Part shown: positions 1-35,099 of the stretch, one piece after another
How the letters are laid out: each line of letters begins with the position of its first letter
Position numbering within the stretch: the first letter of the stretch is position 1
NCBI GenBank assembly: GCA_964392445.1
Contig: CAYMPD010000009.1
Location: forward strand, 1 to 35,099
Direction of reading: 5' to 3'
Source of the DNA: an uncultured archaeon
Lineage (GTDB): Archaea > Aenigmatarchaeota > Aenigmatarchaeia > CG10238-14
DNA length: 35,099 nt
Notes under the pieces: generated by a model
Told to the model about the DNA's origin: nothing
Seen by the model: the letters and a program-made list of their open reading frames with translations, nothing else
Database searches by the model: none
Program-made: the position numbers and the translations under genes

Positions 1-34
1 AATTTGGTTGGGGGCGGGTGGTGGGATAAGACTT

Positions 35-262
35 CTAACGTTTGATAAAGTTTGCTTCAAGTCTTAGAAGTCTTCCTTCTAATTCTTTCTGCCTTTTCCA
101 GAGTATTTCTATCCTGGATTCAGTTTGATTCTCTTCTATTATTGGACTTACAAATTTTTTATCCAGTAAATCCTCAAGGAATTTAGAATAAGTCTTCTTA
201 CCTTTCTCCCGCTTAATCCGTGCCTTAACTTCAGATTTAACTGCTATAGATTTAAACGTCAT
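35..262 (-). CDS. Small RHH/antitoxin-like DNA-binding protein with C-terminal coiled coil
   Basis: Internal Met at 262 (MTFKSIAVKSEVKARIKREKGKKTYSKFLEDLLD) avoids overlap with the upstream gene and gives the strand-helix-helix pattern of RHH proteins. Confidence 0.55.
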   Translation of the reverse strand: MTFKSIAVKSEVKARIKREKGKKTYSKFLEDLLDKKFVSPIIEENQTESRIEILWKRQKELEGRLLRLEANFIKR

Positions 263-266
263 AGTA

Positions 267-722
267 TCACTCTGGGTAATCGGGTCCTCCTTGTCCTTTA
301 ACATTAGCATTCCAGATTTGCTTCATTTTCTTCTCTGTAATGTCTGACGTATCCCTGGGTTTCTGTCCTGTTTGTTTCCATTTAGAATCACACTCAGCAC
401 ACTCGTAAAAATATCGATTACGGCCATCTTCTAATTTGATTACCTTGACTAGTACGTTATCTCTGTGTTCGCATGGTTTCCCTTTGTACTCATCAGGATT
501 AAAATTCTTGGGATTAAACTTCTTATTAGATTTATCCACTTTCTTAAACTCATGTTCTTGTACTTCTGGTATATCTAAGAATCCATCTTCTCTGACTTTA
601 TATCGCTTCTCTTTTGGTTTATACTTCTCGATTAATGAAGATATGCGTTCGGTAAAATTTCTGCCTGGTGATTGTTTTAATTCTTCATGCAGTCTTTTGT
701 CTATTTGGATTGTCTTTTTCAT
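267..722 (-). CDS. RHH-like N-terminus plus Zn-ribbon protein
   Basis: MKKTIQIDKRLHEELK...NFTERISSLI is RHH-like; CEH...CAEC is a putative metal site; TATA box 23 nt upstream. Confidence 0.6.
   Translation of the reverse strand: MKKTIQIDKRLHEELKQSPGRNFTERISSLIEKYKPKEKRYKVREDGFLDIPEVQEHEFKKVDKSNKKFNPKNFNPDEYKGKPCEHRDNVLVKVIKLEDGRNRYFYECAECDSKWKQTGQKPRDTSDITEKKMKQIWNANVKGQGGPDYPE
291..350. repeat. 60-bp direct repeat, copy 1 (3' end of gene 267-722)
   Basis: 55/60 identical to 918-977 by manual alignment. Confidence 0.95.
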
Positions 723-744
723 GTAGAGAAAACGAAGAACGCAT

Positions 745-752
745 TTATATAA
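745..752 (-). promoter_or_regulatory. Archaeal TATA box for gene 267-722
   Basis: TTATATAA on the minus strand ending 23 nt before the ATG at 722; consistent with a leaderless transcript. Confidence 0.55.
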
Positions 753-817
753 TTACTACAGATTTTGTATTTACTTCTCGATAACAATAAATTTTGTAGT
801 GTCATGGTACCATATAA

Positions 818-847
818 CGAGCGAGCAAACTTTAGTTTGCGAGCGAG
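818..847. repeat. CGAGCGA-[6-bp stem, TTTA loop]-GAGCGAG motif, copy 1
   Basis: cgagcga gcaaac ttta gtttgc gagcgag; same 30-nt architecture as 1996-2025. Confidence 0.85.
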
Positions 848-917
848 TGATGAATATTAAATAATCTGCCAACTGCCTTAACCGGTTACCCTGGATTATT
901 AACAAGACGGTTGATAT

Positions 918-977
918 TTGTCCTTTAACATTAGCATCCCAGATTTGATCCATTTTCTTCTCTGTAATATATGACGT
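918..977. repeat. 60-bp direct repeat, copy 2 (duplicated fragment of gene 267-722)
   Basis: 55/60 identical to 291-350; minus strand reads TSYITEKKMDQIWDANVKGQ versus TSDITEKKMKQIWNANVKGQ. Confidence 0.95.
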
Positions 978-983
978 GTCGTA

Positions 984-1037
984 TCCATAGGAAATATAGG
1001 TTAAATCTCCATTTGAAACTCCACTGGAAACGGGGGG
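984..1037 (+). promoter_or_regulatory. Cluster of three mini-ORB-like boxes (TCCA-N3-GAAA), the last followed by a G6 string
   Basis: TCCATAGGAAAT (984), TCCATTTGAAAC (1008), TCCACTGGAAAC-GGGGGG (1020); matches the archaeal Orc1/Cdc6 origin recognition box pattern. Confidence 0.65.
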
Positions 1038-1072
1038 AGTTAAATTCCTGTACAGCTATCTTAACAGGCTGT

Positions 1073-1414
1073 TTATCGGTAAGAAATAAAATCAATCATG
1101 TCCTCCGGTGTGATCCTTTTGTTGAATTTTTGATTGACAACTTGTGCCCATCTTTCAGCTGTCTCCGGATTCTGAACAATAAAATTCTCTGCTTTTCTCA
1201 CAAACTTCCTGGGAACTCCAATAAATTTATTTTTCAATTGTTTTTCCTTTTCATGTTTTTTTATAATTTCCACATCGTCAATCGCCTGTGCCAATGCGTT
1301 CCTGCACACTTCTGAAACGTTAAACATTCTTTTCGCTTTTTCAAGAACTCGGCTTTCTACATTTATCGTAGTAGTAGTCAGATTATCAAATTCCTTCGGT
1401 CTTCCAGCTCCCAT
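1073..1414 (-). CDS. RHH (CcdA/CopG-like) DNA-binding protein
   Basis: GRPK motif followed by TTTINVESRVLEKAKRMFNVSEVCRNAL; GGTGA RBS upstream. Confidence 0.7.
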   Translation of the reverse strand: MGAGRPKEFDNLTTTTINVESRVLEKAKRMFNVSEVCRNALAQAIDDVEIIKKHEKEKQLKNKFIGVPRKFVRKAENFIVQNPETAERWAQVVNQKFNKRITPEDMIDFISYR

Positions 1415-1486
1415 ATAATCACCTAATATAATTAATTAATATGTATATATATAATTAATTAAGAGTTAGTTGTTAGTTAGTAGAAA

Positions 1487-1508
1487 TCTCCAGTGGAAAT
1501 CAAGGGGT
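1487..1508 (+). promoter_or_regulatory. Full-length ORB-like element
   Basis: TCTCCAGTGGAAATCAAGGGGT has both the TCCA-N3-GAAA core and the G-string; next to an almost pure A/T tract at about 1423-1462. Confidence 0.7.
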
Positions 1509-1661
1509 GAGAAGAAAAAGGCCGAGACCACCCATAAACCATTTTTATTTTCTAAGAAGAGACGCTGTAGTAGAAGTCTGCATTTGAAATGAAGGTCCCG
1601 AGCCGACTGAATTTTCACCGAGCGTAAGCGAGGGGAATATGAAGGAGGCGAGGGAATAAAA

Positions 1662-1949
1662 TTAACTTTCAATTCTACGATAACCTTCAGAAGCAGTAGT
1701 AGGCATATCTCCTTTTAGTCTATGCGCCTGGAAATCATCACGGGTTAAAGCTTGAAACTGTCCATTAGTACTCCTGTCTAAGAAACGACTCATCTCGATT
1801 AAGTATTTAATTACTCCGTCTAGTTTAATTGTATTCTGCACTATCTGATCTACCTTTGTATCTTTCTCAATCAAACCGTTAATGAATTCGCTGTACTCCT
1901 TCAGTTTATCAACTAACTTTTCCTCCAATGATACTGATCTAAAACTCAT
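1662..1949 (-). CDS. Hypothetical protein with RHH-like N-terminus
   Basis: MSFRSVSLEEKLVDKLKEY pattern; AT-rich TATA-like sequence upstream. Confidence 0.55.
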   Translation of the reverse strand: MSFRSVSLEEKLVDKLKEYSEFINGLIEKDTKVDQIVQNTIKLDGVIKYLIEMSRFLDRSTNGQFQALTRDDFQAHRLKGDMPTTASEGYRRIES

Positions 1950-1995
1950 ATAATAAATTTATAATAAAACATATAATAACTTATCGGACACCAAC

Positions 1996-2025
1996 CGAGC
2001 GAGGAAAATTTATTTTCCGAGCGAG
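1996..2025. repeat. CGAGCGA-[6-bp stem, TTTA loop]-GAGCGAG motif, copy 2
   Basis: cgagcga ggaaaa ttta ttttcc gagcgag; the stem differs from copy 1 but remains fully paired. Confidence 0.85.
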
Positions 2026-2104
2026 GGGTGAATTTGTAAATTATGCAAACTTACAGAACCCCATAACGTTGCCCTTTTTACCCTCCTTACCTGTTTTACC
2101 TGCC

Positions 2105-2154
2105 GTTACATAGATTGTAACAAGAGACCTACTAGACGTTACAATTCCTGTAAC
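2105..2154. repeat. Two GTTACA-N5-TGTAAC palindromes, 33 bp apart
   Basis: gttaca tagat tgtaac (2105-2121) and gttaca attcc tgtaac (2138-2154). Confidence 0.85.
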
Positions 2155-2711
2155 GCCGAGCCCGAGCGACCAGCAGGAGCGAGGGCGAGGAATAGAATAG
2201 AGAATAGAATAGGATATTATATGACCTAATAAAAAAAGAGCTATAGAACTCTCAACCTACTAAGTACCTACTTAGTGTCTAACCTGCTAAATTAGGGACT
2301 TAGAGACCTAAACGTACAAGCATTTTATATTTATTAGTTGCGAAACGTCGGGTGGCTATAATAACCAAAGGATCAGAAATACTCTGCTAAACATATTTTA
2401 AATTAAATAATAGCAGTAAGAAATAGTTCTAGAGTTCTTTAAACAAGAGTTTGAGAAGCGTTAAAGAATTTTAAATTAAGTATTGTATAGGAGGTATATG
2501 GAGGGAAGGTTGTTATTTTTGTGTTGCATCCCTCAACTCATTCGCATCCAGCAAGAGTTTGTACCGCTGGACACTCAATCGTTTCGGGGTTGAATAGAAA
2601 AAGAGAGAAGGCCCCTAAGCCTTCTCACGAATTGTGTGATAGAAATATAATAAGAACAAATAAATTAATAAATCACACGGTCATAAGTAAGGATGTTCGT
2701 AAGGATAACTA

Positions 2712-2719
2712 TTTAAATA
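2712..2719 (+). promoter_or_regulatory. Archaeal TATA box for the plus-strand early block
   Basis: TTTAAATA about 24 nt upstream of the first plus-strand ORF at 2743. Confidence 0.5.
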
Positions 2720-2742
2720 CGTTCCCCGATTAATGGGAATAG

Positions 2743-3114
2743 GTGATAAACTTGACAGAACAAATTGAATTAAATAATTTGGAGAATGAGAGACTGTTGA
2801 AGTTTCTTTTGGCTGAAGGTATAGATAGGACTGATGTGGAAACTGTAGACCTTAAAGGAATATCAACTAGTGAAGACACATTAGCTTTTTTGAGCAAGGA
2901 TAAAGCAAGAGTGTTTTTGAGCAGGACCAGGGTACCAGATGAGAATGCAATATCAGTGTTTACAATGGACCAGTTAGATAATTGTCGTAAGGTTTTGGGA
3001 AAGGATTCTTACGTTAAGTTTACATCTAACTCTGAGTACCCAGTTATGGTTTGTGATCAAGACGGTCGGAATGTAATTGTACTTGCGCCTATAGCAAAAC
3101 AAACAGAGGAATAA
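2743..3114 (+). CDS. Single-domain sliding-clamp (PCNA C-terminal)-like protein
   Basis: SVFTMDQLDNCRKVLGKDSYVKFTSNSEYPVMV...IVLAPI follows the PCNA C-terminal pattern (Y/F..L..+.K.L...V.+....P+.+...+.LAP); only about half the length of PCNA. Start may be TTG at 2752. Confidence 0.45.
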   Translation: MINLTEQIELNNLENERLLKFLLAEGIDRTDVETVDLKGISTSEDTLAFLSKDKARVFLSRTRVPDENAISVFTMDQLDNCRKVLGKDSYVKFTSNSEYPVMVCDQDGRNVIVLAPIAKQTEE

Positions 3115-3117
3115 AAC

Positions 3118-3318
3118 ATGGCTTTGGTAAATCAGTTAAGCGAAAAAGAGCAATTAATGAAAGACTGCAGGGACAGGATAAGAGAAGTTGAATCTAAAGG
3201 TAATAGACCTACTATACTGTTAGTGTTGCAGTGTTTGGAATTTCTATTGCGTAAATCTAAAGATGGGGGGGTTGGGGATTATTCCGAAGTTAAGCAGATT
3301 AAGGAAGAAGTATTTTGA
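3118..3318 (+). CDS. Hypothetical protein
   Basis: ORF tiles directly after the previous gene on the same strand. Confidence 0.55.
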   Translation: MALVNQLSEKEQLMKDCRDRIREVESKGNRPTILLVLQCLEFLLRKSKDGGVGDYSEVKQIKEEVF

Positions 3319-3342
3319 ACGGCTACATGAGATTGGGGTGTA

Positions 3343-3858
3343 TTGGAATTGGAAGTAATCTGCCCGCATTGTGGTAAGCAGATAGATGTAGAGATGCAGA
3401 AAGGTGATGGAGCCCAATATGCTAAAGATATGAAGAAGATTAGTAAGATGTCTCTTTGTATATTGTCCTGGTGGAGGCGTAATTATTCCAAGTACTGGAT
3501 TACTTCTCATGATGCCTATAAACAATTTGCTAAAGATATTCGTGCTGAAGACAGGCTTGATAAGTTTCCTAAAGGAATTCCAGAGCAGGCATTCAGTTAT
3601 AAGTTGAGAAGTTTCATTGCACGGATATCTGAGTTTGTAGGTCTAGGTTTGTTAGCCATGACCAAGGATGTACGGGAACTAAAGGATGAAGAGACTATGA
3701 CTATCAGGCATAAAGGTAGGAAACCTCACTATAAGATTGCTGACAAGGAACTAGTGGATGAAGTAATAGACAGGAATGGTTATGTGTTTTGGGTTGAAGA
3801 TTGGAATGAAGGATCCTACTCAAGGACTAAAGTAGAGAATCCTCCAGGGTTTTGGTAA
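3343..3858 (+). CDS. Zn-ribbon plus probable winged-helix DNA-binding protein
   Basis: CPHCG near the N-terminus; F.ARISEFVGLGLL resembles the recognition helix and wing of a wHTH. Confidence 0.6.
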   Translation: MELEVICPHCGKQIDVEMQKGDGAQYAKDMKKISKMSLCILSWWRRNYSKYWITSHDAYKQFAKDIRAEDRLDKFPKGIPEQAFSYKLRSFIARISEFVGLGLLAMTKDVRELKDEETMTIRHKGRKPHYKIADKELVDEVIDRNGYVFWVEDWNEGSYSRTKVENPPGFW

Positions 3859-3859
3859 T

Positions 3860-5392
3860 ATGAATATTAAAGCATCCCAGATAGCAGGAGATATAATAGA
3901 TATGATAATTCAAGAAGATAGACCTCTGAAGCATAAATTTATTTTTATTTCTCTGTTAGAGAAATATCCAAATGAGAAAAAATCCGATATCACTTATTGT
4001 GTAAATAATGCTAGCAAATTTAATTCTAATTTGAAAATTTATAAATCTCCTCTGAAGGATCAATACATCTACTACATCGATAAATTCTCATCCGACGCAG
4101 CAAAGGAATTTAGAAAAATTAAGGATGAATACTATGATAAGAAAGCATCTGAAACTGAAACTGAATATTACAGGAAGATGTTTAAATCAAAAGTTTGGGG
4201 TACTCTGATTGCAATTAAAGGAAAAAATTTTTATGGAATTGTTAAAGAGGGTCAGATGAAGCAAGTTATTAGTTCTAGACTATTATCCTTGTTAGTAAAT
4301 GGAATAGTATCTTACATTCCAGTGTGGATTTTCACTGATAGGTTTTGGGATTTATTATCTGAGTACCGCAAAGATATACCGCAAGAAGCAAAAAATTTAG
4401 AAGAACAATTATACCAACTATCGAACGAATTAAGTTCATTAAATAAATTGATTCATGATGGAAAAATAACATGGGTAGAATACCATCGATTGGAGAATGA
4501 ATTGTTAGAAAGAACTAAAGAGATATGGGAAATAAGGTCAGATATTCTAACTGATTTTTTCGACAACTCAGATAAGAAGTATAACCAAATCGCTGGATAT
4601 CTTAAATTTTCTGGGCAGTTTGTAGTTATAAGTTTAGAATTTCCTGATAGTAAAAATAAAATAAAATTATGTATAAGAAAAAACTTATTAGATGAATTCT
4701 TCAGAGGACACAGGAGGAATGTTCCTGTTAATTTCGTAGAAGAATACGAACCTATATCTACCACAAAGAAAGTAATGAAAAAACAAACTAAAAAAGCAGA
4801 GGAGATTCTATCTCAATTAAGAGAGCAAAGAGAAAAGTTGAAGAAACTTGATTTGGAATATAATCATATCAAAGAACCTGAACGTAAGATAGAACAGTGG
4901 GAAGATAAATTAACTAAATTAATGTTCCTAGATAATAAAGAAGTTGTTAAAGAATTTTCAAAAGTTATTACAAAATTAAAAAACAGAATTGTAGAATATA
5001 AGAAACTTATTAAAGCAGAAGAGGAACTTGGATTTGAGGAACAAGTAGCACGCCATCAGACAAGATTGAATAATAGTAAAAAAGAACTCGAAGAGCTAGA
5101 ACATCTCTGGAATAATTGGCAATTATCTGAGGTTAATCCTGCGTATATAGATTATTTAACAGTTGAATTTTTAAAAAGCCACACGTCAATACCGTTGAGA
5201 ATTGAACAACTCAAAAGGCAAATAGATCAGGCAAAAACACAGATAAAAGAATCACCTAATTTAGAAAAGGAATATAAACAAGAGAAAAGTCATATTGAGA
5301 GAAAAATAGAAATTCTGAATAGTGAATATGAAAAGGTAGAAAAGGCTAGAGAAAAATCCAGAAAAATTTTGAGGAGATTCAATGACGATTAA
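3860..5392 (+). CDS. Hypothetical 510-aa protein with long C-terminal coiled coil
   Basis: Long ORF; K/E/L heptad-rich second half; no Walker A motif seen; AT-rich codons. Confidence 0.8.
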   Translation: MNIKASQIAGDIIDMIIQEDRPLKHKFIFISLLEKYPNEKKSDITYCVNNASKFNSNLKIYKSPLKDQYIYYIDKFSSDAAKEFRKIKDEYYDKKASETETEYYRKMFKSKVWGTLIAIKGKNFYGIVKEGQMKQVISSRLLSLLVNGIVSYIPVWIFTDRFWDLLSEYRKDIPQEAKNLEEQLYQLSNELSSLNKLIHDGKITWVEYHRLENELLERTKEIWEIRSDILTDFFDNSDKKYNQIAGYLKFSGQFVVISLEFPDSKNKIKLCIRKNLLDEFFRGHRRNVPVNFVEEYEPISTTKKVMKKQTKKAEEILSQLREQREKLKKLDLEYNHIKEPERKIEQWEDKLTKLMFLDNKEVVKEFSKVITKLKNRIVEYKKLIKAEEELGFEEQVARHQTRLNNSKKELEELEHLWNNWQLSEVNPAYIDYLTVEFLKSHTSIPLRIEQLKRQIDQAKTQIKESPNLEKEYKQEKSHIERKIEILNSEYEKVEKAREKSRKILRRFNDD

Positions 5393-5585
5393 AGAGAAAC
5401 CGAAACTTAGATTTTCGGGTGATATTATAGATGAAAATACTGGTATTATATTCTCTATGACTACTAATGGAAAGACAATAAATTTACTACCTAAATACAA
5501 TGCTACTGGTGTAGATTTAATTAGATTTTTGAGATTTTTAGATAATCAATATAAATGGAGATTAAAAGGTGAAACTGAAAAATGA
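5382..5585 (+). CDS. Hypothetical protein (starts MTIKE)
   Basis: GAGGAG RBS upstream; overlaps the end of the previous gene. Confidence 0.65.
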   Translation: MTIKEKPKLRFSGDIIDENTGIIFSMTTNGKTINLLPKYNATGVDLIRFLRFLDNQYKWRLKGETEK

Positions 5586-5719
5586 CGATTAAAGAATCTA
5601 CTCAAAACAAATTATTAGAATTTTCTATAGAAAAAGGTTTTGTTAAAACTAATGAATTTGAACGAATGAAAAGATTAGACGAAATAAGGAGAGAATTAAG
5701 AATGTTGGGGATTGAATGA
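5582..5719 (+). CDS. Hypothetical 45-aa protein, not in the ORF track (MTIKESTQNKLLEFSIEKGFVKTNEFERMKRLDEIRRELRMLGIE)
   Basis: Translated by hand; ATGA overlaps with both neighbours; GGTGA upstream. Confidence 0.65.
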   Translation: MTIKESTQNKLLEFSIEKGFVKTNEFERMKRLDEIRRELRMLGIE

Positions 5720-6174
5720 ATGAAAAAGAATATTGGGATAGGGTTGAAAAACTTGGTAAAATTAGAAAAGAATTGGAAGATTTTTTGAGAGACAGAAGAA
5801 GAAAAATGAACAATAAAGAGTTGGCTGAAAAATATTTGGTAAAAACAGAAGAAGAATCAAAATTATTAAAAGAAAATATCAAATTAAAGGAAATTTTGAA
5901 AAATAGTTGGTTTCATATCACAGACAAGCAATTAGATGATTTATGTGTAAACTTAGCAGAAGTGTCGGCGTCTAAAGATGAATATGGAAAATGGTGGGGT
6001 CATGACACTGATATAGGTGATTTACCCAAAATACTCAAAGGAAAAATAAAATATTTTCAAAGAAAAATGAAAGGTGAAAAGAAAAATGAAAGTATAGATA
6101 TTTCTAAAGAAATAAAAGAGGGTTCTTTCATAAAAATTAAACTTACAGAAGATAATTTCAGAGATTTTGATTAG
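5716..6174 (+). CDS. Hypothetical protein
   Basis: ATGA overlap with the upstream ORF; tiles in the operon. Confidence 0.7.
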   Translation: MNEKEYWDRVEKLGKIRKELEDFLRDRRRKMNNKELAEKYLVKTEEESKLLKENIKLKEILKNSWFHITDKQLDDLCVNLAEVSASKDEYGKWWGHDTDIGDLPKILKGKIKYFQRKMKGEKKNESIDISKEIKEGSFIKIKLTEDNFRDFD

Positions 6175-6190
6175 GGGTGAAAAAGAAAAT

Positions 6191-7042
6191 ATGACGATTA
6201 ATTTAAGACAGAAGCGTTGGAATCTACCATCAAGTAAATTGATCAAGGGACAGAAGTTTTGCTGGTTTAGGAAGGACTGTAATAAGTGTGCTCACTTTAA
6301 GGATTGTATTTCTCCCACTGGGATTGCTAAAGAGAAGTATGAATATTGGGCTTACTGTCATGGGATAAAAGAACCAACTACTGAAGCGATGAGACTTGGT
6401 ACTGAAAGACATAGGATATATCAAGAAAATATTCCCGACGTCCATGAATGGGGTGGTCCCCTGGCGGTACAGAATAGTTTGATAGACGGTCAATTTATTC
6501 AATTGAAAGAAGCTGCTGTTTGTTCTCCGTTCTACGGTATCCATGGATTCATAGATATATTAGAAATGCAATTGAAGGATGATGAATTATTTATCAAGAT
6601 TACAGATCTGAAGACCGGTTGGTTGAAGAAATATATCTGGCAGATTGGTGCCTACGCTTTAGTTATGGAAGACCCCGAATTCAACATACTCTATCAGAAA
6701 CCTTATAAGCGTAAGAAGGGTTCTCGGAGATTGGGTATGAAACTATTGCCGACTAACCTCGAGGTCAAGAAGAATATCAAGCTGTCCATTTACTTCTTTG
6801 GATCCAAAAACGATTTGAATTGGGAATGGATGGTACATAATAGGAAGTCTGATTTCGGTCTCGGAGTGACGACGCAGATTAAACGTCGTTTGATGGAACG
6901 AAGACCGTTGCATAAGATGGGACTTTTGTTGCCAGAGGATTATAACCCCGAGAGGAAGGACAAACAATTATTCTTTGGGGTATCTAAATTGTTAAAGAAA
7001 ACAAAACCAAAGGTATATCATGAGCCAACGTATCGAGTTTAA
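6191..7042 (+). CDS. PD-(D/E)xK (Cas4/RecB-like) nuclease
   Basis: AMRLGTERH, GFIDIL, ITDLKTG and QIGAYAL motifs; Cys cluster at the N-terminus; ATG at 6191 follows a GGGGTGA RBS. Confidence 0.8.
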   Translation: MTINLRQKRWNLPSSKLIKGQKFCWFRKDCNKCAHFKDCISPTGIAKEKYEYWAYCHGIKEPTTEAMRLGTERHRIYQENIPDVHEWGGPLAVQNSLIDGQFIQLKEAAVCSPFYGIHGFIDILEMQLKDDELFIKITDLKTGWLKKYIWQIGAYALVMEDPEFNILYQKPYKRKKGSRRLGMKLLPTNLEVKKNIKLSIYFFGSKNDLNWEWMVHNRKSDFGLGVTTQIKRRLMERRPLHKMGLLLPEDYNPERKDKQLFFGVSKLLKKTKPKVYHEPTYRV

Positions 7043-7226
7043 TGAAGGAACCTGCTTTATTATTGAGGGGGAAGAAGTGAAAACAGTTGTATTGAGGAGC
7101 GGTAAAGTTTACCCATTAGTTGTATCTCCAACTCATGCTTCGGAGGATCCTATTAATAACACAACTTTATTTCCATACTTTCCTGCCAGGTGGTGTTTGA
7201 GTTATATTCAGAGGTTTGTTATATGA
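7020..7226 (+). CDS. Hypothetical protein
   Basis: Overlaps the nuclease stop on the same strand. Confidence 0.45.
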   Translation: MSQRIEFNEGTCFIIEGEEVKTVVLRSGKVYPLVVSPTHASEDPINNTTLFPYFPARWCLSYIQRFVI

Positions 7227-7467
7227 ATTTAATTGAAGAACTTTTGACTAAAATAATTATTGTTAGTTTCATTATCAAAGAATATGTTAAATATTTTGCA
7301 CGATGGTGGAAGAGAATATGAAGAACGGACAAACGTTTATTTTTCAATGGTTAGGAGTGTATCCCATTAGTAAGGGGGATTATAATTGGGCTGATATTAA
7401 TCATGGAATTGTCTCCCGAATATTCGGGGATATGTTGAATCAGAAAACTTTGAATGATTATAATTAG

Positions 7468-7500
7468 AAAATAAAAAAATAGCAGGTTAGCCAGACCTGC
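7468..7500 (-). terminator. Hairpin plus oligo-T terminator candidate for the minus-strand late operon
   Basis: Stem gcaggt/acctgc (7482-7487, 7495-7500) followed on the minus strand by a T-rich tract; lies in the gap between convergent gene blocks. Confidence 0.4.
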
Positions 7501-7642
7501 CTGCGGAACGGAACTTAGAACTTATTCCCTTTTTATTGGGTAGAACTTCCTTTACCCAATCTCTATTTAGTTGTATTCGTATAAATCTATTGTCGTTATG
7601 AACTAGTGAATACTATTTAAGGATATTAATATAGAAATGTGA

Positions 7643-7960
7643 TTAGAAGAGCGGAAAGAAGACTATACTTAACTCTCGTAGGAAATTGAGAAATAGTACT
7701 ACTGCCCCACCGTAAAGTATAATTCTTACAAACTTGTAATTCACTTCTCCAAGCAGAACACCCCCCATAACAAAAATTGTTAGTACCAGAGAACCAAGTG
7801 GATTTCCATCTAAAATCAATCTCATTACAGGATTACCTTCCTTGATGTAATGATTTCTGAATAGCATTGTTAGAATGTAAGACCCAAACCAGGATAAGGC
7901 AAATATAATTCTTGCCAGGTTTTCTATCCTCCAATTAGTACTATCTTCGCTGTCAACCAT
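7643..7960 (-). CDS. Small multi-pass membrane protein (DUF5658-like E-x-N-P motif)
   Basis: Three hydrophobic segments; EGNPVMR motif. Confidence 0.6.
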   Translation of the reverse strand: MVDSEDSTNWRIENLARIIFALSWFGSYILTMLFRNHYIKEGNPVMRLILDGNPLGSLVLTIFVMGGVLLGEVNYKFVRIILYGGAVVLFLNFLRELSIVFFPLF

Positions 7961-8139
7961 AAGTTTCCACCCATCAGTAATGTAAGAAAGGATATCAGTA
8001 TTCCCACAAAAATTTTATAGATCCGGTCTTCCCACGGATTTTTATCGTGTTGTTTCTTCTGAAGACTAATCAAAAGCTCTTGATTTTTAGCCATCATCTC
8101 TACAATATTTAATATCCTTCTTGCTTCGTGGTTATCCAT
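7924..8139 (-). CDS. Small protein with C-terminal transmembrane helix
   Basis: Amphipathic N-terminus, then IFVGILISFLTLLMGGNLWL. Confidence 0.6.
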   Translation of the reverse strand: MDNHEARRILNIVEMMAKNQELLISLQKKQHDKNPWEDRIYKIFVGILISFLTLLMGGNLWLTAKIVLIGG

Positions 8140-8150
8140 GTAATTCTTTC

Positions 8151-8405
8151 CTATTTTTTTTTCTTCACTGCATGATATGCAAAATCTGATACCAATGCTG
8201 AACCTGGTGGTAATCCTAGTGCCCCTAAACCTAGACCTTGTGCTCCAACCCTAAAGATTGTTGCAAAAACTCTACCAAATTCAACAGGTAATAGTTTCTT
8301 TGCTTCAGCACAATTCTCTGCATATCCTAACGCTGCTCTTGCTATAGCCACTAAAATATGTGGAACTACAGGGTTATTTACGATTTGTTCTACAGGTATA
8401 TTCAT
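8151..8405 (-). CDS. Small hydrophobic protein, holin-like by position
   Basis: Two hydrophobic or Gly-rich segments, KKKK C-terminus, GAGGTGA RBS. Confidence 0.55.
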   Translation of the reverse strand: MNIPVEQIVNNPVVPHILVAIARAALGYAENCAEAKKLLPVEFGRVFATIFRVGAQGLGLGALGLPPGSALVSDFAYHAVKKKK

Positions 8406-8427
8406 TTATTTTCTCACCTCATGAGTA

Positions 8428-8802
8428 TTATCTTACTATAATTTTTGTGGTAATTGTACTAGTTCCAGAGACGGTAAATCTCATTCCAGCACACATTGGT
8501 ACTTCACCAACCCAATAATAATCACTTCCATCGGTCTCAAAATCATTAGTAGAATCTAGAGTTTTCCAAAGATAAAATTCTGTCTCTGACCATCCTAGCC
8601 AAACACTAATAACAACGTCGGCTGTTGATTTAACAAACAAACTAAATTTTTCCCTACCAATCCAGAAAGGAGAATCAACATCATAATTGGTCCCATTATT
8701 CATTACTTGATCAAATAGAGTTTGTATTTCAAAATCAACAGCTGCGGTTTTAATTTCCTCTCTGGGAACTTCAAACTGCAATGAAATTGGTTTTCTAGCC
8801 AC
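8428..8802 (-). CDS. Beta-rich hypothetical protein, probably structural
   Basis: Overlaps the end of the large upstream gene; alternating hydrophobic strand pattern. Confidence 0.6.
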   Translation of the reverse strand: MARKPISLQFEVPREEIKTAAVDFEIQTLFDQVMNNGTNYDVDSPFWIGREKFSLFVKSTADVVISVWLGWSETEFYLWKTLDSTNDFETDGSDYYWVGEVPMCAGMRFTVSGTSTITTKIIVR

Positions 8803-11800
8803 CGGTGCTCACCTTCGTATCTGCATAAATTATCGGAGACCAGGTTCCATAAGGAGCCGAGTTTCCTGGAGTGTTATTAGCCCATATCCAAAAACATTTA
8901 GGAGAATTGAATCCTGTGTTGTTAAAAACCCAGTTATCCGTTTGATTAGTAACTTCACTAACATTTTCAGAGTCATAATGAGTACCATTTATCCAGAGAG
9001 ATATATTGTATAGCTCCGATGTATTAGATGCCAGAATAACTGATATGTTATAGATTTGTCCAGATTGCGTATTATTAATACAGAGAGGAGCTACAGTAGA
9101 AGATTGACCAACAGGTTCTTCTTTATTAAAAGTCTGATCAGTAAAAGACCAATAAAGAATTGTACCTTTGGTGCTATTAACATAAAAATCAATTCCAGGA
9201 TCAAGAATAATAGTAGAAGTGTTAGTTGAACTGACGGTATGATTTTCATCAGCAACACATTTAGATACCATTGCGTAATTGTAGGAAGGATAAACGGAAT
9301 TATTCATACTACCCAAAATGGTAGCGCTTTCAGTTCCATTTTTATTTTCAGTATTTCCAGTCACATTTAGAGTGAAGTTTGCTTCATTGGTAGAAGAATC
9401 ACACACAACTGTTAAATTAAAATCTTGTCCTCGATAATATGTGTAAGAACTGTTAGCAGTCCCATTTTGATAATTGATAGCATTGGTGGACTTTTTTGTT
9501 ACATCAAATTCTATAAATGAAGAATTCATATTTCCCCATGAATCATTAGCATAAAGTGTAAGATTGTGATCATTTCCGACTGCAAGCGATAGAGTAGTAT
9601 TCCAGGTGCTAATATTTGAATCTGTAACATTTGCAGCACCATTCAATGAATAAGCAGTCCAATTAGCATATTCTCCATAGGAAATATTTAGTTCAATCCC
9701 GTTCGCTGAATATGTGTAAGACGAATTTAAAGGGGTCGTAGTGTCTAACAACGGAGGAATACTTTCTCGTTTATAGAAATATACTTCATCAGATGTAATA
9801 TTTCCTGTTAAGGTATCCTTAGCATAAACTTGTAAGTAGTGAGATCCTATTGAAACTGATGTTAAATGAGTGTTTTGACATCCTGTTATAGTCGTATTAC
9901 TGCCACCATCTAAGATATACCAACATTCATTTGCACCTGTCTCCGTGATATTTAAATCTATTGTTGATGTACCATAAGTAGTATTTGTTGGATGATCCAG
10001 GCTTAAAGTTAATGCACTATCATCTATTTCCACAGTAGCATAATTTGTACATTCAACATTACCGATTGAATCATTAGCACATATCCGAATCCTCGCTGTG
10101 TCATTATCATCTAAATCACGATTTAAAAAATACCACGCCGCTCCCTCGTATGTTCCGGGAGATATTCTAGTATAATTTCTCCCATCGTATGTTGCATAAT
10201 ATTTGTGAACATTAGGTGTTCCTCCTTCAAATTGAAAAAACACCATCTCATCCCACCCTTTAATAGGTTGATAATGAGTAAAATAATCTTCTCCTGTTGT
10301 TATATCTATGATAAGGTCTTCCGAAATATTAGAACGAATTGCTCCTCTTCCTAGTGCTTGAACCTTTCCCTTTCCACCCCAATAAACATACCTGCTATCA
10401 ACATCTACTGGATAACCATATCCGTCATTACTCGAATCTGCGGTACCATCATCAATTACATTTAGAACATCTAAACCTGAATCCAATATCCAGAGCGTTC
10501 CGTTCTCCCCTACCAGATACAAATAACTCCCGTATGTATCCATGGTCATATCCCATGTATTGTCTATAATCCAATTTTCAACGAATGAACAATCGGATTT
10601 ATCCCATTTTGTTACATTTCCATCAACATCTGTAGAAAATATATAATCCGATATTCCACCTAAGTGGATTGTTTCATCAGATCCTGTTCCATTACATTCA
10701 TGTGATAATGAAGATGAGTTCCACTTATAAACTACACCTCCATCTGAAGGATAACAACTTGTTGTGTAAACATAATTTCCACTTAAATACACATCATGCA
10801 CGGTTTCTGGTGTGATAATTGAATCATCAAGTGACATAGAAGTATAGTTCCATTTCTGGAGACCAGAATTTACTTTATATCGAGAAGCATAAAGAAAAGT
10901 GTTGAAATCAAATCCTGTTAAAAGACTAGAACCTGCATCGGTTTCACTTGAAATTGTTAAATCGTCATTTGTTATGATAATAAATTTTCCTGTGGAATTA
11001 GTAACACCTAATGCTACAGTTGAATCATCTTTAACATCTATAGCAGTGAGATTAGCTTTAATATTTAAAGTTCCTCCAGAACTGAACCCTGTACTCGTGT
11101 AATTAGTATAACTCCCAGTCTCATTACTTTCAATCCATACCAAATCAAGGCTCGACGTATCATCTTTAACCCGTGTTGATATTTCAACTGACATATTAGA
11201 ACTAATCGCACCTCCTACTGGATCAGATTCAAAAACGGGACCTGTTGTATCTTGTGTCCAATAAACTGTTGAACTTCCCATATTTCCTTCTGAATCGTTG
11301 GCATAAACGGTAACATAGTGAACGCCATCAGATAACGAGGTTGTGGTATTGTATTCATTTACTTTTCCAGTGGTTGAATTAGCATTACCATCTATTGAAT
11401 AAGCTCCCCAGTCCACTGTTTCTCCGAAAGTAATATTCAACTCATTGGAAGATGTAGTATCATTTTGTGGTACAACTATCGATATAGTAGGTGAAGCTGT
11501 GTCTTCAGCAGTCCCATTAAAGTATTGAAATTCATAAAAATCATCAAGCTCAGAAGATGCTGAACACCCTGATCCTGCATCTTCTGAAGAAGTGGTATTC
11601 AAAATAATATATCTCCCCATTTTTTCATCGAGCTCAACTTCAAACCATCTGTTTTTTTCTTCAATTTCTTCATTACATACACAATTACTAGTTTTCCTTA
11701 AATTATTTCCCCAATCACTCGTAGAATTAGATATATGAACATAATCGATATTTGTGGGTTCCAATTCACATCGATGATAAAAAACTCTCACATAAGTTAT

Positions 11801-12556
11801 TGTGTTTGAATTGGAACCCGTATCTCCATAAATCCACCATTCCCCTTCATTTCGGTCCGTATAATCAGCCCATGAAGTACCTCCTATATTTCCATCACAA
11901 GCATAATCATCGGGTTTGCCTGATTCTTGATCGACCCCAACACAGCTGCTTGGAGATTTCCATTCTCCGATATCAGTACCTGAAATATTTAAAAAAATTC
12001 TGTTATTGTTGTAGTATCCCTGATCCTCTTTTTCTTGATAAAAATAACACATATCATCTTGGTTATAGCTCACAAGCATAAAAGTAATATTATTATCATG
12101 ACTAGATAATGATGATTGAACTTTCGATGTAACATCCCAACAACCCCATATATTTTCTGAGAAGTCCGCATAATCTAATTCCTGATCAGCCGAAGGAGCA
12201 TTTGTCCAGGTCACAGTATCATCATCCCATAAATGACCGTCCGAAACTGAATATATATACAGTCTGGAACTATCCGAAAATTCTGAACCATCACAGTAGG
12301 CACAAACAGTCGCCCCAGTTATAGATTTTCCCTTCCATGGTCTCAAGGAAAATTTTATCAGTCCTCGTCTGTCCGAAGTAGTGTCTTCTTTCCAAACCGC
12401 AAACCCATAAGTTCCCCCACCATCTTGATTTACATTAGGACTATCTTCTTTAATATCACAATCTTCTAACAGAGTTGCTTTACTCTCATCAGCATTTACA
12501 TTCCATAAGGATATTAAATAGACTAATAAAAATATTAAAATAATTTTCATTTTCAT
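8795..12556 (-). CDS. Large secreted adhesin-like glycoprotein 2 (DNRLRE-like, discoidin/F5-8C-like, Ig-like repeats, beta-propeller-like segment, shared C-terminal domain)
   Basis: Start at 12556 gives signal peptide MKMKIILIFLLVYLISLWNVNA; DRRGLIKFSL motif; DT..P.I..(P)QN.T Ig-type repeats; dozens of N-x-S/T sequons; paired Cys. Confidence 0.8.
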   Translation of the reverse strand: MKMKIILIFLLVYLISLWNVNADESKATLLEDCDIKEDSPNVNQDGGGTYGFAVWKEDTTSDRRGLIKFSLRPWKGKSITGATVCAYCDGSEFSDSSRLYIYSVSDGHLWDDDTVTWTNAPSADQELDYADFSENIWGCWDVTSKVQSSLSSHDNNITFMLVSYNQDDMCYFYQEKEDQGYYNNNRIFLNISGTDIGEWKSPSSCVGVDQESGKPDDYACDGNIGGTSWADYTDRNEGEWWIYGDTGSNSNTITYVRVFYHRCELEPTNIDYVHISNSTSDWGNNLRKTSNCVCNEEIEEKNRWFEVELDEKMGRYIILNTTSSEDAGSGCSASSELDDFYEFQYFNGTAEDTASPTISIVVPQNDTTSSNELNITFGETVDWGAYSIDGNANSTTGKVNEYNTTTSLSDGVHYVTVYANDSEGNMGSSTVYWTQDTTGPVFESDPVGGAISSNMSVEISTRVKDDTSSLDLVWIESNETGSYTNYTSTGFSSGGTLNIKANLTAIDVKDDSTVALGVTNSTGKFIIITNDDLTISSETDAGSSLLTGFDFNTFLYASRYKVNSGLQKWNYTSMSLDDSIITPETVHDVYLSGNYVYTTSCYPSDGGVVYKWNSSSLSHECNGTGSDETIHLGGISDYIFSTDVDGNVTKWDKSDCSFVENWIIDNTWDMTMDTYGSYLYLVGENGTLWILDSGLDVLNVIDDGTADSSNDGYGYPVDVDSRYVYWGGKGKVQALGRGAIRSNISEDLIIDITTGEDYFTHYQPIKGWDEMVFFQFEGGTPNVHKYYATYDGRNYTRISPGTYEGAAWYFLNRDLDDNDTARIRICANDSIGNVECTNYATVEIDDSALTLSLDHPTNTTYGTSTIDLNITETGANECWYILDGGSNTTITGCQNTHLTSVSIGSHYLQVYAKDTLTGNITSDEVYFYKRESIPPLLDTTTPLNSSYTYSANGIELNISYGEYANWTAYSLNGAANVTDSNISTWNTTLSLAVGNDHNLTLYANDSWGNMNSSFIEFDVTKKSTNAINYQNGTANSSYTYYRGQDFNLTVVCDSSTNEANFTLNVTGNTENKNGTESATILGSMNNSVYPSYNYAMVSKCVADENHTVSSTNTSTIILDPGIDFYVNSTKGTILYWSFTDQTFNKEEPVGQSSTVAPLCINNTQSGQIYNISVILASNTSELYNISLWINGTHYDSENVSEVTNQTDNWVFNNTGFNSPKCFWIWANNTPGNSAPYGTWSPIIYADTKVSTGG

Positions 12557-12558
12557 AT

Positions 12559-13089
12559 TTAATCCTCTATCTGACCCCATACTGCCCACGCATCCAAAAT
12601 CTTTTGAGTACTATCACTTCTATTATAAATCCAAACTTTAAGATGTTCTTTGTAAGTTAAAGGTTCTGCAGGAGCAAATATTATTCCATAATAACTTAAA
12701 ACAGGATTCCATATGTTACATCCTAATCCAATTCCCGAAGCAACTGTGGTAACTCCGATTCCAGTACAGAGATATGTATGTACATCCTCAGGAGAAAAAT
12801 CAAAATATGTTGATTGATCTTCAAATTGAATTCTTAATTTTAATTCAGATTTATTCTTCGCTATTACAACAACTCCCACAAGGAATCCTTTTCCAGTATG
12901 ATTTATCAATTCTGATGTAGAACGGCTGTCAACGTTTTCTTCTTCGATTCTGTTGAAGTGGGTTGATATTCTTTCCCAGTAAGTTGAGTTTTTTAACGAA
13001 TCAGCATCAACTTCCGCCCTATTTCCAGAATCATCTACGATAATAACTTCTCTTTCTCCTCCGGTTAAATTTAACGAACCTAAAGCCAA
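12559..13089 (-). CDS. Beta-rich hypothetical protein, probably structural
   Basis: Tiles in the late operon; GGTGAG RBS upstream. Confidence 0.65.
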   Translation of the reverse strand: MALGSLNLTGGEREVIIVDDSGNRAEVDADSLKNSTYWERISTHFNRIEEENVDSRSTSELINHTGKGFLVGVVVIAKNKSELKLRIQFEDQSTYFDFSPEDVHTYLCTGIGVTTVASGIGLGCNIWNPVLSYYGIIFAPAEPLTYKEHLKVWIYNRSDSTQKILDAWAVWGQIED

Positions 13090-13099
13090 TTTAACTCAC

Positions 13100-13453
13100 C
13101 TACAAACTTTTTAAATATTTAACTACATCGGAATCTCTTAACATTCCACGATTTTCTTCCCATCTTGCCCATAAGGATTCTAAAGTGTCAGCCCATTCAG
13201 TAACCGTACCGAAGTTGTCAATTGAATGTAAAACAGCATAGAAAGCTGATAGATTTGTTGCAGCATCTCTTATTAAACCATGTTTGTTAGCATTGAACGA
13301 ATTAGGATCCCTAAAAGAATGTTTCATAAAAGAATCTATAACTCCCTCTACCATAGTTATTATATTCTCTATTTCAGTATCTGATAAACTACCTGTATCT
13401 ATCTGATCACATCTATCCTTTACCAAAGTTGCAGTTGTATAATAAACCGTCAT
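13100..13453 (-). CDS. Head-completion/adaptor protein (gp6/gp15-like helical fold)
   Basis: YTTATLVK...SDTEIENIITMVEGVIDSFM...IRDAATNLSAFY pattern; downstream of MCP. Confidence 0.65.
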   Translation of the reverse strand: MTVYYTTATLVKDRCDQIDTGSLSDTEIENIITMVEGVIDSFMKHSFRDPNSFNANKHGLIRDAATNLSAFYAVLHSIDNFGTVTEWADTLESLWARWEENRGMLRDSDVVKYLKSL

Positions 13454-14062
13454 TTAACCACCTACAATACCCTTTGTTATTTTTAACAATCCCATAACGT
13501 CTTCTCTCAGATATAATTTTCCATAATATCTTGTGTGAGCTGTACGCTCAAAACCAAATAATTTTTCTAGTGATTCTAATTTCATTGTAGATTTAATATT
13601 CTTTAACTTCCCTTTTTCCTTCATACGTTTCAAAAATTGAAACACATCAAAATGGATGAACTTTCGCAGAGTTTTTCCCATCTTAATTTTATGATTCCAG
13701 GATCTCATTAATAAGACTGGGATATCATAATTTTTTCCGTTGTAAGTGACAAGCGTTGACCCTATAGGAAATTTATCTAACCACTCAATAAAATATTCAA
13801 TAATTCTTCTTTCTCCAGAAAAATCCTGTTCGTCTGAGCGGAATTGTTTTACTTTATCTTCTCCTCCTTCACTTATTATCCCTGCTCCTATCTCATATAT
13901 TGGATCATCCCCTTTTGAGATTACTTTACCTATAGGACTAGTACCAATATCAAAACCTATTATATGACCAGTTCTACCTGGAAGATTTTTTCTGTAGAGA
14001 ATTCTTGATATTCTCTCTGATTCCTTTAGTATTATTTTACTAACCATTTTAATCACTAACAA
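13454..14062 (-). CDS. RNase H-like 3'-5' exonuclease (YprB/RNase_H_2-like), possibly inactive
   Basis: GFDIGT, VTYNGKNYDIP, HFDVF, LESLE...GFER and Y..EDV motifs; the first motif has G where D-x-E is usual. Confidence 0.7.
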   Translation of the reverse strand: MLVIKMVSKIILKESERISRILYRKNLPGRTGHIIGFDIGTSPIGKVISKGDDPIYEIGAGIISEGGEDKVKQFRSDEQDFSGERRIIEYFIEWLDKFPIGSTLVTYNGKNYDIPVLLMRSWNHKIKMGKTLRKFIHFDVFQFLKRMKEKGKLKNIKSTMKLESLEKLFGFERTAHTRYYGKLYLREDVMGLLKITKGIVGG

Positions 14063-14675
14063 ATTTTATATCGAATGCAGCCTTCTTTTTTCCATGAACA
14101 AATCCCTGCGTTTGTTTTATAGATTTAATCGTTCTCTTGAACAGATTTAAAAAATCAGGACCTACTAGTCCAAAATCAAATCTCTGGGTAGCTAGATAAC
14201 CAGCATAATAACAAGATGCCTGGGCAACCCTATCCCAATCTGGTTCTTCTATTAGTTTCCAATAAGCATAATCACAAAACAAACCGATTTCTGCACCTGT
14301 AGAAGAATTATCATCATCAGTAGGTGCAGAAGAAAGAGTTATTATTCCATCTCTAGAATTTACTGTTGACACCGTTAGTTCATGTGAATATTCATTATTT
14401 TCATCATCCGTGTAATATTTTCCATGGACTGTGACGTCTTCTGAATTTATAGTTTTATCTCTCGTGATATCCGCAATTGGTTTAAATTTAGTTGTGAATT
14501 CCATGTTTGAACCATTAATTGTACCCTCTAATTCTTCGTCAAATATTTTTACGATAATCTGGTTAACAGTAAATTTATCTGCTTCATCAAGAATCATCAT
14601 AATGTCATTATCTTCGAGATCTTTCTCTTGGATTCCAGTATAATGTCTGAAGTTTTCAATAGTTGTAAATCCCAT
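14049..14675 (-). CDS. Head-completion/adaptor-like protein with inserted beta domain
   Basis: FTTIENFRHYTGI...DIMMILDEA N-terminus and RVAQASCYYAGYLA C-terminus flank a beta-rich insert (GTINGSN.EF...GIITLSSAP). Confidence 0.6.
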   Translation of the reverse strand: MGFTTIENFRHYTGIQEKDLEDNDIMMILDEADKFTVNQIIVKIFDEELEGTINGSNMEFTTKFKPIADITRDKTINSEDVTVHGKYYTDDENNEYSHELTVSTVNSRDGIITLSSAPTDDDNSSTGAEIGLFCDYAYWKLIEEPDWDRVAQASCYYAGYLATQRFDFGLVGPDFLNLFKRTIKSIKQTQGFVHGKKKAAFDIKFVSD

Positions 14676-14679
14676 TTAT

Positions 14680-14889
14680 CTAACCTGCATGTTTGATTGT
14701 AGCCGTAAATAAACTCGAACCATCATCTCCGCTTCCGTAATGCTCAATATTTATCACTTGCTCTTTGGATATCTTATGTGTTTGTAACCAATTACAAACT
14801 CCTCGAGCTGTGCCTTGAATTACCCACCAAGGACTACCAGAGCCTTCTTCTCCAGTAACCTCATGGGTCATTACAAGCTGTTCTGGCAT
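14680..14889 (-). CDS. Small hypothetical protein, paralog A
   Basis: Shares PW.V..GTA..V...L......KE.VINI.H.G with 14890-15054. Confidence 0.75.
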   Translation of the reverse strand: MPEQLVMTHEVTGEEGSGSPWWVIQGTARGVCNWLQTHKISKEQVINIEHYGSGDDGSSLFTATIKHAG

Positions 14890-15054
14890 TTATGGTCCCT
14901 TTCTAAAGAACGCATAGAAATTAGTTCCGTCATGTACTATATTTATGACGTCCTCTTTTCCGACGTTCTGATTTTTTAAATGTCCTGCTACTTCAGCTGC
15001 TGTCCCATAAGCAACACACCAGGGTAAATTATCATTATCAACTGTAACGCTCAT
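14890..15054 (-). CDS. Small hypothetical protein, paralog B, not in the ORF track (MSVTVDNDNLPWCVAYGTAAEVAGHLKNQNVGKEDVINIVHDGTNFYAFFRKGP)
   Basis: Translated by hand; fills the gap exactly; GAGGAGG RBS; similar to its neighbour. Confidence 0.8.
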   Translation of the reverse strand: MSVTVDNDNLPWCVAYGTAAEVAGHLKNQNVGKEDVINIVHDGTNFYAFFRKGP

Positions 15055-15857
15055 AATAGTACCTCCTCTAATAATTCAACCTGATCATCCCTTATTGGAA
15101 CTGCATCCTCAATTAACAATTCTCTAAGTTCGTCTACAGTCGTACATATTCTTTTAAGGTCTTCCACAGTTTTTGGACCAATCCCTTTGATGTTGAGTAA
15201 CCTTTTGAGATCAGATTTTGGGCCAACCTGTTTGGTCTTTTTCCCATCTGATTTGGAATCCTCTTCAGGTTCCTCTGGTTCCTCATCCTCTTCAGGCTCT
15301 TCCTCCTGTTCAGGCTCAATAGGTTCTGATTTTTCCTCTGCCATTCCAAGTTGTTTGTCTATGGATTCTAAAACTGCTTGCCTTTTTCTATTATTAACTT
15401 CCATAGATCTGATTCTGTTTAATGAATCATCATCTAATTTTCTCACATCCTTTGCTATCTCTAAAGATTCCCTGTTCAAGAATCTTGGTATATCTTTTGT
15501 TGCCACCATGAAATATTGTGATCCATCCTTGACATCTGTTACTTTTCTTAAACCATGAAATTCCGCCTGTGGTTCTTTCGGAGCTTCCTCCTCCTTGTGC
15601 GGTTCTGGTTTCTTTTCTCCTTCTACAGATGCTACTCTGGTAATTCCTTTTGCTTCGTCTTTCCTGGTCTCAATCTTTTTTGGTGGTTTACTCACTGCTG
15701 CCTGCGCATCTTTTGCTGTATCGAAAACATCGAATACCTTTGGGTTTGGTTTATACCCTTCAGGTACTGGACATGGCTCAGTCTTGCTACAGGAAAATAA
15801 AGTATTCCCTATAGACCTTATTGGCCATGAATCTTTTACCTTCATATACTTTGTCAT
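15051..15857 (-). CDS. Acidic low-complexity protein with C-terminal helix-hairpin-helix DNA-binding motif
   Basis: LLNIKGIGPKTVEDL is an HhH motif; E/P-rich linkers; start at MTKY (15857) follows a GGAGG RBS. Confidence 0.7.
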   Translation of the reverse strand: MTKYMKVKDSWPIRSIGNTLFSCSKTEPCPVPEGYKPNPKVFDVFDTAKDAQAAVSKPPKKIETRKDEAKGITRVASVEGEKKPEPHKEEEAPKEPQAEFHGLRKVTDVKDGSQYFMVATKDIPRFLNRESLEIAKDVRKLDDDSLNRIRSMEVNNRKRQAVLESIDKQLGMAEEKSEPIEPEQEEEPEEDEEPEEPEEDSKSDGKKTKQVGPKSDLKRLLNIKGIGPKTVEDLKRICTTVDELRELLIEDAVPIRDDQVELLEEVLL

Positions 15858-15870
15858 TATTATCTTCCTC

Positions 15871-16059
15871 CTATGCTGAAGCCGTGAAATACGCCCACGT
15901 AACTCCTCCATCAGTATTCATAAACAATCTGTCTGTTGTCCCACTTGAATCCAACTTAATATATAATGTCCCTTTAGGGGCTACATGTGTTGGAGATCCT
16001 CTCCCTTCCTGGATTCTAATTCCTCCCATTCTAAATTCGTTTGTTTTTGTTGAAGCCAT
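15871..16059 (-). CDS. Small fibre-like or structural protein
   Basis: GRGSPTHVAPKGTLYI...LFMNTDGGVTW resembles the G.G.P....G.LY repeats of viral fibre proteins. Confidence 0.55.
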   Translation of the reverse strand: MASTKTNEFRMGGIRIQEGRGSPTHVAPKGTLYIKLDSSGTTDRLFMNTDGGVTWAYFTASA

Positions 16060-16325
16060 CAGTTGTCCTCCTCTTTTGGTTTAATTTTATCTTTAATTTG
16101 TTTGACTAATCCTTTCTTAGGTTCAATTATTTTTTCTACCTGGACATCACTAATTTCTCCTTTCTCAATATCTTTCTTTGTAGCACCTGCGGGCATCTTA
16201 CTAGATTTCCATCCTTTAGCTTTGAACGGTAATTTGACAGATGTATTTCCTTCTGCTTCTCTCTGGCTCATCGCCAGTTCCATTATACTCTTTCCACCCA
16301 TGTGTATAGTTCTTTTTTCAGCCAT
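16059..16325 (-). CDS. Hypothetical protein
   Basis: One-base overlap with the next gene; GGGGAGG RBS. Confidence 0.6.
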   Translation of the reverse strand: MAEKRTIHMGGKSIMELAMSQREAEGNTSVKLPFKAKGWKSSKMPAGATKKDIEKGEISDVQVEKIIEPKKGLVKQIKDKIKPKEEDN

Positions 16326-16392
16326 TAAACATCGACCTCCCCGATGAACCCTAATATTTTCAACCCCTTCTTCCCATTTAAATTATAACTCA

Positions 16393-16752
16393 TTAATGCT
16401 CTCCTCCTTTTTTGTCTTTGGGTTCAACCTCTACCGATGGAGCATTTAATATTCTATCTACTAACTCTAATTCGTTTCTTCCGAACCCTTGAAGTTTTTC
16501 AACTGAATCTTTTAATTTTTTGTAATCGGCTTCCTCTAACAGAATATTCTTTTCTGCTTTTTCGATCTTATCCGCTAATTTACCTCTGAGAATCAATTCT
16601 CTTCCATTTAATTTCAAATCTGGATGAAACAAAACTGATATTATTGTGTCCTTAACATCGTAGTCTAAATCCTTCTCTACAACTTTATCTTCTTCCCTAA
16701 CCTTAGCTTTCACTCTGTAATTTTCCAGATTTATTTTTCTCATAACTTTCAT
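16393..16752 (-). CDS. Hypothetical protein, possible fibre-assembly chaperone
   Basis: Charged helical protein (LLEEADYKKLK) directly after a fibre-like gene; GGAGGAG RBS. Confidence 0.55.
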   Translation of the reverse strand: MKVMRKINLENYRVKAKVREEDKVVEKDLDYDVKDTIISVLFHPDLKLNGRELILRGKLADKIEKAEKNILLEEADYKKLKDSVEKLQGFGRNELELVDRILNAPSVEVEPKDKKGGEH

Positions 16753-16769
16753 CTCCTCCGTTTAAAATT

Positions 16770-16788
16770 AAAATAAAAAAAGAAAAAA
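16770..16788 (-). terminator. Archaeal oligo-T terminator candidate
   Basis: T-rich tract on the minus strand just downstream of the stop at 16802. Confidence 0.35.
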
Positions 16789-16801
16789 CGGATTATTAAG
16801 T

Positions 16802-17473
16802 TTAATTGCTCACAAGTGCAATGTATTTTGTTCCGACTCCTTCGATATGAACTCTCAAACCACCATAGGCGGTGTGAGAATCTATATCTGTGTCGAAAAA
16901 CTTACCGCTTCCTGCATCAAGATTTGCTCCGCCTGCTAAGAAGAAAGCGTTGCTGTCAACGGTGTCATTGTCATCTCCTGCTGCATTAAGTTGTAAGAAA
17001 GATGTTTTTGTTCCTGTGCTTGCACTTGAACCTGCAATTATATTTCCTTCAAACACTGCATAACTTCCACTTGATGTTCCTGTTGAAAGAGTCAGATCTC
17101 CACAAACTACTGAGCCTAAACCTGTTACTGAACCACTCGAATTAAATGTTGTTTCTCCTTTAATTGCGTTAGCCCATCCGCCCATTGCTGCTTGAACAGC
17201 TAAGACGAATTTTGCTCTTCCACCAGTAGTATCTGCAGAAGTTATTGTATTTGTCATAACCATTGGATCACTGATGTCTGTGCATGTTAATGTAAATGCT
17301 TCTGACGATCCCAAAGTAAAGGTTACATCTGTAGAGAAAGTTGCTGCTCCTGTAACTGTAAGGGTATCTGTTGTTGCGTCTCCAAAACTAAGATCTCCTG
17401 TTATTGTTAGATCGTTGTCTATAGTCACGTCATAAGCCGTAAGCTTATTTGCGTGCCAACCATATTTTGTCAT
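16802..17473 (-). CDS. Capsid decoration or fibre-like protein
   Basis: Immediately after MCP; G/T/S-rich beta repeats (TIDNDLTITGDLSFGDATTDTLTVTG). Confidence 0.6.
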   Translation of the reverse strand: MTKYGWHANKLTAYDVTIDNDLTITGDLSFGDATTDTLTVTGAATFSTDVTFTLGSSEAFTLTCTDISDPMVMTNTITSADTTGGRAKFVLAVQAAMGGWANAIKGETTFNSSGSVTGLGSVVCGDLTLSTGTSSGSYAVFEGNIIAGSSASTGTKTSFLQLNAAGDDNDTVDSNAFFLAGGANLDAGSGKFFDTDIDSHTAYGGLRVHIEGVGTKYIALVSN

Positions 17474-17541
17474 AATTTACCAACTCCTTATTTTTCTGAA
17501 TAGCATCGCTATAAAGATAAGAGAAATAAAATTTCTCCTCC

Positions 17542-18507
17542 TTATGCGTCAGTAACTTTGACCAGGCACTGAGCTTTTGATTGTATGAGTTCTACATCGT
17601 ATGCTGAATCATAGTATAGATAATGGTTTGCATATCTCTTCAGATACTCATAATCCACTTTCAGTTTCTGTTTCCATGCTAAAGTCATCCAGACTTTTCT
17701 GTTTGCGAAATCTCCCACTGCTAAACACGAATGTCCCGCTGCTCCCCATGCTGTGCTGTCTGAAGTATCAGTCGCACTGTTTGCATAGGCTGTTGTGTTC
17801 TCTGTAGATAATATCTTCATTCCAAGATATTTTCCAATCTCTCCATTCAAGACTACTTCTCTTCCACCGTATTCAGCCGCATTTGTAAACTGGCTTGATT
17901 TGTGGAATACTTTCTCCTGCTCATTAGCAACAAAGAAAGCTTTCGCCTGGAATGAATTTGCATCCTTTAATTCAGCGATTGCATCTGCAACTAAATCCAC
18001 TGTTATTGTATCTCCTGTAGTTAATCCACTCGCATCAGATGCGTCTCCACCGTACAAGATGTTATCTGTTCCTGTTTCTGCTTCTGCAGCTATTGCTGCT
18101 TCGATGTTTTCCTCGTGATCCTGGACCAATGTATATCTAGCCAATTCAATTAAATTAATTGAACTAGTATCCACCAACTCTTTGGTTATTGCGATTGCTC
18201 CCAGTTTAAATGTAGGAGTGCATGTAACCGTGTTGATGTGTGTCATTTCGGTATAAGTCCTTTCAGCACCTTCGGTGTGAGAAGTTGTTATATCCAAGTG
18301 ACTTGTGGTCTTTGGTATCTTTACACTAACAGATTTGTTTGGAAGCATAATACTGGTATCTTCTCTTACAAATGGTCTGAAATATCTCTGATCCTCAGCG
18401 AACTTAACAACATCCGGACTAATTATAGTCTCTTGAATATTGGTAATATTCGTTGTAGATGTATCAGTTATATTTGCCTCTTGTAACATTCTAAGTCTTC
18501 TTACCAT
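17542..18507 (-). CDS. Major capsid protein, HK97 fold
   Basis: 321 aa after the protease/scaffold gene; V.IPK, K.G.I.ITKEL..DS.I.L, long backbone helix, GEIGKYLGMKIL and terminal A....+KV patterns. Confidence 0.85.
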   Translation of the reverse strand: MVRRLRMLQEANITDTSTTNITNIQETIISPDVVKFAEDQRYFRPFVREDTSIMLPNKSVSVKIPKTTSHLDITTSHTEGAERTYTEMTHINTVTCTPTFKLGAIAITKELVDTSSINLIELARYTLVQDHEENIEAAIAAEAETGTDNILYGGDASDASGLTTGDTITVDLVADAIAELKDANSFQAKAFFVANEQEKVFHKSSQFTNAAEYGGREVVLNGEIGKYLGMKILSTENTTAYANSATDTSDSTAWGAAGHSCLAVGDFANRKVWMTLAWKQKLKVDYEYLKRYANHYLYYDSAYDVELIQSKAQCLVKVTDA

Positions 18508-18508
18508 A

Positions 18509-19651
18509 TTAAGCCCCTCCCTGCGCTCTTAACATCATACTCTTAAGAGCTTTGTTGGCATCTATTCTTGCCTGATCTAAATCTATTTTAGAATAATCCC
18601 GTCTTTGTTTCGTACCAGATACACTTTCAAGTTTCTCTGGTTGTGATTCAGCCGCTGTAGCTGGCTCTGAATCCAGTGCTTCCATTTTCTTTAAGATTCT
18701 ATCTAAATTACCCTCAACTGCGTTTAAAGAGTCTGAAGACATTTTCTTGAGTTCTTCTGCTTTTGCTTTCCCTTCTTCTGAATCTTTGGATGAGAGAAGT
18801 CCAATATCTACTTCTTTACCAAGAATGGAATCTATTTTTTGCTCTAACTCTTTAGCCTCATATTTTTCAAGTTTGGCTTTGAGTTCTGCAACTTTCTCTG
18901 ATTCCATCTTCTCTTCCTCGTCTTCATCTTTTTTCTTTCTTTTAGCAAGTTCTCTCTCTAGATCTTCTGTGCTCATACCCGAAGTATCTTTTTTCTTGGG
19001 ATATGGATATTCTTCTTTTTCCTCGTCTTTCTTTAGTTCAATCTTTGATAGTCTCTTTTCAATTGCTTCAAGTTTCTTCATTACTGCTCCATCCACAGGA
19101 GGATTTTCGTTATCTACTTCCATAAAGTTTTCAACCTCCTTATTTGAATTAAGCATTGTTTTTCGGACCGCTGGGTCCAAAACAAAAGAACATGAACGTG
19201 TGATAGGATCTACCGCCCAGTTTCGACCTGACTGATGGTCAGCCCTGATATCGGCATCCACTGTAACTGATAATCCAATTTTTGCTCCATAGTGAAGATG
19301 TTTGGCAACGTTATCATCTATGATTTTTAAATCCCCAAAAATAGCCTTGTGTTTGGAATTCCATTTGGGATTCAATATTTCTCCTGCATAGGATTCGACG
19401 GTTCCTCCCATCGGATTCTTGTGATGGTCTTTGAATAGAGGTAATCCTTCGTATTGGTCAACAATCTTCTTCAGTTCATCAGCAGAATAATAATCCCCAT
19501 TATGAGTTCCTTCGTCAATAATAAGAGCGTTTTTAATTACATAAGGCATTTTTAATTCCTTTGGTTTAATTGTGAAATCCTTGTTTGTCAACCCTTTACT
19601 TGTTCCCAGGAAACGGGGCATCTGCATTGGCATAGAAAGCGTTATTCTCAT
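18509..19651 (-). CDS. Prohead maturation protease fused to a scaffold-like coiled coil
   Basis: G.HNG..YSADEL...G.PL..DH, GLSV and SFV.DPA motifs of the assemblin/HK97 protease fold; charged helical C-terminal half; start uncertain. Confidence 0.8.
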   Translation of the reverse strand: MRITLSMPMQMPRFLGTSKGLTNKDFTIKPKELKMPYVIKNALIIDEGTHNGDYYSADELKKIVDQYEGLPLFKDHHKNPMGGTVESYAGEILNPKWNSKHKAIFGDLKIIDDNVAKHLHYGAKIGLSVTVDADIRADHQSGRNWAVDPITRSCSFVLDPAVRKTMLNSNKEVENFMEVDNENPPVDGAVMKKLEAIEKRLSKIELKKDEEKEEYPYPKKKDTSGMSTEDLERELAKRKKKDEDEEEKMESEKVAELKAKLEKYEAKELEQKIDSILGKEVDIGLLSSKDSEEGKAKAEELKKMSSDSLNAVEGNLDRILKKMEALDSEPATAAESQPEKLESVSGTKQRRDYSKIDLDQARIDANKALKSMMLRAQGGA

Positions 19652-19700
19652 GAGTAATTTTTCAATAGTTAATTATTTTAATGAACATGTGGGGTTATCC

Positions 19701-22700
19701 TTATACTCCCATTTTTAATTTTTGCTGCCAGTACCACACAGTTCTTTTAGAACATCCTAAAATCCTTGCTATCTTGGGTCTAGGAGTTGGTTCATGAAAA
19801 GTTAAAATTCTAATCTTGTCTATCTGATGTGGAGTCAAAAATTCTGTTTCCTTTCTTTCTAATTCTGAATCACTCTTTTCCATTTCCCATAGACTGGCTT
19901 TGGGATCATCCCTTCTTAATATCCATTTGCCTTTTAATTTTTTACCATTGAATTTTATCTGGATTACTTCTGTTTTCTCTTCGATTACATCAGCAGTTCC
20001 CTTATCTAAAACTTCTATCTTTGCGGGAATAGATTTGTTTGGATTAATCTCACTTTCAGGTTTGTAAGTTCCAGGCTTGAAATATTTAGAATATTCGTCT
20101 TTCTCAACGGCGTTTAAAATATCTGTGTCTACAGGATTCTTCTCGAATAAAAAGAATGGTCTATTTCCGAGTCTTAGGAAGTATTGATTAACAGGTAATT
20201 TTCTTACAACTTCTTGTCCTTTCCAAGTCAATACTGTTAGTAGGAATTTCTTACTTTCCAGATATCGGGTGTTATCAAAATTAGTAATATCCTCTTCTAC
20301 ACTCAGATAATCTTTGTCAAGGAAATATTTTCTCAATTCTTCACGTCGGCTCAATCTGTCCTCTTTACTTAATCCCTTTTCCCAGTAATTCAATTTATCA
20401 GGTACCCTCTTCTCCCATTTCCTTGGCAGCCATGGTTCACCTGATGGTGGAATTTCTTTATCGTTTATAGCATCCCTGCTTAAAATATAAGGTCTCTGGG
20501 TTTTTGGTTTCCAATATAACCATCCTGCTAATCTTCGTTCACCTTTTAAACCAGGTATAAATCTGAATACTACTCTCCCCTCCCAGGACCCATGTATAAA
20601 GAATTCATGAAAGTCAGGTTTTTGAGCGCCATGTTCAACTTCTCCCTTTCCAACTATATGAAATACTCCAGGATAATTTTTAGTTCCCCCTGGGGCTCCA
20701 GGTTCTTTTTTCTTTGGTGATGTCACTCCTTCCATGTCTAGCCATGCTTTTGGTTGTCTCGATTTTGTATTCACACGTAACGTATGTTTACCACCTTCAC
20801 GTGATTCAACTTCACCCGTTTTCAAATCCATCTTCCAAACATTGGGTTTACTGTCATATTCCTTTGCCTGTTTTAAAGTAGTGACTTCTTCCTTGATTTT
20901 ACCGTCATAAACATTTGCCAGAGTAAATCCCATTAGTTTTCCATCTGACATCTCAAATCTCATATCCCCGTGGACAGATTTTCCTCTGTAGTGATTCTGG
21001 AATACCCATCTATATTTCTTCTGGGCTAACTGGGATAGTACTTCACTATCCTTTCCTGCGGAGATGTTATAAATAATATCATCTTTTTTTCCCTCAACCC
21101 TTACATGGAATGGTCCTAAATCTAATTCATCGTTGAGTTTAACTGGATGAATTCTTTCAACTGGGAAACTAGATATCTTATCTAGTATTTCTGAAGTAGC
21201 ATAAATCGGTGGGTCAGCCCCTCCAGATAATCCATCAGCTGCCTGGGCACTTTTTAATAATATTGCATCTGGGTCCATTCTCAAAAGTCTTTTATCAGTA
21301 CAATTAATCAGTAAATTAAATCCTCCTGATGTTAACATCGTGGATCCTTCCATATCTTTTCTCTTGATGTTATAATCAACCAATCCTAACTGTCCTGGTT
21401 TTTTTGGACTAGTCCCTCTCTTTGGGATTTTCTTCTTTTCAATCCTACCAGTAGTTTGTAATACGTATTTGTGAGCCAGTTCTTTGGTAGATAACTTCTC
21501 ACTAGTTTTTTCGACAACTCTGGGAGCCCACCAGTTGAACCAGGTCTGACCAGTCTTCGGGTCTTTATACTCAGATATATCAACAAAAACAACCTTGAGT
21601 TTATCGCCCCGTTCCGCTTTGACTGATGTATTATACGTTCGCCCAACATATGGGACTCCAGAAATTGCCATATCGTAGTAGTAGGTTCCAGAGGTACCAG
21701 AAACCTTATGGACTTTGATAACTTTTCCCACGAGGTAGAGTTCCTTCTTGTACTTGATTTGTTTCTGAGATTTCTTATCTAACTCGTAAATTGAATCGGC
21801 CAATTTTAACATGGCTCCTTCAGATCCTTCTTTCCCTGAATAACTCTTCACTGCCCTGCGTAAAGAGTCCTCATTCCTAACTTTTGTATCACTGGCTATT
21901 TTAAATCGTTTTGAAGTATGAATACTTTTTAATAATTTCAATCTCTCTTCTGCGGGTAGTTTGTGTATATCTTTATCACCTAGGTACAGAATATCGTAAG
22001 CAGTAAGTCTTACTTTGTCTTCTAACTTTTCATTCTTGTGGTTAACCACAGCTGCATTATCCGCTCTTGGTTGATGTTCACCTTTAATATATAATTCCAA
22101 TTCTCCGATTAAAACCCATTTCCCTTTTTTGGATTCTATCTCTTTAACTAATGTGGGTAGATTTCCTGTAACATCACTCCCATCTTCAGTCCATATCTTA
22201 ACTTTATCACCGACCTTGTGGACCTGACATGTTATTCCGTCATATTTTCTTTGGACTATAACTCCTTTATCTTTCCATTTTTCCCACTCTTTGTTAACTA
22301 TGTTAACCAGGGAATCAATATTATACCTTTCCTTCTTCCCACGTCCATGAGTTGGTTTGAGTTGATAGAACGGTCTGAATGGCTTTATTGATTTTTGTTT
22401 TTTAGATGTTACTGCATCTTTAGGAAAACTAGGATCCTTGGTCATGTAATTTCTATAGAATGTTCTCTTGCTTTGTAAGACTAAATTACCGTTAATATCA
22501 ACTGATAAGTCATATAAATTAACAAAATTAGTGAATGGACCACACCAGGTCTGATCAGAAAGTATGTGAAGTCTGTCTTCGTAATTCTTGAAGACTTTCT
22601 TTAAGACTTGTTTTGTCTTCTCAAATATGGGCTCTTCTTCAGATGCATGCACTATCAGGTCTATATCTCCATCTGTGTCCATCCAGTTTGCCAGAGAACC

Positions 22701-24182
22701 AACCAATTGTACGAAAGGTCTTCTTAGTTTAACTGGCTTCCATCTCTGAGCGAACTCTGAAGGGGTTATTTTATCCAGTTCTTTGAATCCCCTTTGGATT
22801 CTCCAGGCGGTAATATCATTTACTTTCTTTCCAGCAGATCTATCAAGCATTACATAACCACTCGATTTAATCTTCATATATTTCTCTATGATAGGAACAT
22901 CTTTGACGTAAGATAGAAAATTGTTTAAACTTATACGAGAACCTCTCTCTGATTCAGTACCAGGGAATACAGGAAGATAACTTTTATTTTTTAATTCAAT
23001 CCTCTTGGGATCCTTAACATTAAGTTTAATTTTTTTTAGTTCCTCATCCGTCTTGTCTTCAGTATCTTCAATTCCTTTTTTCTTGAGTTTATCCATTAGT
23101 TTACCTTTGAATTTAAAGGCGTACCAGTCAATCTGATCATCCCATCTCGGTACCATTCCACGTTTAACCATCTCTTGTTTAATCCACCACATAGCATCTA
23201 TAACTGAGGCTATCCTGTATGGATGATATCCTTTCCTTTTGACTAGTGCCTGCCAGATTTGTTTGGCTCTCGCATGTAAACCGAGTAAAGAATTTTTAGA
23301 CCTGTCTTGTAACAATCCAGTTGATTTGATATGAGAAAACTTAATCAACTCCTTCTTATCCAACTCTTTAAATAGAATGATGTCTTTTTTGAACGGCATA
23401 TTCCTTTTTTCTTTCTCCTCCATTATATCTAAACACAGAGAAGTTATATTCGATTCATCCCATCCTTCAACTTGTTTTCCTTCCATTATTTTCCTGGCAA
23501 ATCTTCTTGCAATAACATTAAGCTGGTGCAGTTCTGTATCTTCCATTTCTGCCATACTTCTTGTATCGTGAGGAGTGAAATAATCTGGTCTGACATATTT
23601 CCACCAATTCTTAGATCCGTCCTCATTATATTTAGAATCTAAATCCTTGACAACTAATCCCTCACCTGGACAATCCCAACTGAAAAAATCTGGTGGTCGT
23701 ATAAATGAGATAACTTCTGAAATATTTCCATTTCCTTCCAAAGTTTGGGACAGATATTCTTTTCGTTTTCTGAGCGGTAAATCAGTTAGGTTTTCACCAT
23801 CTAAATGAAGGATATCGAATATTTTAATATTTAACTCGTTTCTCCTGTCTTTATTATGCTTAACAATATCATAGACGAGTTTGTTTCCTCCTTTAGGATG
23901 GTATAATTCACCATCAAGTACTACCTTATTTGACGAAACTGACTCAAGGACTGCATCTCTAAATCCATCAGGTAGCTGAATTTCATTACCCCAGTAGGAA
24001 AAGAACTTTACCTCATCTCCATCTTTTATGACTTCAATTCTTAATCCATCAATTTTATGTTCGAGTATGAGATCCTTTTTATCCCAAGGTAATTTTTCCA
24101 ATTCTACCAAAGAAAAAAATTCATTAGTTTCAAATCTACTCAAATCTTTATAAGGCTTGATTTGTTCTATTCTCGAAAGCAT
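19701..24182 (-). CDS. 1493-aa polyprotein: ATP-dependent ligase core, helical repeats, nucleotidyltransferase, second ligase core with OB fold, degenerate MBL fold, LigD-type 3'-phosphoesterase, second degenerate PE, HTH
   Basis: KxDG at K43 and K646, each with downstream ligase motifs III, IIIa, IV and V; GS..DxD at aa 495-508; HYRGKSVHGDMR at aa 1064-1075; C-terminal KIARILGCSKRTV. Confidence 0.85.
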   Translation of the reverse strand: MLSRIEQIKPYKDLSRFETNEFFSLVELEKLPWDKKDLILEHKIDGLRIEVIKDGDEVKFFSYWGNEIQLPDGFRDAVLESVSSNKVVLDGELYHPKGGNKLVYDIVKHNKDRRNELNIKIFDILHLDGENLTDLPLRKRKEYLSQTLEGNGNISEVISFIRPPDFFSWDCPGEGLVVKDLDSKYNEDGSKNWWKYVRPDYFTPHDTRSMAEMEDTELHQLNVIARRFARKIMEGKQVEGWDESNITSLCLDIMEEKEKRNMPFKKDIILFKELDKKELIKFSHIKSTGLLQDRSKNSLLGLHARAKQIWQALVKRKGYHPYRIASVIDAMWWIKQEMVKRGMVPRWDDQIDWYAFKFKGKLMDKLKKKGIEDTEDKTDEELKKIKLNVKDPKRIELKNKSYLPVFPGTESERGSRISLNNFLSYVKDVPIIEKYMKIKSSGYVMLDRSAGKKVNDITAWRIQRGFKELDKITPSEFAQRWKPVKLRRPFVQLVGSLANWMDTDGDIDLIVHASEEEPIFEKTKQVLKKVFKNYEDRLHILSDQTWCGPFTNFVNLYDLSVDINGNLVLQSKRTFYRNYMTKDPSFPKDAVTSKKQKSIKPFRPFYQLKPTHGRGKKERYNIDSLVNIVNKEWEKWKDKGVIVQRKYDGITCQVHKVGDKVKIWTEDGSDVTGNLPTLVKEIESKKGKWVLIGELELYIKGEHQPRADNAAVVNHKNEKLEDKVRLTAYDILYLGDKDIHKLPAEERLKLLKSIHTSKRFKIASDTKVRNEDSLRRAVKSYSGKEGSEGAMLKLADSIYELDKKSQKQIKYKKELYLVGKVIKVHKVSGTSGTYYYDMAISGVPYVGRTYNTSVKAERGDKLKVVFVDISEYKDPKTGQTWFNWWAPRVVEKTSEKLSTKELAHKYVLQTTGRIEKKKIPKRGTSPKKPGQLGLVDYNIKRKDMEGSTMLTSGGFNLLINCTDKRLLRMDPDAILLKSAQAADGLSGGADPPIYATSEILDKISSFPVERIHPVKLNDELDLGPFHVRVEGKKDDIIYNISAGKDSEVLSQLAQKKYRWVFQNHYRGKSVHGDMRFEMSDGKLMGFTLANVYDGKIKEEVTTLKQAKEYDSKPNVWKMDLKTGEVESREGGKHTLRVNTKSRQPKAWLDMEGVTSPKKKEPGAPGGTKNYPGVFHIVGKGEVEHGAQKPDFHEFFIHGSWEGRVVFRFIPGLKGERRLAGWLYWKPKTQRPYILSRDAINDKEIPPSGEPWLPRKWEKRVPDKLNYWEKGLSKEDRLSRREELRKYFLDKDYLSVEEDITNFDNTRYLESKKFLLTVLTWKGQEVVRKLPVNQYFLRLGNRPFFLFEKNPVDTDILNAVEKDEYSKYFKPGTYKPESEINPNKSIPAKIEVLDKGTADVIEEKTEVIQIKFNGKKLKGKWILRRDDPKASLWEMEKSDSELERKETEFLTPHQIDKIRILTFHEPTPRPKIARILGCSKRTVWYWQQKLKMGV

Positions 24183-24460
24183 TATTCCTCAACTTCAAAA
24201 TAATCACGAGTAATTGTCACAGCAGTATCATCAGTGACTTTCCATTCAACAATCCATCTTCCTTCTTCTGGGGAACTCGGTATATTATATTTATAAGAGT
24301 ATTTCCCTGTCGAATCATTAGTTGGAGTTGATTCGTCAATTTTAACTGTCCCATCTGGGTTAGTAACAGATATCACTATTGATGTGGGAGTTGTTAGATT
24401 ATTATCTGTATCAAAAACTTCAATCTTACAAACAACTGTCTCGCTCGCTTGAAATTTCAT
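24182..24460 (-). CDS. Small Ig-like/BppU-N-like beta-sandwich protein
   Basis: ETVVCKIEV.D.DN.L..P..I.I.VTNPDGT...TGKY.Y...G.W.VEW pattern. Confidence 0.6.
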   Translation of the reverse strand: MKFQASETVVCKIEVFDTDNNLTTPTSIVISVTNPDGTVKIDESTPTNDSTGKYSYKYNIPSSPEEGRWIVEWKVTDDTAVTITRDYFEVEE

Positions 24461-24720
24461 TCAAATTTCACCTTCAGTATGTTTCCCCTATGTAAAGAGG
24501 AACTTAATTTCATATTTTGTGTAATTTTGGATACTAACTTTGAACCACGTGATAAACTAGATTTTAATCTTATTAGTCCTTGGGAAATTGATGAGCGGAG
24601 ATTTAATCCCCTCGTTATTCTGGAAACTAATTTACTTCCTCGTTCAATTCTAGTAACGTATGTTACTGTATCTCCTTTTAATGGAACTACATGTTCCATT
24701 TCAAGTGACTGTATTCCCAT
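24457..24720 (-). CDS. Small basic repeat protein
   Basis: Quasi-repeats, with RGSKLVS(R/K)IT twice; ATGA-type overlaps on both sides. Confidence 0.6.
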   Translation of the reverse strand: MGIQSLEMEHVVPLKGDTVTYVTRIERGSKLVSRITRGLNLRSSISQGLIRLKSSLSRGSKLVSKITQNMKLSSSLHRGNILKVKFE

Positions 24721-27700
24721 TATTGATACCTCTTTGAATCTGCTCTGAGATGTGGATTGTAAGTTCCCGCCTCTGATTGGTTGTAATTAGACCACATCCA
24801 AAAACATGTTTCATCGTTAAAAGTTAGATTAGTAAATATCCGATAATAGCTAGTATTTGTTAATTTTGTTGAACCAACATAAGTTCCATCATCATCTGCT
24901 TTGACTTCAAAAGAATAATCTTCTGTACAATTAACATCTGTGAATAGAGATACATTTAAACCATTAGTTGTGTAAGTTGGTTCTGTTACATTAACACAAA
25001 CTGATCCATGAGTGGAATTTTGACCTGTAGGCTGAACCTCTGTAGAGTTCCCATATAATGGTTGAAAACTAAGTGTTACTCCGCTGTTTAGTGATAAGGT
25101 GAAATCGGCTGATACATTAAGAAGTGAATAATCTTCTGAATAAGTATAATTTTCATTCGCAGTACAGTTAACCGAGATATTATTGTAGTCGTAAGATGGG
25201 AACCAATCCACTCCGACATCAGTTACATTTTCTATTGTACCATCAGTTTCTGAATCAAAACTGTCTCCGAAAACAGTGTGATTACCAGTTAGAGTTACGG
25301 TTTGTTGATTATTACCACAAGACCCCGTTATATTTATTGTTTGGTTTTTATGAAATTCCTGATCAGAAGTTGAACCATTAATTTCTAAACTTGCACTTGA
25401 GATTGCTTTTGAAATATCAAAGTTTAATGTAAGACCAGTGCTGTTAGATGTGTAGTTTACATTTCCTGTTATATTAAATTTATAGACCCAATAAGCGGCT
25501 GGTGATAATTCTGTATAATTAATGAAATCAGTATCAGTCTTCTTTTGAGTTCCGTTCTGGTAAATATAAAGCGTTCCTGCTGTGGAACCATAAGTCGCCT
25601 GAACTGAAGCATTTACCGTCAATCCATAAGTTCCCGACTGATCAGAAGTAGAATCATTTAACCATGCGGTAATAGGATTAGTTGAATTTTGAGTAACTGT
25701 TAGTAAGTAAGCCTTTTCTCCTGATGTGTAATTAACATTTCCTGAAGTGTTGTAAGTGTAGTTATAAACTGCCGCACCCAATTGAGTTGTATCATTTATT
25801 CCATTTACAGTACCAATTACAGTATCATTTCTATAGAGTGTAAATGTTATTGTTTGACTTGAAAACACACCCGAAGTATAATTACCTGTAGCGTTATCAC
25901 TCGCTGGATAAGTAATTGACTTATCTGAAGCAGCATCATCTATAGTCAACCAAATGTAATCTGAAGTGGAAGAATTCTGATTCATAGTTAAAATAATCTC
26001 CTCTTCCTTGAACGTGTAGTTGGTACATCCACTCACGTTGTAAGTGAAATTATAAGCCTGAGTTCCAGTTAAATCTAATTCCCCGTTCGTTATAATGGTC
26101 CCGTTTTGTGCTTTCTTGTAAGTACAATCTGAATCTCCTGAATTGATTTCAGATGCCTGATAATTTGTTTGATTTGGATAAGTTCTTGTCTGGGATGCGG
26201 TACTAGACTCATCTAAAGTTAAAGTTAAAGTTGGGGCTATTGCGTTAATTGTGTAAGTAGAAGAATCAGTACAAGATGTTACGTTTTCAGAATTAGTTCT
26301 ATTACAAACAAATGCGTATGCAGCTGCACCATATTCTATTGAAGTTGCATTTTCAGTAGCAGTTACATCTGTATCATTTCTCCATAATTTACCGTTAGTT
26401 GAATCATAATAAGATACTACACACTGTGGAGTTACACTGGTTCCATAATCTTGAGGACTAGCCTTGTTAAACGATAAAGTACAAGTTGAGCTTAATTGAG
26501 AAATATTAAATTCTCTGAAGGATGTGTTCCAATTATTGGTTGAATCATTAGCGTAAATAGTTACGTTGTGATATCCCTCTGGTAGATAAATTGTTGTATT
26601 TAATTCTGCAACCTGACCAGTGCTAACATTTATTCCTTCATCTATCGAGTATGCGCCCCAATCCACTGTCCCAGAAAATGTTATATTCAGTTCATTTCCT
26701 GAAGAAGACCAGGTATAATTAGTAGAATTAACTGGTGTATCTCCTGAAATACTGATAGGAGTGGTGTCTAGGGTAAAGTCGTACTTGTCGTTGGTTGCTG
26801 CGGTATCTTTGTTACTCAAATCAGTGTCTTGACAAGCGATATAAACTGATTTACTTCCATCAGATCCCTGATCCGAAAGAGTACAAGTTATTGATGTAGT
26901 TCCGTCTCCACTACAATCATCATCATCCGACATATCATCATAAGACTCATCCGAAGCAGAAGCCCGACAATCTCCGTTTTCATCAAGTGTCAATACGATA
27001 TCTGGAGTAGGATCTGAAGTGGTATATGGACTTGAATCATCTCCTCCTATAGAGGATAAGGTCTGAACTGGTGGAGTGGTATCTAAAGTAAAATCCACTT
27101 TTGTATTCTGAGCTGATGAATGAGAGTTGTTATAAGAATCATTACAAGCAATATATACGGACTTTGAACCATCACTACCCTGATCAGATAAGGTACAAGT
27201 TATTGATGTAGTTCCATCACCAGAACAATCGTCGTCGTCAGACATATCATCATAACTTTCATCTGAGGCGGAAGCTCTACAATCCCCATTCTCATCTAAA
27301 GTTAGCACTACATCTGGGGTAGTATCCGATGTTTTATATGGACTTGATGCGTCACCACCAACAGAACTTATAGTTATTACAGGTTCTGTAATATCAATAG
27401 TCCATACCCTTATAGTGTCTGCTGTATTAAAAGAACAATTCATATTTCCCATAGTATCATTACAACAAAAAGAAACATTATGATGATTTTCATCAACATT
27501 CGACATTTCATTATTCCAATTTCCCGTTGAGTTTGTCATTGTTATATTAGATGTTCCGTTCATAGAATATCCACACCAATCTCCATCTTCATCCAGAGTC
27601 ACATTAAACCAGATTGTCTGGGTATTATAAGTTGTATTATCTGGTTCACCTATTGTTATAATGGGAGCAGTTGCATCAGCTGTGGTATTTTCAAATTCTA

Positions 27701-28232
27701 TCTCATAAAAACCCCCATCCGAACCCGTGCCACAATCACCACTTCCTAACCAATTTTCAGCAACATCACATGCTTCCCCCGATGTAATATTTGGTATAAC
27801 TTTTAGATACCTCCCCACAGTATCGGTGATATCAATTTCATGCCAGGTATTAGGACCGCCTTCCCAACAACAATTAGAACCTATAGAAGTTTCACCATCA
27901 CATGCAGCATCATCACAAACAAAAATCTCCGAAATACCACACATATAATAATCTGAGTACCCACTTTTTCCACCAGCTACTCTAATTTTAGTAACCTTAC
28001 TGCTAACAGATAAATCTAAGATAACCCAATGTGCTCCAAGATTATGATCTTCCCATCCACCTTCCGCTCCAGTATCTCCATCGATTAGTGCTGTTGCATC
28101 ACAACCGGATTCTCCTCCTCTCGAATCTTGGACTGCTGAAGGAGAATACCAAGTAGCAAAAACCGAAGGACTAGCTAGAATAAAAGTTATAAGAGATATG
28201 AACGCAATTAAAACTCTCCAATCAATTTCCAA
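24720..28232 (-). CDS. Large secreted adhesin-like glycoprotein 1 (discoidin/F5-8C-like, Ig-like repeats, duplicated acidic Cys domain, shared C-terminal domain)
   Basis: TTG start after GGGGGAG; signal peptide MEIDWRVLIAFISLITFILASPSVFA; ALIDGD...W...HWVILDL motif; dozens of N-x-S/T sequons. Confidence 0.8.
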   Translation of the reverse strand: MEIDWRVLIAFISLITFILASPSVFATWYSPSAVQDSRGGESGCDATALIDGDTGAEGGWEDHNLGAHWVILDLSVSSKVTKIRVAGGKSGYSDYYMCGISEIFVCDDAACDGETSIGSNCCWEGGPNTWHEIDITDTVGRYLKVIPNITSGEACDVAENWLGSGDCGTGSDGGFYEIEFENTTADATAPIITIGEPDNTTYNTQTIWFNVTLDEDGDWCGYSMNGTSNITMTNSTGNWNNEMSNVDENHHNVSFCCNDTMGNMNCSFNTADTIRVWTIDITEPVITISSVGGDASSPYKTSDTTPDVVLTLDENGDCRASASDESYDDMSDDDDCSGDGTTSITCTLSDQGSDGSKSVYIACNDSYNNSHSSAQNTKVDFTLDTTPPVQTLSSIGGDDSSPYTTSDPTPDIVLTLDENGDCRASASDESYDDMSDDDDCSGDGTTSITCTLSDQGSDGSKSVYIACQDTDLSNKDTAATNDKYDFTLDTTPISISGDTPVNSTNYTWSSSGNELNITFSGTVDWGAYSIDEGINVSTGQVAELNTTIYLPEGYHNVTIYANDSTNNWNTSFREFNISQLSSTCTLSFNKASPQDYGTSVTPQCVVSYYDSTNGKLWRNDTDVTATENATSIEYGAAAYAFVCNRTNSENVTSCTDSSTYTINAIAPTLTLTLDESSTASQTRTYPNQTNYQASEINSGDSDCTYKKAQNGTIITNGELDLTGTQAYNFTYNVSGCTNYTFKEEEIILTMNQNSSTSDYIWLTIDDAASDKSITYPASDNATGNYTSGVFSSQTITFTLYRNDTVIGTVNGINDTTQLGAAVYNYTYNTSGNVNYTSGEKAYLLTVTQNSTNPITAWLNDSTSDQSGTYGLTVNASVQATYGSTAGTLYIYQNGTQKKTDTDFINYTELSPAAYWVYKFNITGNVNYTSNSTGLTLNFDISKAISSASLEINGSTSDQEFHKNQTINITGSCGNNQQTVTLTGNHTVFGDSFDSETDGTIENVTDVGVDWFPSYDYNNISVNCTANENYTYSEDYSLLNVSADFTLSLNSGVTLSFQPLYGNSTEVQPTGQNSTHGSVCVNVTEPTYTTNGLNVSLFTDVNCTEDYSFEVKADDDGTYVGSTKLTNTSYYRIFTNLTFNDETCFWMWSNYNQSEAGTYNPHLRADSKRYQ
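26832..27308 (-). repeat. Intragenic tandem duplication (period 312 nt) with a 55-aa identical core
   Basis: 27144-27308 and 26832-26996 both encode VLTLDENG...SKSVYIAC; 31 of 55 codons differ, all synonymously. Confidence 0.95.
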
Positions 28233-28947
28233 TTTTTATCTCCCCCTTCATTGGTTTAAACCATAATTCAACATCTTCTCCATCAGTCCAATGTCTTTGA
28301 AATAAATCTGTAGATCCATCCCAGTGAAATACAAAATTATATGTGTCGTCAAACCTAATTGTGGTTCTGTCTCCAAAATCAAAAGGGATAACGTTAGAAT
28401 CTAAATCTGTAACTTTAAGTCTCAATTGATTTAGTCTATTTTTATTTTCTGGTTCAAATCTAACATTTATATCTGTATGGTCCTGAAAAACAAAAATTGT
28501 TTCAATTATCTCTCCTCCATATCCAGAAGCATAATTATAAGCGTAGTATGGTGTAATTCTCCTGACAACAACCTGTTTTTTATCTTCCTGTACATCCATT
28601 GAAATCAAACTTGATTTTCTCCAGAGTCCTCTAACCCATTGGTCTTCGCCATAGGTTCGATAATAATCCAGATACCATTTATAGCAAGCAACTTTATTTC
28701 TTCCCTGGTATTGACAAACTTCATCTTTTGTTACACGATAGCGATTGAAACTTAAGCCTTGCGTTCTCTGAATAACATTAATCTCGTTTTTATCTGGGTG
28801 ATGAATTACGAATAAATTTTGGTTAGGATTAGTAGATAATAACCACCTGATATCTGATAAATATAATGTTCCTACTCCGACTACACTTATAACCAGGATT
28901 GCTCCTAAAACCTGTTTGTAGTTAATCTTATTCCAGTCTATTCTCAT
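28222..28947 (-). CDS. N-terminally membrane-anchored or secreted hypothetical protein
   Basis: Hydrophobic VLGAILVISVVGVGTLYL near the N-terminus; beta-rich body; GGAGGAGG RBS. Confidence 0.7.
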   Translation of the reverse strand: MRIDWNKINYKQVLGAILVISVVGVGTLYLSDIRWLLSTNPNQNLFVIHHPDKNEINVIQRTQGLSFNRYRVTKDEVCQYQGRNKVACYKWYLDYYRTYGEDQWVRGLWRKSSLISMDVQEDKKQVVVRRITPYYAYNYASGYGGEIIETIFVFQDHTDINVRFEPENKNRLNQLRLKVTDLDSNVIPFDFGDRTTIRFDDTYNFVFHWDGSTDLFQRHWTDGEDVELWFKPMKGEIKIGN

Positions 28948-30512
28948 ATTTTAACCTCCTCCATGAATGTTTTCTTTCCTTTAGGAAATGAGTAGAATTT
29001 TGGTACCTGGAATACGTCCAATATCTGTAAAGGGTAATACCACATGAACTTCATATCTTTGAACCTCTCCTTTCTGTCTTCATCTTTTAGTCTGTGCCTC
29101 CAGAATAATTGTTCAAATTGTTCCTGGTCTATTTTAACAGGACTGTCTAGTGAAACCTTACCCCATATATAATTACCCGATACTAAAGCCAACGGCTTAC
29201 CAATAAATTTATGGTTTTCAATTGACTTTACTATCGCAGTTTTTCTTCCCTGGGCGATTAATTTTCCACCTGGCGGATCCACATAAATTCCCGCCACAGT
29301 TTTAATCCTCTCTTTAGATAATTCTCTTCTTCCAATCTCAACATCTTTAGGAAGATTCAACATCTCTCTAGCTTCTTCCCATTTAATTACAGGTCTCCCC
29401 TCAACAAGAGTAGCACCGAGTATATTGATTTTCTCTGCAATCCTCTCATCTTTCAAAGGTAAGACATCATTCCACTGGATCTTACAATATCCATTTATTC
29501 CTTCTTTCTGCAGGACCCGTTGGAAGATTTGAGTTTCAACTATGGCTGCAAGTCTCTCTTGTAAGGGGCTGAGGATTGGATTTAGAGTTTGTTGTAGAGC
29601 TTCTGCGGTTGCTTTTGTATGAGTGCTTTCGTCTCCAAGAAGTATGTATTTAGGAACTCCAGTTACACTTACAATTTGATTGACAAAATAAGTAGGATAT
29701 TCAACAGCAGAGCTAGGAAATTGTGGGTCGTGAATTTTTAATTCATAATCATCTGTATGCGTGAAATGACTTGCTGCTTCAATCTCATCTAGTAATGAAT
29801 CCACATATTCTACGTCGGTATCTTTAGGAGTCCAGTCTTCTTTCTCTTTTAGAATTGCTTCATGAAGCGGCCATCCCTTTTTGAAGATAGCCTGGCTTAA
29901 TCCCTCCTCGATGTTTGCTAATCTTTCCATCTGATTGAATATCGGCATGATTAATGGGATTCCATCTACTTCATCCCCTATAGTCCTGAATGTTAAATGA
30001 ACAACTTCATCCCTTTCAAAGTCATGTTTCTTACCAGATGATTTATCCTCAAATGTAAATCCCACTGGCTTCCTTGAATCATCTAACTGTATTTCCTCCA
30101 TAGGGTTTCTTTTGAAATCTGTGGAGACTGGATGCAAGGGCATTAATGCAACATATTTATCCCCGCTTGAATTAGCAACCAATAACCTGAATGCGTTACC
30201 AAATATTTCTGTATCAATAGCCATCTGTCTTATCATCATGTTGAAATTCATTCCGAGATTATCATTAGCCTTAACATTCTTCAGAAATCTTTCAATACAC
30301 TCCTTAACACTGTCATTCTCAAAAACCAGATTGTATCCTCTATTTATAATTAGGTTAGCACGGATGTTAATTCCACGATGAACTAAAGGATTAGTTAAAT
30401 ATGCAGTTCTCAAATCTTCCTTTCTAATTGTAACTACTTGCGCTTTCTCCCTTGCTACAGCCGAGAATGGTACCTTGACTGTTGCCCGTTCCTGGGGCGT
30501 TAAACTTAACAT
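28944..30512 (-). CDS. Portal protein with C-terminal ASCH-like domain
   Basis: Y..NPLV.R.I..RA, D..IFGNAF, LHP, V.H......GIPL motifs and position after terL; last ~120 aa GIY.....GKLIAQGRKTAIVK...G...L...HR match the ASCH (PUA-like) pattern. Confidence 0.85.
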   Translation of the reverse strand: MLSLTPQERATVKVPFSAVAREKAQVVTIRKEDLRTAYLTNPLVHRGINIRANLIINRGYNLVFENDSVKECIERFLKNVKANDNLGMNFNMMIRQMAIDTEIFGNAFRLLVANSSGDKYVALMPLHPVSTDFKRNPMEEIQLDDSRKPVGFTFEDKSSGKKHDFERDEVVHLTFRTIGDEVDGIPLIMPIFNQMERLANIEEGLSQAIFKKGWPLHEAILKEKEDWTPKDTDVEYVDSLLDEIEAASHFTHTDDYELKIHDPQFPSSAVEYPTYFVNQIVSVTGVPKYILLGDESTHTKATAEALQQTLNPILSPLQERLAAIVETQIFQRVLQKEGINGYCKIQWNDVLPLKDERIAEKINILGATLVEGRPVIKWEEAREMLNLPKDVEIGRRELSKERIKTVAGIYVDPPGGKLIAQGRKTAIVKSIENHKFIGKPLALVSGNYIWGKVSLDSPVKIDQEQFEQLFWRHRLKDEDRKERFKDMKFMWYYPLQILDVFQVPKFYSFPKGKKTFMEEVKI

Positions 30513-30535
30513 TCTTCTTAGTATTGACAGTTAAT

Positions 30536-30892
30536 TCACCTTGAACTCATTTTAGTTAATCCTCTTGCTTTTTCGATTGTTTCTCTTCCCCTTTCCTTAG
30601 TAGTCTTTTCAAGACGTGGTTCAGGAGCGGTAAACCTTCTCAGTTGTGCCGACTCCCTTCTGAACAGCAATGGAATTTCAAAGAAGAGCAGATAATAAGC
30701 TAAACCAAAACCTGCTACATATTTTTCTACGAAAGGAATTTTCAGAAACAACCACGCCAGGTAATTTAAGATGGAGCCATATACCCCCACTATTTTTATA
30801 AACTGGAAGAGAGGAAATGTCCATATAAGGTAGAGAACACTCATTAGATTATTTTTTTGTTTAGAATCTTGATTTCGATTTTGAGAGTTCAT
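30536..30892 (-). CDS. Membrane protein between terL and portal
   Basis: Two to three aromatic and hydrophobic segments followed by a basic C-terminus. Confidence 0.6.
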   Translation of the reverse strand: MNSQNRNQDSKQKNNLMSVLYLIWTFPLFQFIKIVGVYGSILNYLAWLFLKIPFVEKYVAGFGLAYYLLFFEIPLLFRRESAQLRRFTAPEPRLEKTTKERGRETIEKARGLTKMSSR

Positions 30893-30932
30893 GCTACCAT
30901 AAGGAATATTTGAAAATCTTATGCATTTATCT

Positions 30933-32387
30933 TTAACGGAAAAGGGGTTTATGGCGCTTTACAAATACTTTCTCCCGAACATTGGGTCTCTTCTTAATTA
31001 CCGTTTTAAGGACTGGCTCTCTCTTTTTTCTTAATTTTGCGTCAGCCTGGAGTGCTAAAGCGATTGACCAGAAAGATTCTCCGTGCCCATCCTTTGATTC
31101 CACTGCATCTAAATTAGAATCCACTGCCATAATCTGGGATATTAATCTGTCGTCGTTTGGAAGAACTATTCTGTTTTCAGTTACAATTCTGTCGAAGTTA
31201 GCCGCCCATTTGAATTTAGATCTGGAAGTAAATTTAACTGGTTTGAGTATTCTGCTTAAGAGTCCCTGTTCTTCAAACCCCTCGAATTCCCCTCTTGTAG
31301 CGTCATACCATCCGTAATTAATATTGAAGCAATCAATGATGTCATTCAGTTTATGGACCTGCATTTTGTATTCTGTTTTATCCATGAACTCATGATAGAC
31401 TGTTGTCCATCTGTTATCATCTTTTAACTCAAATACTATTGCGTGGGTAGGATGTACTTTTTTTCCGACATCAACCCCGATTGTTCGGATGTTATCATTT
31501 GCTGCATAATGTTGTTGGACTAAATCGGAATCTACACACTTCATTATTCTTTCCCTTTTGAACCAAGAGAATTCTTCACTGAATGGTTTGCATAAATATT
31601 CCTGATTAAATATTCTAGTTCCACGTTCTTGTTTTCTCTTGATTAACTCCTCCCAGGGCATGTGTTCTTTCCAAAGAACTTCCTTATTAACAAAATTTGT
31701 TATAGCAGGTAATTCAAGAACTTCGAACCTAGACATGATATTATCATCGAAGAAAAAGTCCTTGTTTGTTTGAGGAGTACCAACCACATGAAGAAATCCG
31801 TTCTTGCTGGGCATATCCATAATCTGGGTAACAAAAATTCTATTTATTTTTTTCACTTTGACTGGGTCCAGTTTATTTTCTGGGTCTTGAAATGGGTCAT
31901 CTACATAGACTCCCGCACAATGAATTCCTCTTTTGAAAGCGAGCATACCATGAGGTTTTAAGATATATTCATTGGGATCCCCAGTCCAGGAATATTTGAT
32001 TATACTTTCCGCACGTTTTTTTAAGTCTTCAAGGCTAGCAAACCAGGGATTAAGAGATAATAAGTCTTTTAATTTTCTCAAGTGGTACGCCGCCATGTTT
32101 CTTTCATAAGAAAAATAATGACATTCTATACTACCCTTTCCTCTGAATCTCCACATAAGCCAAGCAAAATGAGCGTACAGACTAGTAGATTTAAAATGGT
32201 CTTTAGCACTGATACGAGCCGTTTTAGGATTTTTTTCAAGAAAGTCACAAGTCTTTTTGACATGTTCCCCGCCTACGAATGGTTTAAAACTTTCTGAGAA
32301 TATATTTTCAACGAAAAACCAGAAAGATTTTTGTGCCTTGCGGTCATACTCAAGTTGCTGTTTTCTTGACAACTCGTTCGGGTTCAT
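30933..32387 (-). CDS. terL: Terminase large subunit
   Basis: N-terminal ATPase (SAKDHFKST Walker A variant, VYVDDP Walker B, VVGTP motif III), FNQEYLC linker, C-terminal RNase H-like nuclease (IGVDVG, YDAT). Confidence 0.92.
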   Translation of the reverse strand: MNPNELSRKQQLEYDRKAQKSFWFFVENIFSESFKPFVGGEHVKKTCDFLEKNPKTARISAKDHFKSTSLYAHFAWLMWRFRGKGSIECHYFSYERNMAAYHLRKLKDLLSLNPWFASLEDLKKRAESIIKYSWTGDPNEYILKPHGMLAFKRGIHCAGVYVDDPFQDPENKLDPVKVKKINRIFVTQIMDMPSKNGFLHVVGTPQTNKDFFFDDNIMSRFEVLELPAITNFVNKEVLWKEHMPWEELIKRKQERGTRIFNQEYLCKPFSEEFSWFKRERIMKCVDSDLVQQHYAANDNIRTIGVDVGKKVHPTHAIVFELKDDNRWTTVYHEFMDKTEYKMQVHKLNDIIDCFNINYGWYDATRGEFEGFEEQGLLSRILKPVKFTSRSKFKWAANFDRIVTENRIVLPNDDRLISQIMAVDSNLDAVESKDGHGESFWSIALALQADAKLRKKREPVLKTVIKKRPNVREKVFVKRHKPLFR

Positions 32388-32931
32388 TTTCTACTTCCTC
32401 TTCTACTTCTTCTTCTTTGGTTTCATCTTCATTCTTTTCATATATTCCTACGTTAGATCTGACATATCCACCTGAAACCTTGACAAATTTAGTTTCTCCT
32501 TTCATAGGAATTACCCGTAACGTTCTTAAATTAATTAGCCTTTCAGAATCCAATCTAGAAATACAATATTCTAATTTCACGATAGCCTGCCAGAGCTTAT
32601 ATCTTTTAGGTTCTTTCTCTGCAATTTTTGTAAGCATTTTTACCTGGTCTTCCAGCCTTTTCTTTCTCATGTAATAATTAACTTCTATTTCTCCCACTAA
32701 CTGGTCAAGATTATACATACGTTTTCTTGCTTCCTTACCGAGTAATTTTTGATATCTCCACACTGTTGACCTGTGAACTCCGAGTTTTTCACCCAGTTCT
32801 GTAGGAGAGAAAATACCATGTCTCATATATTCTATCATCTTTCTGATGTTAGCCCTTTGCTGGGGTTGTAAATCATCTATATTAACATCTTCCTTTAGGA
32901 AATCTACAAGTTCAATATTTTCTTTCTGCAT
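32350..32931 (-). CDS. terS: Probable terminase small subunit (HTH plus coiled coil)
   Basis: HTH PTELGEKLGVHRSTVWRY, helical middle, directly upstream of and overlapping terL. Confidence 0.6.
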   Translation of the reverse strand: MQKENIELVDFLKEDVNIDDLQPQQRANIRKMIEYMRHGIFSPTELGEKLGVHRSTVWRYQKLLGKEARKRMYNLDQLVGEIEVNYYMRKKRLEDQVKMLTKIAEKEPKRYKLWQAIVKLEYCISRLDSERLINLRTLRVIPMKGETKFVKVSGGYVRSNVGIYEKNEDETKEEEVEEEVENEPERVVKKTAT

Positions 32932-32950
32932 TTTTGATCACATAATCATT

Positions 32951-33001
32951 GGCGGGCTTAGCCCGCCCTAGCGTATGCACGCTCGACGAGGAGTCTCGTC
33001 G
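32951..33001. other. Three consecutive GC-rich hairpins upstream of terS
   Basis: ggcgggc-tta-gcccgcc (32951-32967), gcgt-atgc-acgc (32971-32982), cgacgag-gagt-ctcgtcg (32984-33001). Confidence 0.8.
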
Positions 33002-33076
33002 GAATTCTAATTGAATTTTTTCATCCCATCGATTCATTCAAACCGATGTTCATCCCCTCACCCTGAGGAGTGAGCA

Positions 33077-33205
33077 TTAATCTCTTCCTTTACCAGGTCT
33101 GCTAACTCTTCTCATACGTCCCCCACATTTGGGACATTTGATATCCTTACAGTGTTTCCTGGATGGGGTTGTATATCCACATTTTAGGCATTGACATTTA
33201 TACAT
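33077..33205 (-). CDS. 42-aa Zn-finger micro-protein, not in the ORF track (MYKCQCLKCGYTTPSRKHCKDIKCPKCGGRMRRVSRPGKGRD)
   Basis: Translated by hand; CxCxxC...C....CxxC; AGGAGAGG RBS. Confidence 0.75.
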   Translation of the reverse strand: MYKCQCLKCGYTTPSRKHCKDIKCPKCGGRMRRVSRPGKGRD

Positions 33206-33206
33206 C

Positions 33207-33329
33207 TTAACCTCTCCTGATTTTAATTAAATTAACATTCTTACAATCTGGGCATGGAATCTTTATATAATCTCCTTCTATTTCTCCCACTATATTATTA
33301 CACTTACCACACCTTAACTTTTTAGCCAT
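33207..33329 (-). CDS. 40-aa Mu Com-like Zn ribbon, not in the ORF track (MAKKLRCGKCNNIVGEIEGDYIKIPCPDCKNVNLIKIRRG)
   Basis: Translated by hand; RCxxC...I.I.CPxC..N is the Com-family pattern. Confidence 0.7.
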   Translation of the reverse strand: MAKKLRCGKCNNIVGEIEGDYIKIPCPDCKNVNLIKIRRG

Positions 33330-33348
33330 CGGTCTATTGATCTTAAAT

Positions 33349-33582
33349 TTATTTACTTTGTCCCTTAAGCTCACTTTTTCTCTCCTCTAATTTCTTTAAC
33401 AATATATCCCAGTGATTTCCTACATCCTCACCCATATTTCTCCATCTTTTAATCTGTGAATCTGTTACGTAGATTAACATGTCGAGTTCTTTCTTGCTCA
33501 AATCCATGATATAAATCACATCCATTCCTTCTATCTTTAGGTTTTCCCACGCATATTCTTCGGGTTCTCCTGTACATGTCAC
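33349..33582 (-). CDS. Hypothetical helical protein (true start probably the internal MDLSKKEL)
   Basis: In the ORF track; the 5' part overlaps an alternative Cys-rich ORF at 33449-33610. Confidence 0.5.
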   Translation of the reverse strand: MTCTGEPEEYAWENLKIEGMDVIYIMDLSKKELDMLIYVTDSQIKRWRNMGEDVGNHWDILLKKLEERKSELKGQSK

Positions 33583-33616
33583 AATTTTCCTTGTATCTGC
33601 ATTTGCTCATCAGTCT

Positions 33617-33718
33617 CTAACTCATTGGTTTAAAATATCTGCACTCTCTTATGAATCCCTGTTTATGTGGCCATGGACATCCGCCATCATAAGCCCTGAC
33701 ACAATTATTGCAGTTCAT
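33617..33718 (-). CDS. 33-aa Cys-cluster micro-protein, not in the ORF track (MNCNNCVRAYDGGCPWPHKQGFIRECRYFKPMS)
   Basis: Translated by hand; ATGA overlap with the upstream gene; four Cys. Confidence 0.6.
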   Translation of the reverse strand: MNCNNCVRAYDGGCPWPHKQGFIRECRYFKPMS

Positions 33719-34026
33719 TTAGTTACACCATCCTGGTCAGGCATATCATCGGAATAAACTGTTAATCCACACTTCTTACATCTCCAAACCCTGGTTTCAT
33801 TCCTGATAAAATTTTTTACTTTTGCCTTGTTTAATTTCATTAGATCCAAATTCGGATTATGTTTTCTTTTTATGGAACCAACTACGTTCCTCATCCTTTT
33901 CAGATACTCAGGATTATTAGTTAATTCCTCCCACTCGTGTTTATGTGACTTAAACACTCTTTTAGCCCTTAATTTTTTCGGGCGATTATCTATTCTAGGT
34001 ACTTTGAAGTTCCATAGTTTAGGCAT
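33715..34026 (-). CDS. Hypothetical protein with split H-x-H...CxxC metal site
   Basis: HKHEW near the N-terminus and WRCKKCG near the C-terminus. Confidence 0.6.
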   Translation of the reverse strand: MPKLWNFKVPRIDNRPKKLRAKRVFKSHKHEWEELTNNPEYLKRMRNVVGSIKRKHNPNLDLMKLNKAKVKNFIRNETRVWRCKKCGLTVYSDDMPDQDGVTK

Positions 34027-34249
34027 TCTTCTCCCTCGCCTTTTCCATTAGCCGAATCCATACTGGGATCCTAACAAACATGGCTTCAAGAACCTGCGGA
34101 GCTAAATTGATTTTCTGTGTGGTTTGCCAACCCTTTCCCTCTACATCTTCTCTCCTCTGTAGTTGGACATTGGTATCCCAGACAGCAATCTCTATATTCT
34201 TTCCTTTTCCTAAAAATACTTTAAACTTTGCTATAGGTGGTTTTCCCAT
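34019..34249 (-). CDS. PC4-like ssDNA-binding protein candidate
   Basis: PIAKF...IEIAVW...V.LQR......W.TT..I.L pattern of small viral PC4-fold proteins. Confidence 0.45.
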   Translation of the reverse strand: MGKPPIAKFKVFLGKGKNIEIAVWDTNVQLQRREDVEGKGWQTTQKINLAPQVLEAMFVRIPVWIRLMEKAREKNA

Positions 34250-34252
34250 ATC

Positions 34253-34657
34253 TTAACCTCCAATTAATTTTCTTAAAATTTTAAAGAAACGCCTCACCTT
34301 ATCCCACAGCGTATCTTCTCTCTCATCCCAGGTTGAATCCGTTTCCCAGTCTGACATTGAATGAGACGGATTACTGGCATGAACATAACCTGCAAAATTT
34401 TTACCTACTCTCACATCCAGACTTTCATCATCTAATTTCAGCCTGCGTTCAATTTCAGCCATCTTTCCTATCTCCAACCCATTTCTAAATAATATCCATC
34501 TGTAATAATACTTTTCATTCTCGTTCCAGTGATGCCCGCAAAACCTGTTCTTTGACAAGTTATTTTTACTAGTTACTGGGAAATATTTAGCCTTATACTT
34601 ACATTTAGTTCCGTCTTTATTCTCACACGAACACTTTACTAGGTTCTTCTTTGACAT
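34253..34657 (-). CDS. Zn-finger protein (C-x-C...G..C...FC..H)
   Basis: CSCENKDGTKCKYKA...RFCGHH at the N-terminus. Confidence 0.65.
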   Translation of the reverse strand: MSKKNLVKCSCENKDGTKCKYKAKYFPVTSKNNLSKNRFCGHHWNENEKYYYRWILFRNGLEIGKMAEIERRLKLDDESLDVRVGKNFAGYVHASNPSHSMSDWETDSTWDEREDTLWDKVRRFFKILRKLIGG

Positions 34658-34874
34658 TATCCTCTCCTCTAAACTGACTGAAGAACTCCTCTCTCATATT
34701 TTTATCCTCATTAAATTTCGACATAGCCCATCTAATGAAATCAGATCTGGTCAGGTGAATTCCAGTTTCATTTTCAAACTGGTCCATTATCCTGTCGGTC
34801 TCTTCTATGGTTCTAACCTCTCCTAAGAAAGAAGTCTTCTTTGTTAAATCTAAATAGCGTTTTATTTTTACCAT
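34623..34874 (-). CDS. RHH/CopG-like DNA-binding protein
   Basis: TSFLGEVRTIEETDRIM...LTRSDFIRWAM; first gene of the minus-strand run. Confidence 0.7.
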   Translation of the reverse strand: MVKIKRYLDLTKKTSFLGEVRTIEETDRIMDQFENETGIHLTRSDFIRWAMSKFNEDKNMREEFFSQFRGEDNVKEEPSKVFV

Positions 34875-34998
34875 TCTCTCACTTCTGGCATACTTATTCT
34901 AATCCTTATTCTGAAGAACACATTTAAATGCTTAACCATGCTATCTCAGTAAACTTATTTATATTATAACAGTCTTATAACTACCAAGAGGTGAAGTC

Positions 34999-35099
34999 AT
35001 GACCATTGAAATTCGCCCTGTTGGAATCTATCCAACTAAACATGGCATGGTGGATCGGAACCAGAAAACCTTAAAGAACTTTACCCGGAAACCCAGGAA
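34999..35099 (+). CDS. 5' fragment of a divergent gene (MTIEIRPVGIYPTKHGMVDRNQK...), truncated by the window
   Basis: GAGGTGA RBS just upstream; frame open to the window end; TATA-like tracts at about 34955-34980. Confidence 0.6.
   Translation, partial: MTIEIRPVGIYPTKHGMVDRNQKTLKNFTRKPR

Follow-up and report, generated by a model that had tools for sequence, protein, structure and literature searches.

Strand-specific hairpins with tandem G.A pairs between gene cassettes of a tailed virus binned with an archaeon: candidate REP/PeSL-like modules

Hairpins of the REP and PeSL kind have been described for bacteria and phages. A REP is a hairpin with a foot tetranucleotide, the conserved GT[AG]G tag 0-2 nt 5' of the hairpin foot, and a REPIN is an inverted doublet (PMC6006769). 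The parts of PMC6006769 and PMC3733652 that deal with REP families report them in bacterial phyla only. In IS200/IS605 elements, the ends are recognised in hairpin form on a single strand (PMC6006769), and in T4-type phages PeSLs are recombining cassettes of a promoter and a stem-loop upstream of ORFans (PMC2839356). In this study, we describe a related design that occurs in three settings: a virus binned with a DPANN-type archaeon, a further genus of the same class, and an IS200 element. Its distinctive rule is that tandem G.A steps lie between Watson-Crick blocks and that only one strand folds well. We tentatively favour, with somewhat less than even confidence, the reading that the viral elements are REP/PeSL-like, strand-specific hairpin modules at the borders of early-gene cassettes, and that a putative protein reads them in single-stranded form.

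The window, the whole stretch of 35,099 nt that was analysed, holds four of the six GA-type hairpins of a 41.7-kb tailed-virus contig (C9; Table 1). All six lie on the plus strand, each in a gap between minus-strand genes, as expected from the initial annotation, which had placed the copies in or near non-coding DNA; use of a 76-aa ORF rather than its internal start would make the copy at C9 37715 coding. The surroundings had been called CpG-poor and AT-rich, in agreement with a CpG observed/expected ratio of 0.62 and a GC content of 36% for the contig. The two 30-nt elements read exactly as first described, TTTA centre included, and their stems differ at two positions per arm and are still fully paired. 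Their two flanks are 14 nt apart, and in copy 1 the 6-bp stem shares the last G and the first C of the flanks. The looser relatives reported before are real, but their positions were imprecise and are better given as 1618-1633 and 2156-2190. The TGAAT pentamer that lies 3 nt past copy 1 is found again after copy 2 (2029-2033) and directly after an off-window copy (C9 37747).

Table 1. Hairpins and neighbouring features of the virus contig (window positions, unless marked C9).
Feature	Position	Strand	Description
151-aa gene	267..722	-	Downstream of copy 1, hairpin-to-ATG 95 nt; N-terminus RHH-like by eye only; no Pfam match
Hairpin copy 1	818..847	+	CGAGCGAG, stem GCAAAC/GTTTGC, TTTA loop, CGAGCGAG
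TGAAT pentamer	851..855	+	3 nt past copy 1
Junction remnant, 63 nt	918..980		90% identical to 291-353; 71 nt from copy 1
113-aa gene	1073..1414	-	Downstream of mini-hairpin, 203 nt; no significant Pfam match
RF02987 (GA-cis) match, sub-threshold	1552..1647	+	27 bits against a gathering threshold of 34.7; driven by the mini-hairpin
Mini-hairpin	1618..1633	+	CCGAGC-GTAA-GCGAGG; two 2-bp Watson-Crick steps around a single tandem G.A; GNRA-type loop; model match at 1613-1639, 14.2 bits
95-aa gene	1662..1949	-	Downstream of copy 2; no Pfam match
Hairpin copy 2	1996..2025	+	Flanks and TTTA loop as copy 1; stem GGAAAA/TTTTCC
Long hairpin	2156..2190	+	Three G.A-type interruptions; 9 Watson-Crick pairs and 3 tandem GA
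Off-window copy	C9 36182-36201	+	Same contig, beyond the window; nested copy C9 36167-36216
Off-window copy	C9 37715-37746	+	Same contig, beyond the window

The identity of the CGAGCGAG flanks had been noticed before, but their own pairing, which is part of the fold, had been missed. The flanks pair with each other as C-G, G.A, A.G and G-C, twice over, so that C-G/G-C pairs alternate with tandem G.A in a CGAG (pyrimidine-GA-purine) context. Thus, each 30-nt element forms one long plus-strand hairpin, and the tandem G.A pairing in this context makes it strand-specific. With RNA parameters the minimum free energy is -12.9 on the plus strand versus -8.7 on the minus strand for copy 1, and -16.9 versus -12.3 for copy 2; the long hairpin at 2156-2190 reaches -17.4 (z -3.9). 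The plus strand is the better folder in five of the six virus hairpins under RNA parameters, one copy being reversed, and in all six under DNA parameters, there by a small margin of 0.8-2.6 kcal/mol. This one-sided fold points to a single-strand process, for example in replication, transposition, recombination or transcription bubbles. Kink-turns and K-loops, the sites of L7Ae, have tandem G.A beside a 3-nt bulge or a capping loop. The G.A steps predicted here do not fit this definition: they are symmetric 2x2 internal loops between Watson-Crick pairs.

The initial annotation had interpreted the repeats as a structure-selected cis element, and this core inference is supported. In the virus and in relatives collected by flank-only searches, which are blind to pairing, the stems vary and still pair. 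Across seven such copies 91.5% of cells were paired versus 70.9% after shuffling (0/500 shuffles), each of the five inner pairs varied on both sides, and sliding the pairing partner along left only 23-51% of cells paired. A Halobacteriales match had been chosen for its pairing and was excluded from this seven-copy test; it may be a chance match in DNA of 65% GC. With a hand-picked eighth copy added, 93.1% of cells were paired.

Covariation of this kind does not separate a hairpin from a palindromic operator. A double-stranded operator was considered, in which the CGAGCGAG direct repeats, 22 bp or two helical turns apart, would bind a common regulator such as an RHH tetramer, while the cassette-specific central palindrome would bind its own dimeric regulator and the compensatory changes would reflect dyad symmetry. 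The elements do lie just upstream of putative promoters, the N-termini of the small genes appear RHH-like by eye only, and the 22-nt spacing given by the initial annotation is exact in two copies. However, the spacing is 24 bp in a third copy and variable in the genus g84, and RHH domains found no Pfam support in the neighbouring ORFs. The pairing scheme is conserved in 2156-2190, in 1618-1633 and in the nested copy, although block lengths differ and there is no fixed direct repeat. In 2156-2190 the Watson-Crick blocks CC, GCCC, GC and CC are inverted between the arms and the GA steps are direct, and the nested copy follows the same rule, which fits a fold and not a direct-repeat binding site. 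Relatives even swap Watson-Crick pairs for tandem GA inside the stem (the G179 copy). An operator is thus unlikely.

A chance origin of the elements was ruled out by shuffles, a reversed control, counts over the bin and the flank-only matches. In the window, CGAGCGAG with at most one mismatch occurs 13 times versus 5.0 expected, a number reached by 1 of 100 shuffles. The double-flank pattern is found twice in the 1.215-Mb bin, at exactly these two copies, and the reversed control gave none. All three occurrences of CGAG-stem(at least 4)-CGAG in the whole bin fall on the plus strand of the virus contig, and hairpins with at least two tandem GA and at least nine Watson-Crick pairs are confined to this contig within the 1.215 Mb; the remaining 1.17 Mb of the bin holds no GA hairpins of comparable strength. 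Among 59 flank-only matches in 57 IMG/VR stretches, none had a stem of at least 3 bp. The proposed covariance model, built from three copies, gave only weak and probably chance matches in 150 related genomes (best E 7.6e-4) and none in 80 related IMG/VR loci. The element is absent from 80 distant virus relatives (36-50% terminase identity, 1.19 Mb), and querying IMG/VR with the terminase or the 151-aa protein singly brought up no relatives. The closest terminase relatives show 56-61% identity, on contigs of up to 40 kb. In public viral contigs the 16-nt mini version outnumbers its reversed control threefold, which suggests that the GA-hairpin design may be general.

The position of the virus hairpins resembles that of PeSLs, in which a promoter region is joined to a stem-loop, ahead of early genes that are small and mostly orphans and that lie in a plastic virus region (PMC2839356). 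The distances from hairpin to the next minus-strand ATG are 46 (copy 2), 47 (outer foot 32), about 34 and 95 nt; promoters were judged by eye only, as were TATA boxes, and the stable strand is antisense. The mini-hairpin lies 28 nt past the stop of gene 1662-1949. Close to copy 1, the 63-nt remnant repeats the junction of genes 267-722 and 35-310 (291-353), and this single trace, judged from sequence, probably records a duplication or recombination event at the edge of a cassette. PeSL stems differ in that they are plain G/C runs acting as sense-RNA terminators beside sigma-70 promoters (PMC2839356); in this virus the strand that folds stably is the one opposite the genes, no T-tract follows the hairpins, and the host belongs to the archaea.

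In the reading that we favour, the modules would work as follows. In the single-stranded plus strand, Watson-Crick blocks would alternate with tandem G.A pairs in CGAG context, and the repeated flanks would zip together underneath a 5-6-bp stem, different from copy to copy, with its TTTA loop. Solitary copies border successive small minus-strand cassettes on their upstream side, with 32-95 nt between hairpin and start codon, and never on the strand of the genes. A structure-specific protein would then recognise the folded single strand, most likely DNA, at its CGAG foot. The hairpins may in this way mark cassette borders, may serve as joints at which cassettes recombine and are shuffled, and might also insulate adjoining transcription units. 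A bolder proposal, which we consider rather improbable, is that GA-clamped hairpins constitute an undescribed single-strand signal, widespread among archaea, bacteria and their viruses and served by a shared, dedicated reader, and that here they are supercoil-extruded switches before early promoters. If true, template-strand switches would turn early cassettes on and off together with the host's own transcription machinery, as an archaeal counterpart of hairpin promoters.

RNA might be the active form instead. The plus strand would then be transcribed, either as divergent or antisense small RNAs or as a long leader of the plus-strand operon from 2743, and the hairpin would be a protein-bound or cis-acting RNA element, as proposed for the GA-cis candidate. 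The match to RF02987 spans the whole model, with E values of 0.024-0.05 and, for the genome, 7.5e-4, and the second GA-cis hairpin (CC, GA, GC, GNRA loop, GC, GA, GG) is identical in design to 1618-1633. However, the score stays below the gathering threshold, the first hairpin is poorly matched with four non-standard pairs, and the 30-nt elements themselves are unmatched. Folds with RNA parameters reach z -3.5 to -4.7 on the plus strand in four of the six hairpins, three of the four 30-nt-type copies have, on this strand, an AT-rich box some 25 nt upstream that was placed by eye, and a sense-strand unit of g84 precedes the sufC start by 16 nt; against this, four of the six hairpins have no plus-strand gene following them. 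An RNA motif is possible but not probable; in the reading that we favour, DNA would most likely be the form that is read. No CRISPR-like array, tRNA or Rfam family at gathering score was found in the scan of the window, and GA-cis was not found in IS200 ends.

The mini-hairpin includes GCGTAAGC at 1621-1628, a form of the GCGNNAGC mini-hairpin. Mini-hairpin DNA (GCGNNAGC / GCGNAGC, Hirao and colleagues) resembles the elements in being purine-clamped and unusually stable, with sheared G.A, and such motifs occur at primase and hairpin-promoter sites, among them phage G4 sites, ssiA/RepB' and N4 hairpin promoters (PMC13037366). The plus-strand hairpins could accordingly be priming or loading sites on a displaced or lagging-strand template near the origin-like 1950-2742. 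In favour of this, every copy lies on the same strand, and together they cluster in about 6 kb around the large non-coding region. Nevertheless, the core is present at 1621-1628 only: the 30-nt copies lack it, their TTTA loops are closed by Watson-Crick pairs rather than forming GNA/GNNA mini-hairpins, and their G.A pairs are tandem internal steps at the stem foot, not the loop-closing pair. A Pfam scan of 37 distinct proteins of the virus contig, which covered part of its ORFs, detected no primase, HUH/Y1 transposase (Y1_Tnp) or L7Ae, and neither a replicative polymerase nor an N4-type RNA polymerase was among them. Single-strand initiation is therefore very unlikely.

Relatives of the modules were found in g84, another genus of the same archaeal class. 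GA hairpins form inverted doublets of about 110-170 nt there, dispersed over 16 BLAST places per genome, with 25 distinct GA hairpins within 82 kb of g84 loci. Their apex 12-mer has 9 and 10 copies in two g84 genomes and at most two in each of 369 others, and two species that are about 84% identical retain the units at orthologous positions. Like REPs and REPINs, the elements are short intergenic hairpins with a conserved foot tetranucleotide and complementary stem changes, occur singly or as inverted doublets, and are thought to be read as ssDNA on one strand (PMC6006769; PMC3733652). They differ in that CGAG stands on both sides and its tandem G.A is paired, while the REP tag GT[AG]G stands on one side, and in that the virus copies are solitary and few and their setting is archaeal and viral. 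Dispersed copies are lacking from the bin's own chromosome, in contrast to a classical REP host, and a cognate RAYT was not encountered among the scanned contig proteins. The g84 doublets and the IS200-type hairpins of the bin make the REP-like or protein-binding hairpin the best-fitting of the sub-types that had been suggested.

In the IS200-type element of the virus's bin (contig C24), the left and right ends both contain GA hairpins on the tnpA sense strand, and one of these has the CGAGCGA arms of the virus copies. The tips of the end-hairpin loops carry the related hairpins as insertions. No virus copy flanks a transposase. GA hairpins lie near just one of 29 tnpA loci of the class, that of this bin; therefore, the GA part of C24 looks like an added cap and not like a transposase recognition site, and a Y1 transposase as general reader is unsupported. 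In g84, the single tnpA of G178 is a fragment with a plain hairpin, and G179 lacks the gene. C24 was dismissed as a second virus, since it carries PIN, nucleotidyltransferase and radical SAM genes. That the virus shares a hairpin grammar with an IS element of the bin is independent support for the virus-host link.

The loop-tip insertions, together with the dispersed, lineage-restricted doublets of g84, might suggest that the virus copies are selfish passengers with no viral role, left as solo remnants after a MITE/REPIN-like repeat had spread out of a cellular genome. This seems highly doubtful, because all six copies have the same orientation and lie at gene-cassette borders, no virus copy is adjoined by an inverted partner, and g84 units persist at orthologous sites. 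We thus retain the reading of REP/PeSL-like border modules, and their one-sided fold offers a simple handle for finding the putative reader protein.

In parvoviruses, the Rep-binding element of the terminal hairpin consists of GAGC repeats beside a hairpin read by an HUH protein, and these repeats are ordinary duplex DNA. The virus hairpins share the GAGC-type tetranucleotide repeats beside a hairpin, but no Rep-like gene was found here. The 8-mer also appears in a paper on AAV terminal repeats, as a word match only. Our limited literature searches of main texts returned nothing relevant on the 8-mer or on tandem sheared G.A repeats in archaea; within these bounds a GA-clamped family appears to be absent from print. 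The sequencing runs listed for the stretch included no RNA run. In three DNA runs of one microbial-mat study the contigs are identical over copies 1 and 2, and thus give no natural variants and no within-population covariation. A 37-nt look-alike of 2159-2195 lies on another contig of these runs.

The initial annotation had described two 30-nt elements, and the sequence confirms both exactly (copies 1 and 2 in the table). A double-flank pattern matched these two and nothing else in the whole bin, the uncultured archaeal genome containing contig C9 (1.215 Mb, 54 contigs, 94.9% complete), and its reversed control gave 0 matches. C9 is 41,710 nt long, and its first 35,099 nt are the window. RNA folding showed that the CGAGCGAG flanks pair with each other below the stem (C-G, G.A, A.G, G-C, twice). 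Thus, the 30-nt element is a single hairpin of 14 'pairs'. CGAG is a favoured context for sheared tandem G.A. A stem of at least 3 bp was present in 0/59 flank-only matches from 57 IMG/VR stretches, therefore the perfect 6-bp stems of copies 1 and 2 are not a chance product of the flanks. The G.A steps exist on the + strand only, their equivalent on the - strand being pyrimidine mismatches. With RNA parameters, minimum free energies (+/-, kcal/mol) were -12.9/-8.7 for copy 1, -16.9/-12.3 for copy 2, -17.4/-12.7 for the long hairpin, and -11.1/-12.0, -18.7/-17.2 and -11.2/-9.0 for the other three of the six C9 hairpins. With DNA parameters the + strand was more stable in 6/6 hairpins, by a margin of only 0.8-2.6 kcal/mol.

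Both strands of the 1.215 Mb were searched with a GA-hairpin scanner that allows Watson-Crick pairs and tandem GA. At least two GA steps together with at least nine Watson-Crick pairs occurred only at 817-848, 1995-2026 and 2156-2190; looser settings gave five hairpins on the + strand and one on the - strand of C9, and 70 in the other 1.17 Mb. Thus, the two looser relatives proposed earlier are members of the family, although their positions had to be revised (mini-hairpin and long hairpin in the table). Copy 4 is nested inside an outer stem, GGGAAC/GTTCCC, which is again CGAG-flanked.

Hairpins of contig C9 and their distance to the next minus-strand ATG (positions are those of the window unless marked C9)
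Hairpin	Position	Strand	Description	Distance to ATG (nt)
Copy 1	818-847	+		95
Mini-hairpin	1618-1633	+	one GA step, GTAA loop; preceding stop 28 nt distant	~205
Copy 2	1996-2025	+		46
Long hairpin	2156-2190	+	three GA-type steps	~205
Copy 4	C9 36182-36201	+	short CGAG flanks, stem GGAGA/TCTCC; found by script	47 (32 from outer foot)
Copy 3	C9 37715-37746	+	left flank CGAGCGAT, stem CAACCT/AGGTTG, loop TGTG; found by word search	~34

Each of the six hairpins lies on the + strand in a gap between minus-strand genes, so the strand that folds stably is the one that serves as template for the genes on either side. The data show the fold, its bias to one strand and its selection. Whether DNA or RNA is active, what reads the hairpins and what they do we infer; our tentative first choice is boundary hairpins similar to REP and PeSL elements that would be read as single-stranded DNA. 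Priming signals seem quite improbable. AT-rich, TATA-like boxes were seen by eye between hairpin and start codon. A duplex operator is an improbable reading, if less so than priming, and it is weakened because the looser members have inverted paired blocks but direct GA steps. A 63-nt direct repeat links the junction of genes 267-722 and 35-310 to the surroundings of copy 1 (291-353 versus 918-980, 90% identical). The 918-980 remnant is non-coding, lies 71 nt from copy 1 and points to rearrangement where cassettes meet.

A covariance model built from three C9 copies recovered those three and no more in the bin; it gave weak, probably chance matches in 150 related genomes and had no match in 80 IMG/VR loci from distant virus relatives (1.19 Mb total). 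A metagenome pattern search yielded two perfect 32-nt relatives with the stem TTTTGG/CCAAAA, and a genome scan found the identical sequence in 'archaeon isolate SMAG_U8005' (G178), a member of another genus of the same class (g84). Of 371 genomes from the phylum, only three contained the flank-only pattern, twice each: the bin, G178 and its congener G179. The reversed control had 2 matches altogether. In a set of seven copies, none picked for pairing, 91.5% of cells were paired versus 70.9% after shuffling (0/500 shuffles), and 5/5 inner pairs vary on both sides. Relatives with other stems thus stay paired, and the stem is selected for its structure, as had been claimed. Within the stem of one g84 copy, a tandem G.A takes the place of the Watson-Crick pairs seen in other copies.

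The g84 copies are the right halves of units of ~110-170 nt, the left half being an inverted partner, and these units are dispersed (16 BLAST places per genome). In 82 kb of g84 loci we observed 25 distinct GA hairpins. Common to them are GCGAG/CGAGC feet, stems that covary and the apex TGAG-TTTA-CGAA, and 13 contain two or three GA steps. The two g84 genomes have 9 and 10 occurrences of this apex 12-mer; 369 others have at most two each, and the bin of the virus has 0. Units occupy orthologous sites in both g84 species, whose sequences share 83-85% identity at these sites: one in the interval between what we take, from translations, to be rpl22 and rps3, the other 16 nt ahead of sufC. The inserted units at both sites (L174/L177) are palindromic and ~130 nt long. 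That the C9 hairpins are functionless passengers is a reading to which we give little credence.

In the bin, contig C24 (9088-10520, locus L061) harbors, in tandem, two IS200-type elements of 708 nt (PF01797, 81.9 bits), with TCTAGATT preceding each. Their end hairpins have the stem CCACCAGT.../...ACTGGTGG with GA hairpins as tips. An extra hairpin immediately past the tnpA stop, with the arms CGAGCGA and GAGCGAG, resembles the virus copies and aligns with the long hairpin at 21/31 positions (manual count). Every GA hairpin of these elements is on the tnpA sense strand. The rest of C24 looks cellular, and the island around the elements encodes PIN, nucleotidyltransferase and radical SAM proteins. 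Homologues of tnpA were detected in 30/201 genomes of the class. The transposase is disfavoured as hairpin reader, since GA hairpins lie within 220 nt of tnpA at 1/29 loci examined, the bin's own, and the hairpin of the g84 tnpA fragment is a plain one.

Known hairpin families include mini-hairpin DNA (PMC13037366), PeSL (PMC2839356) and REP (PMC6006769; PMC3733652); the literature used also included PMC11701678. The second hairpin of Rfam GA-cis has the same design as the mini-hairpin, and 1552-1647(+) scored 27 bits against this family, under the threshold of 34.7; the main text of PMC5737381 does not contain GA-cis. An RNA motif is the second reading in order of probability, though still an unlikely one. 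In IMG/VR, 111 stretches contain the mini-hairpin's 16-nt core, compared with 37 for the reversed control. The helix extends beyond this core by at least 1 bp in 63/113 matches and by at least 3 bp in 14/113 (~25% and 1.6% expected by chance), some of the contigs being related to each other. Five small viral contigs of ~3-3.7 kb in IMG/VR (L186, L193, L208, L267, L268) have a common core extension with the same 5-bp stem, agcact.../...agtgc.

Judging from its genes, C9 is a tailed virus or provirus-like element: it encodes a portal (PF04860, 3e-13), an HK97-type capsid (weak match) and a large ligase fusion, and 367 homologues of its terminase lie on contigs of ~35-41 kb. The 100-N scaffold gap just past the window (C9 35100-35199) is flanked by the same ~55 nt on either side and is thus probably an overlap. 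As the first 16 nt of C9 are repeated as its last 16, the ~41.5-kb viral genome may be complete, either as a circle or with terminal redundancy. Within gene 1073-1414, a second variant of 1081-1264 was present beside the identical form in 1/3 public DNA runs (16 differences/184 nt). Beyond the window (L060 2792-3286, -), among small early genes, a 164-aa mini family-X polymerase-like protein is encoded (pol beta thumb 3e-8, palm 2e-4). The large non-coding contig end (C9 41281-41400, L060 ~6082-6200) has, by eye, more purine-clamped + strand stems, including GCGAAGC, and GCGGGC/GCCCGC with TGAA on both sides.

Follow-up and report, generated by a model that had tools for sequence, protein, structure and literature searches.

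Boxes and genes at the left end of a viral contig

The window analysed here is the whole stretch of 35,099 nt, which forms bases 1–35099 of C9, a 41,710-nt contig in a 1.2-Mb bin of 54 contigs. Near its left end lie three leftward genes on the minus strand (267–722, 1073–1414 and 1662–1949), and the regions between them hold five copies of an ORB-like box, an AT-rich tract and a duplicated remnant of a gene end. Exact TCCA-N3-GAAA cores start at 984, 1008, 1020 and 1489, and TGCATTTGAAA, which starts at 1579, is a copy of the box core with one mismatch. All five are on the plus strand, exactly where an earlier note on this DNA had placed them (984–1589, plus strand). ORFs that overlap the boxes (931–1095, 971–1315 and 1466–1672) were judged implausible; the real genes are the three leftward ones, and all five boxes are intergenic.

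The boxes differ in form. The first (984–1003, plus strand) has an exact core with an ATAGGTT tail, belongs to the class found upstream of host ftsZ and sits at the edge of the duplicated remnant (918–980). The next two form a tandem double box, 12 nt from start to start, which resembles the doubles upstream of host ftsZ (11–12 nt). Its first half, TCTCCA-N3-GAAA, spans 1006–1018 (plus strand), and its second half, at 1020–1040 (plus strand), has an exact core and an immediate run of six G. Because this G run lies 3 nt nearer to the core than in host ORBs, and is therefore out of register, the 1020 box falls short of a full ORB in the profile scans. A full ORB, with a dyad core and GGGGTGAG in the host register, occupies 1486–1513 (plus strand). 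A degenerate direct copy of this ORB and its 5′ flank follows 90 nt downstream (1568–1598, plus strand); within it, 1568–1595 is 82% identical to 1478–1505, with one mismatch in the core. G runs accordingly follow two boxes, those at 1020 and 1489, as the earlier note had reported, and are lacking at 984, 1008 and 1579. The 12-bp phasing that it described for the first three boxes was also recovered, with measured spacings of 24 and 12 nt.

No inverted ORB partner had been found from the letters alone, and our scans confirmed its absence. On both strands of 700–2800, there was no minus-strand box beyond the palindromic echo of the 1489 box and a single one-mismatch box, and no minus-strand match to the ORB profile of at least 8 bits occurred within 10 kb of the boxes. 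The one-mismatch box (717–727) was rejected as an inverted partner; it lies over a start codon, and about two such boxes per strand are expected there by chance.

The window contains nine core matches against 2.5 expected, and none of 100 shuffled sequences reached nine. In 2000 first-order Markov simulations, at least four same-strand cores within 620 nt never arose, and at least three arose once, so that enrichment over shuffled sequence was borne out. Across the 1.2-Mb bin, just one other site has at least three cores per kb, and it belongs to the host (C4 76276–76330).

A probably complete virus in an Aenigmatarchaeota bin

The bin has a completeness of 94.9% and contains an archaeal 16S gene, and its Orc1 is 66–80% identical to the Orc1 proteins of other Candidatus Aenigmatarchaeota MAGs; from these sequences, we assign it to a DPANN archaeon of the Aenigmatarchaeota. 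C9 encodes an HK97-type capsid protein, a portal, a large terminase, a 1493-aa ligase fusion and a PolB-exo-like exonuclease, with a 164-aa PolX-like protein to the right of the window, and no host genes were found on the whole contig. C9 is wholly viral, the genome of a tailed virus, and probably complete. A 100-N scaffold gap in the contig is flanked by identical 55-mers (window 35045–35099 and the first 55 nt after the gap), which indicates that no sequence is missing there. In addition, the first 16 nt of the window recur 5 nt from the right end of C9 and occur nowhere else in the bin. This recurrence makes it probable that C9 is a complete genome of about 41.5 kb, either circular or permuted, and suggests that a closed or permuted molecule was broken within a G-rich repeat. 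Probably closed on itself, C9 has its own right end to the left of the window; a look to the left for orc1/cdc6, as proposed in the earlier note, therefore leads to that right end, where no orc1 is present.

The stretch is present as assembled contigs in four microbial-mat samples of one study, with no RNA data set listed among its sources. Contigs from three further samples, all of the same strain, carry the box regions unchanged, so that variation there is uninformative. In 1081–1264, the 3′ part of the RHH gene, a second-sample contig differs at 16 of 184 positions; the same mat system therefore also contains another strain of this virus. Querying IMG/VR with the capsid protein returned nothing closer than relatives at 32% identity, and among 371 genomes of the class the capsid protein had one relative (33–39% identity). 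The parts examined of the distant capsid relatives' contigs contained no ORB, and a search for the exact ORB pattern in IMG/VR gave no match.

The viral ORB matches those of the host origin

The host encodes Orc1 and MCM. Its orc1 gene lies on contig C3 (22957–24165, minus strand), and the product of a paralogous Orc1/Cdc6 gene (C1 48430–49476) is 32% identical. The host oriC, upstream of orc1, consists of two inverted ORBs that flank about 130 nt of AT-rich sequence, with the dyad ends pointing inward to this sequence and the G-strings pointing outward. That the viral boxes might simply be the host chromosomal origin beside a provirus was excluded, given that C9 is viral throughout and that the host oriC is on another contig, next to orc1.

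Several other features of the host loci recur among relatives. The string of orc1, a 344-aa gene and polB is bracketed by ORBs, with the inverted pair upstream of orc1 and a tandem direct pair beyond polB (C3 19056–19144); the members of the direct pair are 58–61 nt apart and are kept in most family genomes. A palindrome, TATAACA-NN-GTTATA, lies at about C3 24265–24285, inside the presumed unwinding element, and is conserved in five of five genus genomes. The Orc1/Cdc6 paralogue is found in most family genomes; the gap in front of its gene is short and lacks ORBs, and a tRNA-like sequence follows the gene.

Viral 1486–1513 equals the orc1-proximal ORB of the host at 21 of 28 positions, in the same register. 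When we scanned both strands of the bin (2.4 million positions) for the viral 28-mer by Hamming distance, the three best host matches were at C3 19142, 24249 and 19084, all within about 5 kb of orc1. A PWM built from relatives only (13 ORBs upstream of orc1 in ten other genomes) gave five outliers in the bin: host C3 24251 (34.8 bits), 24385 (32.0 bits) and 19086 (26.9 bits), viral 1484 (26.3 bits) and host 19144 (23.0 bits). The next match reached 17.5 bits. Under this profile, trained on other genomes, the viral ORB was indistinguishable from the four host ORBs. The ORB/mini-ORB identity proposed in the earlier note was thereby borne out, with the viral ORB scoring as the host's own do (26.3 versus 23.0–34.8 bits).

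We also ran a sequence-only Infernal model of ORBs, R1, over 23 whole family genomes. The viral ORB scored 21.5 bits (E = 3e-4 per genome; E = 5.6e-5 in 212 kb). R1 matches in the 23 genomes fell on the orc1 contig, either upstream of orc1 or in the tandem pair about 5 kb away beyond polB, and the sole match of at least 20 bits on a contig without orc1 was the viral site. At 47 DPANN orc1 loci, every R1 match lay upstream of orc1. The 41.5-kb virus has exactly one R1 match, 1486–1513.

Next to the viral ORB lies the AT-rich tract (1424–1462), a candidate unwinding element that also forms the TATA region of the RHH promoter. It had been described as A/T-only at about 1423–1462; its AT-richness stands (38 of 39 positions, tied for the most AT-rich 40-mer of the 41.7-kb contig), but it is not pure, having a G at 1443. 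The dyad end of the viral ORB faces the tract from 23 nt away, which is the polarity of both host oriC ORBs. Comparison with the host oriC therefore gave agreement in sequence, in register and in polarity toward the AT stretch. The tract is situated 10–48 nt upstream of the RHH gene's ATG at 1414, which is preceded by GGTGA; as part of the promoter and Shine-Dalgarno region of the RHH gene, its AT composition needs no origin as an explanation.

Candidate regulators around the boxes

The RHH-like protein (113 aa) is encoded between the two box groups (1073–1414, minus strand), from a promoter that overlaps the AT tract. Three homologues with 55–63% identity were found among 5.8 billion proteins, all on contigs of about 1 kb, and they share a conserved N-terminal beta-alpha-alpha pattern; Pfam matches were sub-threshold only. 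No homologue was found in the host, and querying IMG/VR and JGI metagenome contigs with the protein returned nothing. Each of the three leftward genes has its own AT-rich promoter and encodes a small protein with an RHH-like N terminus, and the 151-aa product of 267–722 ends in a Cys/His zinc-ribbon-like C terminus. Together, they are likely to form an early control module. The sequence at 918–980, directly left of the first box, is a remnant duplicate of the 3′ end of gene 267–722: it repeats 291–353 directly over 63 nt with 90% identity, and its encoded residues match the C terminus of the 151-aa protein. The remnant opens a dubious 60-aa ORF (771–953). The repeat probably marks a boundary of recombination or module exchange.

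Given that the box region encodes RHH-like proteins, the boxes might instead be operators for a protein other than Orc1, either one of the viral RHH-like proteins or a host regulator of ftsZ, in which case the virus would share, or compete for, a division-control site. Tandem direct boxes spaced 11–12 nt from start to start are typical of RHH-bound sites, and this spacing is found both at ftsZ and in the viral 1008/1020 pair. However, the core is the pan-archaeal ORB dyad, 1486–1513 is a complete oriC-type ORB, and the viral RHH protein has no host homologue. A separate repeat family also suits viral regulators better. Paired GAGCGAG/CGAGCGA motifs, 22–24 nt apart around a short palindromic spacer, occur on the plus strand at 818–848, 1996–2026, about 2163–2183 and C9 37715–37745, and 7 of the 43 GAGCGAG copies in the bin are on C9. 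These virus-specific pairs are better candidate operators for viral regulators than the boxes are, and we consider it distinctly unlikely that the boxes serve a protein other than Orc1.

A second box class shared with host promoters

Apart from the viral boxes, the cores cluster in just one place in the bin, upstream of host ftsZ (C4 76273–76349). Four direct boxes are organized there as two units of about 33 nt, each with a pair of tandem boxes followed by an AAAGGT(T) tail. At least 15 family genomes have this array 220–300 nt upstream of ftsZ, including genomes with a different upstream neighbour, and none of the order-level relatives sampled showed it. One possibility is that the array couples division to the start of replication; another is that it is a second origin. 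At 20 of 21 family loci, a near-identical box with an inverted copy is placed after the TATA box of orc1 and before its start codon, and this pair, within the roughly 70 nt in front of the gene, resembles an autoregulation site.

We built a 20-nt profile of this class (second box plus tail) using only the ftsZ-upstream boxes of other genomes. Viral 984–1003 was its top match in the bin at 25.8 bits, with host ftsZ boxes at 24.5 and 21.3 bits and the background at 17.9 bits or less; viral 1579–1598 ranked sixth (16.1 bits). The 984–1003 sequence fits the class TCCA-N3-GAAA(T), with an A-rich spacer and GGT(T). A profile of the full 34-nt host ftsZ unit had no match on the virus, where the 1008/1020 tandem is spaced at 12 nt. 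Judged by these profiles, the virus carries both host box classes, the oriC ORB type and the ftsZ/orc1-promoter type. Because the second class is family-specific, it gives independent support to the host assignment made by binning.

It is extremely improbable that the boxes are a functionless chance cluster, or the debris of a duplication or of captured host DNA. In favour of debris, the 984 box abuts the 918–980 remnant, and part of its core aligns with the coding sequence of gene 267–722. Captured host DNA was rejected as the source of the boxes, because there is no extended homology to the host genome outside them. Chance is contradicted by the 2000 simulations, in which no such cluster appeared, by two independent profiles from other genomes that rank the viral boxes above all background in 1.2 Mb, and by the identity of the box regions in contigs of the three further samples, although these are of the same strain.

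The presence of two host box classes on the virus lends more weight to a regulatory reading, in which the boxes are control sites and host Orc1/Cdc6, or either paralogue, would switch early viral promoters according to replication or cell-cycle state. Consistent with this, the 984 box heads the bin-wide ranking for a family-specific class that is conserved upstream of ftsZ whatever its neighbour, and of which a close variant stands between the TATA box and the ATG of orc1. On the virus itself, the ORB at 1486–1513 precedes the RHH gene's TATA-like tract by 24–90 nt on the upstream side, and the three leftward genes encode small proteins that resemble DNA-binding regulators. By contrast, the oriC-type GGGGTGAG tail occurs strongly only on the orc1 contig, at the orc1–polB locus, across 23 family genomes. 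The orientation of the viral ORB to the RHH promoter is opposite to that of the host boxes at ftsZ and orc1, yet it fits origin polarity toward the AT tract. The viral boxes point away from the leftward genes beside them, whereas the host tandem boxes read toward the regulated gene. Control sites would also leave the virus in need of a replication start, and none is visible otherwise. Control of early promoters as the explanation of the boxes is therefore possible but somewhat unlikely; a regulatory or sensing role nevertheless has real weight, and it need not exclude a role as an origin.

The virus encodes no recognizable initiator

Models of Cdc6_C, MCM and tyrosine integrase matched other contigs only, with none on C9, and Pfam and PHROG scans of 49 C9 ORFs revealed no primase, helicase, replicative polymerase or Rep protein. 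A Walker A motif was absent from every ORF of at least 50 aa on the joined C9. The earlier observation that the window lacks orc1, MCM, primase and replicative polymerase genes thus extends, on profile and Walker A scans, to the whole contig. The large terminase (30933–32387) is itself without a canonical Walker A motif, and PHROG profiles still recognize the gene. A 510-aa protein of helical, coiled-coil character (3860–5392), or several small proteins without an assignable function, may be an unrecognized viral initiator. The predicted structure of the 510-aa protein (pLDDT 47.6) was too poor for a fold search, and a search of the ESM Atlas with it yielded no usable match.

Compositional signals did not help to place an origin. 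GC skew on the virus tracks gene orientation and is uninformative on this point, and on host contigs C3 and C4 it showed no usable turn. A scan of the virus for sigma-70 and terminator consensus sequences, which do not apply to archaea, gave matches at chance level.

A candidate origin dependent on host Orc1/Cdc6

Host-type boxes beside an AT-rich stretch, on a virus without an initiator gene, argue that the virus probably borrows host Orc1/Cdc6. Our best explanation is that the viral boxes form a replication origin dependent on host Orc1/Cdc6, to which we give an even chance. This reading draws on the cellular role of ORBs (PMC4010727, PMC4640148), the sequence match to host boxes, the way the ORB faces the AT tract and the lack of recognizable replication genes on the virus. 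The earlier note had proposed that the element mimics a host origin to recruit host Orc1 and MCM, or that it titrates or senses Orc1. Its premise stands, in that Orc1/Cdc6-type boxes of the host are carried by a virus without an initiator; any mimicry would be incomplete, as the layout is not the canonical ORB–DUE–ORB.

In the proposed mechanism, host Orc1/Cdc6 would bind the viral boxes, its ATP form would bring in host MCM at the AT tract, and the viral genome would then be copied by the host replisome. Opening may be aided by transcription that runs leftward from the promoter in this tract, and the shared direction of the boxes may make helicase loading asymmetric. The boxes may also couple early promoters to Orc1 occupancy, as the host seemingly does at orc1 and ftsZ.

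Several observations speak against an origin. There is a single full ORB with no inverted partner, and all boxes are direct, whereas in cellular origins of the lineage the unwinding element is flanked by an inverted pair. The G run of the 1020 box is out of register. Furthermore, the class to which the 984 and 1579 boxes belong sits in the host at promoters (orc1 and ftsZ) and not at the unwinding element. The site of a viral origin could also be one of the other non-coding stretches, 1950–2742 or the contig junction.

A broader proposal would combine replication with control. Orc1/Cdc6 boxes would constitute a cell-cycle regulon of the host family, made up of the oriC ORBs, the inverted pair in the orc1 promoter and the four-box ftsZ array, that ties initiation to division; the virus would have copied both classes and would rely on the host initiator for its replication as well as for the timing or sensing of its early gene expression. 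We advance this as a doubtful, tentative extension.

The boxes could also act as a decoy, with multicopy viral DNA soaking up Orc1/Cdc6 and depressing the firing of the host origin. Being direct, clustered and without an inverted pair, they resemble the host tandem ORB pair beyond polB, and in haloarchaea a downstream ORB cluster has been proposed to act as a negative regulator (PMC4010727). However, one strong and four weak sites per genome make a small sink, and a decoy leaves viral replication unexplained, which renders this account very improbable.

Relation to known replication systems

Binding of Cdc6/Orc1 to ORBs and mini-ORBs, also across species in vitro, is established (PMC4640148, PMC4010727), and archaeal origins have been described as replicator–initiator pairs, each beside its own Orc1/Cdc6 gene (PMC4010727). 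With a cellular oriC1-type origin (PMC4010727, PMC4640148), the virus shares the box, the G-string register of its host, the polarity toward an AT tract and the accompanying mini-ORBs. It differs in having no adjacent initiator gene, one full ORB where the cellular origin has an inverted pair, and boxes that are all direct. The downstream ORB cluster of Haloarcula hispanica, a proposed negative regulator (PMC4010727), also consists of direct ORBs away from the unwinding element and may be compared with the host tandem pair beyond polB. Its function and lineage differ from those of the viral boxes, which adjoin an AT tract.

Among the papers searched, none described host-type ORBs in an archaeal virus without an initiator. 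Some haloarchaeal viruses carry their own orc1/cdc6 beside ORBs. Archaeal extrachromosomal elements, haloarchaeal plasmids among them, likewise pair ORBs with an orc1/cdc6 of their own (PMC4010727), and what they have in common with the virus described here is an ORB-type cis element on a mobile replicon. In contrast to these replicator–initiator pairs, this virus has no Cdc6_C, AAA+ or Walker A protein and would depend on a chromosomal initiator; with no viral initiator and a chromosomal one needed, the pairing rule would be broken. In a preprint on Aeropyrum globular virus 1, ORBs were looked for and none were found (10.1101/2021.04.21.440749). What is new here, as far as the sequences indicate, is a matched virus–host pair with family-wide specificity controls, and a second box class common to the virus and to the host ftsZ and orc1 promoters.

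If the origin reading is correct, a virus with only the cis half of the pair, matched to the boxes of its host, would represent a testable case of initiator hijacking in archaea. The boxes also offer a sequence-based way of linking uncultured viruses to hosts, the second class being specific to the host family, and they are defined probes for a first biochemical test of Orc1 binding in DPANN archaea. In the host itself, the box classes point to a possible link between Orc1 and ftsZ.

Outside archaea, the P1 oriR, pSC101 and F origins carry DnaA boxes, and most such origins also need a protein of the element, such as RepA; the latent origin oriP of Epstein–Barr virus also needs EBNA1. At oriP, the cellular ORC and MCM are used (PMC3095595). 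The logic of DnaA-box plasmids and phages and of oriP is the same as the one that we propose here, in that a mobile element copies the binding site of the host initiator so that the host replicates it. The virus differs from them in its initiator and in the domain of life, and no partner resembling RepA or EBNA1 was identified on it. Should host Orc1/Cdc6 indeed act at its boxes, the virus would be an archaeal counterpart of the DnaA-box plasmids and phages of bacteria and of oriP in human cells.

Follow-up and report, generated by a model that had tools for sequence, protein, structure and literature searches.

Among the closest described systems are short-tailed Caudoviricetes such as P22 (adaptor gp4, tailspike gp9) and the archaeal podovirus HSTV-1 (Shortaselviridae), which share with the virus described here an HK97-type capsid, portal, terminase, protease and neck adaptor. 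As in these viruses, there is no tape measure, tube or sheath, in related viruses the neck genes are followed by a gene for a beta-helix or lectin fibre, and the 32-kb genome of HSTV-1 is comparable with the ~30-42 kb found here. Unlike them, the present virus has no protein recognisable as a nozzle or hub by its size or family, and while P22-type spikes are neither exported nor sequon-rich, its fibre slots hold sequon-rich proteins with export signals. The structural proteins of HSTV-1 showed no significant similarity to those of the present virus.

Exported viral proteins are known from elsewhere. The spikes of the Pleolipoviridae, archaeal pleomorphic viruses, are Sec-exported and N-glycosylated and are by description alike in being virus-encoded attachment proteins in archaea, but the particles of this family are membrane vesicles, an HK97 capsid, portal and terminase are lacking, and the spikes are C-terminally anchored. 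Phage T5 encodes Llp, a signal-peptide lipoprotein that lies beside the receptor-binding gene and blocks the receptor. Llp is likened here by description, as an exported phage protein encoded by the attachment genes and a model for receptor masking; it is, however, small, expressed early and without a modular adhesin build.

The nearest named virus, Altiarchaeum virus Altivir_8_HURL (BK059162.1; capsid 28% and portal 23% identical), likewise has head genes and lacks an annotated tail, on a small genome that is circular, but it is very distant, has only 22.6 kb and has no exported giants annotated. Large ConA/LamG genes on viruses of CPR and DPANN organisms have been read as adhesion factors (Wu et al. 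2024, PMC11310336), and these are similar in being large lectin-type genes on DPANN-linked viruses. In the parts of that paper drawn on here they are treated as auxiliary host-benefit genes, whereas export signals, sequon excess, constant placement in structural slots and a common virus-restricted C-terminal domain, all found in the present locus, are not reported in those parts.

Results

Virus, contig and late operon

The window (the whole 35,099-nt stretch that was analysed) belongs to a contig that is a near-complete viral genome. This uncultivated virus of archaea, of ~42 kb and with an HK97-type capsid protein, was co-assembled and co-binned with a tiny DPANN archaeon. The host is assigned by binning alone; no CRISPR array was found, and a search of 60 related genomes revealed no related capsid gene. 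The host bin (1.2 Mb, 95% complete) encodes an AglB/STT3 gene.

The late operon runs from 32931 to 7643 as 25 ORFs in one orientation, with intergenic gaps mostly of -38 to +68 nt (the largest two are 147 and 161 nt) and a terminator-like hairpin at 7501-7481. It encodes terS, terL, portal, protease/scaffold, HK97-type capsid protein and neck genes. Excluding the neck and the giants, its features are:

32350-32931, minus strand: terS-like small terminase candidate, 193 aa, with an HTH (HTH_11/HTH_23 under cut-off)
30933-32387, minus strand: terminase large subunit, 484 aa (phrog_38, E 1.7e-20; phrog_5909, E 2.6e-8)
30536-30892, minus strand: conserved 2-TM membrane protein in the terL-portal interval, 118 aa, two hydrophobic segments
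28944-30512, minus strand: portal with C-terminal extension, 522 aa (PF04860, 50 bits, cut-off 39.1; phrog_9232, E 2.4e-23)
28222-28947, minus strand: signal-anchored protein, 241 aa, N-terminal TM at residues 10-28, no sequons
24457-24720, minus strand: small basic repeat protein, 87 aa, starts and stops overlapping its neighbours
24182-24460, minus strand: MG2/Ig-like small protein, 92 aa (PF01835, 35.6 bits, cut-off 32.8)
19701-24182, minus strand: ligase/phosphoesterase-like polyprotein of the head module, 1493 aa (PF01068, E 2e-45; RNA_ligase; C-terminal HTH)
18509-19651, minus strand: prohead protease/scaffold candidate, 380 aa, directly upstream of the capsid gene
17542-18507, minus strand: HK97-fold major capsid protein, 321 aa (phrog_1357, E 2.7e-15)
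16802-17473, minus strand: fibre- or decoration-like protein, 223 aa, ends conserved and middle variable
7643-8405, minus strand: three small hydrophobic proteins (84, 71 and 105 aa) with TM segments, which close the operon and may form a lysis cassette

Much of this set is shared with the relatives compared. The terS-like ORF, which overlaps the start of terL by 38 nt, has a 166-aa positional homologue in L019, and the terL proteins of the two match with E 7.5e-129. The 118-aa 2-TM protein has homologues at the same position in L020 (E 9e-33) and L019 (E 2e-9); none was seen upstream of the portal gene of L014, which directly follows a fibre gene. The 241-aa gene overlaps the portal stop by 4 nt and is thus coupled to the portal gene; it has no homologue among the relatives compared. 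The 87-aa protein has a 59-aa homologue at the same position in L020, and the MG2-like protein, which weakly matches the phrog_442 head-tail adaptor, is kept in L011, L020, L005 and L006, in the last immediately before the adaptor. The 380-aa protease/scaffold candidate matched no Pfam or PHROGs family and has homologues in all relatives (33-56% identity). The capsid protein has 174 homologues, many with PF25209 or an N4-gp56 family name. Homologues of the 223-aa protein, 226-594 aa long, follow the capsid gene in the relatives; the conserved parts are the N-terminus and the last strand, and the 223-aa protein matched no known family.

The initial annotation had also listed a signal-anchored protein, which is the 241-aa one, and four small membrane proteins. 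The latter count is approximately right: the 118-, 105- and 71-aa proteins have TM segments (two in the 105-aa protein, one in the 71-aa protein), whereas the 84-aa protein is only moderately hydrophobic. In the operon-end cassette the 105-aa protein matched DUF5658 (26.7 bits, cut-off 25.2), a holin family was matched faintly, and two of the three proteins have homologues in L010.

Tail and neck genes

As first annotated, the operon has head and adaptor genes and no recognisable long-tail genes. Tape measure, tube, sheath, terminator and baseplate families gave no Pfam or PHROGs match in any operon ORF, nor in the larger ORFs of the rest of the window and of the remainder of the contig. The tape measure family phrog_1533, which was positive in 10 of 14 control genomes, had no match anywhere in the 1.2-Mb bin, and in six relatives that share the head and neck gene set of this virus (capsid 55-76% identical) no long-tail genes were found either, tape measure included. 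The neck genes are:

14049-14675, minus strand: head-tail adaptor candidate, 208 aa, with homologues in all seven relatives
13454-14062, minus strand: RNase H-like 3'-5' exonuclease inserted among the neck genes, 202 aa (PF13482, 46.3 bits, cut-off 22)
13100-13453, minus strand: family-wide neck protein, 117 aa, after the adaptor and before the fibre slot in all relatives

The adaptor and 117-aa genes are kept in all relatives. Since the neck proteins match no solved adaptor by sequence profile (the 208-aa candidate had no PDB match), the label adaptor is drawn from synteny with the tailed relative L006, where the homologue lies immediately upstream of the head closure protein Hc1 (phrog_161) and Neck1 (phrog_5) and also precedes a tape measure. 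None of the 169 homologues of the 117-aa protein has a Pfam family; in L012 two copies of it are fused behind a subtilisin domain. The exonuclease, among the relatives compared, is present only here and in L010.

The virus belongs to a lineage of 30-53-kb contigs without tape measure, tube or sheath, with a neck (208-aa adaptor and 117-aa protein) that is followed by a fibre slot. Its particle is most likely short-tailed, neither tail-less nor enveloped. In relatives that share the head and neck genes of this virus (55-63% capsid identity), signal-less fibre or beta-helix spike genes come right after the 117-aa gene, with matches to NosD beta-helix (25.2 bits, cut-off 23.6), DUF2341 (31.6 bits, cut-off 23.4) and the phrog_9851 tail fibre (E 5e-10). 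In the window and in L010 the same slot holds a 176-aa protein, a giant with export signals and a 124-aa protein, and no signal-less fibre.

The two giants

24720-28232, minus strand: sequon-rich giant adhesin with export signal, copy 1, 1170 aa (SD GGGGGAG, then TTG, then signal peptide)
12559-13089, minus strand: beta-rich protein upstream of copy 2, 176 aa, present only here and in L010 (62% identical)
8795-12589, minus strand: sequon-rich giant adhesin with export signal, copy 2, listed as 1264 aa (SD GAGGA, then ATG, then signal peptide)
8798-9514, minus strand: C-terminal module common to both giants, an Ig/PKD-like domain plus a virus-restricted terminal beta-sandwich (alignments A3 and A6)
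8428-8802, minus strand: beta-rich protein downstream of copy 2, 124 aa, present only here and in L010 (52% identical)

The giants are paralogues, and the earlier description of two signal-peptide proteins of more than 1100 aa with some 50 or more sequons each was confirmed. Signal peptides and TM segments were called by hand from Kyte-Doolittle windows and the -3/-1 rule. Copy 1 starts at TTG 28232 with an n-h-c signal peptide, MEIDWRVLIAFISLITFILASPSVFA, followed by TW; the likely start of copy 2 is ATG 12555, with the n-h-c signal peptide MKMKIILIFLLVYLISLWNVNA followed by DES (MKMKIILIF...VNA, then DES). In both the -3/-1 sites look cleavable. Copy 1 has 63 sequons (26.8 +/- 4.5 in shuffles) and 31 Cys, copy 2 has 56 (24.2 +/- 4.3) and 22 Cys. 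The excess is directional: the reverse pattern S/T-x-N occurs only 36 and 24 times, respectively, and N-to-S/T counts at the +1 and +3 offsets are 20-28. Both giants therefore look like exported N-glycoproteins, as judged from their sequences.

Their parts are lectin-like, Ig/PKD-like and beta-propeller (a weak match at residues 578-733 of copy 2), relatives of the giants carry Laminin_G_3 or DUF2341, and no catalytic domain was detected in either window giant. Homologues of copy 1 lie behind the portal gene in L020 (1700 aa, E 4e-241) and L019 (1638 aa), and in these two as in the window the portal gene is followed by an exported giant, then a small protein and then the MG2-like protein; the distant L006 has a signal-less 659-aa protein before its MG2-like gene. 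The homologue of copy 2 in the same slot of L010 (656 aa) has a signal peptide and 37 sequons where 13 are expected. Giant modular adhesins thus occupy two variable fibre slots, one behind the portal and one behind the neck genes, in the window virus and its nearest relatives, and their positions are fixed in the four closest viruses. Since the genes of the giants overlap structural genes (gaps of -4, -11, -1, -4, -1, -31 and -8 nt, as in translational coupling), they do not fit a free-standing moron. Of the flanking proteins, the 176-aa one has Atlas look-alikes among hypothetical proteins of ~157 aa, 82-89% from tailed viruses, and an AF2 model too poor to be used (pLDDT 42); the 124-aa one matched no family and its Atlas leads are weak.

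In its central repeats copy 1 shares 32-38% identity with giant surface proteins of the bin itself, which equal the viral giants in sequon density and also show signal peptides, directional sequon excess and many Cys. Such host-like repeats are as expected for captured cell adhesins.

The C-terminal module

Among 1.84 billion representative proteins the module had 18 matches, 13 of which cover its terminal part in alignments ending at or near the proteins' own C-terminus; in the 95% complete host bin it had none. All members whose surroundings were read sit in viral structural modules, the distant members P0134 and P0129 immediately behind the tape measure in a tail-tip module. Its AF2 model (pLDDT 71.7) gave only generic fold matches (Ig, beta-sandwich). 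The N-terminal hydrophobic segment, the directional sequon excess and the C-terminal domain always occur together, and the signal-less fibres lack all three alike. In L019, P0129 and P0134 the N-terminal segments resemble uncleaved anchors. Distant members of the family carry beta-helix domains, which are typical of glycan-cleaving enzymes.

Discussion

Giants in fibre slots are odd, since the particles of tailed viruses assemble inside the cell and these proteins appear built for export and sugar-coating. As the best explanation, one that we hold tentatively and at a little under even confidence, we propose that the giants serve in attachment and that, once exported and glycosylated, they are added to the particle at lysis. 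The adhesins would be produced alongside the head proteins, cross the membrane by the Sec route and receive N-glycans from the host AglB, with their disulfides probably forming outside the cell, and would then be retained either between membrane and S-layer or at the membrane. Once the membrane is breached by the small membrane proteins from the operon end, the adhesins would dock on finished particles through their common virus-restricted C-terminal domain and, once particle-borne, would act as the host-attachment proteins. The docking step is pure inference, since we know of no tailed virus that adds exported proteins to its particle.

It is quite possible, if in our estimation clearly below even, that the giants are not particle parts and are instead displayed on the infected cell surface, where they could act in adhesion and hold the DPANN cell to the host that it lives on, or could mask or bind the virus receptor and so give superinfection exclusion or stop progeny from sticking to debris. 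The initial annotation had already offered remodelling of the host surface by late genes as an option, and it is a live rival. It requires no unknown assembly step, it agrees with the similar build and repeats of the bin's own surface giants, and the ConA/LamG genes of CPR/DPANN viruses have been read, in the parts of the account used here, as cell-surface modification (Wu et al. 2024, PMC11310336). Attachment of the virus would in that case depend on other proteins; the true attachment protein could be the variable 223-aa one encoded after the capsid gene, freeing the giants for a cell-surface role, and L011/L019 has an exported giant plus a normal signal-less DUF2341 fibre. However, the genes of the giants occupy fibre slots, their translation is coupled to that of portal and neck genes, and the post-neck slot of the window and L010 is without the signal-less fibre seen in relatives. 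Furthermore, the host bin lacks the C-terminal domain, the members with known surroundings are all in viral structural modules, one of them a tail-tip module, and late expression would leave little time for any adhesion benefit in a lytic cycle.

That the giants are egress factors seems unlikely to us. Exported late, they would bind the glycosylated S-layer and loosen it from outside the membrane, acting with the small membrane proteins of the operon end in what would be an archaeal equivalent of secreted endolysins. Late genes, lectin-like modules, the beta-helix domains of distant members, the possible holin-like cassette and the co-occurrence of the conserved 2-TM protein with the giants are all consistent with this role, but paralogues that both exceed 1100 aa and have many Ig-like modules resemble adhesins rather than enzymes, no catalytic domain was detected in either, and relatives of the same head-gene lineage manage without giants.

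The least probable reading, which we would be very surprised to see borne out, is the tail-less, possibly enveloped, herpes-like HK97 virus of the initial annotation, the head gaining a membrane or glycoprotein coat on exit and the giants serving as envelope spikes anchored by an N-terminal helix: the lack of tail tube and tape measure genes, the anchor-like N-terminal segments of some family members, the 2-TM protein beside the portal gene and the signal-anchored 241-aa protein would suit it, but the neck genes are conserved, relatives with the same head and neck have signal-less fibres and no exported giants in their DNA examined, the exported family is also found in tail modules that contain a tape measure, for which an envelope is implausible, searches with Pfam and PHROGs revealed no gene for matrix, budding or membrane scission, and the window giants look cleavable. 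The annotation had itself looked to relatives with the same head genes, and in part the giants are absent there: L013 and L015 (capsid 55-57% identical) have none in ~21 kb around the capsid genes, which indicates that the head is independent of a glycoprotein coat. Of that interpretation, the lack of long-tail genes and the N-glycoprotein-like giants stand, and the tail-less, possibly enveloped particle is not supported.

The 1493-aa ligase polyprotein is context and lies outside our main claim. It is present in all relatives with differing splits or fusions, and in L006 a part homologous to the 380-aa protease/scaffold candidate is fused behind the ligase.

Head operon and absence of long-tail genes

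The late operon comprises 25 co-oriented minus-strand ORFs running from 32931 to 7643, and most of its junctions overlap or span less than 70 nt. Its recognised genes are as follows.

Late operon, minus strand: terS-like HTH protein (profile scan)
Late operon, minus strand: large terminase, terL (phrog_38, E 1.7e-20)
Late operon, minus strand: portal (PF04860, 50 bits, cut-off 39.1)
19701-24182, minus strand: 1493-aa ligase polyprotein (profile scan)
Late operon, minus strand: major capsid protein (phrog_1357, E 2.7e-15; phrog_544, E 1.8e-9; PF05065 below cut-off)
13454-14062, minus strand: RNase H-like 3'-5' exonuclease (PF13482 above cut-off)

Homologues of the capsid protein bear PF25209 or are named N4-gp56 family, and with its predicted HK97-type capsid, portal and large terminase the virus would belong to the Caudoviricetes. 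No tape measure, tube, sheath, terminator or baseplate family was matched by any ORF of the operon or by the other ORFs scanned on the contig, and the tape-measure profile phrog_1533, which gave matches in 10 of the 14 genomes used as controls, found nothing in the whole bin. The same profiles do detect a tape measure in three other virus loci (L006, L021 and L022). The virus would not, on these scans, be classed as long-tailed (siphovirus or myovirus type), although divergent tail genes might escape the profiles. The window occupies bases 1-35099 of a 41,710-bp contig (C9); after a 100-N gap, the last 6.5 kb (L001) contain small early-type ORFs, with no structural gene among those scanned, and the contig has no terminal repeat. 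The initial annotation had described a complete head operon with no recognisable tail and had advised looking for tail genes beyond the window; the description holds in the operon, in the remainder of the contig and, for the tape measure, across the bin.

Neck genes and the fibre slot in relatives

A search with the capsid protein gave 174 homologues. The surroundings of six, with 55-76% capsid identity, were read (L010, L011/L019, L012, L013, L014 and L015), together with L020, which was found through the giant protein, and L006, a distant IMG/VR locus with 32% capsid identity. No tape measure was found in the DNA read around the capsid genes of the six closer relatives, all of which have a common order: protease/scaffold, capsid, a variable protein of 223-594 aa, a 119-aa protein, a charged HhH protein, proteins of ~205 and ~115 aa, and then one or two larger genes. 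Since the larger gene in L014 is followed directly by the portal gene, there is no room for more between neck and portal.

In L006, the homologue of the window's 208-aa protein lies directly before Hc1 (phrog_161), Neck1 (phrog_5) and a tape measure (E 1.9e-94), a position that makes the 208-aa protein a candidate head-tail adaptor. The head module can evidently be joined to a long tail too, as in this locus. The adaptor family profile found nothing below E 0.25 in the PDB, solved adaptors included. The 117-aa neck protein, present family-wide, has 169 homologues and no Pfam family; its profiles, including one from a 50-row alignment, likewise found nothing below E 0.25 in the PDB, and hhalign gave no relation to the L006 head-closure protein and a weak N-terminal match (20% probability) to the 208-aa family. 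An exonuclease gene is inserted between the adaptor and 117-aa genes in the window and in its closest relative (L010:13143-13730), and among the relatives read the insertion is confined to these two.

The gene after the 117-aa gene is signal-less in several relatives and encodes a NosD beta-helix protein in L013 (above cut-off), a phrog_9851 tail fibre in L015 (E 5e-10) and a DUF2341 protein in L011 and L012 (above cut-off). Predicted fibres or spikes therefore follow the neck genes in relatives, and the same slot in the window holds a putatively exported 1264-aa protein. In L012 (7270-9081), a subtilisin-type protease (Peptidase_S8, phrog_3677, E 7e-50) is followed in one fusion protein by two tandem copies of the 117-aa domain, a hint that this domain may serve neck-attached enzymes or fibres as a docking module. 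No nozzle, hub or knob family was matched in the window, where the candidates are the 117-, 176- and 124-aa proteins, each without a PDB profile match, and structural proteins of the archaeal podovirus HSTV-1 gave no significant match. Since neck genes and signal-less fibre or spike genes occur without a tape measure, the lineage looks short-tailed, with a neck and fibres.

Export and sequon features of the giant proteins

Both giants of the operon, of 1170 aa (24720-28232) and 1264 aa (8795-12589), are preceded by a Shine-Dalgarno sequence and begin with an n-h-c signal peptide with small residues at -3 and -1; their hydrophobic windows lie at residues 1-19 and 9-27. An N-terminal signal or anchor is likewise present in L010, L019, L020 and distant members of the family. 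The Sec signal expected of archaeal N-glycoproteins is thus putatively in place, judged from sequence. The 1170-aa protein has 63 N-x-S/T sequons (26.8 +/- 4.5 in composition-preserving shuffles) and 31 Cys, and the 1264-aa protein 56 (24.2 +/- 4.3) and 22 Cys. The reversed motif is found 36 and 24 times, respectively, and the +1 and +3 offsets give 20-28, so the excess is directional and not a by-product of N/S/T-rich composition. With a homologue of the oligosaccharyltransferase STT3/AglB in the host bin (746-aa ORF on C6, 74.7 bits), N-glycosylation of both is predicted. The by-eye estimate of about 50 or more sequons in two Sec-signal proteins of over 1100 aa was therefore sound.

The likely start of the 1264-aa protein is the ATG at 12555, directly after the stop of the 176-aa gene. 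A programmed frameshift fusing these two ORFs was considered and dropped, the stop, Shine-Dalgarno sequence and ATG being those of a normal restart. An internal duplicated segment of the 1170-aa protein (26832-27308, minus strand) spans an Asp/Ser/Cys-rich stretch; its copies had been noted as identical in protein and recoded in DNA. In contrast to the neighbouring giants, the signal-anchored 241-aa protein (28222-28947, minus strand), whose gene is coupled to that of the portal, has 17 Asn, none of them in a sequon. No homologue of it was found in the relatives read, and L020 has no gene at that place. Its presence, and that of the small membrane proteins also listed initially, was confirmed.

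Placement of the giants

The giants occupy two slots. Behind the portal, the window has the 241-aa protein, the 1170-aa giant, an 87-aa protein and a 92-aa MG2-like protein; L020 has a 1700-aa giant (109 sequons, 42 expected), a 59-aa protein and the MG2-like protein; and L019 has a 1638-aa giant (88 sequons, 35 expected) and the MG2-like protein. Behind the neck, the window and L010 have a 176- or 168-aa protein, an exported giant (1264 or 656 aa) and a 124-aa protein, and more distant relatives have signal-less fibres at this slot. The gene before the MG2-like gene in the distant L006 encodes a signal-less 659-aa protein with no sequon excess. Ordinary cytoplasmic proteins therefore fill both slots in some relatives, and in this clade their place is taken by giants that look exported and glycoprotein-like. 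Translation of the giants is coupled to that of neighbouring genes.

A protein with two transmembrane segments is encoded between terL and portal (30536-30892, minus strand; L020:119-469; L019:3360-3677) and has the strongly conserved motif QF[IV]KIVGVYG.ILNY. It was found exactly in the viruses with an exported giant behind the portal and was not seen before the L014 portal; it could be a membrane partner of the portal or of the giant.

The shared C-terminal domain

One C-terminal module is common to all giants. Its profile matched 18 proteins among 1.84 billion representatives, of which 13 match its terminal part, with the match ending at or near their own C-terminus; most of the 13 also show a hydrophobic segment at the N-terminus and an excess of sequons. 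Neither the host bin nor the signal-less fibres contain the module. The genes of two distant members (P0134 and P0129) come directly after those of a tape measure and of two smaller proteins (162-185 aa and 40 aa), and before that of a baseplate-like protein; by gene order this is a tail-tip module of long-tailed viruses. An N-terminally anchored, sequon-rich beta-helix protein with the same rare domain lies at just this position in the tape-measure-bearing loci from other samples (L021:3635-7962 and L022:2-3981).

An AF2 model of the C-terminal 239 aa (pLDDT 71.7) has an Ig/PKD-like domain and a terminal beta-sandwich. In fold searches the Ig/PKD-like part gave generic matches (Z about 8), and the CBM/Ig region of a Micromonospora sialidase (E 4e-4, TMq 0.37) and assorted phage 'virion structural' proteins (TMq at most 0.35) were non-specific; the terminal beta-sandwich alone was barely probed. 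A word-index search with the C-terminal region returned the query itself only. The model of the 176-aa protein, from a two-row alignment, was too poor for a fold search (pLDDT 41.9), and complex prediction for the 176-aa protein, the 124-aa protein and the C-terminal module gave a median score of 0.00, with one run at 0.74. In the ESM Atlas, the 176- and 124-aa proteins fell in unnamed clusters only, one set being mostly viral, with a weak XepA lead.

Link to the host

The bin is 1.2 Mb in 54 contigs, 95% complete, and includes an archaeal SSU rRNA. The GC content of the viral contig (36%) compares with 30-37.5%, mostly 33-36%, in the others. Surface giants of the bin (at least 3603 aa with 192 sequons, C12:24-10835; at least 1827 aa with 79 sequons and 67 Cys, C28:54-5537) have the sequon density of the viral giants, and repeats in them share 32-38% identity with residues 635-1038 of the viral 1170-aa protein, which points to domain exchange between viral and host surface genes. 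No CRISPR array linking virus to host was found in the bin and no related capsid gene in 60 related genomes, so the host assignment comes from binning and one shared protein-repeat family. No close relative of the virus was found among genome contigs; two viral and three metagenome contigs matched, all distant or short. A distant second terL-like stretch in the bin (C7:15093-15731, 24% identity over 233 aa) may be part of another viral element.

Role of the giant proteins

Tailed viruses are the textbook case of cytoplasmic assembly, and proteins that look exported and sugar-coated, encoded in the fibre slots of a structural operon, pose a topological puzzle. Either the particles of some archaeal tailed viruses are completed outside the membrane, or as much as one fifth of a 42-kb genome is spent on re-dressing the surface of a dying host. 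Either answer would be a new insight into the ways in which viruses of DPANN archaea, themselves host-dependent, locate their hosts or keep hold of them.

We lean, at a little under an even chance, towards the giants being exported, glycosylated adhesins of the particle. This role is favoured by their fibre-slot positions, their tight coupling to structural genes, their ectodomains, which are mosaic and joined to one conserved end domain restricted to viruses, and their recurrence in tail-tip modules. The giants would be exported, glycosylated and probably disulfide-bonded, and would encounter the particles later, once the membrane has been breached. Fibreless T4 particles accept fibres in vitro, so such an encounter is physically plausible. 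To our knowledge, export followed by docking on the particle has no precedent for tailed viruses. It is possible, if rather less than probable, that in some tailed archaeal viruses particle assembly ends outside the cytoplasm in this way, with Sec-exported, AglB-N-glycosylated, probably disulfide-bonded attachment proteins docking through the virus-only C-terminal domain on necks or tail tips at lysis.

A serious competitor, which we hold to be somewhat doubtful, is that the infected cell displays the giants on its surface, where they would promote adhesion or mask the receptor. The export features themselves and the host-like repeats fit it, the variable 223-aa family offers an alternative candidate attachment protein, and ConA/LamG genes of DPANN viruses are read as surface modification in the relevant parts of PMC11310336. 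A role in egress is improbable. Least probable is an enveloped HK97-type virus with the giants as its coat, the tail-less, herpes-like virus proposed in the initial annotation, since the neck is conserved, the same protein family occurs in tape-measure-bearing viruses, no envelope-forming, matrix or budding gene was recognised in the ORFs scanned, and relatives that share the head and neck genes carry ordinary fibres and no exported giants in the DNA read around their capsid genes, so that the glycoproteins are not a requirement of the head lineage either; the dramatic claim of an enveloped virus is thereby removed.

In those parts of PMC11310336, the lectin genes of DPANN viruses are taken to alter the host surface, and nothing on exported fibre proteins was found in papers on nanohaloarchaeal viruses or on HFTV1 ribosome profiling. 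New here are an archaeal virus lineage with a minimal neck and no tape measure, the conserved two-slot placement of the giants, and the strict association of export signal and excess sequons with a C-terminal domain that is very rare and restricted to viruses. This domain can be used as a search handle, and with a concrete set of proteins defined, the puzzle is directly testable by particle proteomics.

A ligase polyprotein in the head module

The ligase/LigD-phosphoesterase-like polyprotein is a constant component of the head module throughout the relatives, but cut in different ways. It is one ORF of 1493-1583 aa in the window and L010. In L013 (1368-2942 and 6515-8476) and L015 it comes as two pieces, a ligase of 418-524 aa and a ~650-aa part, and in L006 its ligase is joined to the protease/scaffold (927 aa; 7216-9999). 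Its presence in the module suggests a packaged or head-associated enzyme for the repair of DNA ends.

Follow-up and report, generated by a model that had tools for sequence, protein, structure and literature searches.

A candidate capsid-delivered end-repair protein in the head module of an archaeon-linked tailed virus

Our analysis of a 35,099-nucleotide stretch of DNA (the window) centers on P0001, a giant protein of a tailed virus in the genome bin of a tiny archaeon. We read it as a virus-encoded "polyvalent" multi-enzyme protein of the head module that would be packaged in the capsid, injected with the DNA and used to heal and seal ends, an interpretation to which we give about an even chance. 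Its conserved core, a nucleotidyltransferase (NTase), a ligase (adenylation and OB domains), a phosphoesterase (PE) and a second PE-like copy (PE'), is a self-contained kit for DNA end processing and sealing. No published description of a family with this NTase-ligase-PE-PE' core was found in the literature. Within that family, P0001 is an archaeon-linked, protease-less, double-ligase variant.

Domains of the giant protein

The reading frame is single and intact, its start ATG overlapping the stop of an upstream Ig-like gene (ATAATG) with GAGGA just ahead. From the N terminus, the product comprises ligase core 1, an unassigned part, the NTase, ligase core 2 with its OB domain, a metallo-beta-lactamase (MBL) remnant, PE1, a linker, PE2 and a helix-turn-helix (HTH) (Table 1). 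The motifs lie where the original prediction had placed them, with EHKIDG at residue 41 (K43), QRKYDG at 644 (K646), VGSLAN at 494 and QNHYRGKSVHGDMRFE at 1062. Its domain calls proved right, as did its reading of those domains as healing plus sealing, while its term "polyprotein" finds no support if taken to mean a precursor that is cleaved.

Table 1. Features of P0001 and of the surrounding head genes in the window
Feature	Coordinates	Strand	Basis
Terminase large subunit (TerL)	30933..32387	-	phrog_38 1.7e-20
Portal protein	28944..30512	-	Pfam Phage_portal 3.1e-13; phrog_9232 2.4e-23
P0001, giant ORF	19701..24182	-	1493 aa, no internal stops on translation
Ligase core 1, aa 1-205	23568..24182	-	Pfam PF01068 2.1e-21
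Unassigned region, aa 206-466	22785..23567	-	sub-modules recur among relatives (jackhmmer on family set)
Minimal Pol-beta-superfamily NTase-like domain, aa 467-603	22374..22784	-	motif G495-S496 ... D506-x-D508
Ligase core 2, adenylation + OB, aa 604-935	21378..22373	-	Pfam 5.3e-26; PDB 3gde 5e-12; Foldseek 5e-17; VIA Z 26.1
Degenerate MBL remnant, aa 936-1049	21036..21377	-	BLAST to MBL domains of relatives; fold match
PE1, LigD-type 3'-phosphoesterase domain, aa 1050-1232	20487..21035	-	profile A6; invariant columns
PE1-PE2 linker, aa 1233-1302	20277..20486	-	mostly helical in model
PE2, PE-fold domain without His/His/Asp metal ligands, aa 1303-1440	19863..20276	-	profile A7; superposition
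C-terminal three-helix HTH, aa 1441-1493	19704..19862	-	HTH_23 8.6e-5; three helices in model
380-aa gene between P0001 and MCP	18509..19651	-	scaffold- or protease-like by position
Major capsid protein (MCP), HK97 type	17542..18507	-	phrog_1357 2.7e-15

Both predicted ATP-dependent ligase adenylation cores are matched by Pfam DNA_ligase_A_M (residues 35-196 and 627-812), and they are 27% identical with their motifs in register. Core 2 is the family's universal ligase, of the DNA-ligase type with an OB domain. Its motif residues are K646, GELE (693-696), EGAMLK (788-793) and K810-x-K812, and 11 sequences show no variation at the motif I lysine, the two motif III glutamates, the motif IV Glu-Gly and lysine, or the motif V lysines. 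The OB-like region behind it is an OB domain by superposition on whole ligases, in which adenylation and OB domains align together (3gde, Z 26.1); fold matches also include the African swine fever virus (ASFV) ligase 6imk (Z 21.2) and, over model positions 140-434, the Chlorella virus ligase 2q2t (Z 17.7). By PDB search, Foldseek and superposition, the nearest enzymes to core 2 are the DNA ligases of archaea and eukaryotes. Core 1, which is limited to a small clade of the family, carries motifs I (K43), III (VLDGEL) and IV (EGLVVK) and an altered motif V (K195-Y-V197-R198), and no OB domain was identified downstream of it in P0001. Pfam RNA_ligase also matches core 1, at 25.3 bits alone, which is below threshold, and at 30.4 bits with the whole protein.

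The cores, especially the OB-less core 1, and the PE domains could be imagined as an RNA repair kit that rejoins host tRNA or rRNA cut by defense ribonucleases, for which T4 Pnkp/Rnl1 is the model. The RNA_ligase match and the lack of an identified OB domain behind core 1 favor this idea, as do a 2H (2',5' RNA ligase-like) phosphoesterase in 4 of 25 long relatives and the removal by LigD PE of 3'-ribonucleotides as well as 3'-phosphates (PMC3300020). We nevertheless hold it to be improbable. No P-loop or 5'-kinase motif was found anywhere in P0001, so that an ATP-dependent ligase would have no way to join the 5'-OH ends that metal-independent RNases produce; further, the universal core 2 is of the DNA-ligase type, and partner domains in relatives (Dam methylase and uracil-DNA glycosylase, UDG) act on DNA. 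Among the three uses first suggested, genome circularization, repair of breaks made by host nucleases and RNA repair, the last is therefore the least likely.

The predicted Pol-beta NTase signature (VGSLAN..., residues 494-509) is in place and takes the invariant form G[GS]-x9-DxD. Specifically, in 90 relatives G495 and D506 are 100% conserved, position 496 is always G or S and position 508 always D or E, while a third carboxylate is conserved in only ~62%. Judged from these alignments, the signature is genuine and has been kept by selection. Support for the fold, modeled with pLDDT 87.9, is modest to weak: the best 6 of 48,161 chains in a fold search were minimal NTases (Z 4.2-5.2), the best Foldseek matches were MNT antitoxins (E 0.07), and the sole PDB profile matches were to TdT (E ~1), aligned on the catalytic motif.

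In the C-terminal third, the MBL remnant matches the MBL domains of the relatives P0015 and P0003 by BLAST (4e-9 and 1e-8) and superposes on the N-terminal halves of MBL-fold chains (Z 8-8.9), with SAQAAD in place of the relatives' HGHPDH. PE1 bears out the proposed LigD-type 3'-phosphoesterase motif. Its family profile matches the LigD PE structures 3p4h (2.4e-6) and 3p43 (1.6e-5) in alignments that cover both halves, and a long insertion separates the N-terminal motif from the second half. Conserved residues are Q1062, H1064, H1071, D1073 and R1075; in 72 sequences, H1064, H1071 and D1073 are invariant and R1075 is kept in at least 90%, and these correspond to the Mn ligands and the phosphate-binding Arg of LigD PE (PMC3300020; PMC3082917). 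His84 and Tyr88, both essential in the Pseudomonas PE (PMC3300020), are replaced by Q1143 and W1147 (Q/E and W by profile alignment), so PE1 activity could differ or be lost. PE2, expected to be PE-like without the His ligands, indeed has the PE fold and lacks His/His/Asp: its family profile matches 3p43 (2.8e-9), and it superposes on 3p4h (Z 12.3, rmsd 2.7, 109/118 residues) and 3n9b (Z 10.7). The predicted HTH is modeled as three helices and is shared by 31 of 160 relatives, with a Pfam HTH_23 score (22.7 bits) below the cut-off of 24.6. Residues 206-466 have no match in Pfam, NCBIfam or Atlas, and their sub-modules are present in 128 of the 160 relatives, often at the extreme N terminus.

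Several of these modules are clearly dead or altered, namely the MBL remnant, PE2 with its metal ligands gone, motif V of core 1 and the His84 and Tyr88 positions of PE1. This is consistent with a chiefly structural role for P0001 in the head, or one in binding DNA ends (as a genome-end cap or an internal core protein, for instance), with its enzyme folds as relics. We consider that very improbable, as the catalytic residues of the NTase and core 2 and those of the PE1 metal site do not vary among relatives sharing only 20-40% identity, which argues for retained catalysis.

Gene context, relatives and predicted delivery

The one-strand gene order TerL, portal, four genes, P0001, 380-aa gene, MCP agrees with the head-module position originally assigned to P0001. 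The 380-aa product has a globular N-terminal part and a charged C-terminal half; a similar gene stands immediately ahead of the MCP gene in relatives' loci, and one aligned counterpart is DUF2213 (1e-21). Across eight contexts (the window, six metagenomic contigs and ANMV-1), a portal or capsid gene adjoins the family gene or lies within a few kb of it in seven. The giant gene is followed by a ~370-400-aa gene and then MCP in L001, L002 and L010, MCP lies on the same strand 3-5 kb downstream in L011 and L012, and the family gene directly follows a Mu-type portal in L005. Capsid-gene linkage is not universal, because the ANMV-1 member sits in a same-strand late block far from the annotated prohead protease. 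The distribution of the element is sporadic, and 60 related small archaeal genomes yielded no copy of it.

The family is large and metagenomic, with the multi-domain core in at least 150 clusters (50% identity), and the arrangement seen most often in 160 members is NT-LIG-PE1-PE2. Fusions in the 25 long members include a D12 N6-adenine (Dam-like) methylase (15), Peptidase_S78_2 (the XkdF prohead protease; 9, best match E 1.3e-30), MBL (5), the 2H domain noted above and UDG (1). The protease occupies the extreme C terminus of P0016 and P0086, directly behind PE2, an arrangement that mirrors the gene order in the window.

Packaging of P0001 is probable. Linkage to head genes (portal, scaffold-like, capsid) in the window and six metagenomic loci and the protease fusions of relatives lend indirect support to the original prediction of a virion-packaged enzyme; against it stand the ANMV-1 member, outside the portal-capsid interval, and P0001 itself, in which no MuF, protease or other known capsid-targeting domain was found. 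Both of the latter points suit an alternative in which the same enzymology is unpackaged. Here, a late cytoplasmic enzyme would close nicks and gaps and clean up the ends of the replicated genome, in concatemers or where terminase has cut, to prepare it for packaging, and the place of the gene in a late structural operon would reflect timing only. An enzyme working in the cell during packaging is equally compatible with late expression from a head operon. We regard this alternative as unlikely. Prohead proteases work inside the procapsid, and the C-terminal fusion of the core to one in 9 of 25 long relatives is hard to square with a cytoplasmic enzyme. Further, the frequent Dam-like methylase, MBL, 2H and UDG fusions fit early injected counter-defense proteins, as portrayed in PMC5512222.

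In the order of steps we infer for capsid delivery, P0001 would enter the procapsid while the head assembles, as its gene position and the protease fusions suggest, and would exit with the genome to work immediately on the linear DNA as it comes in. The Mn-dependent PE1 would strip 3'-phosphate or 3'-ribonucleotide blocks, the small Pol-beta-type NTase may add or fill one or a few nucleotides, and core 2 (K646) would seal the DNA, either circularizing the genome or rejoining host-nuclease cuts. PE2, the MBL remnant and the HTH may serve as nucleic-acid-binding or positioning modules, and the extra core 1 (K43) may close the other strand or a nick of another type.

Comparison with known systems

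The LigD/NHEJ set invoked by the original prediction holds as an analogy only. Like bacterial LigD (POL-PE-LIG, acting with Ku), P0001 joins an ATP-dependent ligase, a 3'-end-healing PE and a nucleotide-adding module in one polypeptide, and the PE1 His/His/Asp site and Arg are kept. P0001 is not LigD, because it has no AEP polymerase and no Ku, the latter being found in neither the genome nor the contig. Specifically, its module for adding nucleotides is a ~100-aa minimal NTase of the Pol-beta type rather than an AEP primase-polymerase, its PE is duplicated, with copy 2 lacking metal ligands, the His84/Tyr88 equivalents of its PE1 are replaced, its ligase core is nearer archaeal Lig1-type enzymes than the LIG of LigD, and its gene is viral and in a head module. 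ASFV carries the repair enzymes Pol X, ligase and AP endonuclease in its virion, and offers a parallel in that a Pol-beta-family enzyme and an ATP-dependent ligase travel in the particle and mend the genome on entry. Unlike P0001, the ASFV proteins are separate, belong to a eukaryotic virus, perform base-excision repair and include no PE, with homology only via shared superfamilies.

Closer in organization are the polyvalent proteins of phages and conjugative elements, for which Iyer, Burroughs, Anand, de Souza and Aravind (2017; PMC5512222) propose packaging and injection as a means of protecting incoming DNA, with DNA-modifying and anti-defense domains shuffled beside packaging genes. The P0001 family resembles them in its very large multi-domain members, its position beside virion packaging genes and its freely shuffled effectors (N6A methylase, peptidase, NTase, 2H, MBL). 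Unlike them, P0001 lacks a MuF, ArdC or relaxase anchor and has an archaeal host, and the NT-LIG-PE-PE' core is not among the hubs listed there; a term search of that source returned neither LigD nor XkdF, and "ligase" only three times, with RNA ligases as the subject of the passages displayed.

The archaeal stand-alone LigD-PE proteins CkoPE (3p4h) and MbaPE (3p43; PMC3082917) share with P0001 the eight-stranded beta-barrel fold, seen in PE2, and the Mn-binding His/His/Asp and Arg, retained in PE1. They differ in that the PE of P0001 is in tandem within a 1493-aa protein, PE1 carries the long insertion, and Pfam LigD_N gives no significant match on P0001. The ANMV-1 "ATP-dependent DNA ligase" AJP62006.1 (KP703175.1) is a true family member in an archaeal virus, 31.6% identical over 88% of residues 470-1440 (NT-LIG-PE1-PE2). 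Unlike P0001, it is 866 aa long, lacks a second ligase, MBL remnant and HTH, and is annotated merely as a ligase. Relatives of the host also carry small stand-alone PE ORFs.

Domains of the giant protein

The giant gene of the window is open for 1493 codons, and its ATG, preceded by a GAGGA box, overlaps the stop codon of the upstream 92-aa Ig/MG2-like gene (ATAATG). The motifs quoted in the original prediction are all present in its product (P0001) where they had been placed, and the two ATP-dependent ligase adenylation domains claimed there were found by Pfam as separate matches to PF01068, core 1 at aa 35-196 (2.1e-21) and core 2 at aa 627-812 (5.3e-26), both above the cut-off of 26.2 bits. 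Sequence searches of PHROGs and the PDB agreed with Pfam on these ligase domains. The adenylated lysines of motif I (KxDG) are K43 in core 1 (EHKIDG) and K646 in core 2 (QRKYDG), and further core 2 motifs (GELE 693-696, YDIL, EGAMLK 788-793, and K810-Y-K812) are invariant in an 11-sequence alignment of that core (A3). The cores share 27% identity, and motifs I, III, IIIa, and IV line up between them; core 1 keeps motifs III, IIIa, and IV and has K195-Y-V197-R198 in place of the K-x-K of motif V, and thus retains the motif set only in part. No OB domain was detected by sequence after core 1. In a 1034-residue structural model (numbered as P0001 minus 459), core 2 and its OB domain (model residues 124-449) superposed, adenylation and OB parts together, on the complete ligases 3gde (Z 26.1), 1vs0 (the LIG domain of Mycobacterium tuberculosis LigD; Z 20.2), and 2q2t (Z 17.7). 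The N-terminal second ligase was found only in P0001 and its closest relative, P0002, and a second ligase core occurs at other places in approximately 10 other family members.

Between the two cores lies a nucleotidyltransferase (NTase) motif, hG[GS]-x9-13-DxD, read here as G495-S496 ... D506-I-D508, of which G495, G/S496, D506, and D/E508 are each 100% conserved across 90 relatives; the candidate third carboxylates, D543 and D558, are acidic in only ~62% of relatives. No Pfam NTase family matched P0001, and the sole PDB sequence-profile matches were terminal deoxynucleotidyl transferases (E ~1), whose alignment falls exactly on the GGxxxG...DxD catalytic motif. When a model built from the 90-relative alignment (pLDDT 87.9) was compared exhaustively with 48,161 chains, the top 6 were all minimal NTases (MNT antitoxins, HI0073, and others), at only Z 4.2-5.2; the best Foldseek matches were MNT antitoxins (E 0.07, prob 0.96), and an ESM Atlas feature search with this segment gave weak leads only (0.77-0.79), some of them NTP_transf_2. 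Strong motif evidence and modest fold evidence thus point to a minimal Pol-beta-superfamily NTase.

The claim of a LigD-type phosphoesterase (PE) domain accompanied by a second, PE-like domain without the histidine ligands proved correct: both profiles match LigD PE structures, and the ligands are present only in the first. The PE1 profile matched 3p4h (2.4e-6) and 3p43 (1.6e-5), with its N-terminal motif and C-terminal half both aligned, and the PE2 profile matched 3p43 over nearly its full length (2.8e-9). The modeled PE2 adopts the eight-stranded PE beta-barrel fold (Z 12.3, rmsd 2.7, 109 of 118 residues against 3p4h; Z 10.7 against the Pseudomonas LigD PE, 3n9b), and PE1 is assigned to the PE fold by its sequence profile only. 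Ligases dominated the Foldseek and VIA searches with the 1034-residue model, and the absence of PE1 from the best 50 rows is no evidence against its fold. In the Pseudomonas PE, His42, His48, and Asp50 bind Mn, and Arg52 (phosphate-binding), His84, and Tyr88 are also needed for both activities (PMC3300020; PMC3082917). Across 72 relatives, PE1 retains Q1062, H1064, H1071, D1073, and R1075, invariant or nearly so (H1064, H1071, and D1073 invariant; R1075 in at least 90%), and by profile alignment alone, to 3p43, a variable Q/E (Q1143) falls at the equivalent of His84 and a near-invariant W1147 at that of Tyr88. In PE2, the metal-ligand positions are unconserved, and none of the Mn ligands is present.

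Taken together, the enzymology predicted from these domains is DNA end healing and sealing. Repair of cleaved RNA is quite unlikely, given that a kinase is absent (no part of P0001 contains a P-loop kinase motif) and the ligase is of the DNA type, and a mainly structural role is less probable still, as the catalytic residues are invariant.

The segment at aa 936-1049 (MID) aligns with the N-terminal half of an intact metallo-beta-lactamase (MBL) domain in two relatives, P0003 (1e-8) and P0015 (4e-9), whose HGHPDH is replaced by SAQAAD at the aligned position; structural matches to halves of MBL folds score Z 8-9, and the segment is a degenerate MBL remnant. The C-terminus forms a three-helix unit with an HTH_23 match below threshold. 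Conserved modules within aa 206-466 recur in 128 of 160 relatives, in many cases at the relative's extreme N-terminus, and no family or fold could be assigned to them, an ESM Atlas feature search of this region (aa 200-466) giving no usable match. P0001 lacks S78_2, the XkdF-type prohead protease domain (PF14550), and its description as a cleaved "polyprotein" was dropped, since it carries no protease domain and no evident processing sites.

A widespread family with shuffled domains

Searched alone against Pfam, NCBIfam, and PHROGs, P0001 gave nothing for aa 200-620 and aa 940-1300, barring a faint TIGR02777 (LigD PE) match on PE2 (aa 1388-1436, E 0.087), and the domains of these regions became visible only through family profiles. 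A word-indexed search found 15 relatives. When a profile of aa 460-1493 was run against 1.84 billion cluster representatives, 1022 matched at E<=1e-30; the top 150 of these all exceed 420 bits and span lengths of 460-2320 aa; the full core is present in at least 150 divergent clusters. In a census of 160 members with domain HMMs cut from the family alignment, NTase-ligase-PE1-PE2 was the commonest architecture, with PE1 in 157, the ligase in 156, PE2 in 145, the NTase in 116, the C-terminal HTH in 31, and MID in 17. The family is real and widespread, and the analysis yields a domain-level definition of its conserved core; a literature search, itself incomplete and no proof of novelty, found no published description of the family or its architecture, and in the phage collection the sole member bears no annotation beyond ligase.

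Pfam matches in 25 long members comprised a D12 N6-adenine DNA methylase (15 members), the XkdF prohead protease Peptidase_S78_2 (9 members; best E 1.3e-30), MBL (5 members), a 2H phosphoesterase (4 members), and, in one or a few members, inteins, a C5 methylase, or UDG; LigD_N (PF13298), which had no match on P0001, was found in 2 (2.5e-5). In many relatives, P0035, P0041, P0086, and P0148 among them, the D12 (Dam-like) methylase sits as an insertion that separates the NTase from the ligase. The protease lies at the extreme C-terminus, right after PE2, in P0016 (aa 984-1096 of 1109; 5.9e-24) and P0086 (aa 1650-1766 of 1769; 2.9e-28). In other relatives (P0006 and P0014), the ligase core is interrupted by inteins that carry LAGLIDADG endonucleases. 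The version in the window is archaeon-linked and protease-less, with two ligase cores, a dead MBL remnant, and an HTH.

The likeness to LigD lies in the shared healing and sealing logic, in which activities for cleaning 3' ends and adding nucleotides accompany a DNA ligase. However, the POL domain of LigD is an AEP primase-polymerase, a family that Pfam and NCBIfam searches of all segments did not find in P0001, which has a Pol-beta-type NTase instead, and LigD partners with Ku, for which PF02735 found nothing in the 1.2-Mb host bin, this contig included (a Bacillus subtilis control was positive). The LigD/NHEJ set named in the original prediction, ligase plus PE, serves only as an analogy. 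Because its parts differ and there is no Ku, P0001 is not a LigD, and membership was rejected; rather, a LigD-like logic has been built from different parts.

The family fits the polyvalent proteins of Iyer et al. (2017), in which many shuffled effector domains share one polypeptide beside packaging genes. Their concept (PMC5512222) is matched by the head-module position, the translational coupling, the recurrent prohead-protease fusion, and the shuffled DNA-modifying and anti-defense domains; a term search of the paper gave neither LigD nor XkdF, and "ligase" appeared just three times, the displayed passages being on RNA ligases.

Head-gene linkage and a possible place in the capsid

The original prediction had called for a search for the same architecture beside portal and major capsid protein (MCP) genes, and this linkage was seen in six metagenomic contigs (L001, L002, L005, L010, L011, and L012). 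The order giant gene, ~370-400-aa gene, MCP is repeated in L001, L002, and L010, whose giant proteins are 37-42% identical to P0001; in L011 and L012, the same strand carries a ~385-aa gene and an MCP gene 3-5 kb downstream, and in L005 a distant member directly follows a Mu-type portal. Laminin_G_3 and beta-helix proteins also occur near capsid genes in the relatives' loci. The suggestion that the portal-protease interval holds a MuF-type minor head protein was not borne out for P0001, which has no MuF match in Pfam or PHROGs, as a whole or by segments.

Coordinates of genes and other features in the window, in relatives' contigs, and in the host bin and its relatives
Feature	Sequence	Coordinates	Strand	Position or match
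HTH protein	window		-	first in listed gene order, before TerL
TerL	window		-	after HTH protein; phrog_38 1.7e-20
118-aa gene	window		-	between TerL and portal
Portal	window		-	after 118-aa gene; Pfam 3.1e-13
Genes of 241, 1170, 87, and 92 aa, in order	window		-	between portal and giant gene
1170-aa ORF	window	24720-28232	-	between portal and ligase genes; no Pfam or PHROG match
Giant gene (P0001)	window	19701-24182	-	
MID region of giant gene	window	21036-21377		
380-aa gene	window	18509-19651	-	between giant gene and MCP; no Pfam or PHROG match of its own
HK97-type MCP	window		-	after 380-aa gene; phrog_1357 2.7e-15
RNase_H_2/PolB-exonuclease-like gene	window	13454-14062	-	structural block, downstream of capsid gene; Pfam 5.9e-12
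1264-aa ORF	window	8795-12589	-	no Pfam or PHROG match
~370-400-aa gene	L001	14316-15512		upstream of MCP
~370-400-aa gene	L002	10969-12111		upstream of MCP
~370-400-aa gene	L010	6999-8102		upstream of MCP
~370-400-aa gene	L012	13390-14547		upstream of MCP
~370-400-aa gene	L011	15340-16497		upstream of MCP
Family member and neighbors	ANMV-1 (L018)	3200-5800		
SSU rRNA	host bin (G000), C19	1-1452		contig end
Stand-alone PE-like ORF	G005, C44	3601-3753		
Stand-alone PE-like ORF	G013, C8	18437-18583		
Stand-alone PE-like ORF	G060, C81	14729-14881		

The ~380-aa proteins align with one another, one aligned counterpart being a DUF2213 protein, and each combines a globular N-terminal part (with invariant His, Asp, and Asn) with a highly charged C-terminal half, a build typical of scaffold or protease-scaffold proteins; they are probably the scaffold or protease-scaffold of this virus group. 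Co-folding of the 380-aa protein with two parts of P0001 (aa 200-466 and aa 1290-1493) scored 0.00, which is uninformative either way. The RNase_H_2/PolB-exonuclease-like product may be another nucleic-acid enzyme among the virion genes.

Relatives fuse the end-processing core to a prohead protease, an enzyme type that acts within the procapsid, and this is the strongest argument at present for the core being a capsid passenger: since the protease sits right after PE2, the fused forms read core-protease and then, presumably, the capsid gene, as the genes of the window read core, scaffold/protease-like, capsid. We put at about even the chances that P0001 is a capsid-carried, co-injected enzyme that circularizes or repairs the incoming genome, on which the 3'-end cleaner would clean the ends, the NTase would add nucleotides, and the DNA ligase would seal. 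The archaeal virus ANMV-1 (KP703175.1) is the one exception found to head linkage: its 866-aa NTase-ligase-PE1-PE2 member, which bears just the annotation "ATP-dependent DNA ligase", is part of a plus-strand late block and does not adjoin the annotated prohead protease. A late enzyme that is not packaged and acts during genome maturation is an unlikely alternative, though one we take more seriously than RNA repair. The neighbors of the family member in the DGR-bearing ANMV-1 genome are a "MutT-like phage hydrolase" before it and a 1166-aa hypothetical protein after it.

Were the enzyme packaged, the virus would bring its own DNA break-repair and circularization machinery into the cell, which would be most important in hosts whose repair capacity is minimal, the ~1-Mb archaeon of the bin being one. 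"Repair of the cut" would then join modification, inhibitor proteins, and DNA-end protection, the counter-defenses already known. Extending this, tailed viruses of archaea and bacteria might widely carry in the capsid a Ku-independent end-joining set (a Pol-beta-type NTase, a DNA ligase, tandem PE domains, and often a methylase) that is injected with the genome and, in resealing or circularizing DNA, outpaces its destruction by host nucleases (restriction enzymes, CRISPR, and exonucleases). This broader proposal is tentative, and we lean somewhat against it; we found no published description of counter-defense by repair rather than inhibition. Such compact natural fusions of NTase, ligase, and 3'-end cleaning could also be useful enzymes.

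The host bin and its relatives

The bin comprises 1.2 Mb at 94.9% completeness and contains one ordinary ligase-like ORF, on contig C1. Its SSU rRNA scored 746+500+37 bits with the archaeal model versus 961 bits with the bacterial model, and the genomes of its relatives span 0.3-1.3 Mb, which indicates a very small archaeon, from which we infer a DPANN-like host. The archaeal SSU rRNA match is split around model positions 828-830. None of 60 relatives of the bin, four of the same genus among them, has the giant gene, and neither a terminal repeat on the 41.7-kb contig nor a tRNA in the window was found; the contig may belong to a provirus or to a free virus that was binned along with its host, or it may be mis-binned. 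The bin's relatives carry only small (~125-180 aa) stand-alone PE-like ORFs, the three in the table and others, which align to the PE profile over its C-terminal half. They are putative cellular proteins of the LigD-PE type, encoded in very small archaeal genomes otherwise without the giant gene.
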